A DNA stretch of 64,000 nt from a virus. Taxonomy: Duplodnaviria; Caudoviricetes. The notes under the pieces are model-generated. The model was not told the DNA's origin. It saw only the letters and a program-made list of their open reading frames with translations, and made no database searches. Positions 1 to 64,000 of the stretch are shown in pieces. The position numbers and the translations under genes are program-made. Positions within the stretch are counted from its first letter, which is position 1. The number at the start of each line of letters is the position of its first letter. The stretch lies in the IMG/VR virus record IMGVR_UViG_3300006852_000005, positions 1 through 64,000 of that record; one strand, 5' to 3'.

Positions 1-144
1 CGCGTCGTCGTCGATCGGCGTCAGCCACGCGAGTACCGCAACTCCGCGAGGTCATACGAGTTCCTGACGATCTCATGCGGGTTGACCGTCAGCCTGGTCA
101 CCGAACACGAACTTCCCGCCGACTACTGGGAGACCGCACAGTAA
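1..144 (+). CDS. C-terminal part of a truncated gene, possibly dCMP deaminase
   Basis: Open frame RVVVDRRQPREYRNSARSYEFLTISCGLTVSLV...ETAQ*; its TAA overlaps the polymerase ATG (TAATG). Only weak resemblance to deaminase C-termini. Confidence 0.3.
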   Translation, partial: RVVVDRRQPREYRNSARSYEFLTISCGLTVSLVTEHELPADYWETAQ

Positions 145-1913
145 TGCCAGGACTTGATGATGTCGAACTCACCCTCGTCAACTCGATGCACGAGGTAGCA
201 AATCTTTACCACTGGCTCAGCGAACGCCGACCACGGCATGGCCTCGGCATCGACCTGGAGACCTCGGGACTCGACAAGCGCCGTGATCGGATCCGCCTGG
301 CGCAGATCGGTGACGGTCAACACGGCTGGGCGATCCCGTGGGATGAGTGGAACGGTGTCCTGCGTGACGTCGTCAAGGTCTGGGACGGCGACTGGATCTT
401 CCATAACGGCATCAACTTCGATATCCCATTCCTACTGCGCGCCGACATTCAGCTACCGCAGCACCGCGTTCATGACACGATGGTGATGGCGCGGATCAAC
501 GAGCCGCACATGCCCATGGCACTCAAGTCGCAGACGGCGCGGCACATTGACGCGGACGCCGGTTCGATGCAGGCCGAGCTGTCGGGTACCGGCTTCGACT
601 GGGCCACGGTTCCGACCACGTTTGAGCCGTACTGGCTCTACGGAGCACTTGATCCGGTCCTGGCCTACCGGTTGTACGAGCATCACTACCCGATCGTCCA
701 GGAGGAAGCTCCGAAGGCCTACGACCTGGAGCGTTCGGTGATCTGGATCACCCAGCGGATGGAGCGATACGGTGCCCACGTCGATCGTGCGTACGCCGAG
801 GTCAAGCTGATCGAGTTCCGCGAGTTCTGCCTCAACACCGCGGCCTGGACCGAGGAAACCTACGGCGTCAAGCCGGGATCCAAGGAGGGTGTCCTCGGCG
901 TTCTCAAAAACGCTGGGTTCAACATCATCAAGCAGACCAAGTCGGGTGCGACCAGCCTCGACGCCGAGGTCCTCGAGGAGATCGACCACCCGCTGGCCGA
1001 GGCCGTTCTCAACTACCGTCGCATGCAAAAGATGGCATCGACGTACCTGCGATTCTACGTCGAGGAGGCCGATGCTGATGACCTCCTTCATCCGTCGATC
1101 AACACGCTCGGTGCTCGTACGTCTCGTATGTCAATGGACTCTCCTAACCTGCAGAACCTGCCACGGTTTGGGACGACGAAGGCCGGCGACACGATCCGAA
1201 GCTGCATAACGACACGCTACGACGGCGGCAGCCTAGTGATGTGCGACTTCGATCAGATCGAGGCACGGCTCCTGGCGCACTACGCCCAGGAAGCTTCGAT
1301 GATCGACGCGTTTAAGTCGGGCAATGACTTCTTCACCGTGTTGGCGCGCCAGATCTTCAACGATCCCGAGATCGAAAAGAAGGACAAGCGGCGGCAGATC
1401 ACCAAGAACGCCACGTATGCGACCCTGTACGGCTCAGGGATCCGCAAGTTCGCCTTGACCGCAGGCATCAACGAGGATGAGGCGCGCAACTTCATGCTGA
1501 AGTGGAAGATCCTCTACCCCGGCGTTGCCAGATTGACAAATGATCTGATCAACACAGCTGTCAAGCGGCAGCAAGACACCGGTGACGCATACGTCCGCAG
1601 TCCGTTCACCGGCCGACGGTACGTCGCGGACGCCGGCAAGGAGTACGCGCTGGTCAACTACGTCACACAGGGCGGTGCCGCGGAGATCTTCAAGATGAAG
1701 TTGGTGCAGCTCGATGCGGCGGGACTCGGCGAGTGGATGGTCGCACCGGTACACGACGAGATCATTCTCGACGTACCAGCCGAACACATGCTCGACGTTA
1801 AGCACGTCCTCGAGCAGACCATGAACGACGATCAGATGCTGGCCGTACCGCTGACAGCATCGGTGTCCCGTGGCGTACGTTGGGGTGAGAAGGCGGACTG
1901 GATCGATGACTGA
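144..1913 (+). CDS. polA: Family A DNA polymerase with 3'-5' exonuclease domain
   Basis: Exo motifs DLETSGL, HNGINFD, YGALD; polymerase motifs CDFDQIEAR, KNATYATLYG, VHDEI. Start set at ATG 144. Confidence 0.95.
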   Translation: MPGLDDVELTLVNSMHEVANLYHWLSERRPRHGLGIDLETSGLDKRRDRIRLAQIGDGQHGWAIPWDEWNGVLRDVVKVWDGDWIFHNGINFDIPFLLRADIQLPQHRVHDTMVMARINEPHMPMALKSQTARHIDADAGSMQAELSGTGFDWATVPTTFEPYWLYGALDPVLAYRLYEHHYPIVQEEAPKAYDLERSVIWITQRMERYGAHVDRAYAEVKLIEFREFCLNTAAWTEETYGVKPGSKEGVLGVLKNAGFNIIKQTKSGATSLDAEVLEEIDHPLAEAVLNYRRMQKMASTYLRFYVEEADADDLLHPSINTLGARTSRMSMDSPNLQNLPRFGTTKAGDTIRSCITTRYDGGSLVMCDFDQIEARLLAHYAQEASMIDAFKSGNDFFTVLARQIFNDPEIEKKDKRRQITKNATYATLYGSGIRKFALTAGINEDEARNFMLKWKILYPGVARLTNDLINTAVKRQQDTGDAYVRSPFTGRRYVADAGKEYALVNYVTQGGAAEIFKMKLVQLDAAGLGEWMVAPVHDEIILDVPAEHMLDVKHVLEQTMNDDQMLAVPLTASVSRGVRWGEKADWIDD

Positions 1914-2481
1914 CATCGTGTACATCGGGTTTGACCCAGGAGCCGTTACCGGCATCGCGTGGACGAGTCTCGACGAACGCAAGGATGTGCTCACCGGCTG
2001 CGCACCACCTGATGCGATGAAGGCATGCGACACGCTCTATCAGATCGTCAGCTGGTACATGCACCTCGAGGACGATCCACCGATTCGCATCATCGTGTCG
2101 GGTGAGGCGTACACGATGGGATCCAGCGTCCGCACGCATCAGCCTGATGCACTCTACATCCTCGGCGCGTTGCGCTGGATGATCCATAAGTTCTTTCCGA
2201 GCGTCGAGTTCCGCATCACCGGTGCCGCTGAAGCTAGCCACGTCGGCAACATCACCACGCTCAAGGCCGCTGGCTGGTGGATCCCAGGTGATCCCGACCA
2301 GCACCGTAATCGTGCAGCTGCGCAGGTAGCCCACGCTATGATGATGACGGAGCCGAGACGGTGGTATGATCTGATCAACCCTAGTGATCAAGGAGACATA
2401 AGTGATGGTAAGACGACAGCTTACGATCGCCGAACGCAAGTATCTACTTTCGAAGATTCCCTGGGTCAAGGTCCTGCGTGA
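1906..2481 (+). CDS. RuvC-like Holliday junction resolvase
   Basis: N-terminal YIGFDPGAVTGIA RNase H-fold motif, internal E, late H-x2-RAA. Confidence 0.7.
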   Translation: MTDIVYIGFDPGAVTGIAWTSLDERKDVLTGCAPPDAMKACDTLYQIVSWYMHLEDDPPIRIIVSGEAYTMGSSVRTHQPDALYILGALRWMIHKFFPSVEFRITGAAEASHVGNITTLKAAGWWIPGDPDQHRNRAAAQVAHAMMMTEPRRWYDLINPSDQGDISDGKTTAYDRRTQVSTFEDSLGQGPA

Positions 2482-2809
2482 GAAGGTGCCATGTGACGGC
2501 ATCATCTGGGGCAAGGTGGCCCTGCGCGATATCTTCGTGATGGGACCGCGTGACAACCCACGACCTCCGCGTGGGCTCACGGACAAGCATCACTGCAAGA
2601 AGATGGCGAGCTGGCACTTCACACCGTGTAAGAAGTCGATCGAGCACTGGAGCAGTCGGGCCGGTAACTTCTGCTGGTCACATCTGTTCTCCGCAGGCCT
2701 CTATCATGACATGACAGAGGAGAAGCGCACACTCGCCTGGTATGAACGCAACGCCGAGAAGCTGTTGGCGGCATACACTCCTCCGACCGACAAGAGGCGC
2801 AGGTCATAA
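2402..2809 (+). CDS. Hypothetical protein, Cys/His-containing
   Basis: 135 aa ORF, coupled to the next gene by TAATG. Confidence 0.6.
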   Translation: MMVRRQLTIAERKYLLSKIPWVKVLREKVPCDGIIWGKVALRDIFVMGPRDNPRPPRGLTDKHHCKKMASWHFTPCKKSIEHWSSRAGNFCWSHLFSAGLYHDMTEEKRTLAWYERNAEKLLAAYTPPTDKRRRS

Positions 2810-3066
2810 TGCAGACCTACCAGGATCACCCGTATGCCACGGTGCTGCGCGCCTGGAAGTACGACAAGGATTCGGCCAACGAACTCATCTACGACTACCT
2901 GGCCACGCAACGGACACTGTCCACGCGGGAGCTTGAGCTGCTCGTACTCCTCGACCTCGGTACCGTCATGAGGACGTTGACCCGCTGGTATGGCACGCGG
3001 CTGGCGGTGGCGGCGCGGGCTCACCTCGTCCACGAGATCAAGACGAACCAACGGCTCGTCGGCTAG
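2809..3066 (+). CDS. Hypothetical protein
   Basis: Coupled 85 aa ORF with phage-like codon use. Confidence 0.6.
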   Translation: MQTYQDHPYATVLRAWKYDKDSANELIYDYLATQRTLSTRELELLVLLDLGTVMRTLTRWYGTRLAVAARAHLVHEIKTNQRLVG

Positions 3067-3098
3067 AATTACACCAAGCTCTCAGTGATCGGAGTGAT

Positions 3099-5009
3099 AT
3101 GGCGCGTGTTGAGATCGATGACGACGTCATCGTCGTTGATTCCACATTCAACGAGAAGGAACTCGTCAAGCAGATCCCGGGCTCACGTTGGGACAACAGG
3201 GCCAAACGCTGGACGGTGCCGCTGACCTGGGCCGCCTGCCTGCAACTTCGCGGGCTGTTCGGCGTCAGTCTCCAGATCGGCACCAAGCTGACCGAGTGGT
3301 CCTGGGGTGAAGCCGCCCGGATCAAGATGACGATGGAGATCCGTGAGGACACCGGCACCGGTCGAACCAAACCCGACGGTGCGCATCAGCTGTTCCCGTT
3401 TCAAGACGTCGACATCGAGTTCACAGCCGTCGCGGGTAACGCGCTCATCGGTCATGAGATGGGTCTCGGCAAGACGATCACCGCGCTCACCAGCCTGAAG
3501 ACGCACGCCAACCTTCCTGCGTTGGTGATCTGCCCCAACACGACGAAGACGAGTTGGTTCCGTCAGACCAAGGAGTGGTATCCGCAGGCCAACCCATACG
3601 TCATCTCGGGCTCAGCCACCCAGCGACGGAAGCTGCTTGCCCTGGCGCAGAAGGATCCGCAGGCGCTCGTCATCATCAACATCGAGGCCGTGCGTATGTT
3701 TTCGCGGCTGGCACCATTCGGTTCGATCCGACTGGCGAAGTGTAGCGACTGCGATCCGACCTCAGACCGTAGGCCAAGCATCTGTGAGGTCCACCGTCGG
3801 GAGCTCAACGACTTCGGGTTCAAGACGGTGATCCTCGACGAGGCGCATCGAATCAAGGATCCAAACTCCAAGCAGACCCGGGCGTGCTGGGCCGTTGGCC
3901 ACGATCCGTCGGTTGAACGTCGCTGGGCCTTGACGGGAACGCCGATCGCCAACCACGTCGGTGACCTGTGGTCGGTCATGCACTTCCTGCACCCCACCGA
4001 GTGGGCCACCAAGTCGAAGTTCGTTGACCGCTACGCCATGGTGGCGTGGAACGCCTTTGGCGGCCTGGACGTCGTCGGCGTCAACCCGGCCACAAGGGAC
4101 GAGTTTCAGCGGATCTTCCATCCTCGGTTCCGCCGCATGTTGAAGGTTCAAGTACGGGACCAGCTTCCGGTGATCCGTCGCACGCAGGTCTGGGTCGAGA
4201 TGGGGACCAAGCAGGCCAAGGCGTACAAGGAGATCGAGACTCAACTCATCACGATGATCGATGACGATCCACTGACCGTACCAAACAACCTCACCAAGAT
4301 GATGCGACTGCTTCAGCTTGCGTCATCATACGCCGATGTGAACTGGATCGATGCACCCGATAAGTGCCGTCAACCTAAGCACGACTTGGAGCCTGATCGA
4401 TTCCCACGCGGTTCGTGCACTTGCTGCTTCGACCACAAGGAACTCATCGTCCACCTGGCTGAACCGAGCCCCAAGCTGGATGCGCTGGAGGAGCTCCTCG
4501 ACGGCACGGACCAGCCGGTTGTGATCGCCGCCGAGTCCAAGCAGCTGATCATGCTCGGCGCCAAGCGGTTCGACAAGAACCGCAAGAACGAGCCGTACGG
4601 GCTGATCACCGGTGACCAGGACGAGTGGGAGCGCGACCGCGTCTTGCAGCGGTTCCAGGCTGGAGACCTGCGTGCCGTCCTGATGACGATCGGCGCCGGC
4701 GGCACCGGCGTGGACGGTCTTCAGGTAGCCGACACGATGATATTCCTGCAACGCTCGTGGTCGATGATCAACAACATCCAGGCCGAGGCGCGCATCGACC
4801 GCATCGGCTCGACCGGCGAGTCCAAGCACTACGTGGACATCATCTGCCGTGACACCGTCGAGGAGCGCAAGCAGTATCCGGCGCTGGCGATTAAGTTCAC
4901 GCGCCTCGATGAGATCACCCAAGACCGTGCTAAGCTAGCGACACTCGGTCAGACGTCAGCAGAGCTTGAACTCGAGATCGAGCAGCTCTCAGGAGGCTTC
5001 ATCTTATGA
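3099..5009 (+). CDS. SNF2-family (DEAH) helicase
   Basis: HEMGLGKT, ILDEAHRIK, LTGTPIAN, QAEARIDRIG. Confidence 0.93.
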   Translation: MARVEIDDDVIVVDSTFNEKELVKQIPGSRWDNRAKRWTVPLTWAACLQLRGLFGVSLQIGTKLTEWSWGEAARIKMTMEIREDTGTGRTKPDGAHQLFPFQDVDIEFTAVAGNALIGHEMGLGKTITALTSLKTHANLPALVICPNTTKTSWFRQTKEWYPQANPYVISGSATQRRKLLALAQKDPQALVIINIEAVRMFSRLAPFGSIRLAKCSDCDPTSDRRPSICEVHRRELNDFGFKTVILDEAHRIKDPNSKQTRACWAVGHDPSVERRWALTGTPIANHVGDLWSVMHFLHPTEWATKSKFVDRYAMVAWNAFGGLDVVGVNPATRDEFQRIFHPRFRRMLKVQVRDQLPVIRRTQVWVEMGTKQAKAYKEIETQLITMIDDDPLTVPNNLTKMMRLLQLASSYADVNWIDAPDKCRQPKHDLEPDRFPRGSCTCCFDHKELIVHLAEPSPKLDALEELLDGTDQPVVIAAESKQLIMLGAKRFDKNRKNEPYGLITGDQDEWERDRVLQRFQAGDLRAVLMTIGAGGTGVDGLQVADTMIFLQRSWSMINNIQAEARIDRIGSTGESKHYVDIICRDTVEERKQYPALAIKFTRLDEITQDRAKLATLGQTSAELELEIEQLSGGFIL

Positions 5010-5194
5010 TCGACGAGATCGTTAAGGCATGGCCGACGTTTCGTCGGTTCTTCATCTACTTTGGATTCGTCAACGCACCGATCGCCGCAACCATGTGGCT
5101 ACTCGGCTACAACCCAACGATTAGTGGGTTCTTCGTGTTCGTCGCTATCGTCGTGTTCCTGCTAGGCGCAAAGGCTGAAGATGACCGCAGCTGA
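5006..5194 (+). CDS. Small two-TM membrane protein
   Basis: Two hydrophobic stretches; ATGA overlap. Confidence 0.6.
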   Translation: MIDEIVKAWPTFRRFFIYFGFVNAPIAATMWLLGYNPTISGFFVFVAIVVFLLGAKAEDDRS

Positions 5195-6530
5195 GATGCT
5201 CGCCGAGATGCGTAAGACGCTCTCCCGTCGCGTGATCGCCGAGATGACCAACCTGACACAGGCTAAGGTCGCCAACATCGAGAAGGGTCGAGACACGACC
5301 CTCACCGAGGAGTTAGCGATCCGCAACGCCTATGAGCAGCAGGGCGCGCCGACCACCGATCCGGCGCCCGTGGTCATCACACCACCCGAGCCCAGCTTGC
5401 AGCAAATGTTCATCATGCATCAGAACAAGCTGAAGGACCCGGTCACCGGTGATCTCCTGGGCAACATCTCGGATCCCGTCGAGCTGGAACCGGCGGAGCC
5501 CGTAACGCTCATCTCACCGAGTGACCTAACGGCGCGTGACGGCATTCGCCGCGTCTCGAACTCAGAGATCACCAGCTTCAAGCGATGCCGACGACAGTGG
5601 TGGCTGTCGTACTACCGCGGCCTCAGGCCACGACGTGAGTCGCCGCTTGGACCACGCGCGATCGGTGATCGGATCCACCGTGCTCTGCAGCGCTATTACC
5701 TCCCTGATACCGAATACCGTACGGAACCGAAGGCGGCGCTGGAGGAGGTCATCAGGGAGGACTGGCTGACCCTTAAGGCTACCTTCGCGGCGCAGGGTGA
5801 GGAGGTACCCGAGCTGCTAGTCATCGACCTCAACAAGCAGGCTGACCTCGAGCGCGCGATGATCGAGGGTTACGTCGAGTGGCTCAAGGAGACCGGCTCG
5901 GACTCTGAGTTCCACGTGACCGGCTCGGAGCAGTACATCGAGGCCGACATCACCACAGCACCGGTGAGCAACCAGCGGGTCAAGCTGATAGGTCGACTCG
6001 ATGTCACGGTGCGACGAGTCTACGACAACCTTCGATTCTTCCTCGATCACAAGACGATGGCGGAGTTCACTACAGCCACGCGTTTACTGCCAATGAACGA
6101 ACAGATGAAGGGATATGTTCTCCTTCACACGTTGACGGCCAGTGATCCCAACCAGCGCATCGTCGGCGCGATCTACAACATGCTCCGACGCGTCAAGCGC
6201 ACCGAAAAGGCTAAGCCGCCGTTCTACCAGCGGGTCGAGGTCCAGCACAACCCGACAGAGATTCATACGTTCCGGGACCGGACCATCGGGACGGTGCACC
6301 ACATGGAGTCCGCGCGGCGAGCGCTGGACGCCGACGGCGATCACCACAGGATCGTCTACCCAACGCCGACCAAGGACTGCGCGTGGCAGTGTCCGTTTGC
6401 CCAGGTCTGCACCATGTTTGATGACGGCAGCCGTGTTGAGGCCGCGCTGGAGAACCTCTTCGACGTCGGCGATCCATATGACTACTACGCGGCGCCCGTT
6501 GATGACTTCAATGCGTATGTGGTAGGGTAG
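5181..6530 (+). CDS. Cas4/RecB-like PD-(D/E)XK exonuclease with N-terminal HTH
   Basis: SNSEITSFKRCRRQW, GRLD...DHKT, C-terminal CAWQCPFAQVC; N-terminal LTQAKVANIEKG. Confidence 0.85.
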   Translation: MTAAEMLAEMRKTLSRRVIAEMTNLTQAKVANIEKGRDTTLTEELAIRNAYEQQGAPTTDPAPVVITPPEPSLQQMFIMHQNKLKDPVTGDLLGNISDPVELEPAEPVTLISPSDLTARDGIRRVSNSEITSFKRCRRQWWLSYYRGLRPRRESPLGPRAIGDRIHRALQRYYLPDTEYRTEPKAALEEVIREDWLTLKATFAAQGEEVPELLVIDLNKQADLERAMIEGYVEWLKETGSDSEFHVTGSEQYIEADITTAPVSNQRVKLIGRLDVTVRRVYDNLRFFLDHKTMAEFTTATRLLPMNEQMKGYVLLHTLTASDPNQRIVGAIYNMLRRVKRTEKAKPPFYQRVEVQHNPTEIHTFRDRTIGTVHHMESARRALDADGDHHRIVYPTPTKDCAWQCPFAQVCTMFDDGSRVEAALENLFDVGDPYDYYAAPVDDFNAYVVG

Positions 6531-6583
6531 AAGTTGTTAGACGGCAACAATTTCTCACACTCTCTCACCTCTCAGCGAAGGAA

Positions 6584-6844
6584 GTGATCTATGTGAGCAT
6601 CGACTTTGAGACACCCGTTCATCGGTTCGTCTCGGTGATGCAGGCGGAGCTCGATAGGCTTCGAGCGGACTACGACATCAGGCTGATGCACGGTCGCGCG
6701 GTGGCATCACAAGAGCAACGCTGCAACCGCTGCGGCTTCTACATCCAGTTCGGCCAGGACATCATCCTCGTCGAGCGCGCCGACCGGTCGCGTAAGGACT
6801 GGATCCACGACTTCGGTACGTGTCCCGAGCCGGCGACCGCATGA
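6584..6844 (+). CDS. Hypothetical Zn-finger-like protein
   Basis: CNRC...H..C. Confidence 0.55.
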   Translation: MIYVSIDFETPVHRFVSVMQAELDRLRADYDIRLMHGRAVASQEQRCNRCGFYIQFGQDIILVERADRSRKDWIHDFGTCPEPATA

Positions 6845-7614
6845 GCGATTCACTCAGTCTTCTCATCCACGCCGCCGCCAAGGTCGGTAAGTCCACGCTG
6901 ACCAGCACAGCACCACCACCGATCCTCGTCCTGGACGCGGAGGGCTCGTGGAAGTTCATTAAGACCGCGGGCTTCAAGTCCAACATTCCACTTCGTAAGA
7001 TCGAGTGGGATCCGCGCGTGGCACCACCGCGACATGACGGTACCTGGGACTACTGTCACGTCGCGATCAACAAATGGACCGACCTCACCATGGTGTACCA
7101 GTGGCTGACCCAGGCGCAGCACGACTTCGTCAGCCTCGTGCTCGACTCCATCTCGGAGGCGCAGCGCAAGCTGAAGGAGAACATCTCCGGCACGGATCAG
7201 ATGAAGATCCAGGACTGGGGCACGCTCCTCACACACATGGACAAGCTGATCCGCAACTTCCGTGACCTGACCAATATCCCGGGTACGACGTTACGTTGCG
7301 TTGTCTTCGTATCCGAGACGCGGTTGGAGAACGGTAAGTGGCGTCCCTACATGCAGGGACAGATCTCGGTCTCGCTGCCGTACTGGGTCGACATCTGCTC
7401 GTACTTATATCCCGACAATGAGACCGACGAGAACGGTCAGAACACGCAGCGCATTCAGAAGCTGCTGATCGCACCCCGTGAGGGGTTCGAGACCGGTGAA
7501 CGGGTTCAGGGCCGCCTTCCTGACATCGTCACCAATCCAAATATCACAGAGATGCTGACGGCGGTCTACGCCAACGGCCACAGCCAGGAAGAGGAGTCCG
7601 TCGATGCTGACTGA
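6841..7614 (+). CDS. AAA_24/Sak4-like ATPase (recombinase)
   Basis: Walker A AAAKVGKST, VLDAEG, LVLDSISE; lies between the exonuclease and SSB. Confidence 0.85.
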   Translation: MSDSLSLLIHAAAKVGKSTLTSTAPPPILVLDAEGSWKFIKTAGFKSNIPLRKIEWDPRVAPPRHDGTWDYCHVAINKWTDLTMVYQWLTQAQHDFVSLVLDSISEAQRKLKENISGTDQMKIQDWGTLLTHMDKLIRNFRDLTNIPGTTLRCVVFVSETRLENGKWRPYMQGQISVSLPYWVDICSYLYPDNETDENGQNTQRIQKLLIAPREGFETGERVQGRLPDIVTNPNITEMLTAVYANGHSQEEESVDAD

Positions 7615-8137
7615 CGGCAGTGGTACCACGCACAATTGGAAGGACCTCAAGAAGCGCGGTGAGGACGCGACCAAGCCGATCGAACCCGGCTGGTACGTCA
7701 TGGAGTGCCTCAAGGCCGACCTCAAGCGGGCGTCGACCACCGGCAACCCGATGATCGCCGCGCAGTTCCGGGTCGTCGAGGGTCCCGCGGCCGGTAAGAC
7801 CGCGTTCAACAACTTCAACATCACGCCGGACTCGGACTTCGCGCTCGGCATCTTCTTCAACCAGGTCGGTGCGTTTGGTCTCGGCGACGAGTTCTTCGCC
7901 ACTGACCCGACGCCCGAGCAGCTGGCAGCCAGCCTCGTCGGTCGTCGGGCCAACGTCGAGCTTGGAATCCGCCCTTGGCAGGGTCAGGACCGCAACGATT
8001 TCAAGAACTTCCGTCCGCTCGACGGCCAGGTGCCGATGGGTACTCCGGTGGCGGCGGGCATCCCGGGTGGCGGACCGTCACCCAGCCCGACCGCGGCGCC
8101 GACCGGCGACGGCGTACCGAAGCCGCCGTCCTTCTAG
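7604..8137 (+). CDS. DUF669-like single-stranded DNA binding protein
   Basis: PIEPGWY, GNPMI...F.VVEGP, Pro/Gly-rich tail ending PPSF. Confidence 0.8.
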   Translation: MLTDGSGTTHNWKDLKKRGEDATKPIEPGWYVMECLKADLKRASTTGNPMIAAQFRVVEGPAAGKTAFNNFNITPDSDFALGIFFNQVGAFGLGDEFFATDPTPEQLAASLVGRRANVELGIRPWQGQDRNDFKNFRPLDGQVPMGTPVAAGIPGGGPSPSPTAAPTGDGVPKPPSF

Positions 8138-8270
8138 TCCAGGGACGAACGGTCTGGGAACAGCGTTCTAAGTGATGTCGCGTCGAAGTCGAGTCGTAGA
8201 CGCAGGGGAACGCCGCGGAGGCTATGGGTTTGAGGCCTCCACCTAAACATCATAACGATAGGAGTCGATC

Positions 8271-8786
8271 GTGGACCGCCTCGAAAACATGCTCAAGGCT
8301 CAGCTGGAGATTCAAGGCATCATCAACCCTGACCTACCACCGCTCAACGAGCGCGGTCTCGAGCAACGCATTGACGCAATCAGGTACAACTACATCGCAC
8401 TCGTGCAGGAGCTATCCGAAGCGATGAACGAGGTCGGTTGGAAGTCATGGGCGACCAGCCGACACATCAACGACGAGATGTTCGGAGAGCTCCGTGACGT
8501 GTGGCAGTTCCTGATCAACCTCATGTTCCTGGCGACCGGTGACTCGCCCGAGAAGCTGGCACACCGACTCGTTCACGAGCTGGCCGCCAAGCACGAGATC
8601 AACATTCAGCGGGCCAAGGACAACTACGACGGTGTCTCGACCAAGTGTCACAAGTGCAAGCGCGCGCTGGATGAGGTCACTCTGACCACCGTATATGCCG
8701 AGAACGGTTATGAGATCGAGAAGGTGCTCTGCGTCTGTGGCGCACAGCTAACCCAAGACATAGTGCAACCGTTTTTGAACGACTAG
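8271..8786 (+). CDS. Dimeric all-alpha dUTPase/dCTPase-type nucleotide pyrophosphatase with C-terminal Cys cluster
   Basis: ELSEAMNEVGWKSW, GELRDVWQF, KHEINIQR..NY; CHKC...CVC. Confidence 0.8.
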   Translation: MDRLENMLKAQLEIQGIINPDLPPLNERGLEQRIDAIRYNYIALVQELSEAMNEVGWKSWATSRHINDEMFGELRDVWQFLINLMFLATGDSPEKLAHRLVHELAAKHEINIQRAKDNYDGVSTKCHKCKRALDEVTLTTVYAENGYEIEKVLCVCGAQLTQDIVQPFLND

Positions 8787-8829
8787 TTCTTATGGTACGA
8801 TCAAAGTGATCTAAGAGATTGGACGACAT

Positions 8830-10158
8830 ATGCGGCTCGGCTATGGAAAAATAGGTCGCAGCATGCCCCTCACGCTTGAGGGTTGCGGTACCCAGGGCGG
8901 CGACATCGAGATGACCGCCATGCTCTACCAGCTGGCGGAACGGTACCCAGACGACGAGATCTGGCTTCTTGGCCGCAACTCCGGTGAGGATCCCAAAGAG
9001 ATCGGTCTACCGTCGAACGTCATCAACCCGTGGGTATGGTGGAAGAAGCCGCTGCAGGAGGCCATCGTCGCTGGTGGACTCAAGCACGTCAACCTGTCGA
9101 CCGACGAGCAGTTCGCCATGCAGCGAATCCACGATGACCTGACCCTGCCGACGTTCATGCAGATGGATGGTTTCGTCATGTGGGTCGGTCAGCACGGCAC
9201 GACGAATGCGCCGCTACCGACGGTGAAGGGCGACGCGCTGACCAAGCCGTACGACTTCTCGACGCATTACGTCTCGTACATCCTGCGCGGCATCAACGTC
9301 TGGCGTGACGAGGATCCGATCAATCGCGAGGAGATCTGGATCAACGCCGATCCGCGGAACTACCACAAGATGCGCGACCTCAAGTGGCCACTGCGTCATC
9401 CGATCCTGACACAGTACACGTTCGATCGCAACATCAAGCACGCGCGATACGGCGATCCGACACCGCCCGATGCAACACTATGGGGAAACTACACCACGCA
9501 GATCGACGACGAGACGTGGGGCTCGAAGACCCTCAACGCGTACTCCCGGCTCGAGTTCAACGCGCTCGTGCCGGGTACGCCGTCCGGTGAATCGGTCAAC
9601 CTCAACGACTCGTGGGAGGACCGTGACTCGTTCGGGCTGTTCATCAACGAGGCGCGAGCGATCGGTGTCAGTGAGGAGCGCGGTCGGCTCAAGATCCTCC
9701 AAGATTGGGTGCTACCGCTGAACCCGTCGTTCATCCACGGTAAGTGGTCTGATCAAGCTGAGCAGAAGCTTGGGTTCCACATCCAGCCACTCGGGTGGGC
9801 CGACGGCTATGTCACCAAGCTGCAGTCGGTGCGATCAACGTTCACGACTCCGTCCAGCGGCTCAGGCTGGGCCACCACCAAGCCGTGGGAGGCGTTCGCC
9901 GCCGGTGTGGTTTGTTACTTTCACCCAATGTATGATGATCAAAACCACATCTTACGTGATGCACCAATGGGTCTTAGCGATTGGTTGCGCGTTAAGTCAC
10001 CCGAGGAACTCAAGCTGCGTGTGGACCATCTGAACTCGCAGGCCGGTCGTCCCGACTGGGAGTGGATCGTTAAGATGCAACGACGGCACTTCGATGATGC
10101 GGTCGCCGAGCGCAAGTACATGAAGATGATCGATGACCGACTGAGGAGCATCAAGTGA
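8830..10158 (+). CDS. T4 beta-glucosyltransferase-like (GT-B) DNA glycosyltransferase
   Basis: C-terminal TTKPWEAFAAGVVCYFHPMYDDQNHIL...VKSPEELKLRVDHL resembles the T4 BGT C-terminus as recalled; nucleotide-metabolism context. Confidence 0.65.
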   Translation: MRLGYGKIGRSMPLTLEGCGTQGGDIEMTAMLYQLAERYPDDEIWLLGRNSGEDPKEIGLPSNVINPWVWWKKPLQEAIVAGGLKHVNLSTDEQFAMQRIHDDLTLPTFMQMDGFVMWVGQHGTTNAPLPTVKGDALTKPYDFSTHYVSYILRGINVWRDEDPINREEIWINADPRNYHKMRDLKWPLRHPILTQYTFDRNIKHARYGDPTPPDATLWGNYTTQIDDETWGSKTLNAYSRLEFNALVPGTPSGESVNLNDSWEDRDSFGLFINEARAIGVSEERGRLKILQDWVLPLNPSFIHGKWSDQAEQKLGFHIQPLGWADGYVTKLQSVRSTFTTPSSGSGWATTKPWEAFAAGVVCYFHPMYDDQNHILRDAPMGLSDWLRVKSPEELKLRVDHLNSQAGRPDWEWIVKMQRRHFDDAVAERKYMKMIDDRLRSIK

Positions 10159-11234
10159 AGACCGCCGTTATCATGCCGTCCATTCGCGTTCCGCAGAACC
10201 TGCTGTCCTGGGCGCAACTGCTCGGTGAGGGCGACATCATCGTCATCGCCGGCAACGAACGATCGCCACATGACGACATCGAGGTAGCGCTTCTTAAGAC
10301 TGCGGCGCAGCATCCCGAGGTAGCCTTCGACTACCTGCGGCCGAGTGATCGTCGATGCCAGACATCCTGGGTCAACGAGTTCATCGAACCGAACCACACC
10401 CATCGTCGCAACCTGGCACTACTCGAAGCGCTCCACCACAAGGCTGAAATGATCATCACGGTGGACGACGACAACTTCCCCGCGACGTACGAGTGGGTCA
10501 GCCTCGCCAAACACCTGATCGCGGTTCCCAACATCCGTCCGGTCGTCAGCTCGCCGTCCGGGTGGTTTGATCCAGGCCAGCTCTGCGAACCGCCTACGGT
10601 GCATCGTGGCTACCCAATCAGCCAGCGTCAGCAGCCGTCGATGTTCAACACCGCCCTATCCAAGGCCACGGAGGATCGCCGCATCGGCGTCGTGGCTGGT
10701 CTGTGGCTCGGCGATCCCGACATCGACGCGATGGAGCGCATCGTCAACGATCCGACGATCCACGCCATCAGCTCGTCAGTGACACTGGCGCCTGGCACGT
10801 GGGGACCGTTCGACTCGCAGTCGACGGCAGTCTGCCGCGAGCTGGCACCGTTGATGTTCATGTGGACGGACGTCGGTCGCTATGACGACATCTGGTGCTC
10901 GTACCTGATGCGTGCGATCATGGATGCGACCGGCTGGCACGTCACCTACGGTGAGCCGCTGGTCCGCCAGGAGCGCAACCCACACAACCTGCTACGCGAT
11001 CTCAAGGACGAGATGTTCGGGTATGAGCACACCGAGACATTGTGTGCCTTCCTTCGTGACATTAGTGATGAACTGATCGCGAAGAGAGATGATGCCGCGG
11101 TCGGTACACCCTGGACTATGTTCAAGTACGTCGTCGATCAACTCTCATGGGGTTGCCGCTTCCTACCCGATCGTACGATTCTCGGACTCAAGGCGTGGGT
11201 CAAGGACGTCGATGACCTGATGGCACCCGTCTGA
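10155..11234 (+). CDS. RGP/STELLO-family GT-A protein (UDP-arabinopyranose mutase-like)
   Basis: RRNLAL, VDDDN, HRGYP, GLWLGDPDIDA, GRYDDIW, QERNPHNLLRDLKDE. Confidence 0.8.
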   Translation: MKTAVIMPSIRVPQNLLSWAQLLGEGDIIVIAGNERSPHDDIEVALLKTAAQHPEVAFDYLRPSDRRCQTSWVNEFIEPNHTHRRNLALLEALHHKAEMIITVDDDNFPATYEWVSLAKHLIAVPNIRPVVSSPSGWFDPGQLCEPPTVHRGYPISQRQQPSMFNTALSKATEDRRIGVVAGLWLGDPDIDAMERIVNDPTIHAISSSVTLAPGTWGPFDSQSTAVCRELAPLMFMWTDVGRYDDIWCSYLMRAIMDATGWHVTYGEPLVRQERNPHNLLRDLKDEMFGYEHTETLCAFLRDISDELIAKRDDAAVGTPWTMFKYVVDQLSWGCRFLPDRTILGLKAWVKDVDDLMAPV

Positions 11235-11255
11235 CCAGGCAGTTTACAATCAACT

Positions 11256-12470
11256 GTGACGTACACGGCGATAGATTGCATGGGATTCGCCGGTGGGTTC
11301 ACCATGGGGATGGTTCAGGCTGGTTACGACCTGATCGCCAAGTGTGAACTTACCGGCGGGTTCGGCGTAACCAACTGCGAGAAGAACCGTCACCTACTCG
11401 GTCACGGGTGGAAGGCTCACGTCGGGCACGAGGACACGTGGCCGGTCATACCCGCCGACGTGGTGTTCGGCAATCCACCCTGTAGCGCCTGGTCGGTGAT
11501 GACGTCCAAGACGTCTAAGGGCCGTGACGCCAAAGTCTCTCACTGTATGTGGGCGTTCGTCAAGTACGCCGCCAAGGTGAAGCCGCAAGTAGCGGTGTTT
11601 GAGTCCGTGCAGCAGGCCTACACTAACCCACTTGGCCTCGCTATGATGCGCGATCTCCACCGACACCTCGAGGAGCTCACCGGCGAGCGCTGGTACCTTC
11701 ATCACGTCCTCCACAACGCGTACTCCGTCGGTGGCCCAGCTATGCGGCGACGATATTTTTGGGTTGCTAGCCGTGTGCCGTTCGGCATCGAGCTGCCCAA
11801 GCTGGAGTACCTCCCGAGCTGGCAAGACGTCATCGGGGACCTGGCTCCGCTCGGCGAGTCGTGGCAGGCACAGCCATACCGCGCTCCGGCGCATCCCTGG
11901 ACGAGGCAGCTTCTTAGACCTGATGATCTGGTCGACGGTCATATCAGCATCGACAACCCGCTCGTCCAGCGGGTCAAAGACCTAGCCTGCGGCGTCGAGT
12001 GGTGTGAGGGCGAAGACATCGCCAAGGTCGCGCGTCGTTACTACGAGACGCACAACAAGCTGCCACTGTCGTTCGCCGAGACCGAGGACCGCATCGTGTC
12101 CCGTGACTTCATGATGGGCTACACGACGCCGGTGCGCTGGAAGGCCAAGGACCCGACGCGCGTCATCACCGGTGGCAGCCTCATCATGGTGCTGCACCCA
12201 TGGCTCGATCGCATGATCACTCACCGCGAGGCGGCCCGCGCGCTCGGCTTCCCAGACGACTGGCGTATCGCACCGTTGCGTGGTGCACCTGGGCTGATGA
12301 TGACCTGGGGTAAGGGCATCACGACGCACTGCGGCAAGTGGATCGGCGGTTGGATCTCCAAGGCGCTAGATGGTCAACCGGGTTCAATCGTTGGGAAGCC
12401 GCTCGGAGAGCGTGAAACGGTAATCGACGTCACAAACCACTGGCAGAGTTTTGCCAGGTCAGGCCGGTAA
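11256..12470 (+). CDS. C5-cytosine DNA methyltransferase (divergent)
   Basis: Motif I GFAGGF, IV GNPPC, VI FESV, VIII MRRRYF, IX REAARALGFPD. Confidence 0.85.
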   Translation: MTYTAIDCMGFAGGFTMGMVQAGYDLIAKCELTGGFGVTNCEKNRHLLGHGWKAHVGHEDTWPVIPADVVFGNPPCSAWSVMTSKTSKGRDAKVSHCMWAFVKYAAKVKPQVAVFESVQQAYTNPLGLAMMRDLHRHLEELTGERWYLHHVLHNAYSVGGPAMRRRYFWVASRVPFGIELPKLEYLPSWQDVIGDLAPLGESWQAQPYRAPAHPWTRQLLRPDDLVDGHISIDNPLVQRVKDLACGVEWCEGEDIAKVARRYYETHNKLPLSFAETEDRIVSRDFMMGYTTPVRWKAKDPTRVITGGSLIMVLHPWLDRMITHREAARALGFPDDWRIAPLRGAPGLMMTWGKGITTHCGKWIGGWISKALDGQPGSIVGKPLGERETVIDVTNHWQSFARSGR

Positions 12471-12563
12471 CAAATCTTGTCATGCACTTGATATAATGAC
12501 TGGCGTACCACAAACACAGAGACGTAGCACCGGAAACATAGTCCCCAACGCTAGGAGAACATA

Positions 12564-12830
12564 ATGACCGAGCCTGTGGCTCCTGAGGCACCGGCTGAGC
12601 GTCGGCGTGGGCGGCCTCGTCCCGAAGCTACGATCGAACGCGATCGTCAGGTGTTCGATGCCCTCGCGGATGGCCCGCTGACGAAGAAGGAAATCGTCGA
12701 GAAGACCGAACTGCCGGCCAACGCCGTCTACCTGTCGATCTACCGACTTCGCACTGGTGACGCGCCGAAGATCTCCAAGGTCGACGGCAAGGCCCACACG
12801 TGGCAGCGCGTCGAGGGTGCCGTCCTCTAG
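12564..12830 (+). CDS. Small winged-helix DNA-binding protein with AT-hook-like RRRGRPR
   Basis: RRRGRPRP followed by LTKKEIVEKTELPANAVYLSIYRL. Confidence 0.7.
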   Translation: MTEPVAPEAPAERRRGRPRPEATIERDRQVFDALADGPLTKKEIVEKTELPANAVYLSIYRLRTGDAPKISKVDGKAHTWQRVEGAVL

Positions 12831-12858
12831 ACCTTCACCTCCTCACCCCCCGTAGGGA

Positions 12859-12894
12859 ACATCAGGCCGTCTACTTCGGTAGGCGGCCTGATGT
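12859..12894 (+). terminator. Hairpin terminator with cUUCGg loop
   Basis: ACATCAGGCCGTCTAC-TTCG-GTAGGCGGCCTGATGT, 16 bp with one G-U. Confidence 0.75.
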
Positions 12895-12992
12895 CATTGT
12901 GTTGTGATGTCGACGGTCGTGCTACGATGTTGATCGTGGCGGTACGGGTCACGAGACCATAATCATGCGTGCAACGTAACGGGGACGACACG

Positions 12993-13304
12993 ATGTTGGA
13001 GGACTTCAAGTGGTTGACGGATCTTGGGCCGGTCGGCCTCCTTATCCTCCTAACCGCACTAACGGTAGTGTCTATGTATCGCGGCTGGTTGGTCTCGGGA
13101 GCGGTCTACCGACGAGAGCAGAAGCTTCACGACTCGGCCCGAGAGGCGTTACTTCAAAGCTTGACCAACGGTGGGGTACAGAACGAACTACTCAGACAAA
13201 TTATCGCGGAGCTCCGAAAACCGGCAGAATATCGGACATGGGGCGACACCGCAGACGCACCTTCAAGTCCACCACAGAACTATCGTGGTCGGCACGCGTC
13301 ATGA
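12993..13304 (+). CDS. Membrane protein (lysis-cassette-like)
   Basis: N-terminal TM followed by RGWLV, then a helical tail. Confidence 0.65.
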   Translation: MLEDFKWLTDLGPVGLLILLTALTVVSMYRGWLVSGAVYRREQKLHDSAREALLQSLTNGGVQNELLRQIIAELRKPAEYRTWGDTADAPSSPPQNYRGRHAS

Positions 13305-13471
13305 CGACGATTCGCAGTGCCTTACGAAACATGATGCCATCGAGCATTCACCGTCACCAAGCTACGGCACAACATGAGATCAACCACGCCACAGCCGTTG
13401 TTGAACAGCAGAAGAGGGAGACTGACCTTCTAGCAGAGCAGGTGTGGCGAGCTATGGGTGGTCATCCATGA
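13301..13471 (+). CDS. Small hypothetical protein
   Basis: ATGA overlaps at both ends. Confidence 0.55.
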   Translation: MTTIRSALRNMMPSSIHRHQATAQHEINHATAVVEQQKRETDLLAEQVWRAMGGHP

Positions 13472-13758
13472 TTGGGTTTCTCAAGATCCTTATCATCATT
13501 TTAGCCTGTCTCGTCACAACTGTGGCGGTCGTCTACGGCGTGCGTTCACCGTGGTACCGCTTACCCGTTGGGCAACGACTCTTCGCAGATCGTGTGGTGA
13601 TGGCAAGCATCCTCTGGTTTCAAGTCTTACAAATGGCCGGTGTACGCGTACCGTTAGGCGTGTACGTGGGATGTTTCATTCTCTTCATTATCATTGAGAT
13701 CTGGAACTTCATACTCGTACTTCGCGCACAGGCACAGGCACGAAAGGTAAAACCATGA
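13468..13758 (+). CDS. Three-TM membrane protein, putative holin
   Basis: Three hydrophobic segments, SPWYR..VG motif, basic C-terminus. Confidence 0.6.
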   Translation: MIGFLKILIIILACLVTTVAVVYGVRSPWYRLPVGQRLFADRVVMASILWFQVLQMAGVRVPLGVYVGCFILFIIIEIWNFILVLRAQAQARKVKP

Positions 13759-13997
13759 AGGTCAACGAGATCACCAAGGCCATCGTAGGTGCGGCCGCCG
13801 CGGGTACCGCCGCGCTCGTCACCGCGACGCTGGACAACAACGTCAGCCTCACCGAGTGGGCGGTGATCATCAACTCGGTCGTAGCCACATTTGCCATCGT
13901 CTGGGGTGCGCCCAACGCGCCTATGGCTCTCAAGATCGCACAGGATCAACCACACCTCGACGACAAGCCGCCAACGGTGAAGGTCGTCGGCGTCTAA
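13755..13997 (+). CDS. Putative actinophage holin
   Basis: KAIVGA..., VSLTEW, two TMs, VWGAPN. Confidence 0.65.
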   Translation: MKVNEITKAIVGAAAAGTAALVTATLDNNVSLTEWAVIINSVVATFAIVWGAPNAPMALKIAQDQPHLDDKPPTVKVVGV

Positions 13998-14097
13998 AAA
14001 TCTTGAAAATTCTTGTGCTTTCGGTGGTACGGACGCACTTAACTGTGCTATGATCTAACTAGCAGCAAAACAGTGATCAAAGTGATAGGAGCATTCC

Positions 14098-14664
14098 ATG
14101 GGTCAAAACACCCTCGCGAGTGACAAGCAGATCAAGTACATCACAGACCTGATCGCCCAGCGGCCGACGTGGCCGACCATCAAGGACTCCATCGTCCGTA
14201 AGACAATTCGTTACATTAAGCGTGACGAGGATGTCTCGATGCAGGATGCGTCCAACGCCATCGACGCCCTGCTCAAGTTGCCGATTCCGCAGTCCAAGGC
14301 CGCCGAGCCGTGGGTCGAGGTCAACGACATCCTGCAGCAGTTGCCGCTGTCTCGTTACGCGCTGCCGCGTGTTGACGGCTCTGGCTGGGACTTCTTCGAG
14401 GTCACCGAGCTGAAGCTCGGCAACAAGGTGCTGAAGTTCCGCTACATCAAGCAACTGATCGGTGCGCCCGGCGACTGGACTCGTAAGAAGTTGACGTTCA
14501 ACCTGGCGCTGGCCGCCGCGAAGCACATACTCGAGGCGCCCAAGCACGCCGCCGTCCAGTACGCCAAGCAGCATGGCCGCTGCGCCGTCTGCGACGCGCA
14601 CCTCTCCGACCCGGTATCCATCGCCCAGTCGATGGGTCCGGTCTGCGCGAAGAGGTTCGTGTGA
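14098..14664 (+). CDS. DUF6011-like Zn-finger protein
   Basis: ASDKQIKYI N-terminus; CAVCDAHLSDPVSIAQSMGPVC. Confidence 0.75.
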   Translation: MGQNTLASDKQIKYITDLIAQRPTWPTIKDSIVRKTIRYIKRDEDVSMQDASNAIDALLKLPIPQSKAAEPWVEVNDILQQLPLSRYALPRVDGSGWDFFEVTELKLGNKVLKFRYIKQLIGAPGDWTRKKLTFNLALAAAKHILEAPKHAAVQYAKQHGRCAVCDAHLSDPVSIAQSMGPVCAKRFV

Positions 14665-14804
14665 GCCGCCGAGTTCGAGTCCGCTGGCCCCGCGCGAATG
14701 TACGCGTGGGGCCGGTGGGCCTTTCCATTGGAGCCACCACCGCATCGATCTTCGCGCTCTGCTGCGGATGTCGACTCTGGACCATCTTCATGTGAGGAGT
14801 GACC

Positions 14805-15020
14805 ATGCCGAAGTACCAAGTCAGCATGCCTAAGATCATTTGGCTCACCATCGACGTCGAAGCCGACGACGAGGAGCAGGCGCAAGAGAAGGCATGGGAT
14901 AACGCTCCTAGTCTCTGCGCCCAGTGCACCGGCTGGGGTCGTGAATACAGCATCGACGAGGACAACGCGTGGGGTGACGTTCACGACATTGAGACCGACA
15001 TTCGTCTCCTCGAGGAGTAG
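14805..15020 (+). CDS. Hypothetical protein
   Basis: GAGGAG RBS; VEADDEEQAQEKAW, CAQC. Confidence 0.65.
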   Translation: MPKYQVSMPKIIWLTIDVEADDEEQAQEKAWDNAPSLCAQCTGWGREYSIDEDNAWGDVHDIETDIRLLEE

Positions 15021-15022
15021 TC

Positions 15023-15274
15023 ATGACCAAGAAGGCAAGACCATGGGGTCGTCCCGGGATGAAGATGTCAAGAGCCGTAAAGGAGGTTATAGACATGAGT
15101 ACGTACTTCGATGCGGTGCTGACCCAGGACATGCTTCCGCTCTACAACGGAACGCCGGAGGAGGTCAGGACCTGGCTCGAGAAGAACACCACGTTCGAGT
15201 CGATCATCGTGTGCGACGGGCGGACGCTGGAGTGCATGTCTCCTTCCGTGTACCTAGAGCGTGAGGTGAAGTGA
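15023..15274 (+). CDS. Hypothetical protein
   Basis: ORF in a tightly packed operon; start uncertain. Confidence 0.55.
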   Translation: MTKKARPWGRPGMKMSRAVKEVIDMSTYFDAVLTQDMLPLYNGTPEEVRTWLEKNTTFESIIVCDGRTLECMSPSVYLEREVK

Positions 15275-15588
15275 TGGGATACAAGCTGTTTCCCACGCCG
15301 AAGCAGTGCTACGACCGCGTACCGCATGAGAACCACAAGTGGGACATCACGCGCATGGGCTATTCGGAATGGTTCAAGTGCCCCGGCGTACCCACGACCA
15401 GCACGGTGTCATTCAAGGTACGCGCGGTCACCGGTAGTGGGCACGTACACGTGCAATTCTTCGCATCGGAGTTCGGACGGGAGACCACGCACGGTAAAAA
15501 CGGTACGTTGGTGTTCCGCCTGACCGAGTGGCCCGCGTTCCGCGAGACACTGCAACGGAATCCGATGATCCAGATCACGGAGGAGTAG
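15271..15588 (+). CDS. Hypothetical protein
   Basis: GAGGTG RBS, overlapping stop/start. Confidence 0.6.
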   Translation: MMGYKLFPTPKQCYDRVPHENHKWDITRMGYSEWFKCPGVPTTSTVSFKVRAVTGSGHVHVQFFASEFGRETTHGKNGTLVFRLTEWPAFRETLQRNPMIQITEE

Positions 15589-15649
15589 CCGACACCACCC
15601 CACTGTGCTACAGTCGAATCAAGAACGAGTGATAAAAAGGAGTGATCTA

Positions 15650-16585
15650 GTGACCACAGCGACACTACCCCCACAGACCGCCACGATGTTCTCGGCGCGT
15701 GAGGTCCCGTGGATGAAGCTCGGCAAGCTCATCGACGAGCCGATCACCGCGGCCGAGGCCATCAAGTTGGCCGGACTCGACTTCACCGTCTCGCCTCGTC
15801 AGGTCGCGTTCATCGGCGTCGACGGCGGCTGGACCGTGTATCCCAATAAGAACGCCATCGTCAACGACACCACCGGACAGCCGCTCGGCATCATGAGCGA
15901 CGGCTACGAGATCCTGCAGTACGGCGAGGCGTTCGACTTCATGGACACCATCGCACCTCACTACGTCGCCGGCGGCGCGCTCAAGGGCGGGCGTCAGGGG
16001 TTCCTCGTCGTCAAGGCGCCGACCGACGTCAACACGGCCCTCAAGAAGCTCGACCCCCACGACTTCTACATCGTTGTGCGGACCAGCCACGACGGCACTC
16101 GCGCCGTCGAGGCCTCGGTGATGACCCTCCGGCATCGGTGCATGAACCAGCTGACGCTCAAGAGTTTCGCCAAGGGCGTCAAGTACCGCTGGTCGGTCAA
16201 GCACACGAAGTCCATGGCCATCAAGCTGGCCGAGGCGCAGGACGCGATCGCCAAGCTGGACACGTACAGCACCGCCTACGCCAAGCTGGTCGAGCGCATG
16301 ACCAACATGAAGGTGTCGGAGGACCTGGGCGTCGAGACGCTACAGTTCGTTCTTCCCAACCGTCCCAAGCGCGACGAGCAGATCCAGCGCATCACGCACG
16401 CCTGGCAGTACGACACCGACCACGTCGGGTTCGCCAACACCGGCTGGGGGCTCGTCAACGCCGTCTCGGAGTACTTCGACTGGGGACGTACCGGCGGCAC
16501 GCCGGAGTCACGGTTCCTCGGTGCCATCGAGGGCCAGACGCACGCTGCCATCAACCGAACCATGACCTACCTACTCACCACCTGA
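15650..16585 (+). CDS. DUF932 domain protein
   Basis: REVPW..LG, LAGLDF, TSHDGT, C.NQL, TGWGLVNAVSEYFDW. Confidence 0.85.
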   Translation: MTTATLPPQTATMFSAREVPWMKLGKLIDEPITAAEAIKLAGLDFTVSPRQVAFIGVDGGWTVYPNKNAIVNDTTGQPLGIMSDGYEILQYGEAFDFMDTIAPHYVAGGALKGGRQGFLVVKAPTDVNTALKKLDPHDFYIVVRTSHDGTRAVEASVMTLRHRCMNQLTLKSFAKGVKYRWSVKHTKSMAIKLAEAQDAIAKLDTYSTAYAKLVERMTNMKVSEDLGVETLQFVLPNRPKRDEQIQRITHAWQYDTDHVGFANTGWGLVNAVSEYFDWGRTGGTPESRFLGAIEGQTHAAINRTMTYLLTT

Positions 16586-16614
16586 ACCGAGGTTGTACGA
16601 TCGGTTCTACGAGC

Positions 16615-16661
16615 GGCCGATGTCCGGGACACTTACCCCCGTTGGTGCCCGGACATCGGTC
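16615..16661 (+). terminator. Long hairpin after DUF932 (probable terminator)
   Basis: CCGATGTCCGGG ... CCCGGACATCGG 12 bp perfect stem. Confidence 0.55.
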
Positions 16662-16683
16662 TATACGACAACAGTGATGGAGA

Positions 16684-17034
16684 ATGATCATGACGGCCGC
16701 GCACGCACTCAGTTGGAGACTTAAGGCGCTGTGTCGCACGATGGATCCGGACCTGTTCTACTCTGACAAGCCGGATGATCAAAATGAGGCGGTCAACACG
16801 TGCTGGCGTTGCCCAGCACGGTTGGACTGCTTCGACTACGCCACCAATGCGAAGACACGTCAGGACTTCGGCGTCTGGGGCGGCACCACACCGGCCGAGC
16901 GCCGACAGATCCGGGTGCCACGTGTTCGCATCAAGTGTCCTCACTGCGGTCCCGGCACAAGAATCTTTGGGGGCAACGACGAGACGCCCGCGGCGATCTG
17001 TCTTTCATGTGGATTGTCTTGGCGAACCAAGTGA
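16684..17034 (+). CDS. whiB: WhiB-family transcription factor with extra C-terminal Zn ribbon
   Basis: C..DPDLF, CWRCPARLDC, GVWGG; extra CPHC...CLSC. Confidence 0.9.
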   Translation: MIMTAAHALSWRLKALCRTMDPDLFYSDKPDDQNEAVNTCWRCPARLDCFDYATNAKTRQDFGVWGGTTPAERRQIRVPRVRIKCPHCGPGTRIFGGNDETPAAICLSCGLSWRTK

Positions 17035-17079
17035 TTGCGTGATAAAATAAACCTATCGCCAACGATAGGAGTGATACTA

Positions 17080-17307
17080 GTGATCATGGTCATCGACACC
17101 ATCGAAACCTTCGACGTAGCCGAGACGGCTAACGTGCTGCTTCAGCACGGCATCTCGTTCGCCATCGAAGTTGTCGCGACCGGCTTACCCGACGGCCTCA
17201 CGCAGGTGGCCGTCGCCGCCACCGATTCGGACATGCGCCAGGTATGTCAGGTTCTCGATCTTGACTTTGAGGACGCGCGCGTATTGTACGATCCCGACGC
17301 GAAGTAG
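17080..17307 (+). CDS. Hypothetical protein
   Basis: AGGAGTGAT RBS; last gene of the plus arm. Confidence 0.6.
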   Translation: MIMVIDTIETFDVAETANVLLQHGISFAIEVVATGLPDGLTQVAVAATDSDMRQVCQVLDLDFEDARVLYDPDAK

Positions 17308-17328
17308 CCCTGCGGTATCTATCCAGGC

Positions 17329-17373
17329 AGGCGCCGTTCGGTCCTCTAGGGAGGACTGACGGCGCTTGTTTTT
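17329..17373 (+). terminator. Terminator between the convergent arms
   Basis: AGGCGCCGT-CGGTCCTC-TAGG-GAGGACTG-ACGGCGCTT followed by a T tract. Confidence 0.75.
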
Positions 17374-17395
17374 GTATCTAAACGGTACAAACACG

Positions 17396-18436
17396 CTAAC
17401 CGCGAACGAACTTCAACGCTTCATCCCACGCTTCCATCCAGCGCCACGCGTTGGCCTCGATCGTCCACTTTCGGGCTACATCTCGTCCGCGCTCAGAAAA
17501 TTCTTGACGCAGTGACGGACTTTGGGCTAGGTTCTTCAGCACCGCGTACCAGTCCTTGCCCTTGTGCGCCACCATGCCGACGCCCAGCTCCATAATGGAC
17601 GAGTACTCGATCCGCGGGCTCATCACACAGGGTACTCCGACCGCCGCCATCTCCATCGGCTTGAGCCATGACTTCGCACGGTTGAACTGCGAGTCGGCCA
17701 GTGGCGCCACACCGATGCCGAGCGTTCCGAGCGTTAAAGCCCATGCCTCATCCATGTCAACGGCACCGGTGATGTGAGGCTCCTGCTTGAGTCGCAAGAT
17801 GCGCTGGACGTCATCGCCCGGTCCTACGACGCGGAAGGTGAAGCCCTCATTGGTGAGCTGCTGGATCGACGTCCCCATCACCTGCAGGTCGGTCGGATGT
17901 GAGTGCACCGATCCACCCCACCCGATGACGTCCGAATCTCGACGTGGCACGGTGAGGTACCACTCGGGTACGCAGTTCTTCAACACGCTGACACGTCCGT
18001 GTGGCGCGTAGATCGAAGCCAGTGCATCGGTTGAGACCACGACACGGCTGACGAGCTGCGCCGCCAAGGTGGTGTTAATCCACTTGTGATCCGGTCTGGC
18101 CTCGATCGCCATCTTCGCCGGATGCCGTGAGTGGAGCGATCTTAGGTCGTCATCCACATCCATGACGACCGCAATGCCCTTGGCCTGCATGAGAGGTATG
18201 GCTTCTAAGATCCGTTCATGCGTGACGCGCTGGAACACGATGACATCGGCGTCGGGTGGCGTCAAAACCTTCGTCATGACGCCGTACTCCACCGTAGCGT
18301 CGATGAAGTTCTCACGCTCTTGTGGCATCACGATCTGAACGTCATAGCCCTGGTCGACCAGCGCCTGGCTGGGCCAGATGACACGGTACTTACCACATCC
18401 CGTCGCGTCAACGGGAAAGACGTAGACCTTCACCAT
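17396..18436 (-). CDS. GT-B glycosyltransferase
   Basis: GCGKYRVIWP, VMDVDDD, GWGGS.HSH..DL, APL...FNRAKSWLK..E. Confidence 0.85.
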   Translation of the reverse strand: MVKVYVFPVDATGCGKYRVIWPSQALVDQGYDVQIVMPQERENFIDATVEYGVMTKVLTPPDADVIVFQRVTHERILEAIPLMQAKGIAVVMDVDDDLRSLHSRHPAKMAIEARPDHKWINTTLAAQLVSRVVVSTDALASIYAPHGRVSVLKNCVPEWYLTVPRRDSDVIGWGGSVHSHPTDLQVMGTSIQQLTNEGFTFRVVGPGDDVQRILRLKQEPHITGAVDMDEAWALTLGTLGIGVAPLADSQFNRAKSWLKPMEMAAVGVPCVMSPRIEYSSIMELGVGMVAHKGKDWYAVLKNLAQSPSLRQEFSERGRDVARKWTIEANAWRWMEAWDEALKFVRG

Positions 18437-19041
18437 TCCACCCGACTGGCGAGACCGCTGGAGTTTGTTCCATGGTGATGCCACTTCCAGGTGACCTGCG
18501 GCACGTGCTTGAACTTCGCACCCATGTCGAGGAGTTGCAGGTAGAAACCCCAGTCATCGTAGATCGAGTCGGGTGGTGGCTCGAACTTGGCCTTCTTGGC
18601 TAGTTCGGTTCGGACGAGGCTGGTGACGGGAATGTACGACGTGAGCCGTAGTAGATGAGGGTCGAACGGTTGAAGGAATCTTCCCCACTCCATTCGACGA
18701 GGAATCTCGATCCCGCGGTGATCATAGACTCGACAACCTGGGTAGTAAACGTCGAAGTCGTCGTTGCGAGCGTAGTTTGTGAGAGTCGCGAGATGGGTAG
18801 GTAGAAGTTCGTCATCATCGTCAAGGAACGCGACCCACTTCGTCTCAACCATCGCCAACATGCGGTTCCGCAGCTCGGATGCGCCTAGGTGCTCGTCGTC
18901 GTACATGAGTAGCGTCTGCGCCGGCTGTACGGTCTGCTTTGACACCGACATCAAGGCACGCTCGAGCATGACGTGTCGCGCCGGTGTTGGAATGTGTGGA
19001 ATGATCATCGTCACATCTGCGACGGGTCGTTCGTCTACCAT
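18430..19041 (-). CDS. GT2-family glycosyltransferase
   Basis: RAL.SV..QT, AFLDDDD, DDW. Confidence 0.85.
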   Translation of the reverse strand: MVDERPVADVTMIIPHIPTPARHVMLERALMSVSKQTVQPAQTLLMYDDEHLGASELRNRMLAMVETKWVAFLDDDDELLPTHLATLTNYARNDDFDVYYPGCRVYDHRGIEIPRRMEWGRFLQPFDPHLLRLTSYIPVTSLVRTELAKKAKFEPPPDSIYDDWGFYLQLLDMGAKFKHVPQVTWKWHHHGTNSSGLASRVEW

Positions 19042-19631
19042 CTCGAGGCCAATCCGCTCGTGTTGCCACCGTGTACGTGGTACGTCCAGGTCAGGCGATC
19101 GGTGCCGATGAACTTTGCCTGACCCTGCTTCGCCAGCTCGACGACGCCGAGAATGAACTGCCAGTCCTCCCACGGCTCACGCCATCCTGAACCTTCGGGC
19201 GCCTCAGGATGAAAGCCGACCGCGTGCGCGACCTCAGTCCGCACCAGCACCGTCATGGTGGTGTGATGTGGCTCGTCGAGAACCATCTGCCGACCACGAT
19301 GCATCGGGAATGGGTTGTTGCCGTCAAACCACGAGTACGCAAAGTCAGCCTCGTGTTCACGGACCAGATCGTGAAGTACCTCAAGGTGATCGGGATAGAA
19401 CGTATCATCATCGTCGAGGAAGGCCGACCACTCGGTTCTAACGGCGTCTAACGCACGCTGACGAGTGATCCCCGCACCTGCGTGCTCCGTATCCAACGAC
19501 ACCGAAATAGCCTTAGGAGGACGAGTCTGATGCCTGACCGACTCCATGCAGAGGTGCAGCATGCCGTTGCAGACACGTGGCGGAATGGTCGGCGTTACCA
19601 CGGTGATTTGGTCGTCCTTGTAATCAACCAT
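19035..19631 (-). CDS. GT2-family glycosyltransferase (paralog of neighbour)
   Basis: SVRHQT, AFLDDDD, EDW; shared tail HG.N.SGLASR. Confidence 0.85.
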   Translation of the reverse strand: MVDYKDDQITVVTPTIPPRVCNGMLHLCMESVRHQTRPPKAISVSLDTEHAGAGITRQRALDAVRTEWSAFLDDDDTFYPDHLEVLHDLVREHEADFAYSWFDGNNPFPMHRGRQMVLDEPHHTTMTVLVRTEVAHAVGFHPEAPEGSGWREPWEDWQFILGVVELAKQGQAKFIGTDRLTWTYHVHGGNTSGLASRW

Positions 19632-20268
19632 GAGGATGTAGGATCCAATCACGATGCCACGGTAAGTTGTAGTTCCATCGTAGCTCTGGATGTAGTCTAA
19701 AGAGAACCGGCAGGCTTAGCTGGTCTTGGTGAGACCAGTTGACGCACTCGGTCCACCAGAGGTGTGAGACGTTGAGCACAGCCTCACTGTGCCGTCGAGC
19801 GTTCGCTCCAGTCGCATGAAGTCCCCAGTTTTCAGGGTGCCCGATGGAACGATAAAAGTTGGCCTGCTCGATGACGCGCTGGTTGGCGTAGCGTGCGAGT
19901 GTTGAGGAAAAAGTTGCCTCAGGATAGATGCAAGTGCGCCACGGGTGGGCCACAGTAGCCCAATCATCTGAACCCAGAGCCGCCACGCATCTCTCAAAGT
20001 AGTCCTCAACGATGACCTCCATTGAGCCGTCGATCCACAAGCTAACATCCACACCGGGCATCGCCTCGTCAGGATGAGTCTTCCAGTACTTATGCTGCAT
20101 CATCTTGTCGCCCGGCGCCACGTGCTCCATGTCACGGACTCGTACCTCCCAGCAATCGGGAGCTACGATATCCATGTCATCGGTGTACATGACGCCTCGC
20201 ATGCCAGCCGGCAACTTCTTAGGCGTCTCATATCCACCATAGACGGCGGTGTAGAGACCTACCTTCAC
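19624..20268 (-). CDS. DUF616/TOD1-MUCI70-like glycosyltransferase
   Basis: YTAVYGGYE, SLWIDGS, HPWRTCIY.EA, DQLSLP. Confidence 0.8.
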   Translation of the reverse strand: MKVGLYTAVYGGYETPKKLPAGMRGVMYTDDMDIVAPDCWEVRVRDMEHVAPGDKMMQHKYWKTHPDEAMPGVDVSLWIDGSMEVIVEDYFERCVAALGSDDWATVAHPWRTCIYPEATFSSTLARYANQRVIEQANFYRSIGHPENWGLHATGANARRHSEAVLNVSHLWWTECVNWSHQDQLSLPVLFRLHPELRWNYNLPWHRDWILHPHG

Positions 20269-21074
20269 GGCCGATACGCCTCCACGGTTCGAATGAGGTC
20301 ATCGAAGTTGAAGCTAGGCTCCCAGCCAAGTAGGTCCCAGCCCTGACCACGTGCGACGATGTGCGTCGGATCCTCACCGTCTCGCATAGGATGATGCTCA
20401 ACTGGCGACGTCGACTGCGCGATCGCCTTGATCATGCTGACGACATTGTTGACCGTCCACATCGAACCTGTGCCACCCTCGAAGACCTGGTCATCGCTGA
20501 ACTTGGTGGCATCCACCAGCATGCGCGCCACGTCGTCGACGTAGATCAGGTCGACACCCTGCTTGCCATCACCCCAGACCGGGATCGGCTCATTACGCCA
20601 GGCCGCCACCGCAGCGGTAGGCACCAGCTTCTGAGGATGGCCTGGTCCGACCGCCTGACCTGGTCCGAAGACGTTGAATGCGCGGACGTGGCTAACCTTC
20701 AGGCCACGCGAGTGATGGAGCGCCTTAGCGATCCGCTGGGTGGCTACCTTGGTCGCGGTGTAGATGCTGGGGAAGACGTCTGGCATGAGAATGCCGACGT
20801 ACGAGGCATCGTGCTGCAAACACCAGTCCATGATCCGGTACGAGCCGGTGATGTTGACGTCGATGGCTGTCTGAACCTCATCGAACAGTTCATGCGTGCC
20901 CAAGACACCGGCCAGGTGGATGATCGCGTCCGAGCCGTCCAGCGCATCGAGTGGACCTAGCACATCGTTACCATCACGACGATCAAAGAACGAGACCTCA
21001 TGGCCTCCTTCCTTGGCGATCCGCGCGGTGGCGTCCCCGATGAATCCCTTACCACCCGTGATGGTGATCTTCAT
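20265..21074 (-). CDS. NAD-dependent nucleotide-sugar epimerase/dehydratase
   Basis: TGGKGFIG, IHLAG, YTATK, NVFGPGQ. Confidence 0.9.
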   Translation of the reverse strand: MKITITGGKGFIGDATARIAKEGGHEVSFFDRRDGNDVLGPLDALDGSDAIIHLAGVLGTHELFDEVQTAIDVNITGSYRIMDWCLQHDASYVGILMPDVFPSIYTATKVATQRIAKALHHSRGLKVSHVRAFNVFGPGQAVGPGHPQKLVPTAAVAAWRNEPIPVWGDGKQGVDLIYVDDVARMLVDATKFSDDQVFEGGTGSMWTVNNVVSMIKAIAQSTSPVEHHPMRDGEDPTHIVARGQGWDLLGWEPSFNFDDLIRTVEAYRP

Positions 21075-21688
21075 TATGACCTCATCTTCTCCAAAAAGAC
21101 GGTTGGATTGACCGCTAGTGATCGGTCGATGGCCCAGAGCGGTACGGTGTCTTCGGCGATGTACGTCGCCAGCATCTCGTGATAATTGATCTTAACGTTG
21201 TTGAAGTTCGAGACCACCAGCACGCCGGTCGGTGTAACGTCGATCAACGTCACATCAAGGTCATAGCGCTGCAGTATCGGGTAGATCTTCCAGACGTCGC
21301 CGGTCCAGTCGCCCGGCAGTGGTTCGCGTCCGGCGATGGCAGCGTTGTACGGTAAGACATCATCAAAGACCACGACGGCGTTGTCACTCATGAAACGCTG
21401 GACGTTCATGAAGTCACGAAGCGCGTACTCGAAGAGATGCATGCCATCGATGAATGCTAAGTCGATCAGCGGTAGCGTCAAACCCGGCTGCGCGAAGTAG
21501 TCATCACTTGTCATAGCGTAGATGGCCTGCTGGCCACTCGCTGTCACGCGCGGGTACGGATCGATACCAATCGCCGGACACGTGGCCAGTGAGAGACTGT
21601 AGCCGAACTGCACACCGATCTCGAGGTACATCCGAGGCTGGAGCATTAGATGAAGCTCCGCTAGAAACTCATGTCGTGTCATCACCAT
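21074..21688 (-). CDS. Class I SAM methyltransferase (Methyltransf_24-like, probably glycan O-methylation)
   Basis: YLEIGV..G.S, AFIDGMH.FEYALRDF, WTGDVWK. Confidence 0.85.
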   Translation of the reverse strand: MVMTRHEFLAELHLMLQPRMYLEIGVQFGYSLSLATCPAIGIDPYPRVTASGQQAIYAMTSDDYFAQPGLTLPLIDLAFIDGMHLFEYALRDFMNVQRFMSDNAVVVFDDVLPYNAAIAGREPLPGDWTGDVWKIYPILQRYDLDVTLIDVTPTGVLVVSNFNNVKINYHEMLATYIAEDTVPLWAIDRSLAVNPTVFLEKMRS

Positions 21689-22326
21689 GGTCGACGTCCC
21701 CACTTGTCCACGAAGGCCTGCATGTCACGCGCACTCTGCTCGGCCAGAACACCGGTGGTCGTCGTATCGGCCAGTGTGTTAGCTACCACAGGACCAGGGA
21801 TCATCATCAGTCCACCCGACGCACGTGCTTGTGCCGAGATGTCATCGTCACCACACCACCAACGGAACTGCTCATCAAACCGAAGGCCAGACTCACCGCG
21901 AAGCATGAACGCCCAGCCGGTGACGCGGGTGGAGATGGCAAATGGCGCGGTGTCTGTGATCAGCGTCGGCACGGGATAATACTGACTCACGCAGGCGGCG
22001 ACGGCGGTCGAGGCGCGCATGTGATCCGAGACGTGAGAGAACCAGCCGCCCCAGACGATGGCATCATCATTGAGGATCGCGACGTCCCACGTCGTCTCAT
22101 TGTCCGCGTAATACCGGGCGTACTTCAGCCCACGGTTCCACAGCCGAGACAAGTTCGGTGGCTGCTCATCATCGTGAACGATGTGAACGTCCCTGACGGC
22201 TACGATCGGATCAGACGCGTTGTCGATAACAATGATGTGATCGACCTGGTCACGGATCGAGTCCACACAGCGTTGCAGCTCATGTGGCCTGTTGTGCGTC
22301 GCGATGACGGCGGCTCGAATCGTCAC
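21682..22326 (-). CDS. GT2-family glycosyltransferase
   Basis: IATHNR, VIDNAS, ILNDD, FDE.F.WWCGDDD. Confidence 0.85.
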   Translation of the reverse strand: MTIRAAVIATHNRPHELQRCVDSIRDQVDHIIVIDNASDPIVAVRDVHIVHDDEQPPNLSRLWNRGLKYARYYADNETTWDVAILNDDAIVWGGWFSHVSDHMRASTAVAACVSQYYPVPTLITDTAPFAISTRVTGWAFMLRGESGLRFDEQFRWWCGDDDISAQARASGGLMMIPGPVVANTLADTTTTGVLAEQSARDMQAFVDKWGRRPW

Positions 22327-23360
22327 TATGTCATTCTACCACGCTGTAGCTTAATGGCAGTGTCCCAGGCCTCCGCCCAGCGCCACGCCTGCACCTCATA
22401 GGTCAAGCCTCGCATGAACGCCCGGCCAGCCTCAACCTGCGCATGGCGAAACGTCTCATCATCGAGTAGTCTCTTTACCGCTTCATACCACTGCTTCGGT
22501 GTCTCCGCCATAGTGCCACAGCCAGATTCGGCCTGCAGTCGACGGTACTCTTCACGTGGTGATGCAACCCATGGGATGCCCACCGCCATATACTCGATGC
22601 CCTTTAACCACGACTTTCCACGGTTGAACTTAGTGTTCGCCAACGGCACGATCCCGACGCCGATGTAGTCTCGGATCGTGCTGGCCCACTCGAAGATTCC
22701 TACGTCGCCGGTCATCGGTGGATGCTCACGTAGGCGTAGTGCGGTAGCTGTATGCTTGTCCCCGCCAACCACGTTGAACACGTAACCCTCGTCGATGAGT
22801 CGCTGTGGCGTTGGGTTCATGATCGTTAGGTCGTTGTAGTGACTCAATGTGTTGCCGGACCAGCCGAACGATACCATCTCACTCGGCGCCATGGTCAGGT
22901 ATGCAGCGGGAACGCAGTTGGGCAACACGACACCACGGTCGCGTGCGTCATACACATCGAGAAGTGACGATGTTGACGTGGTGATGAACGTAGCTTGCTG
23001 ACACGCCTCGACGGTGTACTTCCACGAGTAGTGCTTACTCTTAGTATGACGATAGTACGTGTACGCAAAGTTCTTAGGATCGATCGCGGTGATGTCATCG
23101 TCCATGTCGATGACTACGGCGATCCCAGCCTTGCGAAGCGCGTCGATGAGCAGCACGTGGAACACCGATGCCGGCCGCTGCATGACAACGAGCTCGGTGT
23201 CGGGTGGTATGACCACCTTGTTGTCATCGGTGAGGAAGAGACGGTGCTTACCCGGCTGGATGAGCTTCACGTCGAGACCATGATGCTTCAAGACCTGCGT
23301 TGCCCAGATCAGCCTGTAATACCCGCAACCCCACTCATCGACAGGCATCACATAGATCAT
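22326..23360 (-). CDS. GT-B glycosyltransferase (paralog of 17396-18436)
   Basis: GCGYYRLIW, IDMDDD, FNRGKSWLKGIEY. Confidence 0.85.
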   Translation of the reverse strand: MIYVMPVDEWGCGYYRLIWATQVLKHHGLDVKLIQPGKHRLFLTDDNKVVIPPDTELVVMQRPASVFHVLLIDALRKAGIAVVIDMDDDITAIDPKNFAYTYYRHTKSKHYSWKYTVEACQQATFITTSTSSLLDVYDARDRGVVLPNCVPAAYLTMAPSEMVSFGWSGNTLSHYNDLTIMNPTPQRLIDEGYVFNVVGGDKHTATALRLREHPPMTGDVGIFEWASTIRDYIGVGIVPLANTKFNRGKSWLKGIEYMAVGIPWVASPREEYRRLQAESGCGTMAETPKQWYEAVKRLLDDETFRHAQVEAGRAFMRGLTYEVQAWRWAEAWDTAIKLQRGRMT

Positions 23361-24070
23361 GAAGCAATACGTCCCGGTGTCGAGTAGTAGATTTCAAGAA
23401 CACTACCACCATCGGTGTTTGCCGTGTTCAGCGGCGCACCGGAGTTCTGAATCGCGCGAAGACCTACGTAGTCCGTTGTGCCGTTGAGGAGCGCGGCACC
23501 GGCTGCCTGAATCTGACATGAACCGGTCGCAGGAGTCTGTAGCGACTGACCGGCGCGTGTGCCGGTGCCACTTGTTGTTCCGTTGGTGTTAATGCCGGCA
23601 AACCGTCGTGATGTCGCGTTGGCGGTCCAAACGACGCGACCAACACAGTAGTACCACCCCGGAATCTGAGCGATGACACGATCGGGTGTACCTGTCTTGA
23701 ACCAACCTAGCGGATCATAGTCAACCGTGTCGAAGTTGATGAACGCTCCAGAGCCCGCATCGGCGATCGACTGTGGTGTGTTCTGGATGAGCCTGACGAC
23801 AAGTTCACCCTCGTCGAAGAAGTTACCCAACTTGCCAATGACGTACACAGCCTCGTTTGGCACGATGAGGCACATCACGCGTGCGTTGAGGTTGATGCCA
23901 CCGATCAAGTTGATCACAGACACCGGTGCGTCGTCACCGTCGATGAGCGCCTGAGCTGACGCACGTGAGATGTCGATGTTTGAGATGCGTCCCGGACGTA
24001 AGATCCACTTCAGCCCGAGGACCTTGGCGTTTTCGACGATCGCCTGCACAAGGAGTTGGGTTTCGTCCAT
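23357..24070 (-). CDS. Minor tail / receptor-binding protein
   Basis: C1q-like beta domain (FDTV.YD, PGWY, QNSG); last tail gene. Confidence 0.6.
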   Translation of the reverse strand: MDETQLLVQAIVENAKVLGLKWILRPGRISNIDISRASAQALIDGDDAPVSVINLIGGINLNARVMCLIVPNEAVYVIGKLGNFFDEGELVVRLIQNTPQSIADAGSGAFINFDTVDYDPLGWFKTGTPDRVIAQIPGWYYCVGRVVWTANATSRRFAGINTNGTTSGTGTRAGQSLQTPATGSCQIQAAGAALLNGTTDYVGLRAIQNSGAPLNTANTDGGSVLEIYYSTPGRIAS

Positions 24071-25140
24071 TACGCGTACGCCCTCACGAGGGTATGAGTC
24101 ATCAATCCATTGGGGTTAAGATCGAGTGACCACGCGATCTCAAGCCACTGGGAACCGTCGAAGATGCAGACGTCATATGAGTCGTGTCGTGGATCAGGTG
24201 CTGACGAGAACGTCGCACGCTCGACAACCAGTGATCGCAGTCCGATGTTCCGCGCGACGGCGACCGCTTGCGCGTTGTTAGTGAGCTGGACATCTGTGAC
24301 ACTGGCAATGACGAATCCGCGATTCTGGATGGAGTGTGGCGCGGACGGTGGAATGTCATATGATCCAACGATCGGCGCGTCGCTAGCGCTGTCACTGTTC
24401 GATACCACGATGAAACGATTAGGCGCGGTCAGGATGTCTGTGGTGCTTGAAATGCTGTCCTGAATGATGCGCTTCTCGGTGTCGAAGTCGATGTTAGCCT
24501 CAGCTGCCGCTGGATCGATCGTTCGCACCATGCGGAACAGTCCATTGTTGTCGATCCAAGCGGTCTGGTAGTCACCTTGGGTTGCCAGCGTGTCGAGGAT
24601 CTGACCTCGCTGTGACCCAATCGACGTTGATACACTCGCAAGATATGGACTTGTCTCCACACGAATAAGTATGTCGAAGTCAGTTAAGATGCGTGAGATC
24701 GCGATCGTCACGCTGTCTTGACTTGTGAATGACTTAGAGATCGGCTGATCGATCATGAACATCTCATCAACGAGTTGCACGTTGGCTTCGTTGCCGCCGG
24801 TGGACACCTGCTGTAGGTTATCGGTGAACATATAACGACCCAGCGGGAAGCGCACACCACTCACGACCATAAACAACGCGACCCGGTCGGTGATCGGATT
24901 GATCGCAGCTGTGTCGGCGACCGTCAGTGACATGTTAAGTTGACGCTTGATGATACGTGAGATGTCGTGTGTCAGCTGCGCGTTCGTGATGTATGGGTTC
25001 AGGTCATTGTAGTTCTCGCCCGTCACACCGTTGTAGTGCTGAAACACGTAAGACAGTGTACGAACGCCGAAGCCATCGGTTAGCTCGAGAAACGGGCTAC
25101 GTTCCTTGGTGACGTATGGTACAAGGCCAGGCCATGTCAT
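24070..25140 (-). CDS. Minor tail protein (baseplate hub-like)
   Basis: FPLGRY, DPRHDSYD; position after the tail genes. Confidence 0.65.
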   Translation of the reverse strand: MTWPGLVPYVTKERSPFLELTDGFGVRTLSYVFQHYNGVTGENYNDLNPYITNAQLTHDISRIIKRQLNMSLTVADTAAINPITDRVALFMVVSGVRFPLGRYMFTDNLQQVSTGGNEANVQLVDEMFMIDQPISKSFTSQDSVTIAISRILTDFDILIRVETSPYLASVSTSIGSQRGQILDTLATQGDYQTAWIDNNGLFRMVRTIDPAAAEANIDFDTEKRIIQDSISSTTDILTAPNRFIVVSNSDSASDAPIVGSYDIPPSAPHSIQNRGFVIASVTDVQLTNNAQAVAVARNIGLRSLVVERATFSSAPDPRHDSYDVCIFDGSQWLEIAWSLDLNPNGLMTHTLVRAYA

Positions 25141-28100
25141 GTGTTCACCGTCGGATCGATCGCGTACGCGGTATCGGTGACCTCAGAGACGGCGATCGGT
25201 GCCAGGTAGAGCTGGCGATTGCGTCGTACGGCTCCGGCAGGTACCTGCACGACCGCCAACCAGCGATCACCGATCTCAGTACGCACGCAGACGTACGGAA
25301 CGTCCGCCCAGGCCATGTCGCGTAGTGACGACATGTTGGCGAGTCGCTCAGGCGATACCGCAGCGTTGTGCAGAAGAAGAGTTCGTGCGAACTGCTCGCC
25401 ACCACGTTCGGTGCCCTTGAACGCGACAGCGAAGTCACGCTGATACACGCGGTTCAGTGAAAGCGTGGCAGCCTCAGGGAAACTGAAGTCCTCCGACACC
25501 TGCTGCTCCCACGACTGGACGTAAGCTAAGTTGTACCGACCGTCTTGCGCGGCGTTCGTCGTGAAGATGAGGACGCCTACGCCATCCATGCACGATCCGC
25601 CACTGACGCCCGGTGCCGTCAGCGTGCTGGTGAACTCACTGGACCATGGGCCGGCGAAGTTGAGCATGTCGACGATGCGCATACGATACGTCGACAAGAT
25701 GCCGACGCGCGCCTCGTAGTCGTTCATGTACCATGAGCATGGGCTACCACGCATGATCGTCTGCCATTCGGTCAGATCATCCATACGCTGCAATTCGTAG
25801 AAGCCACCATCCCCCAGCGCGGATGGATAAGCACAGTAGTCGTCGACGTACACATTCACACGTTGCGTCAATGTGTCCGTCGTAAACTGCATACCTGTGA
25901 TACCTGACGCGGTAAGTGCTGAGTCCGTGGCATAAGTTATCGAGGTCTGAATGACGTTACCCTCATCATCAAGACGCTGTAGCTTCACGCGTAACATGGC
26001 GCCTGTGACGTTGAACGTGACACGTATCTTTTGATCGACCCCAAAGTGCAAGGTGTTATCATATGTGACCAACGTGGTGGTAACGCCTGCGACGTTCTTG
26101 TCGATCGCGACGCCTACGAGACCGTTCGTGTTCAAGAGAAGACGTGCTCGGTAGAAGTTATTCGTATCGATGAAGCGCGCAAGAAGACTGACGCCAGCAC
26201 TCGCGCCACTGATCGGTGCTGTGGTCCAGATCGTGGCCGCGACCTCAACATCGGTGAGTGACTTAGGTTGCGTGATGAAGTACGACACGCCGGCAGGCGG
26301 AAGTGTCACCTGGGCTGCCGTACCCGAGACGGCAAAGGCGCTCAGATCACCGGCCTGGAGAGTCCATACACCTCCGGTGTCAGCTGTGCCCCAGCCACTT
26401 ACGGCGGACCGTGTGAACGTGTCCGCTACACCCATGGCCCACGAGATCTTGTTGTACTTCAAGCTGGTCGGCGTGCAGGAATCGCAGTCGACGCAGTCAC
26501 TAATCACAGCACTCAGTGACTGTGACTGCTCGGCTAGACTGATGCCTGTGACCGCGGGTGGATTCACAGCAAACATCAACACAGCATCAGCCGTTGGGTC
26601 AACGGTCGCAGGAACCGCACTGACGCCTGTCGACAGCGGCACCTGGAGCCAGCGTAGCGCATCTGAGGCACCGCTAACCGGCCAGCCGTAGGTCGCTGTT
26701 CCGAGTTGATACGCCGTCGGCGTAGGTGTGTATTGGTTCGACGGCGTGCCGGAGATCGACGGCGCGATCATCGCCAAGATCTCCCAGCGATCGCCAGCGC
26801 TTTCACCGAACGATGACGTCTTCCACTGGAACGTCGGTCGTGTGCCGGTGAACGCCTGTGGCACGTCGAGCGTAAGTGTGACTTCCTTCCAACCGTCGAT
26901 GATGCCGTTCTCAGGCTCCAGCGCGTCCCACTCCGGTGGTGAAAGTGAAGCGATGACCTGCGTTGGTGATGACACGCGCACCAGATCGAGACGTGATGTT
27001 GTGTTACCAAACCGGCGAGCGTAGTACCTAACCTGCTGCGTGGTGACGCTACTGCCGATGTTTGAATCTTCAATCGTCTGCTCAGCGATGTTGTTGCCGT
27101 ACACCTGGGCAGCGACCTGGCGACCATATGGGTGGACGTCACCGATGATGGAAATGTCACTCTTGTGCAGCGTCAGCTGCAGTAAGACATCGGTCTCTTC
27201 CTTGGTGAACGTCTTTCCTACGATGTTTGGGCTGACCGGTGCTGGGTGATTGACCTGGATACCAGTGTGAAATGGGTTCTCGTAGAGCTGTCGGATCGCG
27301 TTCAACGACGGATATGGCTGCGCCAAGATCGTACCTGTGCCAGTCAGACCACGGGTGTCGCCGGTGTCGGCCGCGGCGAGAGTGAACGTGTATCTCTTGT
27401 TATCGAGCGTGATGCCACCGCTCGTAGGCTCAGATGGAACGTATAGTGTCGTAGAATTCATACCCTGCAGAAGGTGAACGCCACCGCCCATCGCGATGCG
27501 CTTCTCTTCGCAGTAGTAGATGTCCATCGCGACGTAGTACAGCTCAAACGTCTGGTTCTCAACGAAGTCCGCGGTCGAGTTGGATTGAAATCGAACGCGG
27601 ATCGAGTTGGCGGCGTTTTGATCGAATCGGCGTACGCTGGTTGGAGTCCACGGATGAGGCGTCGGCGACGGCAGACCCGGGTGATCGACAGCGAAGAACC
27701 AGTTTGTGTCGCCGATGTGCATGGTACCGAGTTCGTTGAACGTGGCTTGACCGTAGTCGATGCTGGTACCGACACCGAGACCCAAGAACGTCGAGTTAGG
27801 TTCGGAGGTGTTCGTCACCGCGGCGTTGTAGACGACGTCGATCGCTACGATGCGCTTGTTCCACAGCAGCTGATCGAACTGGCGAACCGAGAAGTACAGG
27901 TCGAGGATCTGGAAGACAGGACCGACACTCGTAGCGGTGATGAAGATGTATCTTCCATCATTGGGCTGGAATAGCGCCTCCTGAACGGTCGATGAGTTGA
28001 CTAGTGACGGACCACCACCGCCGCCACTAGCGCCACCCATGACCGGAACGCGAACGACCTGAATGGGCCCGGTCTCGGCCTCGGTGCCAGCCTCATACAA

Positions 28101-28334
28101 CGCCGCGAAGAAACTCTGTGTGACGAACGTTGCCACCACGGTGGAATCGACGCGCTCAGCCCACTTGTTGAGGTAGTACCGCGCGTTGGTTACGGCATCT
28201 GTGTTGTTGAAGTGATCGAACTGATAGCCGATCTCAACCGCGCTAACCGACGGTGAGAACTGTAGGTTCTCGTTGCGGATCGGCACCCACTCCTCACCGA
28301 TGATGTGAGGAAAGTGAGCGTTGTAAAGTCCCAT
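25137..28334 (-). CDS. Large minor tail protein
   Basis: Follows the tape measure; beta-rich, DTFTR...GWGTADTG motif. Confidence 0.7.
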   Translation of the reverse strand: MGLYNAHFPHIIGEEWVPIRNENLQFSPSVSAVEIGYQFDHFNNTDAVTNARYYLNKWAERVDSTVVATFVTQSFFAALYEAGTEAETGPIQVVRVPVMGGASGGGGGPSLVNSSTVQEALFQPNDGRYIFITATSVGPVFQILDLYFSVRQFDQLLWNKRIVAIDVVYNAAVTNTSEPNSTFLGLGVGTSIDYGQATFNELGTMHIGDTNWFFAVDHPGLPSPTPHPWTPTSVRRFDQNAANSIRVRFQSNSTADFVENQTFELYYVAMDIYYCEEKRIAMGGGVHLLQGMNSTTLYVPSEPTSGGITLDNKRYTFTLAAADTGDTRGLTGTGTILAQPYPSLNAIRQLYENPFHTGIQVNHPAPVSPNIVGKTFTKEETDVLLQLTLHKSDISIIGDVHPYGRQVAAQVYGNNIAEQTIEDSNIGSSVTTQQVRYYARRFGNTTSRLDLVRVSSPTQVIASLSPPEWDALEPENGIIDGWKEVTLTLDVPQAFTGTRPTFQWKTSSFGESAGDRWEILAMIAPSISGTPSNQYTPTPTAYQLGTATYGWPVSGASDALRWLQVPLSTGVSAVPATVDPTADAVLMFAVNPPAVTGISLAEQSQSLSAVISDCVDCDSCTPTSLKYNKISWAMGVADTFTRSAVSGWGTADTGGVWTLQAGDLSAFAVSGTAAQVTLPPAGVSYFITQPKSLTDVEVAATIWTTAPISGASAGVSLLARFIDTNNFYRARLLLNTNGLVGVAIDKNVAGVTTTLVTYDNTLHFGVDQKIRVTFNVTGAMLRVKLQRLDDEGNVIQTSITYATDSALTASGITGMQFTTDTLTQRVNVYVDDYCAYPSALGDGGFYELQRMDDLTEWQTIMRGSPCSWYMNDYEARVGILSTYRMRIVDMLNFAGPWSSEFTSTLTAPGVSGGSCMDGVGVLIFTTNAAQDGRYNLAYVQSWEQQVSEDFSFPEAATLSLNRVYQRDFAVAFKGTERGGEQFARTLLLHNAAVSPERLANMSSLRDMAWADVPYVCVRTEIGDRWLAVVQVPAGAVRRNRQLYLAPIAVSEVTDTAYAIDPTVNT

Positions 28335-31300
28335 TTACGCCGTCCTTACCGCAACTCGAATGTTCCGTCGACGCGCCAGCTCACTGGTGATGCCACGACC
28401 TGCGCTCAATCCCGCGGCCATACCCGTCTGCGGGCTGGCATCGCCGGCGAATCGCATGTTAATCGCGTTCTCACCGAAGGTGATCGACTGATCGATGTTG
28501 GTCTGTCCAGCCACCTGCGTGATGTCGCCGGTGATGATATCACTCACCGCGGTACGTAGTCCGCGAGTTGACTTCTTAAGACCAATGATGTAGCCGTCAA
28601 CGGTGTCCTTACCCATCTCCATGAACACCTTGGACGGTGACCCAAGCGCGAGTGCCGCCTGTGCCGCACCGATGACGATCGCTGCTACCGCCTGCGCTAC
28701 GATCTCAAGCTCGTGCTTCTTTTTCTTCATACCATCGATGAGACCCTGCGCGACAGCCTTACCGGCTGCCTCACCAATGCCACCCAGCGGGCTCAACTTG
28801 TTCTTCATCGTTCCTACGCTGGTCGACACAGCAGACGATGCGACGCCCATACCGTCCTTCGTCTTCTTACCAAAGATGCCGAAGGCGCTACCCACCTTGC
28901 TCAACGCACCGGTGATGGTAGAGACTGGGTTCGCTAGTCCCTTAAAGACGTCGATGGTGCGTGAGACGAATCCAATGATCTTCTCGAGGATCGGCACCAC
29001 GATCTGCAGGATCGCCGCAAACAGCTGCATCGCAAGCACGGTGGCTTGGATCAGTGGAATGAGAATCCTATGGTTGGTGATGATCGGTAAGATCTGCGCC
29101 AAAAGCTTAATGAATGACGGGATGAGCGGCAGCACCGCAATGAGGATCGCGCGAGCGGCCTCCACCATCTCGAAGAACTCATCGATAAGATCGGGTAGGA
29201 TCGGGAGAATCTCCTCCAGCGCCGCAAGGAAGTACTGCGCAAGTGCGCTACCCACGTCGAGGATGATTGGTGCCAGCTTCTCGAAGAAGGCCACCATCCT
29301 AGGTAACTGTGCCAGAAGCTTGGCCGCCAGAAGCTTCGCGATCTGAGCGATCACCGGAATCAACGGCTTAAATGACTCGGCGAAGTCCTTACCCAGCTGA
29401 ATAATCAACGGCAACATCGTCGTAAGAAGTTCGTTGAACACCGGGACAAGTGCGCTGGCGATCGTGCTGGCGATCTCGGCAAAAATCTGCAGAAGTGGCG
29501 TCAACACTCCCGCTAGACCGATGAACAGATCGGCGAGCACCTGAAGAAGTGGCGCCAACACCGGTGCGATCGCCTGGATCAACGCACCTAATACCTCAAG
29601 GATGGCACCCAGCGCCTGCCCCACGATCGGTGCCACCGGCACCAGCGCCTTCAGGCCAGCACCTAAGCCTTCCATCAGCGCCTTGATGCCAGGTGCTGCA
29701 CCGATGACCAGCTCAACCAAGATCTCGGCTAGTGGGCCTAGCGCATTACCCAGCGCCTCTACCGCCGGCGACAGCGCGATGATCGCTGGCGCGAGGCTGG
29801 CCAGTGCGTCACCTAGCTGCGTTGCCAGCTTCGTAAGCGTTGGCGCGAACGCCACCGCGATGGCGCCGATGCCCTTGGCGACAGGGACCAACGCTTGGGC
29901 CAGCGCCAGCAGCACGGGAAGAAGTGCCTCACCGATCTCGCCAAGTGATGCGAAGATCTTGCTCAGCGCCTCCTGCCCCTTGACCGAGTTGACCAGCTTG
30001 TTAAGCCGATCGAAGAAGCTGAAGATACCATCGGACGAGCCGGCGGCCTTGGCTAGGCCACCGAAGATCCCAAGCACGTCCTTAAGGAGACCAGCCAGCG
30101 TCTTAAGGGCGGCGATACCGTCGTCGATCAGCGACTTAAGCTCGCCAGAGGCGCGCATCTCGTGAATCTTAGCGGCGAACTTCTCAGCCCAGCCACCTAA
30201 GCCACCGGTCAACGCCGCAACCGACTGCGCGGAGACCGTTACGATGTCCCTGAGCGCCTGCAGCAGTGGACGTACGGCACCCGATAAGTTGTGGATTACC
30301 GTTGCCGCGGAGTCAAAGATCGACGCGAAGTCAGCTCGTGATGCCTCGGAGCCAAGCTCGCGGAACGCGGCGATGATGCCGGTGTTCATCTCGACCGCGA
30401 TACCCGTAAGACCCTGCTTCAACACCGGAAGTTGTGAATTCGCCAGCTTTGTGATCTCAGTGCCAAGATTGGCGAATAGTGCGTTTTGTACCGACAGGCG
30501 TAGGTCGTTGAACGCCGGCTTAAGCGCTAAGATGGCACGCACGAATGCCTGAGCGTTAGGTGCCAGCTTCGACATCGCGGAGGCCATACCACCCGACGAC
30601 GCAGTGGCAGCCTTCTGCGCCTGCGCTAGCTCGTATGTCGCATCGGCTTGACGCTGCAGCGCGGCCTGCACTTGGTCGGAGCCCTCAACGCCCTTCTTGT
30701 TGGCTTCCTCACTTTCCTCAGCGAGGTCACCTACACGGTCTTGCACGTCCTCAAGACTTTGCTGCGCCTGACGATACGCCAAGTCCGCGCGACGAATCGC
30801 GTCCGGATCACCTGATCTCTGTGCTGCCTGCAGTGCCTTCTGCGCGTCTTCCAGTGCAAGAGTCGCGCCCTCTTCATCCAGCCGCGCACCCCTAAGCGTT
30901 CGAGCCAGGTCCTCGATGTTCTCCTTAGCGTCCTTACGAGCTTGGGTCAGCGCCTCCTGGGCTTGCTTAGCCGCGCGCTGAGCCAAAGCGATCCGACGCT
31001 CGGCGCCTTCGATCTGACTCGCGCCACCACCGGCACCAGCACCGGCCTCCTTGAACGCAGCACCGATGCCACTAAAGCCGATCTTGATCGTGGCGAGAGC
31101 GCTGGCTAAGATGCCTAACGCACCTGGGATCAGCAGTAGTGCGCCGGCGGCCTGTGTCGCAACTTGTACGAGACCGATCAACGACTGGATACCACTACCG
31201 ACGGCCGAGGCCAGGCCAGTCAACGCGGCTGCGACCGCGCCGGCGGCTCCGGCAAGTGCGACCAGCTTGGTGATGAGCATGGTGACCATGCCTGCGCCAC

Positions 31301-31481
31301 GTAAGGCGCCACCGAGCGCGCTGAACGCGCTGCTGAGTGAGCTCTTAATTCGGCTGGTGTGCCGATCGACATCACGCGAGACGTCGCCAAAAGCTCGGTC
31401 AACGTCACGACGCAGGTTGCGCGTGAAGCCACTCGAGTCAGGTTTGATCTCGACGTAAGCGGTGTCGATCGGCGCCGTCAC
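28335..31481 (-). CDS. Tape measure protein
   Basis: 1048 aa, Ala/Leu-rich helical repeats; AYVEIKPD N-terminus; GSPSKVF. Confidence 0.92.
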   Translation of the reverse strand: MTAPIDTAYVEIKPDSSGFTRNLRRDVDRAFGDVSRDVDRHTSRIKSSLSSAFSALGGALRGAGMVTMLITKLVALAGAAGAVAAALTGLASAVGSGIQSLIGLVQVATQAAGALLLIPGALGILASALATIKIGFSGIGAAFKEAGAGAGGGASQIEGAERRIALAQRAAKQAQEALTQARKDAKENIEDLARTLRGARLDEEGATLALEDAQKALQAAQRSGDPDAIRRADLAYRQAQQSLEDVQDRVGDLAEESEEANKKGVEGSDQVQAALQRQADATYELAQAQKAATASSGGMASAMSKLAPNAQAFVRAILALKPAFNDLRLSVQNALFANLGTEITKLANSQLPVLKQGLTGIAVEMNTGIIAAFRELGSEASRADFASIFDSAATVIHNLSGAVRPLLQALRDIVTVSAQSVAALTGGLGGWAEKFAAKIHEMRASGELKSLIDDGIAALKTLAGLLKDVLGIFGGLAKAAGSSDGIFSFFDRLNKLVNSVKGQEALSKIFASLGEIGEALLPVLLALAQALVPVAKGIGAIAVAFAPTLTKLATQLGDALASLAPAIIALSPAVEALGNALGPLAEILVELVIGAAPGIKALMEGLGAGLKALVPVAPIVGQALGAILEVLGALIQAIAPVLAPLLQVLADLFIGLAGVLTPLLQIFAEIASTIASALVPVFNELLTTMLPLIIQLGKDFAESFKPLIPVIAQIAKLLAAKLLAQLPRMVAFFEKLAPIILDVGSALAQYFLAALEEILPILPDLIDEFFEMVEAARAILIAVLPLIPSFIKLLAQILPIITNHRILIPLIQATVLAMQLFAAILQIVVPILEKIIGFVSRTIDVFKGLANPVSTITGALSKVGSAFGIFGKKTKDGMGVASSAVSTSVGTMKNKLSPLGGIGEAAGKAVAQGLIDGMKKKKHELEIVAQAVAAIVIGAAQAALALGSPSKVFMEMGKDTVDGYIIGLKKSTRGLRTAVSDIITGDITQVAGQTNIDQSITFGENAINMRFAGDASPQTGMAAGLSAGRGITSELARRRNIRVAVRTA

Positions 31482-31834
31482 GGTATCCTCCGCCGCATCT
31501 GCGTCGCAACCAGCTGTGATGTTTGCGACGCCGCCTCATCACCACGCCACCACGGTGGTGGCGCGATGCCAACGATAGGATCAATGACGATCACCCTGTC
31601 ATCGTTCTCCATCGTTAGTAGCGGCCCGATCAGAAGGTTGTTAATCTTCTGGTGCGTGTTGTTCTTTTCATCATTCGGGATCGTGAGCAGGATCCAGCGG
31701 TGGGCTAGGTCGAGGAACTGGCAGGCACTGAGTCTGTCGAGATAGTGACCTCGGTCGAGGAGCCAACCGTGGAAGTGGTGCCATCGGTCTCGGTCGGCGA
31801 CGTAGCTGACGAGTCCGATGACACCTCGGTAGGG
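31478..31834 (-). CDS. Tail assembly chaperone frameshift extension (-1 frame)
   Basis: Frame without a usable start: ...RWHHFHGWLLDRG...PPPWWRGDEAASQ...RRRIP*; overlaps the chaperone from its RPT codons. Confidence 0.7.
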   Translation of the reverse strand, partial: PYRGVIGLVSYVADRDRWHHFHGWLLDRGHYLDRLSACQFLDLAHRWILLTIPNDEKNNTHQKINNLLIGPLLTMENDDRVIVIDPIVGIAPPPWWRGDEAASQTSQLVATQMRRRIP

Positions 31835-32151
31835 CGGATGCCATACGCCTCCAGGAGCCAGTACAACAGAGGCATGATCTGCCGCTGGAGGTCAAGCCCC
31901 GGTGCGATCTTTGCGAAGCGCTCCTTGGAGTCACCGATCAGGATCGCGTCGCAGAACTCGATGAGCTTATTGATCTTATCGATCATCGAGAGCGTCTTGT
32001 CGTCGCTGTCGGTGAACACGTCGACGATGTCCGAGATCTGCTGCAGCAGCACCGCCGACAGGGCCGGTGATGCGTCGAAGTTCTCACCTGCGATGGCGAA
32101 CTTGATCTCAGGTGCGTCGAGCGTGAAGTCCTTGAACCGTACCTCTGCCAT
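31705..32151 (-). CDS. Tail assembly chaperone
   Basis: Position upstream of the tape measure; WLLEAYGIRPT followed by a Ser/Thr tail. Confidence 0.8.
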   Translation of the reverse strand: MAEVRFKDFTLDAPEIKFAIAGENFDASPALSAVLLQQISDIVDVFTDSDDKTLSMIDKINKLIEFCDAILIGDSKERFAKIAPGLDLQRQIMPLLYWLLEAYGIRPTEVSSDSSATSPTETDGTTSTVGSSTEVTISTDSVPASSST

Positions 32152-32230
32152 ACTTCCTCGTCTCGTCACGGCCCGGCGGCCCTACTTAGTGCTATGGATA
32201 CCGTAACACGAAGAAATGGTCACGCATCTC

Positions 32231-32647
32231 TCAAGCTGCGGCGGACAACGCGTCCTTAAGGAACTGGTTCTTTCGCATACCCTTGACGGATCGAGCGTAG
32301 ATCACCTTGCCATTGGCGCGCCAGCGTAATCTCTTAGCTCGCTGTGGATAGATCTTGTGATGTTTTGGTCCGTAGAGACCCGTACCGTCGTGAACAAGAT
32401 GTGCGTACCAGACGTTGGTGCCGATGCGACACGACAGTCCAGGTGCCATACGAAGTCGTACCAGAATGCTGGAGCGCAGCAGACCGGTACGAACTCGCTT
32501 AGGATGTCCGGCGCCGGCGCCGGAGATCAGCAGCTTGGCGCGCGCCTGAACCTTGTACCCCCGCTTGAGCAGCTCACGAGCGACGCCACCCGACGGTGAG
32601 TTAAGTAGTTGGTGGAGTGGGATCTGGTGCATGTTCTGGCGTACCAT
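32231..32647 (-). CDS. HK97 gp10-like tail completion protein
   Basis: VRTGLLRSSI, YAHLVHDGT, FLKDAL. Confidence 0.8.
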   Translation of the reverse strand: MVRQNMHQIPLHQLLNSPSGGVARELLKRGYKVQARAKLLISGAGAGHPKRVRTGLLRSSILVRLRMAPGLSCRIGTNVWYAHLVHDGTGLYGPKHHKIYPQRAKRLRWRANGKVIYARSVKGMRKNQFLKDALSAAA

Positions 32648-33169
32648 CTAGTCACAGCATCCCTCATTGGTGAATCCGATGAAGAACGGCAGGTTGAAGC
32701 CAGCACACATGCCCTCAGGACCGATCGTCGTGGTGGTGCCCACGAGGAAGTTGGCGATCTCAAAACGTGCGAACATACCCTTCAGACAGCAGTTAAGCGC
32801 GCGTCGTGCCGCCCAGCGATCGCGTTCGAGCTGAACCGCCGCCTCGAGTAGTAGGTCACACTTAGGTGGATGACCGTTGTCGTTGGGCGTCGGCACACAA
32901 CGCACGAGCGACAGCGTGGCCGCGACCACCATCAACGGTGGACCACACTTCGTCTGCGGTAAGTCGTTCGCCGGTGTCGGAAAGATGTTGCTTGGGAAGT
33001 CCTCGGTGATGCTGCCGGCGAGTTGACCACACTCACATTCATCCCAGGCGATGTCACCTGGGACCAGCGAGCAAAACCGGTTGGGCTTTGGATCCAGCGC
33101 GTCGTAGACGCACTGCAGCGCGCCGGTCACCGCCACGATCGAGGACGTCTCCAGGTACACCATCGTCAT
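32648..33169 (-). CDS. Tail terminator-like protein
   Basis: PGDIAWDECECGQL, GPEGMCAG; neck position. Confidence 0.6.
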   Translation of the reverse strand: MTMVYLETSSIVAVTGALQCVYDALDPKPNRFCSLVPGDIAWDECECGQLAGSITEDFPSNIFPTPANDLPQTKCGPPLMVVAATLSLVRCVPTPNDNGHPPKCDLLLEAAVQLERDRWAARRALNCCLKGMFARFEIANFLVGTTTTIGPEGMCAGFNLPFFIGFTNEGCCD

Positions 33170-33171
33170 GA

Positions 33172-34266
33172 TCAGCTACCTAACCTTGGCGCACTAGGTT
33201 CATCGAGGTTGTACACCTTGGCTGGTGCCATGTTGCGCTTAGGGTTGACCGCGTTGATGAACAAGTCCGCGAAGTACAGCCCGGTCAGTCCGTTCTCAAA
33301 GAGCTGATTGGGATCGATGAACGTCAGTGAGACACCCTGCCGTGTCAGCTGCTGGACCGTCTTAGGAAGCCGACACGCGTCGTCACCGACACACGCCTTG
33401 GCGAACTCACAGGCCAGCTCACCGACGGCCATCTGACCCATGGTCGGTACGTCCTTGCCGATCGACAAGACGACGGACCAGGTGCCTTCACCTTCGAGCT
33501 GGCTCAGGTCGTTACACCACGGCCAGTCCTCACCACCAAGACGCGTGAGAAGACGACCATCATCCAGCCGGTAGTCCACATTCGGGATCAAGGCCACACC
33601 GTCCATGCGGACCTCGATGACGTTGAGTACCGGCATGGGAAGCTTCACCTGAGACAGTGGTGTGCACGAGCACTCGCCGATGCAGCTACCACACGTGAGG
33701 TTAAACCACGTTCCCGCAATCAGCGCCGGTTGCGGCCACGTCCACGTGCCTCCGGTCCACGAGTTCCAACCACCAGGAAGATCAGTCATGCACTCGCGCC
33801 GACACGGCCAGATCTCGACGGTGCAAGTGTCGAACTGGCGACCAGATAGCGCCCAGAGGACCTCAGTAGCCGCCTGGAGCGCCGTACCGGTGACAGCTGC
33901 TGTATCTAACAGGTCGCAGCACCAGATTGGCGTCCAGGTGCTACAGGGACCCGATGTCGATCCGGCGGAGGTAGCCACGACGCTGACGACCTCGGACGCT
34001 TGGATCGGCGACATGCCCGTGTCTTCGCCGTCCCAGACGACCAGGTAGTCACCCAGCGGCAGACCCGGTGGTACAGCCCACTGATACACGTTGACGCCCG
34101 TGGCCACAGTGGTGACCCCGGTGCTGGTCGGTCCGACGACGGCCGGACCACCGCTTAGTGGGGTGATCGTAATGATGACGTTGTTGACGACGGCGGGAGG
34201 GCCACCTGGGTACTCGAACCACTCCACGAGGAGTGGCCCGGTGCGCCCTCGAATAAGAGTGGTCAC
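33172..34266 (-). CDS. Head-to-tail adaptor with N-terminal beta-rich extension
   Basis: ATEVLWALSGRQF, ELACEF, CRLP..V.Q..RQGV. Confidence 0.8.
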   Translation of the reverse strand: MTTLIRGRTGPLLVEWFEYPGGPPAVVNNVIITITPLSGGPAVVGPTSTGVTTVATGVNVYQWAVPPGLPLGDYLVVWDGEDTGMSPIQASEVVSVVATSAGSTSGPCSTWTPIWCCDLLDTAAVTGTALQAATEVLWALSGRQFDTCTVEIWPCRRECMTDLPGGWNSWTGGTWTWPQPALIAGTWFNLTCGSCIGECSCTPLSQVKLPMPVLNVIEVRMDGVALIPNVDYRLDDGRLLTRLGGEDWPWCNDLSQLEGEGTWSVVLSIGKDVPTMGQMAVGELACEFAKACVGDDACRLPKTVQQLTRQGVSLTFIDPNQLFENGLTGLYFADLFINAVNPKRNMAPAKVYNLDEPSAPRLGS

Positions 34267-34302
34267 TTGTCAGCCTCCGGTATCATTCTACAATGTGGTA
34301 CA

Positions 34303-36465
34303 TCATAGTGAGAGGTTCCACTGCTCCACAGCGGTACCACCCGGCACCGTTACGTGGGGGTTGTATGCTGTGAACGTTAGGTGTGCATCCTGTGCCAACG
34401 CGCTGCCACCACCACTTGTTGTGACGGTCGCATTGAGCCCAACGAACGTGAACGTGGCGACGCCACTCGATGGCTTCACCTGCGTTGAGGCGTTGTTCCC
34501 AATGAACGAGATGGCAGCTGATCCGGCCGGCGCGTTGGTCACCGATGCCGTCGAGACCGTGGCGTTATTGCCTACAAACGTGACCGGCGCAAATCCGCTG
34601 GTCGGTGCCACGCGTTCACTGGCGTTGTTCGCTGTGAAGCTGAGCGCTGCCACACCAGCCGCAACGCCTGTCATCACGGTGGCGTTGTTCGCGGTGAACG
34701 AGACGGCGCTGACACCCGCGTGGGGTGCGACTGATTCCTGCGCGTTGTTGCCTACGAACGTCAGGTTAGCGACGTCGGCATGCGTGCTGATACTGTCCGA
34801 TGGGTTGTTCGCGGTGAAGCTGATCGACGCCAGACCGGCCGGCGCGTTGGTCTGGGTGGCTGTGCTGACCGTCGCGTTGTTCGCCGTGAAGTTGACGGTC
34901 GTGGCGACATCCGCGCTCGCCTTGATCGTCTCGCTTGGGTTGTTCGCGACGAACGTAACGGTCGCCACACCGGCGTTTGGCTTGACTGTGGTCGTCGCCG
35001 CGTTGACGACGAAGGTGATCGCCGCCGATCCAGCCGGTGCGACGACGCTCGTCTGCACCGTTGCGTTGTTGGCTGTGAACGTCAGCGCGCCGGAGCCCGC
35101 GTGTGGTGCGACCGTATCGCCTGGGTTGTTCGCTACGAAGGCGATCGTCGCGTTACCCGCGCTTGGCTTGACGAAGCTGGTCGTGTTGTTGGCCGTGAAC
35201 GTCAGCGCCGCAGACTCGGCGGGAGCATCGTGTCGTACGGTAACCGTGGCGTTGTTGGCTGTGAACGCAACGGTGGTGGCGACGTCCGCATGGATAGAGA
35301 CCGCGTCACTCGGGTTGTTAGCCACAAACGCGATCGTGGCAACACCGGCCGTTGGCTTGACGGTCGTCGTAGCGGCGTTAGCTACGAACGTCAATGTGGC
35401 GTTTCCAGCCGGCGCGTCGACACGTACCGCAGCGGTGGCGTTGTTGCCTACGAATGCGATCGTAGCGACGCCCGCAGGCGATGAGATGGCCTCAGATGCG
35501 TTGTTCGCCGTGATGACGATGGTCGCGACGCCGGCACCCGGTGCGACGGTTGTGGTCGCGTTGTTAGCTGTGAAGGTGACGGCAGATGAACCGGCCGGTG
35601 GGGAGATCTGCACCGATGCGTTGTTCGCTGCGAACGACACAGCGGCAAAGTTCGAGACAGGCGCCACACTCGTCGTGCTGTTGTTGGCTACGAACGTGAC
35701 GTTCGCTACCTCAGCCGGTGCGTTGGTCGGTGGCACCGTCGTATCGGCGGCGCTGTTGTTCCGCTGCACAGCGCCAGCGAGGAAAATGATGAATGGTGGT
35801 GGGATCTGAACGTACTGACTCGGCGCCTCGACATCGAGGAACGCAGCACCTTGGATCATCCACGCAGACGACAATGTACCGGTCATCACCGCGGCGACGC
35901 TGGCCGCATTCGTCTGGATGAGATCTTCCATCAAGACGTCGACGGCTATTGTTTGGCGTAGTGAGAAACCACCTGTAACGCTTAACGTTCCGCTGGAGAT
36001 GCCACCGATGCCGACGATGAGTGCGTTGTCTTTAGTCGGTGTAAACGATCCTGAGTTCAGCGCGGTGCTGGAGCCGGTAGCACCGTTAGACGTACTAAGT
36101 GGGTTGGTCCACCAACTACCCTTGGTGGAGACATACTCCGCGATGCCGATACGGCGAAAGGTCGTCGCGGCGTTGGAGAAGTTGGCTTGAACCGTGTTGG
36201 CACCGGCACGGATACCCCACTGATACCAAAGCTGCACCGAGAACGTCGCCGTAGAGTTCCACGTCTTTACTCGTGCGGCAAAGTACGGGTTGTTGTTGGA
36301 GTCTACGACCGAGTTGACGTTGAATGTGTTGTCCGCGTCACCCCAGCCGAGTGCGACGACCGAGAGGCTACCACCCGCGTTGGCAGACGAGTACGCGGCT
36401 GTGATGTTGGCTGCGCCAGCATCTAAGCTGTTTGTGCCACCTCGACCCGAGTAGGAGATGGTCAT
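34303..36465 (-). CDS. Virion fibre/spike-like protein with about 22 tandem ~20 aa repeats
   Basis: Repeat consensus xPxAGxAx[VIL][TSA]F[TV]ANNA[TS]; N-terminal globular beta domain. Confidence 0.7.
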   Translation of the reverse strand: MTISYSGRGGTNSLDAGAANITAAYSSANAGGSLSVVALGWGDADNTFNVNSVVDSNNNPYFAARVKTWNSTATFSVQLWYQWGIRAGANTVQANFSNAATTFRRIGIAEYVSTKGSWWTNPLSTSNGATGSSTALNSGSFTPTKDNALIVGIGGISSGTLSVTGGFSLRQTIAVDVLMEDLIQTNAASVAAVMTGTLSSAWMIQGAAFLDVEAPSQYVQIPPPFIIFLAGAVQRNNSAADTTVPPTNAPAEVANVTFVANNSTTSVAPVSNFAAVSFAANNASVQISPPAGSSAVTFTANNATTTVAPGAGVATIVITANNASEAISSPAGVATIAFVGNNATAAVRVDAPAGNATLTFVANAATTTVKPTAGVATIAFVANNPSDAVSIHADVATTVAFTANNATVTVRHDAPAESAALTFTANNTTSFVKPSAGNATIAFVANNPGDTVAPHAGSGALTFTANNATVQTSVVAPAGSAAITFVVNAATTTVKPNAGVATVTFVANNPSETIKASADVATTVNFTANNATVSTATQTNAPAGLASISFTANNPSDSISTHADVANLTFVGNNAQESVAPHAGVSAVSFTANNATVMTGVAAGVAALSFTANNASERVAPTSGFAPVTFVGNNATVSTASVTNAPAGSAAISFIGNNASTQVKPSSGVATFTFVGLNATVTTSGGGSALAQDAHLTFTAYNPHVTVPGGTAVEQWNLSL

Positions 36466-36484
36466 ACGCCGCCTCCTACGTCAC

Positions 36485-37033
36485 TCAGTTAAGAACAAGA
36501 ACTCTGAGGTCGTCCACCTGCACCTGGTTGGAAGAGCTCGATGCGCTATATGCGGCTGAAACGCCGACGGCGCGCTCAATCGTGGTGTCGACGGCGACGG
36601 TACGAAGGGCCTGTGTGAGCGGGATTGGAACCGGCGTGGCGAACGTGGTCAGCGCGGTGCCAAGATACAGTCTACCTTGACCCAGGACGGTTCCCGAGAC
36701 ATCGGCCTTGGTGCAGAAGCCTTCCCACTCCATCATCCACGGGAACGCGGCGGCGCCTGAGGCCGTCGTGATGGCGGTCGAGATCGCGATGTCGATGGTC
36801 ATCGCCAGCGCACGGGTACCGAACCAGAAGCCAAGGCTCAGCGTCGGCGTGGCGGTGGTTGAGAAGTTGCCGATCGCTCTGATCCAAAGCTTTGATCCAG
36901 CGCGCATCTTACCCGCGGGAATGACAGGGACGTTGCCTAGCGTGGTCACGTTCTGCTTCGTGGTGAACGTGTTGAACGCCGCGCTGGCCGCGGTGGGGAA
37001 CGGGCCAACCGGTTCCGCTAGGTAGAGATCCAC
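36485..37033 (-). CDS. Virion structural protein (beta-rich)
   Basis: Ala/Thr-rich ORF in the structural operon. Confidence 0.6.
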   Translation of the reverse strand: MDLYLAEPVGPFPTAASAAFNTFTTKQNVTTLGNVPVIPAGKMRAGSKLWIRAIGNFSTTATPTLSLGFWFGTRALAMTIDIAISTAITTASGAAAFPWMMEWEGFCTKADVSGTVLGQGRLYLGTALTTFATPVPIPLTQALRTVAVDTTIERAVGVSAAYSASSSSNQVQVDDLRVLVLN

Positions 37034-37045
37034 AATGTCACACCC

Positions 37046-37516
37046 TTACATCGTCGCGCGCCAGATGCCGTTCGCGTGCCAGACCACCGTGAACGTTCCG
37101 TTGGTGACCGAGTTGGTGCCACCGAAGTAGTTGAACGAGGCACCCTGGTCCGCGACCGGTGTGGTGAGTGTGTCATCGTAGACGAGGCAACCGAAGACCG
37201 AGGCTAGCGTCGCAGCCGAACCGGACGACGTGTCGTTTGCGTCGAAGAAGACTGTGTCCGCTGTACCCGAGTTCAGCGACTGACCGGTGAGAACGACACC
37301 ACCCTGTGGCCACTGGACGGCCTGGAAGACCTCCTGGGCTGTGGCCCACTGGCCGGCGTTGTACGCCGAGTTGGCCGAGGTGACGTCGTTGTCGGGCGTG
37401 ATCGTGTTGTTGTAGAGCGCGACCTTGAACGAGTCGGCGTCGAAGTCCATGGCGGTGACGTTGCCAAAGACATCCGCGACGGCTGCGCGGAACACGTGAC
37501 TGTCGGTCCATGCCAT
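37046..37516 (-). CDS. Virion structural protein
   Basis: DFDADSFKVALY, FGG..SVTNGTFTV.W...GI. Confidence 0.65.
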   Translation of the reverse strand: MAWTDSHVFRAAVADVFGNVTAMDFDADSFKVALYNNTITPDNDVTSANSAYNAGQWATAQEVFQAVQWPQGGVVLTGQSLNSGTADTVFFDANDTSSGSAATLASVFGCLVYDDTLTTPVADQGASFNYFGGTNSVTNGTFTVVWHANGIWRATM

Positions 37517-37519
37517 GGC

Positions 37520-37798
37520 TTACTCTCCCGTTAACGCTGTGACAGCTTCGTAGGCGGCCTGCAGCTCAGCGTTGGCCTTCTGCTCGTCAGCCTGCAGTTC
37601 GGCGATCTGCTCCTGGACGGCGATCACGGCGTTCTCAGCCTTGACCAGCTTTCCGCGAAGACGCTCAAGCCGATCCAGATACGTCGCGAGATCGCGCTCG
37701 AGAAATGCCACACCGGCCTTGGCCTGTGCGATCTCGGTGTCACGGTCTTCCACAAGCACACCTGCGTCGTTCGCGCTGAACGCGGCTTCACCGGCCAT
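37520..37798 (-). CDS. Coiled-coil protein
   Basis: Heptad-rich 92 aa ORF. Confidence 0.6.
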   Translation of the reverse strand: MAGEAAFSANDAGVLVEDRDTEIAQAKAGVAFLERDLATYLDRLERLRGKLVKAENAVIAVQEQIAELQADEQKANAELQAAYEAVTALTGE

Positions 37799-37801
37799 CG
37801 T

Positions 37802-38113
37802 CTAACTCCTCGCTAGTAGGCGCGCTAGTGGCGCATACACCGTTGCGTCTTGCCCGTCATCGCGCGTGGTGATCAATGCCATGACCGGTCGACCACGACC
37901 GTCGCGTTGCACGATCTCGTCTCCGACGAAGTCCTCGCGCTCCACAGCTTCGATCTTGCACTTCGTACCAGCGGGAACCATCGGCGCCGTCAACCCGTAC
38001 ATCCCGCGGCAGGCGTGAAACCGTGTATGGACCGCGGTCTCATGCGTTACATCGGTGAACGTGCAGTTGGGACAGACCCAGCGGTGTTCCGGTGCCAGCA
38101 TCACAGCGTTCAT
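37802..38113 (-). CDS. Hypothetical Cys/His protein
   Basis: WVCPNC...FHAC. Confidence 0.6.
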   Translation of the reverse strand: MNAVMLAPEHRWVCPNCTFTDVTHETAVHTRFHACRGMYGLTAPMVPAGTKCKIEAVEREDFVGDEIVQRDGRGRPVMALITTRDDGQDATVYAPLARLLARS

Positions 38114-38487
38114 CAGTTCACCAGCAATCCGACCGTTACGTCGGCGCCAGGCGTGACGCTGCCGATCTGATCGATGTCCACCGTCAGGTAGTCACCATCC
38201 GCGAACGACATCACATCAGGCGTCGACAAGATGCCACCGTTCGTTCCACCTAGAACTCGTGGACGGTTGCCCTGCGTCGTAAAGATCGTGGTGCCGTTCT
38301 TGTTGATGTCCGCGATGATGTCCGTACCGGTCGGAGGGGTTCCGGCCGCCACCCAGGCACCCTGAATTGTCCTCTGACGCCCGGTACGGTTGTAGAAGCG
38401 TAGTTCGCTGGACAGCACGATGATGTCACCAGTACGTGACCAGAGCTGTTCACGCCTCGGAGTCGAGGTGTACCCGACCGCGCCCAA
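38113..38487 (-). CDS. Fibre-associated beta-sandwich protein
   Basis: PTGTDII.DINKNGTTIF...GDYLTVDIDQIGS. Confidence 0.6.
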   Translation of the reverse strand: MGAVGYTSTPRREQLWSRTGDIIVLSSELRFYNRTGRQRTIQGAWVAAGTPPTGTDIIADINKNGTTIFTTQGNRPRVLGGTNGGILSTPDVMSFADGDYLTVDIDQIGSVTPGADVTVGLLVN

Positions 38488-38505
38488 GGCACACCTCCCT
38501 CCGAC

Positions 38506-39171
38506 TTAGCTCAGGACGACAGCACCACACGTTGCCGTCGGTGGTGTCGCGGTTGTGACGTTGAACAGGAAGTGTTCGTCTGAGGCGACGGTGTTCGATC
38601 CTAGCCACGTGGCGGCACCAACGCGCGAGAGCCAGAAGGGGCTCGCAGCCTTGGTCTCACTGGTGTTCTGGAACTGGAATACGTCGTTCTGGAAGGCGAA
38701 GTCACCGATCTTCGTGTTGCCCACGTTCGGGAAGGCCCAGTAGATGTAGCGCTGGACACCCGACGGGTCACAGGCACCTGTGCCGGCGACCGGCTGCCAG
38801 ACCTCGAGTGAGTACCGGCTGGTCAGCTGACCCTCACCGAAGGCCACACCCGTACCGGTCGTCGAGCCGGTGGTCAGCAGACGCTCACCGGAGACGATGA
38901 CGATCGCGTCCGGGTCGAGGACGCACCAGTTGATCTCGAGATCGACGCGGGTCAGCTCCGACGGGTCCTTCTGGTAAACACAAAGAGCGCCGTTGGCCTT
39001 GCGCTGCTGATGCTCCTCGCCGTCGAGGTACTGCGGGCTTGGGTTGATGCTGACGAAGCCGTCGGTGTTGACGACCGCTGACGATGCGCCGGTGACCGGG
39101 ACGCCGCAGGTGTCCAGCTTGATCAGCCGGGCCACACGAGCCTGGATCGGCGCCAGACAAAGAGCTGCCAT
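38506..39171 (-). CDS. Major tail protein
   Basis: KLDTCG.P, KANGALC, LEVW, Y..FP. Confidence 0.8.
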   Translation of the reverse strand: MAALCLAPIQARVARLIKLDTCGVPVTGASSAVVNTDGFVSINPSPQYLDGEEHQQRKANGALCVYQKDPSELTRVDLEINWCVLDPDAIVIVSGERLLTTGSTTGTGVAFGEGQLTSRYSLEVWQPVAGTGACDPSGVQRYIYWAFPNVGNTKIGDFAFQNDVFQFQNTSETKAASPFWLSRVGAATWLGSNTVASDEHFLFNVTTATPPTATCGAVVLS

Positions 39172-39185
39172 GACCTAACACTCTC

Positions 39186-40121
39186 CTACGACGATGAACC
39201 CGATGAACCTGCGACCTCGCCACCCATGGATACCAAGACGGCGTAGTGGCAGCAATCCCAGCCGATGACATATGTACGTTCTGCGATCGCCTTCACCGTG
39301 TTCTCGCTGCGATCGATCGAGTCACGGATTGGAATGATCCGCGCGCGGCTTCGGTAGATGAACATGTTTCCTGTGGCGTACATCCACTGACCGACAGCTG
39401 GGCTGGGATCCAGCGGCGCGCTAGGTGGTGTACCCGGGTAACCGGCACCTAAGACGACAGTGTTACCCATCGTAGTGGTGATCATCTTGTTGCCAACCGG
39501 CGTGATCAGATTCCATGCCATCAACGTCGAGGCCAGCGCCACCGGAACGTGGATGACGCCTAGTCCGCCATAACACGAAGCCAACATCGCTTCAAGTCGA
39601 CCTAGACCCTCGACGACGTCGTACATCGCGGTACCCGAGACCGAGACGGCCGCGGTCTGCAGCGTGATGTTTTCCTCATCCACGAAGGCGGTGTTCGCCG
39701 CCAGGTGTGGGAAGACAACGTTCTGCCCACCGGATTGACCGGTCCAAAGCGCACGCTCGACCTGCTCTTGCTCCGTGCGAAGCAGTCCGTCACCTACGAC
39801 GTCTTCGGCTCGATCCCAGAAGCCTGGCGCCGAACAGTCGATCTCTGCGAAGACCGTGAACGCCGTCGCACCACGCTTAATGAGATCAAGACCCGTGTCA
39901 GCCTTCGGCGGGCTCGGCGGCACCGGTTGCCCGATGCCGCTACCCGTCACCACGATGCAGTCATCGAACGTCGTGTTGGCGTCGCCGCAGAGTGACTCGT
40001 ACGTGACACCCATCTGCCAGTGCGGATCGTTTGGCGTCCGTACGACGTCATTAAGTGACGTGAGTAGGCCGTATGGCCGGGGTGTGAACGCCGGTGCCGC
40101 TACGTACTGTCGCCTGTCCAC
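39186..40121 (-). CDS. Second capsid protein (pentamer-type)
   Basis: PYGLL, HWQMGV, EQEQVERALW, N...AIAER.Y; directly after the MCP. Confidence 0.7.
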   Translation of the reverse strand: MDRRQYVAAPAFTPRPYGLLTSLNDVVRTPNDPHWQMGVTYESLCGDANTTFDDCIVVTGSGIGQPVPPSPPKADTGLDLIKRGATAFTVFAEIDCSAPGFWDRAEDVVGDGLLRTEQEQVERALWTGQSGGQNVVFPHLAANTAFVDEENITLQTAAVSVSGTAMYDVVEGLGRLEAMLASCYGGLGVIHVPVALASTLMAWNLITPVGNKMITTTMGNTVVLGAGYPGTPPSAPLDPSPAVGQWMYATGNMFIYRSRARIIPIRDSIDRSENTVKAIAERTYVIGWDCCHYAVLVSMGGEVAGSSGSSS

Positions 40122-40171
40122 CGGCGTTCACCTCCTTCTGTCTCGTCATCCCCCGAGTAACCATTCATCGG

Positions 40172-41884
40172 TTACGCGACGTGGCAGTCCGTGATGTTGG
40201 CCGAGCCGGTACGACCCGCGAGGCAGACCGGGATCCGGTACTGACGCGACTCGTAGCCAACCTTCGCGATCAGGTGGCACTCCTCGGTCCAGGCCGCGGT
40301 GAAATCGTTCTCGGCGTTGAGCACCGAGTCGCGAACCACACCGAGGTCGAGGCTGAGGCCGTTGCCCTTGATGAAGGTACCGGCGGCGAAGATGAGGAAG
40401 TCCACCGTGTCCGGCCAGGCCGTCAGGATCGAGCTTCCGCCCGGCTGACCGGCGGTGCGAACCTGCCAGTCCTGCACGTACTGAATGCGAACCCGGCGAA
40501 CCTTGAAGAGCGCCGCGATGTCCGCGTCCGTGACGGCCTGGTAGTCGACGCCGGTCCGACGGCTGAGGTCCGACCGGATCGCATCCTTGATCCAGACCGG
40601 AAGCAGCACCTCGAGGACGTCGTCGTCGCACATGCCGTAGCGGATGCGGTAGTCGTTGGCCGCCAGCGAGATGTAGTCCGGCAGGTCGGCCGAGATGGCC
40701 TGGCCCGAACCGGATGCGATCACGTTGACCGCGCTGGACAGTGTCACCATCTGCGAGATGAATCGAGCGTTCATCGCGTGGAAGTGCGCCGACATCAGCA
40801 GGCTCAGGTAGTTCCTGGTCGCCTCGGGCCACGCCGAGTCCGTCAGGTTACCGGCCGTCAGGCAGATGCCGTAGCACTCGAGCCGCGTCTCGGTGTGAGT
40901 CGCACAGGGAACCCGGACACACGGCTTGTTGACGGAGCCCGTGACGGTCAGGATGTCGTCAGCCTCGGTCCACAGCCATGGATTCGTGGTGTTGTTGAAC
41001 GTACCAGTGAAGACGTCCGCCAGGCTCGGCGAGACTGGAATCTTGACACCGCCACGCTTGATGCCGACCGTCGGGAGGTCGACGGCGCCGTCTTGGCAGG
41101 AGATGTTGAAGAAGTTGTACTTGATCTCCGACGGAGCACACCAACCACCACCGGCGACGATGGCATCCAGCGCATCCGGTGTCCGGATGCTGGCGACGAG
41201 CTCCTCGAACTCGCGAACCGAGGTGCGGTCACCGTCGATCGTCTCGTCGTACTGGTTCTGGATCTTGGCCACCTGAAGCAAGCTCGGTGTGCCGTGGGTC
41301 GTGGTCATGCCCTGCGCGCTGGCCTGGATCGCGTCCACCAGCTCGTCGACGTTGGCGAAGCGATAGCCAGACGGCCGTCCCAGCGTCGAGTTGACCGCCG
41401 TGACCGCTAGGCCACGCGTCGACTCGTCGGGAACCGCCGGCGCCGCAGCCTGCGCCGCGGCCAAGCTCGGACGAGCCTTGGTGGTCGCGCCACCCTGGCT
41501 TGCCATCGCCGGAGCCGGGACCTGCGCCACGGCCGGTGCAGCCTCAGGAGTCGCGGCCGGAGCCGGAGCTTCGACCTCGTCTTCCTTGTTCTCATCCTCG
41601 TCGGTCTCGACCGAGATCTTCAGAGCTGCGCTCACGCGTTCCTTAGCCGCGGCAGCCGCGGCGTTGCGATCGGCGGCAGCCGCTACGACCGAGCCAAGCT
41701 GGGCGCGAACGGCTTCGACACCGTCGGCCAGCGCGTTGAGCCGGACGATACCGGCGTCGGTGATGTTCTCGTCGGCAGCGAGCGCGTCGAACTCGGCCAG
41801 AGCCTGCGTCTCGAGCGCGGTCAGCTCACCATGCGAAAGACCCGTCAGGTCTTCGGGGAGGGCAAAGGCCTCGTCCATGTCCAC
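40172..41884 (-). CDS. Major capsid protein with N-terminal scaffold domain
   Basis: Acidic helical N-terminus; IVAGGGWCAPSE, DLP...RGG, LDLGVVRDSVLN..ND. Confidence 0.9.
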   Translation of the reverse strand: MDMDEAFALPEDLTGLSHGELTALETQALAEFDALAADENITDAGIVRLNALADGVEAVRAQLGSVVAAAADRNAAAAAAKERVSAALKISVETDEDENKEDEVEAPAPAATPEAAPAVAQVPAPAMASQGGATTKARPSLAAAQAAAPAVPDESTRGLAVTAVNSTLGRPSGYRFANVDELVDAIQASAQGMTTTHGTPSLLQVAKIQNQYDETIDGDRTSVREFEELVASIRTPDALDAIVAGGGWCAPSEIKYNFFNISCQDGAVDLPTVGIKRGGVKIPVSPSLADVFTGTFNNTTNPWLWTEADDILTVTGSVNKPCVRVPCATHTETRLECYGICLTAGNLTDSAWPEATRNYLSLLMSAHFHAMNARFISQMVTLSSAVNVIASGSGQAISADLPDYISLAANDYRIRYGMCDDDVLEVLLPVWIKDAIRSDLSRRTGVDYQAVTDADIAALFKVRRVRIQYVQDWQVRTAGQPGGSSILTAWPDTVDFLIFAAGTFIKGNGLSLDLGVVRDSVLNAENDFTAAWTEECHLIAKVGYESRQYRIPVCLAGRTGSANITDCHVA

Positions 41885-41986
41885 GGTTAACCTCTCGTAA
41901 GTACGTGAACGTAAATGACGCGGCCCGTCTTGAAGTACTGTATCTTGTCGTCGTCACATTGTGCAACAACGTGACATTATGAGATG

Positions 41987-42841
41987 CTACGAACCCTCAA
42001 AGTCTGTGAACTTACGCCACAGATCTTCATCGTCGATGGTCTCTAGGTTTTTGTACACAACTGCCTTCTTAGCCTTGCTAAGTGATTTCCACTCATCACG
42101 AGTCATGCCGTGAAGAAAGAACTCGTCTGCTTCGTTCGCAAATTCCGAATCGGTCAGTTGGTTGAGGTAGTTAGCTTCCTCATCCGTGACGTACCCACGG
42201 TTCTCGGCGATGTCATCAAGCTCGCGCTCACGTGCGCGCTGCGGACCCTCGATCTTGCGACGTAGTTCGTTGTGTCGCGCGTTTTCCGCGTCGGTGAGGT
42301 AGCTGTTGTCGAGCTTGTTCTCAAGACGCTTGAACTCAGCGATATCAGAATCAGATGCATCTTTAGCAAGTGATTGAAGTCCCTTAAGCTCGTCGTGTTC
42401 TGCACTTGAGAGACCTTCATCACTCTCAAACTGACGCTCAAGCTGATGCTGACGAGCTACGTTATCTGCATGAGTCGGACCCTCATCTTCTGTGTCATAA
42501 GATGGCGACGGCGAACCATGAAGCTTCTTACGTAACGCGTTGTGACGCTCAGCTTCCTTACCACGAAGGTGACCTGTCTTACCCAGCTTGCTCTCAAGTT
42601 TGTCGTACTCTTCCTGCTCGGACGGCGAGAACCTGCTGACGGCCTTCTTGATGAGCTTACCGAGGCCACTACCCGGCTTGTCAGTCCAGCGTCCGTGGTC
42701 ATCACGTGGCTGTCGCTCATTAAAGTCGAACGCAGTCGTATCAAGACGGGCACGCAACGAGGCCACGATCGACGCCGGATCGCGCTGAATAGTCTTAGCA
42801 ATGCGAAGAGCTAACGCACGGCGCTGGTCTAATGTGGTCAA
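41987..42841 (-). CDS. Head-associated protein; protease-derived N-terminus plus helical repeats
   Basis: RRALALRIAKTIQRDPAS, QPRDDHGRW, repeated E..RHN.LR.K. Confidence 0.75.
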   Translation of the reverse strand: MTTLDQRRALALRIAKTIQRDPASIVASLRARLDTTAFDFNERQPRDDHGRWTDKPGSGLGKLIKKAVSRFSPSEQEEYDKLESKLGKTGHLRGKEAERHNALRKKLHGSPSPSYDTEDEGPTHADNVARQHQLERQFESDEGLSSAEHDELKGLQSLAKDASDSDIAEFKRLENKLDNSYLTDAENARHNELRRKIEGPQRARERELDDIAENRGYVTDEEANYLNQLTDSEFANEADEFFLHGMTRDEWKSLSKAKKAVVYKNLETIDDEDLWRKFTDFEGS

Positions 42842-42869
42842 CGTCGCGTCCCCGTCTCGAGTGTATTGG

Positions 42870-43025
42870 TTACCGGCTGGCGGAGGCGGTCACAGGCTCT
42901 TGAGCCTGCTGCACTTCTTGCGTGTGGTTGGCGTCATACGCCCGCTGACTCGCCAGCGGGTCACCCTGTGGCAGGTTAGCCGAGGTGACAGCTTCCTTAA
43001 CCTTGTTCCGGCAAGGGCAGCCCAT
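42870..43025 (-). CDS. Small MGCxC protein (51 aa; not in the ORF track)
   Basis: GAAGGAG RBS; MGCPCRNKVKE...EPVTASASR*. Confidence 0.7.
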   Translation of the reverse strand: MGCPCRNKVKEAVTSANLPQGDPLASQRAYDANHTQEVQQAQEPVTASASR

Positions 43026-43040
43026 AGCAGATCTCCTTCG

Positions 43041-45839
43041 TTAGTTACCCTGACTTGGGTGCTTACGATCATGGTCGGCGAGCAGCGCACGCAACTTCTT
43101 CAGCGCCGCGACCTCACCGGCGTACTTGTCCACGTCAGGCGCGGACGCAGCCTTGCTAACGGCGCGTCGCAACTCACCGATCTCCAGTCCGGTCAGGCCA
43201 TCTAGGTTCTCGAGGTTGGACGTCTTCATAAGATCGACGCCGCCACTTGAACCTCGGTGTAGTCGGTTACCGACCTCACCCGGCTTAGGTCGAGCCTTTG
43301 GCGGGTTAGTGTTCGGTGTCTCAGGATCGTAGTTCCACTTCTCGTACTTCTCCTTGAGAGCACGTAGGCTTTTCTCTTCACCTGGGTACCGAGGATCGAG
43401 CTGATCGGGCTGCAGGAAGTGGTTCACGCGATCGATCAACTCATTACGATCTGAGCCATCCAGCTTCATGAAGTCTTCGCGTGTCGTAATCTCCTGTCCA
43501 GCCTTGAACAGGTGAACGTTGCCACCCTCGTCGCGTGGTAACTGCTTGCTACCCGGACCCGACGTAGGCGATGACTTCTTATAGCCCTCAACGTCACTTA
43601 GGCGTCCACCCATCTTAGATGACCATGGCTTCGACTTATCACCACCATCAAGCACGCTTAGGATGTCATCGTCACTGAGATTCTTCCACTCAGCACGGTT
43701 ACTCCGAGCGCGCTTGAGGCCATCACGAATCTGGTCAGGAGAGCTCTTACCCGGGCTTAGACCCTGATCGGTGAACCACTGATTGAGGTGAGCCTTCTGC
43801 TCGAGGGAAAGAACCTTGCCAACAGCGCCACCGCCAGGGCCATCAGTCCACTGACCGTCGCCATCACGTGGCTGACGCTTCCAGTGATCGTCGTTGAACG
43901 CCATCATACCCGACGCACCACCGACCCACTTCCGCGGGATGAGTCGCGTCTGACCCAACGCCGCGGCGCGCTTCATGATGTGCGCACGGACGGCAGCGCG
44001 CTTACTCGGGTTGGCGCGGCCGTAGGCGTGGATCGCGTCGCGCAAGCTGGCGACGTCCGGGATCGGAAATGAGCCATCAGGCAACGCGTCACCCGAAGCG
44101 GCTAGCGCCTCACGCTCAGCCTCCGAGAACTGACGAAAGGCCATGCGCGCCTTGATCGCCGCAAGCTTAGATGCCGGATCACGTTGGATCGACTTGGCCA
44201 GACGAAGCGCCAGCGCGCGACGCTCATCAATGCTGGTGAACTCGGGTACGCCGTTCTCGTCGTGTACGAAGCGAACCGGCACCGCGGCAGCCACCAACTG
44301 TCCGTTCTCAACTCGCACCGAGGACGCGACACGTGCCATCGGGAAGCCTGGCACGGGAACGAGTAGTGCGGCGGTCAGTTCACGCCAGCCGGGCCGATCC
44401 TGCTGTGCACGCCAGTCACCCGATAGCTTGCAAGCCATCGCGCGCTGGATCATCGCAGGTGTGACGTCGGGTAACACGGCGCCGGCGATCCAGACGCCGT
44501 GCTTGTTCTCGCCGACGCAAGCCGTGGCGAACAGCGAGCACGAGTTGTCGTAGTGCTCCTGCGCCTGACCGGCTGTGATAGGTCGCTGAGTCGTCGCGTG
44601 GTCACAGTTCATGGTGATTGGGCCAGTTACTACACGGCCACCGTCAGAGACGATCGTCTCACCCGACATGAACCGCGAGTAGTCGACCTTACCCATCGGC
44701 GCGTAGACAGTCCGGTCGTGGAACGACCTGTGATGCACCTTGGCAGGTGCCAGGTAGCCGTATAGGCGACCGGAGTCTGTGATGGTCAGTGCGCCATACG
44801 GCGTCACGTCGGTCGGCTCATCGAACCACGCACGTGGCGGCGTGTCGGTGAACTCCATGACGTGGCCCGCGGCAACCAGCGCGTCCTCACGATCTTCAAG
44901 CTCGTCAGACGTGATTGGCTGCGCCATCACCTCGCGCATCGCCTCGAGGATCGGCATGTGAAACTCGACCAGCGCACCGGCCACGACGTCATCGTTCTTG
45001 ATCAGGCTGAGACGCGCCTCGGTGAACGCCGGAAACTCGACCATCGTCGTACCACGCACGCGACCCGCATTGTAGATCGTCAGCTGTGGCTTCTTAAACA
45101 TGCTGTTGATATCGACTGGTGCGCCAGGCTGCGCCGGTGTTTGTCCCGCTGTCGGCTGATCGTAGACGAACTCGACGTTGGCGTCCTTGACCGAGTCGAC
45201 GTCGACGCTGTTGCCGGACATCACGCCGGCCTTCATGCGACGTGCGACCTCCGCACCATCTGGGTTACCCAGGTCGATGAAGCCACGACCGCGGATGATC
45301 GCAACATCGGGACGTCCACCTGGGTCGGGCTCGCGCCAGACCTGTGTGACGCTGCCGACGCGAACTGACTCGTCGCCCTGGCCACCGTGGCTGGTCACAC
45401 GCTGCCACATGAGAGGCATGCCGTCGGCCGGCGTAAGGTCCCATGAGAGTGAGCCGATCTTGAACATCCGACCGTCGCCGGACTCGATGCCCTCGACAGT
45501 TAGGACGCCGTCCCACGGCGCGGTCTCGGTCTGCGCCTCCATGGTCACGGGCTCAGTGGCCTGGTAACCATCCATCTTGTCATCGGCCATACAGCTGCCA
45601 TCAGGCATCTTGTGATGACCCGGAGGGCAGTTTGACGGCGCGCTAGCCGCAGGAATCGTGTGCATCGGCTGCGCTGGCGCCGTAAAACCGCCACCGGCGG
45701 TGAGGTCTTCCTCACTCGCATAGAGCGCGCGCAGTTGACGAATGGCCTTCACACGTGAGTCGTGTCGTCCGGCAACCGAGTCATCGGCGTCCTTGACGAC
45801 CACGAAGTGGCCGTTGCGCTGCTCGATGTGCCACGGCAT
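43041..45839 (-). CDS. Capsid maturation protease polyprotein with DUF6582-like and cargo modules
   Basis: EGIESGDGR.F, PLMWQ, PAF.EAR, SGDWR, LPDGSFPI..AYGRA. Confidence 0.8.
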   Translation of the reverse strand: MPWHIEQRNGHFVVVKDADDSVAGRHDSRVKAIRQLRALYASEEDLTAGGGFTAPAQPMHTIPAASAPSNCPPGHHKMPDGSCMADDKMDGYQATEPVTMEAQTETAPWDGVLTVEGIESGDGRMFKIGSLSWDLTPADGMPLMWQRVTSHGGQGDESVRVGSVTQVWREPDPGGRPDVAIIRGRGFIDLGNPDGAEVARRMKAGVMSGNSVDVDSVKDANVEFVYDQPTAGQTPAQPGAPVDINSMFKKPQLTIYNAGRVRGTTMVEFPAFTEARLSLIKNDDVVAGALVEFHMPILEAMREVMAQPITSDELEDREDALVAAGHVMEFTDTPPRAWFDEPTDVTPYGALTITDSGRLYGYLAPAKVHHRSFHDRTVYAPMGKVDYSRFMSGETIVSDGGRVVTGPITMNCDHATTQRPITAGQAQEHYDNSCSLFATACVGENKHGVWIAGAVLPDVTPAMIQRAMACKLSGDWRAQQDRPGWRELTAALLVPVPGFPMARVASSVRVENGQLVAAAVPVRFVHDENGVPEFTSIDERRALALRLAKSIQRDPASKLAAIKARMAFRQFSEAEREALAASGDALPDGSFPIPDVASLRDAIHAYGRANPSKRAAVRAHIMKRAAALGQTRLIPRKWVGGASGMMAFNDDHWKRQPRDGDGQWTDGPGGGAVGKVLSLEQKAHLNQWFTDQGLSPGKSSPDQIRDGLKRARSNRAEWKNLSDDDILSVLDGGDKSKPWSSKMGGRLSDVEGYKKSSPTSGPGSKQLPRDEGGNVHLFKAGQEITTREDFMKLDGSDRNELIDRVNHFLQPDQLDPRYPGEEKSLRALKEKYEKWNYDPETPNTNPPKARPKPGEVGNRLHRGSSGGVDLMKTSNLENLDGLTGLEIGELRRAVSKAASAPDVDKYAGEVAALKKLRALLADHDRKHPSQGN

Positions 45840-45936
45840 GACCGCTACCTCCGAAGACGAACTTGGGTAGGTTGCGGCCCGCTAACCTCGATGATACGGT
45901 ATCACAACGTGCAGTGGTGTGCCACAGTTGTGTAAT

Positions 45937-46149
45937 CTACGCCTTAACTGTCTTCACGTAACCGTTCGACCAGCCATCGGCGAAGATGTCCAAGATCTCA
46001 GCATCAGGCGGTGGAGTCTCATAGGCACGCTTGAGTGAGTCAAAGATCTTCGTGGCCGACGGGTTGCTACCCTTAACGCTGTCACCATCCAGCGCCAGGG
46101 TGCCCAACACCTTACCTGACGAGACCGAGACTAGGTTCACGGTCATCAC
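45937..46149 (-). CDS. Small hypothetical protein
   Basis: AGGAGGTG RBS; ends GWSNGYV. Confidence 0.65.
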   Translation of the reverse strand: MMTVNLVSVSSGKVLGTLALDGDSVKGSNPSATKIFDSLKRAYETPPPDAEILDIFADGWSNGYVKTVKA

Positions 46150-46170
46150 ACACCTCCTGATGTCATTATA

Positions 46171-49100
46171 TCATGAGGCTTGCTGGGCCAAGGTCATGTC
46201 CATCTGCTCTTCGATGATGTCCAGCACACGGCGACTGATGCCGATCCAGCGTGGCTTGCGCATTTCATTGAACCGAGTCTCCATCGCATCCAGCGCCGAG
46301 CGCGCCTTATCGATGTCAGACCGGCGGAACATCTCATCGTATGGCACAAACGATGGCACGAACGGCGACTCGATCTGATCCATCCAACCCTTGATCAGCT
46401 TGTCATCAGGGATCTGCGTCGAGTCCGCCGGCTTTGCGGTCGACCACCCGAGACCGTGATCAATGCCTACCGGATCACCGTTCTTATCGATCATCCAGTT
46501 GTACTCGTGACGATCACCGTTCAATGTCATAAGATCGAGTAGTCCAAGCAGTCGACCTTTTCGACTCTTAAGAATCTTGTCGCGCTCGGGATCGGTGTTG
46601 TACTCGTAGTCATCACGGCCTTCGATGTCAAAGTGATCACCAGCCGGCGTGCCGTCAACGAGCTCCATGTGCACCGTTGTTTGGTTCACACGTTCGGCCG
46701 CAGGCACCGGTGCGCCGATCCGGATACCCAGTTCGGCGACGAGGTCCTCAGCGTCTGTGATCTCTTTCCCGGTGCTGGACCCCCAGCTCTTACTTTCCTT
46801 ACGAATGTACGAGCCATCTTTTGTGGTGACCTTACTGACGATCCCCACCTGACCACTCGAGATGTCGTCGATACTGACCTCGGTACCACTCGTAAGTTTC
46901 GTCAGTCGATCAAGTGACGATGCAAGTTCAGGTGATGATGTGGTGTCAGGTGGTGACGACACCTTCACACGCTTAGGTGCACCCTTGGCGACCGGTGCCG
47001 TAGCCTCAGGCACGGACAGTCGCTGCCACCTGACGTCCGCGCCGCCACCGTTGTCACCCGACAACCTAAGCCAGCTGAGGAGATACTCCTTCGAGTCGAA
47101 CGTCGAGTGTGCGTCATCCCCGTATTCGTTGTATGCGGAGATCGTACCGTCGCCGTTCGACACGAGATCATGTCGGCTACCGTGTGTGTCGACGCCGGAC
47201 AGGACGGTCGTACCATCCTTCGTGTTGCGCGCGTTCCAGACGTGATCGGCCAACTCCATGATGTGAAGGTTACCTGGGTTGGTGTCACGCCATCGACCGT
47301 GAGCGTCTCGTGGCTGATTGGGGTCAAAGTCAAAAGGGACGACATCACCGACCGCCGCCTCGGTCGGACGACCTGGGTGGCGACCCATGGTCGTTCCCGT
47401 GGCGAGCTGGTGGTAGTACTGACACAGGCCACCGGCGCGAACTCCGACGTACTTACGCATGTGCTTGATGCAGCGTGTGCCATCGCCCTCGGTGTTCCAC
47501 CGGATCTTAGCCGCACCAGGACCGTAGACCCAGTAGTCACGAAGCTGATGACCAGCCGAGCCAGGTGACTTGACACCACGCTCCTTAGCCCAGGCGATGT
47601 ACTCGTTTAGCCAGCCTTGGACGTCCGGATGATCAAGATCGAAAACCGACTCAAATTCGACCGTATAGCTACCAACGGCCGGCGTGCGTTCGGGCGCCTG
47701 GGGAGGTTCAGAGGTCTCAAGTTCAGACCTATCTGTACCAGTTTGTCCAGCTCCAAGGGGGAAGTCATAGTTCTCGCCTGCGAAGGCCACGCGGATGCGA
47801 TCAAATGTGATCGGACCGACCTGATCCACCAACGGAGTAAGATCGGTAGCGGTCTCGGTCAACGTGATGTGCGGGATCCACGTCTTGAATGAGTGTGCCG
47901 ACTGATCGATGACGTCGTGCACCTGCTCACAGATGAACTCGTATGACTCCGTCAGCTCATCACCCTGCACGAGCAGCACCGTGCACTCTTCACGATCCGG
48001 CTGAGCGTCACCTGGGTTAAAGAGTGCGAGCCCAAAACCTTCGGCGTCGATGACATCCAGCGCCGATGCGGCAGCCTCGATCCGACTAAGGATCTGCTCC
48101 TCGTTTTCCTCGGTGATGTCCGCGGCCTCGCCTAAGTACTTGATCGTACAGTGAAGCTCGCCGGCTGGAAGACCACCATGCACAGCGAGACGACCCGCGT
48201 CATCCTCAGACGGGACCAATGCGATCATCGCACCGGTATGTACTACAGCTGCAGCTGTAAGATCTTCAACGTTATTCATTACTTCTAACTCGATCACCGG
48301 AGTATCAGAGTTAGGCAGCTTACTGATGCCCAAGACACGCATGCGCTGATCCCGACCAAGAACTACCTCTTGCGCCTTGATGTAGTGATCATTAGCCTCG
48401 GGATCGTCAGTGTTCGTGGGGAACTTTACCGCGTGCGTCCCCGCTGGTACTGAAATCTTAAAGACCACAGCACCTGGTTTCGTCGCGTAGATCTGGGTCG
48501 CGACGTCACCATTGGCGCTTGTTGACGTGTATGCCTTGTCAGATAAGACGTCGCCAACCTTGAGATTCTTATATTGATCTTGTACACCTTCAAGACCACG
48601 CCACACGGTAATCGGTTTAGTGACCGTTCCGCGTGCGACGACATCGTCCAGTGCCGCAACCTGCGTCTCAGCGATCTGAGCATCTGACACGCGATCAAGT
48701 GCCGGTGGTCCGTTGCGTAGACGATCGTTTAACGCCTTGAAATTCATGCGATCTGGGTTGTAGCCGTTACCCGTGTAGGCGTTAAGTTCCTTGATATCGG
48801 TCGGTTCGAGTGGATGCGTGATCGCATCCAGCGCATCGGTACCGGTTAGACCTTCAGTCTTGGATAGAGCAGCCTCGTCGTGACCTACGATCTCCGGAGT
48901 GACGTCATCGATCGTGCTAGGCACGTCAGCCTCAGTCAACTGTGGACGAGCGTTCTGATGCGTCTCAGGAACGTTACCGATGAACGTACCGGCGCGTGGC
49001 TCGACTTCAGGTGTCTGCCAGTCACCCGTCTTGACCTTGTCGTAGGCCTGCTTCTTGGTGAGAGGCTTACCCTTTCCCCACGAGTCACCCTTACGCTTCT

Positions 49101-49596
49101 CGTGGAGAAACTTCTTGGTGGACTGATCCCATCGCATACGCTCGTTATCGCGCTGAGCGACGACCTCGCCGTCGGGAATCGTGGCACGGTGGATCGCCTT
49201 CGTCGGGGCGAACTTCTTCAACGCCTTCACGACACCGGAGATACCACCACCTGGTGTCTCGGTCCATTGACCATCAGCATCGCGAAGTTCATGTTTCCAC
49301 TGATCACCACCGGCTGCGGCCGTCATTGCCGCGGTGATCGAGCTCTCACCACTGAGGAACGCGTCCACCTCGGCGTCTGTGAAGCCACCGTCATCGAACT
49401 CCTCATGAGCGTTGGCCTCATCCTCCTGTGCCTGACGCTCCTCCGGAGTAAGGGTGTGCGAGATGTCGCGGAAGGGATCATCCAGCGGCAACTCATCGGT
49501 CATCAGGTAGTGCTGAGCCTCCGCGAGCGTCATACCACGAGGCATCGCAGCGATCTCAGAGAGGTCGAACGTCTCATCAACGTGGAAGTTACTCAT
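46171..49596 (-). CDS. Multidomain head protein: VIP2-like ADP-ribosyltransferase, 2H phosphoesterase, PI3/4K-HipA-like kinase
   Basis: YT..N..LR, VWRG, YTSTS, AQEVVL; LHCT and PHIT; NGDRHEYN...IDHG. Confidence 0.85.
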   Translation of the reverse strand: MSNFHVDETFDLSEIAAMPRGMTLAEAQHYLMTDELPLDDPFRDISHTLTPEERQAQEDEANAHEEFDDGGFTDAEVDAFLSGESSITAAMTAAAGGDQWKHELRDADGQWTETPGGGISGVVKALKKFAPTKAIHRATIPDGEVVAQRDNERMRWDQSTKKFLHEKRKGDSWGKGKPLTKKQAYDKVKTGDWQTPEVEPRAGTFIGNVPETHQNARPQLTEADVPSTIDDVTPEIVGHDEAALSKTEGLTGTDALDAITHPLEPTDIKELNAYTGNGYNPDRMNFKALNDRLRNGPPALDRVSDAQIAETQVAALDDVVARGTVTKPITVWRGLEGVQDQYKNLKVGDVLSDKAYTSTSANGDVATQIYATKPGAVVFKISVPAGTHAVKFPTNTDDPEANDHYIKAQEVVLGRDQRMRVLGISKLPNSDTPVIELEVMNNVEDLTAAAVVHTGAMIALVPSEDDAGRLAVHGGLPAGELHCTIKYLGEAADITEENEEQILSRIEAAASALDVIDAEGFGLALFNPGDAQPDREECTVLLVQGDELTESYEFICEQVHDVIDQSAHSFKTWIPHITLTETATDLTPLVDQVGPITFDRIRVAFAGENYDFPLGAGQTGTDRSELETSEPPQAPERTPAVGSYTVEFESVFDLDHPDVQGWLNEYIAWAKERGVKSPGSAGHQLRDYWVYGPGAAKIRWNTEGDGTRCIKHMRKYVGVRAGGLCQYYHQLATGTTMGRHPGRPTEAAVGDVVPFDFDPNQPRDAHGRWRDTNPGNLHIMELADHVWNARNTKDGTTVLSGVDTHGSRHDLVSNGDGTISAYNEYGDDAHSTFDSKEYLLSWLRLSGDNGGGADVRWQRLSVPEATAPVAKGAPKRVKVSSPPDTTSSPELASSLDRLTKLTSGTEVSIDDISSGQVGIVSKVTTKDGSYIRKESKSWGSSTGKEITDAEDLVAELGIRIGAPVPAAERVNQTTVHMELVDGTPAGDHFDIEGRDDYEYNTDPERDKILKSRKGRLLGLLDLMTLNGDRHEYNWMIDKNGDPVGIDHGLGWSTAKPADSTQIPDDKLIKGWMDQIESPFVPSFVPYDEMFRRSDIDKARSALDAMETRFNEMRKPRWIGISRRVLDIIEEQMDMTLAQQAS

Positions 49597-52500
49597 CGCC
49601 ACATCATCCCTGCGTCGACAGCCGCAATGATCTGACTCTCGTCATCCGGCTTAGGTACGATGCGAACACGAACCGTAGCACCACTACCGTTAGGTGTCAC
49701 GCTAAGAATGTGGTAGTAGAGACCGGCGGCGAGCAGCATCTCATTCTCGCCCTTGTGGAGTGAGATCGGCTTGGCCCAGTACATCGGCGTCCCAGGTGGC
49801 GCCTCGATCTCAATCTTGACGTGACCACCGAACGCCGAGTGCCCACCGGTTGACGTCGAACCAAAGCCACCCATCCAGCGCGTCTGGCCGACCATCTTCG
49901 CCAGGCTAGCGTACGACGTAGCCTTGAACGCGTCGAAACCAACACCACGGTGGAGCAACACCGGCTCGATCGAGGGGATCATCGCCGCCTGAGCGTTGTT
50001 CATACTTTGCTCATTCGAGCTGGAGATGCCCTGCACCTTGCCATACAGGAAGGCGTTGATGGAGTGGTAGATACCGCCGGTGTAGTTGGTAATGCCACTC
50101 TTAGCGGAGCCTGAAGGTTCCTGCCCGGTCGCCTTCTTAAAGGCCGCCAGCGCCTTGTTAAACCACGAGGTAGCCGAGCTGGTGTCCAAAACATTGTACG
50201 AATACTTGTTCGACTCCTCAAGCGTCGGTAGGTTACCCTCAACGCCTGCCATGAACTTCGGCGGCGGTGGCTTCGGGATCGGCAGGTTGTGCAGGATCGC
50301 GTAGCCGGCGGGTGTCTGCAGCCAGTCGGTGATCTTCTTCTCGAAGAGGTGATCGTCAGGCTTCGAGACCTTGGCAGCGCCGACCTCATCGATAACGCGC
50401 AGCGTCTGCATCTTCGTGAGGTTGTTGTTGTCCGCGATCGTGATCAACGCGGCCCAGATGTCCTGGCTTGAGCTCTTGAGGTACGTCGCCGGCTGGGACT
50501 TGAACGCCTGGTAGACCTGCTTCTTCTGCGCATCACTTAGGTGGGAGATGTCCCCGCCACCCATGTCGATCGTCCCACCACCGGGCACCGTGACGACGCT
50601 CGCTGAGTGCGACGTCTTAACCGTTGGGACCGTAGCCTCCGGCTTGTACCAGCCGTAAACGGGTGCTGAGTTAGCGAGCGTCGCTACCTTGTACGACTCG
50701 GTATTCGTCGTCGTCCACGTGTTGTTGGCTGGGCTCCAGGTCTGAAGCTGGAACTCAGACCCAGGCTTGTGATAGACGATTCGATGTTGACCATTAGACG
50801 AGTACGCGAGAACGGTCGTCGCCTTATACTGACTCTTCTTAGAGAGCGGACCCCACGCTGCGACCTTCGGACCCTTGGGTACGTCGGTTCCATCGGGAAG
50901 CGTGATCGTTCCGAAGATGCCGGTTGGCTTCGGTGGCGGCGGTGGCGGTGGCGGCGGTGGCGGCGCCGGAGGTGTCGTTGGATATTTCAACGCCACAGGT
51001 GCTGGCTTTGGTGGCTTAGGATGAGCCACCGGCGTCGTCGCGTCGTACCACTTCGTCTTCACAACCTTAGCCAGCGACGCCAACTTGTACTGCTCGCCGT
51101 CGACGTAGATCCACTTCTTGTTGGTGTCATCCCACTTGTGTAGGTAGAAGAACCCGTAGTTGGCCGACAGCCTGTACTTGCCATCTTCCGAGTACGCCAG
51201 AGGCTGGCCGCTGTTCTTCTTGGCGGCCAGGTCCTTCCACACCTTAACCTCGGGACCCTTGTCCACCGTCGTACCGTCGGCTAGTGTCAGCTTCGACTTC
51301 GGTGTTGATGAGGCAGCAGGCGCGATCTTTGTCGGACTTAGGTCAATCGCGTAGTTCCAATAGTCCGAGTGGTCTTGCGCCAGCTTCTTGGGATGGTCAC
51401 CCTCGGCGAAGAGCTCGTACTTGTTCGTGGCCGGATTGTACTTGCGAAGCTGGTATCCACCGAAGTTGGAGACCAAGATAAGTTCTTTGCTAGGTGACAC
51501 CGCGTGTAGCTTGTACCCGGCGTCTGGGTTGACGTCACCGATCGACTCCCAGCCATCCATTGGGATCGTGTAACCGGTCGACACTGGTGTTCCGTCCTTG
51601 AGTGGGAACACGTTAGGTGTCGTGCTTAGTCCGGTGAACTTATCCGTGATCGGTGGCGGAGAGTTTGGTGACTGTTCCGCGTGAACCCAACTCTTGAAGA
51701 AACCCACCTTGTTAGTTGCTGTGAGGTACGGATCCTTACCCGAGCCAGCAAGTTCATACTTATGCTTGTCAGGATTCCACGTTGAGACAAAGAACCAACC
51801 ATCGGTTGAAAACAGTTGGTGTTGAAGATCTGTCGTTACGGCGTGCAGCTTATGTCCAGGAACAACGCTCTTATCCTTAAGAATCTGCTGCCAGTCTTCA
51901 GGCTGAATATCCTCCGCAAGTAGGACCTCGGTGCCGTCCGGCAGTGTGTCGATCGGTGACGCGATCGACACGTCCTTAACCTCACCCTCGGTCGACACCG
52001 GTGCGAGTGTCCACTTCGTGTTCTTGCCGAGGACGTTGTTGTCCATGAAGTTTGTGAGTTGTTCCTCGGTGGTGAACTCGTATGACGTAGGCACATCTGT
52101 GCCTTCATCATTGTGGTAGAACACCTGCAGCTTCTTAAAGCCTTCACCATCACCATCTTGCTTGATCTTATAGGTGAAGGTTCCACCTTCCTTGACGTAC
52201 GTTCCGGTGGCAATGATCTTCGCGTACGTAGCCGAACCAAACGATGGTGTCGCGTTCCAGACCTCGTCTGCGGTGGCATTACGTGAACCAACGGTCGGCG
52301 ACAACGTCGGATCACTACCGCCCGGCGTACCCGCGTACCACTTATCGGTCATGTTCCACGTGTCGACCGGGAAGTGATTTAGCAACGACGACTGTGGTTC
52401 CGCCGCGACGATCTCACTCGTCCAGTTCGGGCTGTCGGCGGTGCCGTCGTTGGTCTCGAGAACAAACTTGCTGTCATCGTCATACGTGACTCGCCACTTA

Positions 52501-55500
52501 CCGTCCTCACGCGTCGCGACGACGTCACCGGGAACCCACGGCAACTTTTCTAGATCCGCAAACGACGTGACCACCTGCGGTACATGCACACCAGGTGTTG
52601 GCGTCGGTGCTGGCTTAGCGCCAGACAGTGATGCGTAGACCGGAGCTCCGGTCGGCGTCGGGTATATCTTCCACGAGTCGCCGTTGTCGTCGTTCATCTT
52701 AAGGTAGGCGTCGACCTCGTGTGGCTCAACCTTGACGAGCGCCACACCGTTCTTAAACACAAACATGTGTTCGCCAAGCTGACCCTTTTCAACGGTAAGA
52801 AGATCACCGTTCTCAAGATTCTTGTTGGCGATCACCGAGTAGCTCTTCACATCGGGATCGGCCAGGGCCTTCATGATCAGTGAGGTGCCGGGATGCTCGT
52901 CAGACGACGGCGGCATCACGGTCGGCTTCTTGACGTCAGGATGCGCGATGACGTAGTCGAGACCCTTCTTCGTCTTCAGCCACTTCTTAAGCTTGTTCGT
53001 GTACGAGCTGTTCGTCGGCGCGCTGGGCGGCAACCCAGTGTCCAGCGCCGCTAGGATCTGCATGTTCGTCAGGTGTTCGTAACCGACACCCGCATCTGAG
53101 GTCTTGAACGACTGCAGTGCATCCCAGATCGCCTCAGGCTTGTTGTGCCACTTCGCACCGTTGGCATTGAAGTACGTCTTAAGAACACCGATCTGCGCGG
53201 GCGACATGCTGGTGATGTCAGCACCTGGGTTCGGCGCAGGCTTCGGTGGATCGACGTTGACGAGATGCCACTTTGACGTACTTGTGTGATCTTGCGCCGT
53301 GAACGCTAAGTCATTTGCCGGGATGTTTGTCTCAAGGGTCATCCAGTCACTGGGGTTGTTCGTTGATTGCTTCTGGATGCGAAACTTCTTCATGTCTGCG
53401 TTAGGTAGTGATGTACCACCCGCAATGATGCGGAAGTTACCCTCAGGTGTCGTCACCGTCGCAATGACTTGGTTCTTGACGAACGTAGCCATAGACTCAA
53501 ATGTGAACTTTTGCTTCCACGCTTCCGAGGTAAACGTTGTCTCGTTGTCACCACCGTAGGCACCGGTTGACACAGCACCGTCAATCGCCGCATTGTGCTG
53601 TGAGATGTTCGCCGGCACACCAAAGTGCGGAACGGCTACGTCACCCTTAAGCCAACTCTTAACACTCTCGTTTGAGTGATACTTGGTGACATCAGCGAGA
53701 TCATCTTCCCACTCGGCGTCAGACGCGCCTTCACCCGGTAGACCCAGCTTGCTGACCACCGTCCACTTACCGGTGCTGTTCTGAATCTTACTGAGCTCGA
53801 TCTGACCGGTGCTGATGTTGTACGTCATCGCCAGGCTACCGTCTGTCGTCACTCCGATCGTCGTACCGGGTGCGTTAAACAGTCCGGCATCCACCATGTC
53901 GTCAACGCTCAGCTCATCCTCAGGCTCCCACCATGTATCTGAACCGACATTACCGTCAAGATCTTGATTGAACAACGAGCTAGGATTCCACGCAATGTCA
54001 GCACCACCAGCTTTGTCGATCCACCACTGGTTAAACGCATCATTATCATGAAACTGAACAGATGACTTACCATCACCGGTCTCTTCGTACAATGCAAGCG
54101 GATAGTCAAACGATGTCTTACGAATCGTAACCGGGTTACCATTCTTATCATTTCCAGCGATAAGAATATTACCCGGCTTTGCGGTCTTAGCTGCGTCAAG
54201 AACATTCGTGCCAAGTTCAGCGTGCTTGGTGTCGACCGGATACGCCATCTTGACGGCAGATGTTCCCAACTTAGCCTGACGCTGTGCGGTCGTCTTCTTG
54301 TAAAGATCGCTAAAGTCCTTTTCCAGCGTATCACGACGCTGCATGATCGCCTTAAGGAACGTCTCAGGATCGTTACCGTAGGCGCTTAACCATCCGTTCT
54401 TGGCGGCACCCTGCGCGTACGAACCGAACATATCCCGGATGTCATCGTCAGAGAGCTCGGTCGCGTCAAAGATAACCTGCGCGATCGCATGATCTTCATC
54501 CGGATCGTGCATCTGGATGTTCTCGCCGTTGGCATATGCCTTCCACATGTCCGGGTACGTGTGCTTGTTTGGACTGAGTGGGCTCCACGGCTTGTAGTCC
54601 GGATCAAGCTTGTCCTTGGCGTAGAACCTGAAGGCGTGACCCTTGTCGATGGACGAGATGTGACCGTTTGGTAGTCTGATGAACTGACCGGAGTGTGCGT
54701 CGTTGTTGCCCAGGAGCCAGTCGAGGACTTGCTCCTTCTGCATGTCACGCACATCTTCTTCAGACAAGTTCGTCGGCTTAAACGAACCGTTCGGGAACGC
54801 GTCCTGGGCGTCGAACATCGCCTGCACGGCGGCCGGCTTGCCATCGACGTCCATCACCCACGTCTTGGGACCCTTAAGCCCGATGGCTGCCTGCAGCTTG
54901 TTCGCCGCGACGTCGAGCTCAAGCACAGGATCATCGTTAGGGTTCTTCTTACGACGCACCAACCAGCGCTGACCCTTGTCATCGATGTAGATCGGCGACG
55001 CGGAGACTCCCGTGGCCGCGTTCCCGATCTTCTTCATCTTCGCGGGATCAGGCTTGTGTGCGTTCATCACCGCCACGATGGAACCCGGCACACCAGGCGG
55101 CGATGAATACGACTTAATGACAACCGGCGGTGAAACCGGTGGTGGAGCTGTTGACTTCGGTGCGGATGCAGGCTGACGCCAGTCCCACTTCGCGTCCTTC
55201 GCCATCTTATACGTGTCGGCCTTGGTGTCATACGAGACCGAGTACCACGCATCAGTCACAGTGCTCTTCTGCTGCAGCTGGTACTTCTTCATCCCCGCAC
55301 TCCAGCGGAGTCGATGAGTGCCATCAGCACTCACGGCGACGACCGTACCATCCTGGTGTTGCTTGTGAATGGTCGCAGGAATGAACTTCTTAGTTGACGG
55401 CGCAGATGATGTGACCTTCGCTGGCTCAACGTTTTCAAGAGGCGTTGGCACCGTACTTGGAATGGTAGGCACCGCGTTGGGTACGCCCGGTGGTGAATCC

Positions 55501-57476
55501 AGCTTCATGTTCTCCGGCACCGGCGTGGTAATGGTCGTGTCGGAGTCGGGACCCTTGTTCTCAAAGCCAGAGATCTTATGCTTAAGCGGCTCAGACATCG
55601 GCGACGAGCTGATGCCATGCGTCAGCTTGGAGATCCAGCCCTGCTGCTTATCCGTCAGGTTGTCCCAGGTCTCCTGGGAATCGATCGCGCCGACGGCATC
55701 CTTCAGCTGCGTGAATGTTGGGCTGTTCATCTTAAAGAAGTCAGCAAGTGGACCCTTACTGATGAACCGCCCGTCCTTGCCGCGCGGATGCTGCTCAGGC
55801 TGCCACTTACGGTGAACGCCACTCGCCGTCAGGGCCATGTCCATGGCGAACTTGTACGACTGCGACTTAGGTGGCTTCGGCGGATCAGCCGGGATGATGT
55901 CATTGGTATCGGTCGTCGAGTCACCGGTGTCGAAGATGTCGAAGATCTTCGGAATGCTGTCGGCCAGCGCCGGGTGGAAGTCACCATCACGCAACATTGT
56001 GGCGATCTGCTGCCTCGTCAGCCACAACGCGTTCATAACCTCGGCGTGATCGACCTCAGGCTCAAACTGACGTGGCGCCTCAGCGGCGATGTTCGTGTAC
56101 TTCCACGGTTCAGGCTGACCCTCAATAGGCTGAACGGTTACGTGCGTACCCAGGTGCTTAACGTCATCCAGGTACTTCTGCGAGACGTGCAGTTCCTCAT
56201 ACGTCTCGCGAGCCGCACCCTGGGCCGGAGTCTCATACTGATCCATCGCACCGCCGGGAAGCTGCCACTTCCCGGTGTTGGAGACGGCCTTACCACGCTG
56301 GATGAAGAGGAAGCTGTCTTCACCGTCCTCGTTTGGCGCCTTGATCATGACACCCGAGGCGCCGTACGTTCCCCAGATGCGCCACTGCTGGTTCTTAACG
56401 AGGTACTTGTCGCCCGACTTACCACGCAGTGCCGCAGGTAGGATCACGAACTTGTTGGGATCCTTGGCGATCTCGGCGATCTGCTCAGGTGTGCGACCAC
56501 CGTACTTGCGCTCAATGCGAGCCTGCTCAGCCTTCTTCATGGCTGCAAGCTGCTCAGGTGTCGGTGGCGCCTTCTTCTGCTTAGGTACCTTAAAACCACC
56601 AAGCAGCTTTGAGATCTCGACGTCACTCAAGTCATCGATGAACTCACCACTATGAGGATCCCGCGGATGATCTTTAGGATCCCAGTTAGGCTTACCCTTT
56701 GCCCACGGGTATCCCGCGGACATCATGACGAGCTCTTCCTCATCATCCGCGGTGACGTCAGGGAACAACTCGTATGTCACAGAGCAGCGACAGTTGATCG
56801 TCTCGTCCAGTGGTCCACGAGGATCTCCTGGGTACTGCATCTGTGAACGACCAACCGTGAACGGCTCGGAGATCTTTTGTGTCTGACCGTCAGCCTCATC
56901 ATGTGTTGGCCGTGTGTGCGAGTCGTTGGTCGCCAGCCAAGACTTCTTGCCGTCGGGATCCACCATCGCAGCCTGAGCATATGAGCCAGCTTCTAGCGCA
57001 GCGTGGATCTCGGTACGTGCGATCGTCAGTGCCTTGGAGTCTGAGACGTTACCGACGTGCTTGATGCGCGCGGCGATCTGCTTGACGTCCTCATCTAGCG
57101 CGTAACCCTTGATGAGCTGCGTGTGGATCGCGTCCCAGACGTCCTGGCTTAGATCTTGAAACCGGTTGGCGGCCAGCTGCAGGTGTGTCTCCACGAAGTC
57201 TTCATTTAGGAGGAACGCCTTATCCCCCAAACCAAGGTCCTGACGCACCCTCTCAGCACCGTCGAGTACCTGCATGCCCAGATATCCCAGCAAGGGTCCG
57301 TCCACCTGCTGAGCCCACAGGGAGGGCAGCTCATTGAGGTCTGACATCGATACCCGCGTGGTCTGCTTACCGACCAGCGCGCGCATCACGGCACGCCACG
57401 CCTTCTGGATCAACGCAGCTAGTGTGTCAGCGCGCTCATCCTTCTCGTCGCGCGACCACCCCCGTGTGTCCGCCAC
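49593..57476 (-). CDS. MuF minor head protein fused to Nudix, kinase-like, repeat and VIP2-like ADP-ribosyltransferase domains
   Basis: IARTE, TRPTH, PGDP, INCRC; PGGAMDQYETPAQGAARETYEE; NNDAHSGQ...IDKG; HRG, STS, ENE. Confidence 0.9.
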   Translation of the reverse strand: MADTRGWSRDEKDERADTLAALIQKAWRAVMRALVGKQTTRVSMSDLNELPSLWAQQVDGPLLGYLGMQVLDGAERVRQDLGLGDKAFLLNEDFVETHLQLAANRFQDLSQDVWDAIHTQLIKGYALDEDVKQIAARIKHVGNVSDSKALTIARTEIHAALEAGSYAQAAMVDPDGKKSWLATNDSHTRPTHDEADGQTQKISEPFTVGRSQMQYPGDPRGPLDETINCRCSVTYELFPDVTADDEEELVMMSAGYPWAKGKPNWDPKDHPRDPHSGEFIDDLSDVEISKLLGGFKVPKQKKAPPTPEQLAAMKKAEQARIERKYGGRTPEQIAEIAKDPNKFVILPAALRGKSGDKYLVKNQQWRIWGTYGASGVMIKAPNEDGEDSFLFIQRGKAVSNTGKWQLPGGAMDQYETPAQGAARETYEELHVSQKYLDDVKHLGTHVTVQPIEGQPEPWKYTNIAAEAPRQFEPEVDHAEVMNALWLTRQQIATMLRDGDFHPALADSIPKIFDIFDTGDSTTDTNDIIPADPPKPPKSQSYKFAMDMALTASGVHRKWQPEQHPRGKDGRFISKGPLADFFKMNSPTFTQLKDAVGAIDSQETWDNLTDKQQGWISKLTHGISSSPMSEPLKHKISGFENKGPDSDTTITTPVPENMKLDSPPGVPNAVPTIPSTVPTPLENVEPAKVTSSAPSTKKFIPATIHKQHQDGTVVAVSADGTHRLRWSAGMKKYQLQQKSTVTDAWYSVSYDTKADTYKMAKDAKWDWRQPASAPKSTAPPPVSPPVVIKSYSSPPGVPGSIVAVMNAHKPDPAKMKKIGNAATGVSASPIYIDDKGQRWLVRRKKNPNDDPVLELDVAANKLQAAIGLKGPKTWVMDVDGKPAAVQAMFDAQDAFPNGSFKPTNLSEEDVRDMQKEQVLDWLLGNNDAHSGQFIRLPNGHISSIDKGHAFRFYAKDKLDPDYKPWSPLSPNKHTYPDMWKAYANGENIQMHDPDEDHAIAQVIFDATELSDDDIRDMFGSYAQGAAKNGWLSAYGNDPETFLKAIMQRRDTLEKDFSDLYKKTTAQRQAKLGTSAVKMAYPVDTKHAELGTNVLDAAKTAKPGNILIAGNDKNGNPVTIRKTSFDYPLALYEETGDGKSSVQFHDNDAFNQWWIDKAGGADIAWNPSSLFNQDLDGNVGSDTWWEPEDELSVDDMVDAGLFNAPGTTIGVTTDGSLAMTYNISTGQIELSKIQNSTGKWTVVSKLGLPGEGASDAEWEDDLADVTKYHSNESVKSWLKGDVAVPHFGVPANISQHNAAIDGAVSTGAYGGDNETTFTSEAWKQKFTFESMATFVKNQVIATVTTPEGNFRIIAGGTSLPNADMKKFRIQKQSTNNPSDWMTLETNIPANDLAFTAQDHTSTSKWHLVNVDPPKPAPNPGADITSMSPAQIGVLKTYFNANGAKWHNKPEAIWDALQSFKTSDAGVGYEHLTNMQILAALDTGLPPSAPTNSSYTNKLKKWLKTKKGLDYVIAHPDVKKPTVMPPSSDEHPGTSLIMKALADPDVKSYSVIANKNLENGDLLTVEKGQLGEHMFVFKNGVALVKVEPHEVDAYLKMNDDNGDSWKIYPTPTGAPVYASLSGAKPAPTPTPGVHVPQVVTSFADLEKLPWVPGDVVATREDGKWRVTYDDDSKFVLETNDGTADSPNWTSEIVAAEPQSSLLNHFPVDTWNMTDKWYAGTPGGSDPTLSPTVGSRNATADEVWNATPSFGSATYAKIIATGTYVKEGGTFTYKIKQDGDGEGFKKLQVFYHNDEGTDVPTSYEFTTEEQLTNFMDNNVLGKNTKWTLAPVSTEGEVKDVSIASPIDTLPDGTEVLLAEDIQPEDWQQILKDKSVVPGHKLHAVTTDLQHQLFSTDGWFFVSTWNPDKHKYELAGSGKDPYLTATNKVGFFKSWVHAEQSPNSPPPITDKFTGLSTTPNVFPLKDGTPVSTGYTIPMDGWESIGDVNPDAGYKLHAVSPSKELILVSNFGGYQLRKYNPATNKYELFAEGDHPKKLAQDHSDYWNYAIDLSPTKIAPAASSTPKSKLTLADGTTVDKGPEVKVWKDLAAKKNSGQPLAYSEDGKYRLSANYGFFYLHKWDDTNKKWIYVDGEQYKLASLAKVVKTKWYDATTPVAHPKPPKPAPVALKYPTTPPAPPPPPPPPPPPKPTGIFGTITLPDGTDVPKGPKVAAWGPLSKKSQYKATTVLAYSSNGQHRIVYHKPGSEFQLQTWSPANNTWTTTNTESYKVATLANSAPVYGWYKPEATVPTVKTSHSASVVTVPGGGTIDMGGGDISHLSDAQKKQVYQAFKSQPATYLKSSSQDIWAALITIADNNNLTKMQTLRVIDEVGAAKVSKPDDHLFEKKITDWLQTPAGYAILHNLPIPKPPPPKFMAGVEGNLPTLEESNKYSYNVLDTSSATSWFNKALAAFKKATGQEPSGSAKSGITNYTGGIYHSINAFLYGKVQGISSSNEQSMNNAQAAMIPSIEPVLLHRGVGFDAFKATSYASLAKMVGQTRWMGGFGSTSTGGHSAFGGHVKIEIEAPPGTPMYWAKPISLHKGENEMLLAAGLYYHILSVTPNGSGATVRVRIVPKPDDESQIIAAVDAGMMWR

Positions 57477-57482
57477 GTCGAA

Positions 57483-64000: not shown

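Follow-up and report, generated by a model that had tools for sequence, protein, structure and literature searches.

A peptide repeated in four head genes

Six copies of a peptide of about 20-33 aa, here called the tag, are encoded in four consecutive minus-strand head genes within the window, by which we mean the whole 64,000-nucleotide stretch of DNA analysed (Table 1). The genes encode a MuF polyvalent protein (P0001), a second polyvalent protein (P0002), the prohead protease (P0003) and a small protein preceding the major capsid protein (P0004). No metallopeptidase domain was detected in these four proteins.

Table 1. Genes, tag copies and junction helix of the head-gene block (positions in the window; bit scores are for the HMM of the six copies and for an independent HMM)
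Feature	Position	Strand	Sequence	Remarks
Portal gene, 562 aa	57483..59171	-		phrog_776 portal protein, E 1.1e-107; upstream limit of putative head-cargo block
P0001, giant polyvalent protein, 2627 aa	49593..57476	-		Pfam and PHROG head morphogenesis matches
Tag copy 1	56604..56705	-	WAKGKPNWDPKDHPRDPHSGEFIDD...	47.7 bits (six-copy); degenerate
Tag copy 2	55728..55826	-	RKWQPEQHPRGKDGRFISKGP	50.3 bits (six-copy), 19.6 (independent)
P0002, second polyvalent protein, 1143 aa	46171..49602	-		Pfam and PHROG matches
Tag copy 3	49228..49326	-	GGDQWKHELRDADGQWTETPGGG	51.4 bits (six-copy), 12.9 (independent)
Tag copy 4	47254..47352	-	PFDFDPNQPRDAHGRWRDTNPG	55.0 bits (six-copy), 27.0 (independent)
P0003, prohead (capsid maturation) protease protein, 932 aa	43041..45839	-		PHROG matches
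Junction helix after protease domain	44109..44240	-	...DERRALALRLAKSIQRDPASKLAAIKARMAF...	P0003 residues 534-577; repeated at P0004 start
Tag copy 5	43812..43910	-	MMAFNDDHWKRQPRDGDGQWTDGPGGG	52.2 bits (six-copy), 17.0 (independent); in P0003
P0004, small protein, 284 aa	41987..42841	-		Scaffold slot, directly upstream of capsid gene
Tag copy 6	42650..42748	-	TTAFDFNERQPRDDHGRWTDKPGSG	55.7 bits (six-copy), 35.7 (independent); in P0004
Major capsid protein, 570 aa as listed	40172..41884	-		phrog_777 major head protein, E 3e-133; downstream limit of block

Pfam matches in P0001 to Phage_Mu_F (3.3e-15), NUDIX (4.3e-12) and ADPrib_exo_Tox (1.4e-10) give the order MuF (residues 117-233), tag (~258-291), Nudix (382-495), tag (~551-583), a stretch of ~1850 aa with repeats and domains without assignment, and ART (2436-2597). 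The first tag lies about 35 aa past MuF, an arrangement also seen in other proteins in which a tag follows this domain. The second separates the Nudix domain from the long C-terminal part and heads ~2060 aa containing several domains and repeats and no further tag. The ART and repeats that the original prediction read after this tag are there, whereas the kinase it listed with them has no family match.

The last 10 nt of the P0001 gene are shared with the start of the P0002 gene. An acidic N-terminus is followed by a tag (~93-125), ART (261-429; ADPrib_exo_Tox, 7.4e-10), a 2H/RNA-ligase-like region (450-630), phrog_6439 (678-744), a tag (~751-783) and a PI3/4-kinase-like C-terminal part, which the tag directly precedes; further PHROG matches are phrog_2659 and phrog_755. 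A kinase had been predicted here as well, and it does correspond to a PI3_PI4_kinase match (1.4e-4), though a weak one under the Pfam cut-off (22.3 versus 27.1 bits).

P0003 matches phrog_859, phrog_21470, phrog_18402 and phrog_29860 ('head maturation protease'), has 424 homologues, and in tblastn matches annotated capsid maturation protease in actinophages. Its protease region (~90-530) is followed by the junction helix, a DGSFPIP domain, the tag (~644-676) and a 255-aa C-terminal extension. In the inspected homologues this helix comes after the protease core whether or not a tag is present, and P0004 repeats it (BLASTP, 55% identity over 44 aa, E 2e-11). In the AF2 model of P0003 (mean pLDDT 77.9), the tag region (pLDDT <50) has a low-confidence, hairpin-like two-residue bridge, R658-W664, and the tag is not docked onto the protease domain in cis. 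P0004 consists of the junction helix, a tag (~32-64) and a charged helical remainder; it has no match in Pfam, PHROG or NCBIfam, and its relatives keep a tag-like QPRDxxGQF in the corresponding gene position. The major capsid protein that follows has 912 homologues at E<=1e-20 and a helical, Ala/Pro-rich N-terminal region of about 150 aa; in the database copy, its start lies 2 residues further on.

Translations and positions confirm on the minus strand all six peptides quoted in the original prediction, although the positions given there mark the 8-10 aa core (P/L)R..G.(W/F) rather than the whole peptides. The likeness extends far beyond this short expression: the copies share an aromatic residue, x3-4, and (Q/H)PRDxxG(R/Q)(W/F)T(D/E)xPGG. 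In short, the tag reads about FDPNQPRDxxGRWT and then glycines, and its consensus is [K/A][W/F/K][F/Y/D][D/E/S/N]P[D/N][Q/H]-P-R-D-[E/D]-x-G-[R/K/Q]-[W/F]-T-[D/S]-G-G-G. Copy 6 is nearest to the general consensus; copy 1 has one added residue between R and G, and E where the others have R/K/Q; in copy 3, Leu replaces the usual Pro ahead of Arg. Because codons differ among the six copies (DNA identity is only 59% per column), the conservation lies at the level of the peptide and is not that of a DNA repeat.

Could six such matches reflect chance or low complexity, with no common function? The loose expression is weak by itself, since six of its 12 six-frame matches in the window fall at unrelated positions. 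A strict core expression matches 7 times, whereas 200 shuffles average 1.35 matches and never exceed 5. We used an HMM of the six copies to search the complete 82,754-bp genome, which has 1617 six-frame ORFs of >=30 aa; the tags scored 47.7-55.7 bits and the next ORF 8.9 bits, a gap of about 40 bits. An independent HMM, built from 606 instances in proteins of other organisms, detects five of these tags at 35.7-12.9 bits (next best, 4.7 bits); it misses copy 1, HPRDPHSGEF, which has the extra residue. These results, and the 701 protein clusters described below, refute a chance likeness, to which we assign a negligible probability. Neither HMM found a seventh copy in the 82.7-kb genome, in agreement with the predicted confinement of the tag to head-region genes. 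No entry in Pfam, NCBIfam or PDB covers the peptide, which looks to be previously unnamed and absent from the literature searched.

Distribution of the tag across phages

Searched against 1.84 billion representatives, the six-copy profile picks out 701 protein clusters (E<=1e-3). The best 150 of these clusters, including one false positive and one that is this phage's own protein, hold 616 matched stretches. Many tag proteins are giant, with up to 19 matched stretches in the profile search (15 in a local re-scan). Across 606 instances anchored on R-x3-G-x-[F/W/Y], a pattern that fixes Arg, Gly and the aromatic residue by construction, the free positions are occupied by Pro in 93% and Asp in 88%.

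Neighbouring genes in 120 viral loci with the tag encode terminase, portal, protease and capsid; terminase, portal and MuF lie upstream of the tag genes, and capsid and protease downstream. The same head-module neighbours surround tag genes in prophage-like bacterial loci and contigs. Tag-bearing phages nonetheless differ in their capsid, protease and portal families, range in GC from 0.37 to 0.71 and are spread over several bacterial phyla, which is hard to square with a phage-specific binding partner.

The tag is an optional, patchy feature of protease and MuF relatives: 12 of 121 close homologues of P0003 have it, as does 1 of 52 MuF homologues in the usual size range (181-578 aa). It marks only a subset of polyvalent proteins: the polyvalent-type phi24B ORF vb_24B_48 (2808 aa), equated by size alone with the virion-associated gp47 of a preprint, is without it. 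A strict requirement for the tag is therefore disfavoured.

This patchy, mobile distribution over unrelated phages would suit a cassette boundary or hinge that aids recombination of exchangeable payloads and is at most structural, without a partner. Polymorphic toxins have pre-toxin motifs of this kind, such as VENN in CdiA and the Rhs core end. Adjacent paralogues in two bacterial loci (L156 and L196) share an N-terminal region and tag and then diverge, and the database protein P0108 matches P0004 over most of its length with a divergent C-terminal part. Among 994 intra-protein tag pairs, 60 are similar upstream and dissimilar downstream versus 26 with the reverse pattern. Against this, about 90% of the pairs share neither flank, and the free codon variation leaves little DNA homology within the genome. 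Moreover, Pro and Asp hardly vary, and nearly all profile-matched stretches, across phyla and GC, have the Arg, the Gly and the aromatic residue. Such near-invariance implies selection on a specific protein-level interaction or structure, and we judge a mere cassette boundary decidedly unlikely.

Tags at the start of modules

We show here that the tag lies at the start of a putative cargo module and is followed by a flexible Gly/Ser linker. The first tag lies <=50 aa from the N-terminus in 64 of 149 tag-bearing proteins, and the last <=50 aa from the C-terminus in only 2 of them. Spacing from tag to tag within proteins is domain-sized (median 265 aa, minimum 74 aa), and residues +8 to +20 after the tag are enriched 2.65x in Gly and 1.79x in Ser. 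In the window proteins, tags fall between family matches and never within one. The grammar of tag plus payload proposed from the sequence is borne out by these patterns.

We also show that the tag is N-terminal in stand-alone head-module proteins and lies between the modules of polyvalent ones, and that it typically follows a head-built carrier: MuF, portal, the C-terminal helix of the prohead protease or a coiled-coil N-domain. A tag occurs within 80 aa of 15 of 33 MuF matches, and a MuF C-terminal Cys motif lies upstream of 45 of 605 tags. In the database protein P0080 the tag comes after a Mu-type portal, and in this phage and its relatives it is preceded by the protease junction helix. The modules that it heads consist of domains typical of polyvalent proteins (ART-PolyVal, GNAT, 2H, zeta toxin, topoisomerase IB, kinase, LPD3 and LPD13), in line with the variable enzymes expected downstream of the tag. 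In this phage the tag heads modules in the two polyvalent effector proteins; its other two copies lie in P0003, within the C-terminal extension of the protease, and in P0004, the protein of the scaffold slot.

The original prediction included a small-residue Ala cleavage site ahead of each tag. The strings cited for it (MMSAG, LTASG, MTAAAG, TEAAV, MMAF and TTAF) are present, and [MT][MTSA]A[GSFAV], a pattern drawn up post hoc from these six sites of this phage, accounts for 4 of them. As part of a general grammar the site does not hold: elsewhere the pattern occurs at 14 of 577 tags versus a background of 1.0%, no small-residue pattern was seen upstream of 605 tags (A 1.16x and G 0.79x background), and no conserved cleavage motif was found flanking them. 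The Ala site is at best specific to this phage. Some proteins need no upstream cleavage, because they essentially begin with the tag itself, the invariant Arg being residue 11-15.

The tag might instead be solely a mark for polyprotein processing, at which the prohead protease or some other peptidase docks, or which it recognises, in order to cut polyvalent proteins into their single domains; capsid entry would then be provided by MuF, portal and the protease helix. There is a single tag per module boundary at domain-sized spacing, a flexible linker adjoins it, and the carriers before it are already head components. Protease genes are common neighbours: of 107 ORFs downstream of tag genes, 19 match phrog_80 and 12 match phrog_4523. 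The post-hoc Ala pattern is found at the ART/2H boundary of P0002 in addition to its four tag sites, and the best, though weak, Foldseek row for the protease region of P0003 is a herpesvirus enzyme, the Epstein-Barr virus protease (E 0.11). On the other hand, 35 of 149 proteins have the tag Arg at or before residue 30, leaving almost nothing to cut off. Tag phages use different protease families, close relatives of P0003 mostly lack the tag, and a conserved scissile motif was not found; the Ala pattern, drawn from those same six sites, is nearly absent elsewhere. We consider a role in processing alone unlikely.

A possible leader for capsid cargo

Our favoured reading is that the six peptides are copies of a widespread, unnamed leader or junction peptide of capsid-internal phage proteins, similar in kind to the capsid targeting sequence (CTS) of phage T4. 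From sequence comparison and analogy, we put its chances at about even. Several observations argue for it: the confinement of six copies to adjacent head genes with conservation at the peptide level; the extended consensus common to the 701 clusters; the head-module context and polyvalent payloads of tag-bearing proteins; the placement of the tag at the head of modules, with a Gly/Ser linker downstream and head carriers upstream; and the predicted flexibility of the tag region with its weak R...W bridge. The T4 CTS offers a precedent, as does the predicted packaging and processing of polyvalent proteins. The reading is weakened by the optional nature of the tag and its spread over phages with different head-protein families, by the lack of a flanking cleavage motif and of cis docking in the AF2 model, and by modules fused to MuF or portal, which ought not to require a separate targeting signal.

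For polyvalent proteins, Iyer, Burroughs, Anand, de Souza & Aravind (2017) predict packaging into the head, injection and proteolytic processing, the last of which they assign to zincin-like metallopeptidase domains (PMC5512222). P0001, P0002 and most tag-bearing proteins fit the phage-type description in that work, being large, multi-domain proteins with ART, 2H, GNAT, kinase, MuF, portal and LPD domains whose genes adjoin virion late genes (PMC5512222). A conserved junction peptide is not named in the sections of that paper drawn on here, whereas in our proteins the modules are set off from one another by a peptide of ~20 aa. P0001 and its nearest MuF relative, P0158 (MuF, tag, ART), have the same layout as MuF polymorphic toxins, in which an N-terminal MuF head domain precedes a variable C-terminal toxin such as ART (Jamet et al. 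2017, PMC5576092; Bxa, PMC11699363). The relevant excerpts of these two sources mention no motif, linker or cleavage between MuF and toxin, and P0001 differs further in being far larger, with several payloads.

The T4 CTS, an N-terminal propeptide, directs proteins to the core before gp21 removes it, and one has also been proposed for the protease itself (PMC9026906). Like the tag, the CTS of IPI-III is a short N-terminal peptide ahead of diverse cargo, common to several head-internal proteins; it is coupled to prohead protease cleavage and portable to foreign proteins. It is 10 aa long, limited to T4-like phages and ends in a gp21 site (PMC9026906). The tag, by contrast, is longer, has its own Gly linker, is repeated within polypeptides and occurs in many phage lineages and host phyla, and the two have no sequence similarity. 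Encapsulin cargo-loading peptides and the capsid-binding ends of scaffold proteins likewise use a short peptide on a flexible linker to bring cargo into an HK97-fold shell; encapsulin loading peptides are usually C-terminal, and their consensus differs from the tag.

Alternatively, the tag could act at or after ejection, as a leader by which each module is threaded into the portal or tail channel. It might also be gripped by a conserved host factor, such as a chaperone, unfoldase or degradation adaptor, that draws in or refolds the injected enzymes or sets when they are destroyed. Its high conservation over unrelated structural proteins and host phyla fits a universal partner, and its N-terminal position on a flexible tether would suit this role. 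The cuts originally proposed between A and F in MMAF and TTAF would expose an N-terminal Phe, which may act as a bacterial N-degron. Yet the tag is also carried by the protease extension and the scaffold-slot protein, and in HK97- and T4-type assembly protease and scaffold are degraded or expelled before DNA packaging and are not injected. Nor is a host-binding motif recognisable in the tag. We regard a role at or after ejection as quite unlikely.

Under the favoured reading of a capsid-cargo leader, the tag would work much as the T4 CTS does, forming a small, flexibly tethered handle of hairpin-like shape. The handle would hold cargo modules in the prohead core, beside the protease and scaffold-like proteins. 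The maturation protease may then cut the long proteins at points beside the handle, yielding single modules, which, once freed, could exit with the DNA.

The tag in the head genes

The genome is a single contig of 82,754 bp with phage gene content, of which the window is the first 64 kb, and a phage collection contained no near DNA match to it. The tag, a peptide of about 20–33 residues that reads approximately FDPNQPRDxxGRWT followed by glycines, occurs in six minus-strand copies in four adjacent head genes. These encode the polyvalent proteins P0001 and P0002, the prohead protease protein P0003, and P0004, a small protein in the scaffold slot. All six peptides quoted in the original prediction are present in the translations, and what they share goes beyond the short pattern given there: an aromatic residue, three or four further residues, then (Q/H)PRDxxG(R/Q)(W/F)T(D/E)xPGG. 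The expected confinement to head genes is borne out by a profile HMM, with which the six copies score 47.7–55.7 bits and the next ORF 8.9, among 1617 six-frame ORFs from the whole genome. A second profile, built on 606 instances from other organisms only, recovers all but one of the six, at 35.7 to 12.9 bits against 4.7 for the next match; the copy missed is the one with an extra residue. The strict core regular expression occurs 7 times, against 1.35 expected. In the window proteins the tags fall between Pfam or PHROG domain matches and never inside them.

A DNA repeat or recombination site was rejected as the cause of the similarity: codons differ among the six DNA copies, with an identity of 59% per column, and it is therefore the peptide that is conserved. 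Nested genes starting before the tags were rejected as well. An upstream ATG preceded by a Shine-Dalgarno-like sequence exists for just one copy (P0001 residue 251/252), and in other proteins Met is not enriched upstream of tags (0.93x).

Features of the head block and its surroundings
Feature	Position	Strand	Family or basis	Remark
Endonuclease VII / HNH-like gene	60940-61377		phrog_2633 (E 4.9e-30)	Upstream of portal region
Portal	57483-59171	minus	phrog_776	
P0001, 2627 aa	49593-57476	minus	Pfam/PHROG	MuF, Nudix, C-terminal ADP-ribosyltransferase (ART)
Repeated small module in P0001	50000-55400			Residues ~690-2490
P0002, 1143 aa	46171-49602	minus	Pfam/PHROG	ART, 2H/RNA-ligase-like part, weak PI3/4-kinase-like end
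Candidate processing site in P0002	48243-48275			Residues ~445-455
P0003, 932-aa prohead protease protein	43041-45839	minus	PHROG	
P0004, 284 aa	41987-42841	minus		No family
P0004 part diverging from P0108	41987-42200			C-terminal part
Major capsid protein, 570 aa	40172-41884	minus	phrog_777	
Capsid protein N-terminal part	41430-41884			Residues 1-150
phrog_779 protein, 311 aa	39186-40121		phrog_779	Directly after capsid gene; major tail protein also in block

P0001 and P0002 bear two of the marks of phage polyvalent proteins. Each combines at least two unrelated domains (MuF, Nudix and ART in the first; ART, a 2H-like part and a weak kinase-like part in the second), and both are encoded in a virion-gene setting, between the portal gene and the protease and capsid genes. 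The MuF domain of P0001 is N-terminal (Phage_Mu_F, residues 117–233; Pfam, E 3.3e-15). Its C-terminal domain is ADPrib_exo_Tox, and the next gene is that of P0002, with no small immunity-like ORF there. P0003 has no Pfam match and matches the PHROG head maturation protease families phrog_18402 (2.8e-26) and phrog_859 (2.2e-70). Its relatives in 860 actinophage records, where homologues are annotated as capsid maturation protease, are distant (~28–35% identity), and those in metagenomes are much closer (40–90%).

The repeated module of P0001 occurs in many copies (for example DGTVVAVSADGTHRLRWSAGMKKYQLQQK, LAYSEDGKYRLSANYGFFYLHKWDDTNKKW and LAYSSNGQHRIVYHKPGSEFQLQTWSPANNTW), separated by Pro-rich linkers, one of which has a run of 11 Pro, and has no family match; P0002 has a module like it behind its first tag, with 29% identity over 90 aa in BLASTP (E 0.002). 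In the actinophages GodPhather and NHagos, the gene that takes the position of the phrog_779 gene bears the annotation 'major capsid pentamer protein'. The capsid protein begins with a helical region followed by an Ala/Pro-rich stretch (…APAPAATPEAAPAVAQVPAPAMASQGG…). This N-terminal region resembles a delta or scaffold-like domain, and its removal on maturation is possible.

Occurrence and placement in other proteins and genomes

At E<=1e-3 the six-copy profile matched 701 of 1.84 billion cluster representatives, a number that falls to 93 at 1e-10 and to 3 at 1e-30. Most of the best 150 of the 701 are very long, with lengths up to 7334 aa; a local scan counted 616 matching stretches in these 150, at most 15 in any one protein. 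The 150 include one false positive, with a DGQWIDD repeat, as well as P0004 of this phage itself. Two of the long proteins, P0005 (5313 aa) and P0007 (7334 aa), come from one 409,570-bp NCBI contig and carry 15 and 13 tags by local scan, or 17 and 19 stretches by the remote search. The consensus of 606 aligned instances is [K/A][K/W/F][F/Y/D][E/D/S/N][P/E][D/N][Q/H]-P(93%)-R-D(88%)-[E/D]-x-G-[R/K/Q]-[W/F]-T(65%)-[D/S/E]-G-G-G, in which Arg, Gly and the aromatic residue served as the alignment anchor and so are fixed by construction.

Curated resources hold no family for the tag: there was no match in Pfam (scans of four window proteins, of 15 representatives singly and of 50 together, 10 overlapping) or in NCBIfam, and no PDB sequence at E<=10. 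Cluster look-up of ten tag-bearing proteins gave no informative names, and P0004 gave no usable lead in the ESM Atlas (scores 0.75–0.76). With the 33-aa tag, too short as a query, tblastn against phages returned nothing at E<=1; with P0023, a database protein carrying seven tags, it returned four records, matched via a domain and not via the tags.

The tag stands at the head of modules. Of 149 proteins, 64 have the Arg of their first tag in the first 50 residues, and some essentially begin with the tag; only 2 have their last tag in the final 50 residues. Successive tags in the same 149 proteins are separated by 265 aa in the median and never by less than 74 aa. Gly (2.65-fold) and Ser (1.79-fold) are enriched in the 12 residues that follow the motif. 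Cys is enriched 25–75 residues upstream because of the MuF C-terminal Cys motif, which precedes 45 of 605 tags; a tag lies within 80 aa downstream in 15 of 33 MuF matches, the same arrangement as in P0001. The tag follows a Mu-type portal in the database protein P0080, and in the protease lineage it follows the helix that ends the protease. The helix before the tag is common to P0003 and P0004 (55% identity over 44 aa). In four homologues of P0003 (P0213, P0237, P0254 and P0259) variants stand at the tag's place after this junction helix, namely FHGTHNQDDHGHW, MHGTHNQKSHGSW, FHGTHDQSTHG and FHPGQHRDSHGRW, the first three of which lack the otherwise constant Arg.

Two further observations concern what lies beyond the tag. 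In the protease lineage a basic amphipathic stretch is found downstream, for example GKLIKKAV, VIKKIGRS or VVKKVLKK. P0108, a metagenomic protein of 342 aa, matches most of P0004 before its C-terminal part diverges completely, which looks like a payload swap behind a constant helix–tag head.

A degenerate DNA pattern for the tag core matched at least 120 IMG/VR loci, and all 120 listed contain the tag by HMM (213 tags in 162 ORFs, GC 0.37–0.71). The neighbour tallies are raw family counts from a simple greedy ORF caller, in which one ORF may count for several families and which have no matched set of non-tag control loci; on this basis large terminase PHROGs lead among 138 same-strand ORFs immediately upstream (16, 16, 16, 13 and 13 members), ahead of capsid, portal and MuF-type head morphogenesis, and among 107 ORFs immediately downstream the leading families are those of major head protein (23, 17), head maturation protease (19), capsid–protease fusion (12) and portal (8, 7, 6, 5). 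Also downstream, 15 of the 107 ORFs (loci L006–L125) match phrog_11321, a family of unknown function; this recurring neighbour has no name and could serve as a partner or scaffold. In bacterial genome contigs the tag is present in 82 of 120 pattern matches, mainly in Hyphomicrobiales and other Alphaproteobacteria and also in Christensenella, Ruminococcus, Peptococcaceae, Chloroflexi and others. In the first 141 of 263 neighbouring ORFs, terminase, capsid and protease genes recur.

Tag-bearing ORFs are mostly without a family: the 85 of 162 scanned against PHROG (100–640 aa) matched 20 families, none in more than 6 ORFs. In a scan of 50 of 150 representatives (387–1183 aa), ART-PolyVal was recognised in 7, MuF in 5, GNAT in 5 and ADPrib_exo_Tox in 4; the scans of tag-bearing proteins as a whole also gave Mu portal, topoisomerase IB, zeta toxin, PI3/4-kinase-like, 2H and LPD3/LPD13 domains. 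For these 50, no relaxase, ArdC or T4SS family was among the 25 families listed out of 33. The domains recognised are those of the polyvalent-protein repertoire. On a Christensenella MAG contig (L154:351-7584), untagged ORFs lie among four small tag-headed ones, of which two carry LPD3 and LPD13. A Hyphomicrobiales MAG (L156) has four small tag-headed ORFs, three of which share a coiled-coil N-terminal region and tag and then diverge, a layout like that of a polymorphic-toxin array.

The tag is optional. It is present in 12 of 121 close homologues of P0003 (P0003 counted), and many of the untagged ones carry MuF, 2H, ART or PG-binding fusions. Of 52 MuF homologues (181–578 aa) only the nearest has it, in the layout MuF, tag, ART. 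In the head regions of five of the nearest annotated relatives, the actinophages A3Wally, GodPhather, DSL-LC01, Nicole72 and NHagos, a clear tag is absent; present there are only the weak-scoring cores QPRDYNGQF, QVRDGAGQF and NQPRDAKGQF, the first and last of which sit in the scaffold slot.

Cleavage sites and structure

The original prediction placed a cleavage site of Ala and small residues shortly before each tag. As a general rule this fails: in 605 instances the 17 residues before the motif have a helical look (L, R and A up, G down) and no small-residue pattern. In this phage the post-hoc pattern [MT][MTSA]A[GSFAV] fits four of the six sites, with a nominal P of ~2e-6 for a pattern defined on those same sites; elsewhere it fits 14 of 577, against a background of 1.0%. 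The pattern occurs 8 times in seven head proteins, including the ART/2H boundary of P0002, and we treat it as a lead specific to this phage. At that boundary VEDLTAAAVVHT, which fits the pattern, lies exactly between ART (residues 261–429) and the 2H-like part (from ~450) and may be a tag-less processing site.

In an AF2 model of P0003 residues 60–720 (mean pLDDT 77.9) the protease region is confident. The tag has a pLDDT below 50, with only a two-residue bridge, R658–W664, and is not docked onto the protease; the low pLDDT and single bridge therefore suggest that it behaves as a flexible, perhaps hairpin-forming, peptide. The best Foldseek row for the protease region is the Epstein-Barr virus protease 1o6e_A, at a non-significant E of 0.11 (probability 0.51). 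A complex prediction for the capsid protein with P0004 residues 1–100 scored 0.00 against a mark of 0.32, without controls, and counts neither way.

A possible leader for packaged cargo

The system belongs to the phage polyvalent-protein and MuF-toxin kind (PMC5512222, PMC5576092). Capsid-packaged polyvalent proteins and MuF toxins are known. In phi24B, gp47 provides an experimental case of a polyvalent protein that is packaged, and the preprint (10.64898/2026.04.10.717836) asks how this ejection protein, given there both as 2811 aa and as >3,000 aa long, is arranged inside the capsid. Genes of more than 4,400 aa in the Microbacterium EK cluster and in Burro are described in PMC7302621 as 'likely processed, and virion associated'. 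The phi24B ORF vb_24B_48 (2808 aa), equated by size with virion-associated gp47, has no tag.

No conserved junction peptide is named in the available portions of PMC5512222, PMC5576092 and PMC11699363, and the supplementary alignments of the first two could show the motif. A literature search on motif strings gave nothing relevant, and one on capsid targeting and MuF cleavage gave only T4, SPN3US, MuF and polyvalent papers. Because these searches found no mention of it and there are no Pfam, NCBIfam or PDB entries, we take the tag not to have been described. We regard it as a new element, real, widespread and testable, whose function we infer.

By analogy, the tag may work like the capsid targeting sequence (CTS) of phage T4 (PMC9026906). 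The T4-type CTS is an N-terminal propeptide, sufficient for incorporation into the head and removed by the prohead protease. The likeness is one of position only: the tag stands N-terminal to modules and is shared by the protease and the scaffold-slot protein, and it has no sequence similarity to the CTS as quoted in PMC9026906. Our preferred reading, chosen because it accounts for the most observations, is a CTS-like leader common to cargo, protease extension and scaffold-slot protein, which would hold modules in the prohead core and would mark where long proteins are divided. We consider the chances of this combined reading to be evenly balanced.

The main difficulty, for the CTS-like leader and equally for a reading of the tag purely as a protease site, is portability. 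The same peptide occurs in phages of differing capsid, protease and portal families, and is absent from close relatives. This leaves room for a generic or self-associating partner that binds the tag, for a function during ejection or inside the host, or for a cassette boundary comparable to the pre-toxin motifs of polymorphic toxins. This third option is supported by the paralogue arrays, whose members share an N-terminal region and tag and diverge afterwards. It is also conceivable, if rather unlikely, that the tag is a portable, phage-independent signal for loading and release, with the general role that the CTS has in T4 or the loading peptide in encapsulins. Any protein bearing it would then be recruited into assembling HK97-fold proheads, through a generic partner or tag–tag association; cleavage during maturation would free the protein, which would be ejected together with the DNA.

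A conserved leader at module boundaries predicts the division points of long head proteins and lets cargo genes of unknown function be recognised from sequence. Its R, G and W/F are three residues to mutate. Should the tag prove sufficient for loading, it would offer a simple route by which phages carry chosen proteins into laboratory bacteria. And if the portable signal is true, phages would build and reshuffle their injected arsenals by adding tag–payload cassettes.

Follow-up and report, generated by a model that had tools for sequence, protein, structure and literature searches.

What does a phage gain from encoding a single polypeptide of 2627 residues immediately behind its portal gene? 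The protein, called P0001 here, is encoded in a window of 64,000 nucleotides (the whole stretch of DNA that was analysed) from the record of an 82.7-kb actinophage. Its reading frame runs unbroken from a GTG at 57476 to a TGA at 49593, starts 6 nt past the stop of the portal gene, is preceded at 9-14 nt from the GTG by GGGG(T)G, and overlaps the ATG of the next gene in an ATGA. Since the homologs P0003, P0004, P0153 and P0162 are collinear with it, an origin by assembly or fusion artefact is argued against, and we regard the ORF as real. The head module around it is complete, with portal, scaffold-like and major capsid genes, and includes two short ORFs (70 and 66 aa); the phage also encodes its own polymerase, helicase and nucleases. 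Integrase or repressor genes were not seen among the scanned ORFs, in a record of about 80% completeness, and the phage is therefore only probably lytic. None of 50,697 phage records was matched by a megablast with the P0001 gene, and a tblastn with its first 1092 aa gave no record with at least 80% coverage. The answer that we favour, with a probability of about 0.7, is that P0001 is a head-packaged, host-injected polyvalent effector, carried in the virion of a phage, probably a lytic one, that infects a Streptomyces-like actinomycete, and most likely serving to rework this host. The features on which this prediction is built are collected in Table 1.

Table 1. Features of P0001 and of its two neighbouring genes, in the numbering of the window; residues are those of the protein concerned.
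Feature	Residues (aa)	Positions	Strand	Basis
Portal protein gene, directly upstream of P0001		57483..59171	(-)	phrog_776 1e-107; Pfam Phage_portal below cut-off
Whole ORF, P0001, candidate MuF-anchored polyvalent protein	2627 aa	49593..57476	(-)	single open frame; collinear homologs
MuF (SPP1 gp7 / Mu F) head-incorporation domain	117-233	56778..57128	(-)	PF04233 57.3 bits; phrog_2468 8e-35
Candidate tag, copy 1, HPRDPHSGEF, after ...VMMSAGYPW...	270-279	56640..56669	(-)	sequence inspection; homolog alignment
Predicted RenU-like Nudix hydrolase	354-511 (Pfam 382-495; Nudix box 408-431)	55944..56417	(-)	PF00293; RenU alignment
Candidate tag, copy 2, HPRGKDGRF, after ...MALTASGVHRKW...	563-571	55764..55790	(-)	copy common to homologs
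Repeat 1	672-782	55131..55463	(-)	tiled self-comparison; profile
Predicted kinase-fold domain (PI4KII/CtkA/HipA-like)	803-1076	54249..55070	(-)	predicted fold; fold search; family alignment
Repeat 2, divergent	1176-1274	53655..53951	(-)	first-round E 1.6e-4
Repeat 3, divergent	1309-1420	53217..53552	(-)	first-round E only 0.055
Repeat 4, divergent	1617-1729	52290..52628	(-)	first-round E 4.9e-4
Repeats 5, 6 and 7	1839-1945, 1952-2057, 2059-2162	50991..51962	(-)	
Poly-proline linker, PPAPPPPPPPPPPPKP	2169-2184	50925..50972	(-)	sequence
Repeat 8	2187-2295	50592..50918	(-)	
Helical pre-ART domain	~2296-2435	50172..50591	(-)	E 2e-4 between its two copies
Predicted C-terminal ADP-ribosyltransferase (ART); R2510, S2540-T-S, E2577-N-E2579	2436-2597	49686..50171	(-)	PF03496
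P0161, neighbour of P0001; probable start ATG 49596, overlaps P0001 stop	1143 aa	46171..49602	(-)	

The N-terminal part of P0001 points to the phage head. PF04233 scores well above its cut-off of 29.6 bits (63.5 bits in the genome search), TIGR01641 stays below its cut-off, the first 280 aa can be aligned to homologs, and the gene lies in the head module adjoining the portal gene, as befits a member of the MuF family. By analogy with SPP1 gp7 and Mu F, this domain would bring the chain into the procapsid beside the portal, and when the phage infects, the protein may then exit together with the DNA. Passages of PMC9503650 and PMC5512222 predict that MuF-ART and MuF-Nudix fusions are head-packaged and injected, and head-packaging is likewise predicted for the MuF/minor-capsid-ART fusions of actinophages in parts of PMC7302621. 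These fusions, among them gp54 of the Mycobacterium phage McProf, gp4 of the Microbacterium phage Percival and the MuF-VIP2 proteins of Goodman and Johann (PMC7302621, in part), resemble P0001 in being encoded after the portal gene and in joining an N-terminal head-incorporation domain to a C-terminal ART of the VIP2/exoenzyme type. McProf gp54 shares the gene order as well, and its middle kinase-like domain, a region that is unannotated in the records of these fusions, is 37% identical to that of P0001. However, P0001 is at least twice as long and has a RenU-like Nudix insert of its own, eight repeats, a duplicated tag and an Arg at the beta-3 position of the kinase-like domain.

With Nudix, kinase-fold and ART domains behind the MuF domain, P0001 combines at least two effector-type domains with a virion or transfer gene setting, which is how polyvalent proteins are delimited by Iyer et al. 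(2017). It shares the arrangement of several effector domains in one virion polypeptide with the polyvalent proteins (PMC5512222) and the virion-packaged NAD/ADPr enzymes (PMC9503650) as far as portions of these sources describe them. Unlike P0001, the kinases in those portions belong to a C-terminally truncated Ser/Thr/Tyr-kinase clade from Verrucomicrobia and Bacteroidetes (pro)phages, and the Nudix clades are T4 NudE-like and NadM-like, whereas that of P0001 is RenU-like; a PI4KII/CtkA/HipA-like domain or a RenU-like Nudix finds no mention in the portions of the main text of PMC5512222 and PMC9503650 that were covered. T4 Alt, according to a part of PMC5512222, is a head-packaged ART that is injected with the DNA and has host RNA polymerase among the proteins that it modifies. 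It carries a capsid targeting sequence, is cut by gp21 and has one enzymatic domain, in contrast to the MuF domain of P0001. P0001 is best described as an elaborate version of an already known phage weapon type, with putative substrates and targets. Of all phage proteins, head-packaged effectors are the earliest to act on a cell, and apart from T4 Alt there are studies of only a few.

At the other end of the chain, PF03496 matches at 41.3 bits against a cut-off of 23.4, and the Arg, Ser-Thr-Ser and Glu-Asn-Glu residues given in Table 1 align with the R, STS and Q/ExE of Lmo0066 and C3, which places the domain among the predicted R-S-ExE ADP-ribosyltransferases of the C3/VIP2/Alt type. It would modify host proteins with NAD+, probably on arginine, a target suggested by the parallel to T4 Alt and to enzymes of the VIP2 type.

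The Nudix domain is matched by PF00293 at 46.6 bits against a cut-off of 21.1. Its Nudix box (GX5EX7REUXEEXGU) keeps G409, E415, R423-E424 and E427-E428, and the last Gly is replaced by His430. The best sequence match is RenU (PDB 6uuf; E 3.5e-15), residues 4-153 of which align with residues 71-228 of the insert, that is over the full length including the N-terminal extension. According to parts of PMC4401782, the preferred substrates that RenU hydrolyses are ADP-ribose, FAD and NADH, whereas NAD+ is left intact. By its likeness to RenU, the P0001 domain may hydrolyse ADP-ribose-type NDP-X compounds and not NAD+, in which case the ART would not be starved; given the His in the box and the lack of an NCBIfam equivalog at cut-off, this substrate is only a guess. 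The Nudix may clear free ADP-ribose or NADH, destroy host signals derived from ADP-ribose, or trim the ADP-ribose mark itself. RenU is the Nudix partner of the host kinase PknG, and the Nudix of P0001 likewise stands beside a kinase-fold domain, but this domain is not PknG-like and the Nudix, with its putative substrate, is part of a virion protein. The company that the Nudix keeps is constant: all seven other large proteins found by Nudix similarity also have an ART, five of them with a divergent kinase-like domain after the Nudix, two with a MuF and one with a WXG100 domain. That large proteins with a RenU-like Nudix so regularly have an ART as well suggests that the phage couples NAD and ADP-ribose chemistry as infection begins.

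In a sequence-only reading of this DNA, P0001 had been described as a 2627-aa multi-domain protein with a MuF domain (about 57476-56770), a Nudix domain (about 56370-55950), a long repeat region with a poly-Pro linker (about 50930-50970) and a C-terminal ExE ART. These assignments hold: the ORF is one frame with collinear homologs, the MuF, NUDIX and ART calls lie above curated Pfam cut-offs, the R-S-ExE motifs align, and eight repeats and the proline run are present. Profile searches bear out the domain calls for these three enzyme and head domains, and not for the kinase-like region, which stays below cut-off. The further proposal that one chain carries an ADP-ribose writer and a potential ADP-ribose or signal-nucleotide hydrolase is borne out at the level of domain identity, and is strengthened by RenU being the best match of the Nudix and by the ART in all seven of its large relatives.

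The Nudix domain sits within an insertion of about 270 aa (aa ~281-548) that is missing from the closest homologs; residues 1-280 of P0001 correspond to residues 1-287 of P0003, and residues 549 onward to residues 265 onward. The insertion is bracketed by a duplicated HPR..G.F peptide, each copy of which is preceded by a small-residue stretch of the pattern phi-T/A-A-A/S-G and neither by an L-x-K. The peptide occurs in 17 of 151 family proteins, P0001 being the sole one with two copies, and recurs across four consecutive head genes, with no clear copy in the stand-alone Nudix relative P0160. Among 76 distinct ORFs that represent the family on viral contigs, only 3 contain the tag, which makes it lineage-specific. 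We found no description of the peptide in the open-access literature, and it may represent a cargo tag or a processing signal. The peptides would mark module boundaries, and cutting of the chain there could yield a MuF piece, a Nudix bearing one tag and a kinase-repeat-ART piece bearing the other; as Pfam identified no head protease in the module, no enzyme is assigned to this cutting.

Eight copies of a beta domain of ~110 aa account for about 900 residues of P0001. They were detected by tiling, as a BLAST of the whole protein against itself gave the identity match alone. For a model of the repeat domain (pLDDT 80.8), Foldseek offered nothing better than E 0.14, and a VIA-wide comparison with 48,161 chains nothing above Z 4.6. 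The domain is thus assigned to no known fold, which is no evidence of a new one. The repeat number is variable among relatives, repeat 5 being missing from the closest one, P0162. A helical domain precedes the ART, is common to P0006, P0022 and P0024, and has a weaker second copy at aa ~1436-1530; the ESM Atlas held no usable match for it. The repeats and proline-rich linkers may act as spacers or binding modules, forming a beads-on-a-string chain that could be threaded through the tail.

The kinase-like domain is recognised by its predicted fold rather than by profiles. Pfam gives sub-threshold matches only, to HipA_C (PF07804; 14.1 vs 30.5 bits) and PI3_PI4_kinase (PF00454; 12.8 vs 27.1 bits), NCBIfam gives nothing for either this part or the ART part, and a profile of the family finds nothing significant among PDB sequences (HipA catalytic loop E 0.4-1). 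An Mn-SOD hit at E 0.12 in that search is ascribed to chance. The two weak Pfam matches coincide with the catalytic loop. The AlphaFold model (pLDDT 89.8), in turn, aligns over ~200-230 residues with PI4KII-alpha (VIA Z 14.5, 229 residues, rmsd 3.8), H. pylori CtkA (14.1), Legionella LepB (12.3), VPS34 (~11) and HipA/HipT (10.6 for HipT), although at identities of only 9-17%. Of 999 Foldseek-ranked chains that were aligned, 993 reached a Z of at least 5, and kinase-fold proteins make up all 50 entries listed. The model thereby supports a two-lobed protein-kinase-like fold of the PI4KII/CtkA/HipA branch, and the D-x-H-x-x-N/Q catalytic loop and I-D-x-G metal loop are as in atypical kinases. The key residues are R841 at the beta-3 Lys position, D919, N924, D926-A-H928, Q931 and I-D944-K-G-H947.

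The domain family comprises 1100 representative clusters (50% identity) at E<=1e-3. With the single domain as query for related loci no relative was obtained, but an alignment query did succeed, and relatives are present in 240 viral contigs. An ART accompanies the domain in 17 of the best 31 matches, 12 of these having MuF and ART together, and among 28 ORFs chosen from 80 viral loci there are 17 with MuF, 5 with VG15, 16 with ART and 2 with NUDIX. Modules of the kinase-like, Nudix and ART types are found after WXG100 domains of type VII secretion too, in P0010 and P0154, a layout familiar from polymorphic toxins. Judged by sequence, this is a large kinase-fold family that has no Pfam or NCBIfam model at cut-off and is found mostly in MuF...ART proteins, a standing partner of ARTs in the MuF proteins of actinophages that is shared with type VII secretion toxins; we found no description of such a domain in phage virion proteins in the open-access literature. 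Across 169 aligned copies, D919 and D926 are invariant, D944 is kept in 168 and N/Q931 in 164, and the middle residue of the D-x-H loop is A in 60, S in 39, T in 32 and G in 28. The kinase-like call had been made at about 55050-54290 with the remark that DAH stood for DRH. Fold and family evidence uphold the call itself, with no profile at cut-off; the idea of a degenerate DRH has to be rejected, as A is the commonest middle residue and DAH the normal catalytic loop of the family.

Whether this domain phosphorylates anything is another matter, and it bears on the earlier claim of three enzymatic payloads, of which the three domain identities stand and the kinase activity of the third is made uncertain by Arg841. 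The beta-3 Lys is present in 166 of 169 copies and changed to Arg in merely two, and the exchange of this Lys for Arg is a classic kinase-dead change in ordinary kinases. Sequencing error as the source of Arg841 was rejected, because two changes or more would be needed to turn its codon, CGT, into one for Lys, and because the Arg is fixed in P0162 as well. In addition, the Gln of IDKGQ, found in 158 of 169 copies, is His947 in P0001, and with both replacements the third "enzyme" may not phosphorylate. P0001 might therefore carry only two catalytic payloads, the kinase-fold domain being a pseudokinase scaffold or regulator that binds nucleotide or protein, for instance a regulator of the ART, or else a non-kinase catalyst, and we consider this a serious possibility, albeit somewhat less probable than its opposite. 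The domain is the best-conserved part of the protein, at 88% identity to P0162 (ART 75%, repeats 49-66%), which argues that it does something and would suit a functional non-canonical domain. On the other hand, the domain retains the Asp of the catalytic loop, the Asn and the Asp that binds metal, the nearby Lys843/Lys844 could replace the lost lysine, and the closest homologs outside the pair (P0003, P0004 and P0006) have the Lys, so that the family as a whole looks active. The domain thus seems to be functional, with ordinary phosphotransfer uncertain; it forms the conserved core of the protein family, with the Asp of the catalytic loop, the Asn/Gln and the Asp of IDKG kept and Arg in the place of the ATP-binding Lys.

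Two other readings would change the role of the whole protein. MuF polymorphic toxins, reportedly described by Jamet and colleagues in 2017, are said to consist of a MuF N-terminus and a variable C-terminal toxin with an adjacent immunity gene, in temperate phages or prophages. P0001 has such a layout, with its N-terminal MuF domain and toxin-type ART at the C-terminus, it shares its modules with the WXG100 proteins, and the 70- and 66-aa ORFs lie in its module; it could thus serve as an interbacterial weapon that lysogens deliver via phage-like particles, the producer being protected by a cognate immunity protein. We hold this to be quite unlikely, since the gene is part of a complete head module in a phage with polymerase, helicase and nucleases, the overlapping next gene encodes a multi-enzyme protein of 1143 aa and no small immunity gene, and the scanned ORFs of the roughly four fifths complete record include no integrase or repressor. 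Still more improbable, to the point that we give it very little weight, is a mainly structural internal head or ejection protein, in which the enzyme-like domains are relics and the repeats are functional as conduit, spacer or pressure buffer. The share of the chain taken up by repeats with no enzymatic signature and their differing number between relatives would fit such a role, but the catalytic motifs of ART and Nudix are intact, the enzyme domains are better conserved than the repeats, and these sets of enzymes turn up again in delivery contexts unrelated to this one.

Within the preferred reading of a head-packaged effector, a more specific scheme of two-step marking can be drawn up, which we put forward as speculative and rather doubtful. 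The ART would add ADP-ribose to a host protein, probably on arginine, and the Nudix would cut the pyrophosphate to leave a phosphoribose that resists host ADP-ribosyl hydrolases, as a counterpart of SidE-type chemistry; the strongly conserved, Arg-bearing kinase-fold domain would not be a kinase but would regulate by binding nucleotide, or would be a non-canonical enzyme in this pathway, and the HPR..G.F peptides would tag capsid cargo and coincide with protease sites, freeing three modules inside the head. The Legionella SidE family joins an mART and a phosphodiesterase in one chain, with ubiquitin as the target. Its PDE domain is not a Nudix, and the common presence of a writer and a pyrophosphate cutter in one chain is an analogy with no claimed kinship. 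If true, the leads given by the kinase-fold domain, the Nudix-ART pair and the tag would extend the known phage toolkit for host takeover and counter-defence in actinomycetes.

The neighbouring gene adds to this picture. Sequence searches of the PDB with the two neighbouring large proteins gave nothing. The ART of P0161 (R335, STS 360-362, A-Q-E412) passes the Pfam cut-off at 38.9 bits, and a PI3/4-kinase-like domain (GDRHEYN 1029-1035, IDHG) reaches 25.0 bits, just under the cut-off of 27.1. The sequence-only reading had counted two ARTs and two kinases in the head region; this count stands for the ART, with A-Q-E in place of ExE, and is backed for the kinase by the GDRHEYN...IDHG motifs, its profile match remaining under cut-off. 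P0161 also carries two tag-like peptides and, absent from that reading, a likely 2H phosphoesterase with the motifs H484-C-T and H578-I-T.

The 2627-aa giant protein (P0001) lies in the head module of the phage and unites a MuF, a Nudix and an ADP-ribosyltransferase (ART) domain, with the ART and Nudix motifs intact, in a combination of domains that recurs in other proteins. Pfam matched the three domains above its curated cut-offs, and these calls were confirmed by PHROGs. The ART aligns with Lmo0066 (E 4e-7) and weakly with C3 exoenzymes, and in these alignments R2510, S2540-T-S and E2577-N-E2579 coincide with catalytic positions; arginine is, as a rule of thumb, the target of ExE-type ARTs. 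The Nudix box (aa 408-431) is intact but for its final glycine, which is a histidine, and its best solved relative is mycobacterial RenU (E 3.5e-15, spanning the whole RenU chain). The substrates of RenU are ADP-ribose, FAD and NADH, NAD+ is not hydrolysed, and the kinase PknG is the working partner of the enzyme (PMC4401782). By analogy with these families, MuF would carry the giant protein into the procapsid and the chain would exit with the DNA; the ART may modify host proteins, and the Nudix domain may act on ADP-ribose-type substrates while sparing NAD+. Here we speculate that the two activities could leave a two-step mark, ADP-ribose and then phosphoribose.

The third domain (aa 803-1076) is, according to structural modelling, a kinase fold with Arg in place of Lys. 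An AlphaFold model built with an 18-sequence alignment (pLDDT 89.8, pTM 0.88) retrieved only kinases in Foldseek, with VPS34 at the top (3.6e-5), and VIA-align gave Z scores of 14.5 for PI4KII-alpha (229 residues aligned, rmsd 3.8), 14.1 for CtkA, 12.3 for LepB, 11.5 for Golgi casein kinase, about 11 for VPS34 and 10.6 for HipT. The domain has no NCBIfam match, and its Pfam matches are sub-threshold and confined to the catalytic loop (HipA_C E 0.037, PI3_PI4_kinase E 0.11). An exhaustive phmmer search gave a family of 1100 cluster representatives at E<=1e-3, 102 of them at E<=1e-30, almost all being long multidomain proteins. The sequence-only reading had proposed a kinase-like domain with DAH for DRH; the fold is borne out by the model and the fold search, whereas DAH is no departure but the family norm, because the residue between D926 and H928 is A in 60, S in 39, T in 32 and G in 28 of the 169 rows of the family alignment (the giant's copy plus 168 copies from 146 of the 150 listed matches covering at least 200 query residues). 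The beta-3 lysine (WLxK) is Lys in 166 rows and Arg in two, one of which is the giant protein (Arg841, codon CGT), and IDKGQ, with Q in 158 rows, reads IDKGH in the giant. The nearest homologs bearing the lysine are P0003, P0004 and P0006, and Arg841 is also kept in the closest relative, P0162. A metagenomic protein of 6354 aa (P0005) has several kinase-fold copies, one of them with Arg at the same position.

P0162 is a 1953-aa, N-terminally truncated fragment, and its identity to the giant is 88% in the kinase-fold domain, 75% in the ART, 74-80% in the helical domains and 49-66% in the repeats. Since the first value exceeds those of the other parts, the kinase-fold domain is the most strongly constrained part of all, whatever its role. 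Hypothetically, the fold might have a non-kinase role. One helical domain lies ahead of the ART, and a second, weaker copy of it occupies aa ~1436-1530. Tiled BLAST and an HMM from five seed segments delineated eight copies of a ~110-residue unit, which also occurs in the homolog P0153; the first-round E values of the three divergent copies were 1.6e-4, 4.9e-4 and 0.055, and the later rounds are circular. The repeat model is mostly beta (pLDDT 80.8), and fold searches with it gave nothing convincing (best Foldseek E 0.14, best VIA-wide Z 4.6). Repeat 5 of the giant's eight is absent from P0162, which suggests repeat gain or loss through recombination.

The Nudix domain sits in an insertion. 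Residues 1-280 of the giant align to 1-287 of P0003, P0004 and P0006, and from 548-556 onward it aligns to their residues 265-270 onward; thus, as these homologs align on both sides without them, ~270 Nudix-bearing residues are extra in the giant. The insertion is flanked by two copies of a short HPR..G.F peptide (the tag), at aa 270 (NWDPKDHPRDPHSGEF) and aa 563 (KWQPEQHPRGKDGRF). Searches with the insertion found seven other proteins of 1444-4598 aa, all seven with NUDIX and ART, and only one relative among proteins of 145-464 aa; therefore, this Nudix clade travels with ARTs, and often with a kinase-fold domain. Two of the seven large relatives also contain MuF, one contains WXG100 and one a 2H domain; in five, the Nudix is followed by a divergent kinase-like domain (18.7-35.9 bits to the family HMM, small database). 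P0153 and P0158 likewise combine all four domains, MuF, Nudix, kinase-like and ART.

The strict form of the tag is found in 17 of 151 family proteins, twice in the giant alone. The remaining proteins have it directly behind MuF (aa 264-301) or close to the N-terminus (aa 13-41), and those of the second kind have no tag after a MuF domain. A looser pattern, (W/F)x3-4(H/Q)(P/EL)R(D/G)xxG(K/R/Q/E)(F/W), has six in-frame matches over four consecutive head genes and, in six frames, two more that are out of frame; within the three large ORFs, five matches were observed versus 0.022 expected from shuffles. Most copies have a small-residue stretch 6-20 residues upstream, such as VAAG, TAAG, LTASG, MSAG or TAAAGG, and no L-x-K motif is seen ahead of the tags. 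Among 76 distinct viral-contig ORFs of the family, the tag is present in 3, so that it is lineage-specific. As a candidate cargo tag or processing signal, it might mark cleavage or targeting, and the chain might be cut at the tags; no head protease was identified. The 932-aa head-module protein matches phrog_21470 and, strongly (2e-70), phrog_859, the C-terminal portion of portal-MuF fusion families, but has no match in Pfam or PDB. It is a conserved virion-associated domain, and the missing protease could be hidden in it.

Coordinates of features (L083, bases 64001-82754 of the same virus record)
Feature	Position	Strand	Basis or conservation
Phage_Mu_F	aa 117-233		Pfam
NUDIX	aa 382-495		Pfam
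ADPrib_exo_Tox (ART)	aa 2436-2597		Pfam
Repeats 1-4	aa 672-782, 1176-1274, 1309-1420, 1617-1729		tiled BLAST + HMM
Repeats 5-8	aa 1839-1945, 1952-2057, 2059-2162, 2187-2295		tiled BLAST + HMM
Repeat 5	window 51642-51962	minus	
Kinase-fold residue	D919		169/169 rows
Kinase-fold residue	D926		169/169 rows
Kinase-fold residue	H928		162/169 rows
Kinase-fold residue	N or Q at 931		164/169 rows
Kinase-fold residue	D944		168/169 rows
Kinase-fold residue	K945		162/169 rows
Tag, giant aa 270	window 56640-56669	minus	
Tag, giant aa 562	window 55764-55793	minus	looser pattern
Tag, 1143-aa gene aa 104	window 49264-49293	minus	
Tag, 1143-aa gene aa 763	window 47290-47316	minus	
Tag, 932-aa gene aa 656	window about 43848-43874	minus	
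Tag, 284-aa gene aa 44	window about 42686-42712	minus	
1143-aa gene (P0161)	window 46171-49602	minus	
932-aa gene	window 43041-45839	minus	
DUF1360 / phrog_781 gene	window 59176-59556	minus	
Glycosyltransferase block	window 17396-25140	minus	
511-aa ORF	L083:3941-5476		
SsgA-like sporulation/cell-division protein	L083:5956-6378		
TROVE (Ro60-like) protein	L083:6904-8520		
RNA ligase	L083:12012-12719		

MuF-toxin fusions have reportedly been described by Jamet and colleagues in 2017. MuF-ART fusions, MuF-Nudix fusions and polyvalent proteins are already published, and the kinases that these accounts describe are of other clades than the giant's (PMC5512222, PMC9503650, PMC7302621, PMC3482391). 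Our search of the open-access literature found no account of this family of kinase-fold domains, of a link between a RenU-like Nudix and an ART, or of the tag. The interest of the giant lies mainly in the unnamed kinase-fold family, the Lys-to-Arg change in its best-conserved domain and the tag-flanked Nudix cassette. According to a Pfam scan of the 31 top family members, 17 carry an ART, including 12 with MuF, two with VG15 and one with WXG100; three have transglycosylase domains and none has NUDIX. Relatives are encoded on 240 viral-contig stretches, and 28 ORFs chosen from the 80 loci listed (the more diverse complete ones and six of a ~1529-aa group) include 17 with MuF, 5 with VG15, 16 with ART and 2 with NUDIX. 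In annotated phages, the domain lies within McProf gp54 and related M. abscessus prophage proteins, Onyinye gp16 and Phrappuccino gp195, at 33-40% identity across these proteins, and McProf has the same order of portal, gp54, scaffold and capsid as the source phage.

The source record is linear (82,754 bases, estimated ~80% complete), and the window, its bases 1-64000, is phage-derived throughout, encoding DNA polymerase A, an SNF2 helicase, a PD-(D/E)XK nuclease and WhiB, with the head and tail module on the minus strand. Genes for SsgA, a TROVE protein, an RNA ligase and ThyX lie in L083, and no integrase turned up among the ORFs scanned in this incomplete record. WhiB and SsgA would point to a sporulating, Streptomyces-like actinomycete as host. 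The giant's frame (57476 to 49593) is uninterrupted over 2627 codons and overlaps the next gene at its stop as ATGA. A G-rich ribosome-binding stretch precedes its start, which lies 6 nt past the end of the portal gene (phrog_776, 1e-107). The gene order is portal, giant, 1143-aa gene, 932-aa gene, 284-aa gene and major capsid protein (phrog_777, 3e-133). Next to the portal gene on its upstream side, a place where one might look for a terminase, is the DUF1360 gene; Pfam identified no terminase in the whole record, and the 511-aa ORF is unassigned.

The neighbouring 1143-aa protein, P0161, has an ART (38.9 bits) with R335 and STS, its third motif being A-Q-E412 rather than ExE/QxE. Two H-x-T motifs (H484-C-T, H578-I-T), a sub-threshold 2H match (PF13563, 6.4e-4) and a weak Acb1-like match (0.054) make a 2H phosphoesterase likely. 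Its C-terminus is PI3/4-kinase-like (25.0 bits versus a cut-off of 27.1), with GDRHEYN and IDHG present, and the giant and P0161 jointly hold the toolkit that P0158 has in a single chain. Adjoining the tail genes, at least five glycosyltransferase-like genes, an NAD-dependent epimerase/dehydratase and a methyltransferase form a block that may serve virion or host-surface glycosylation.
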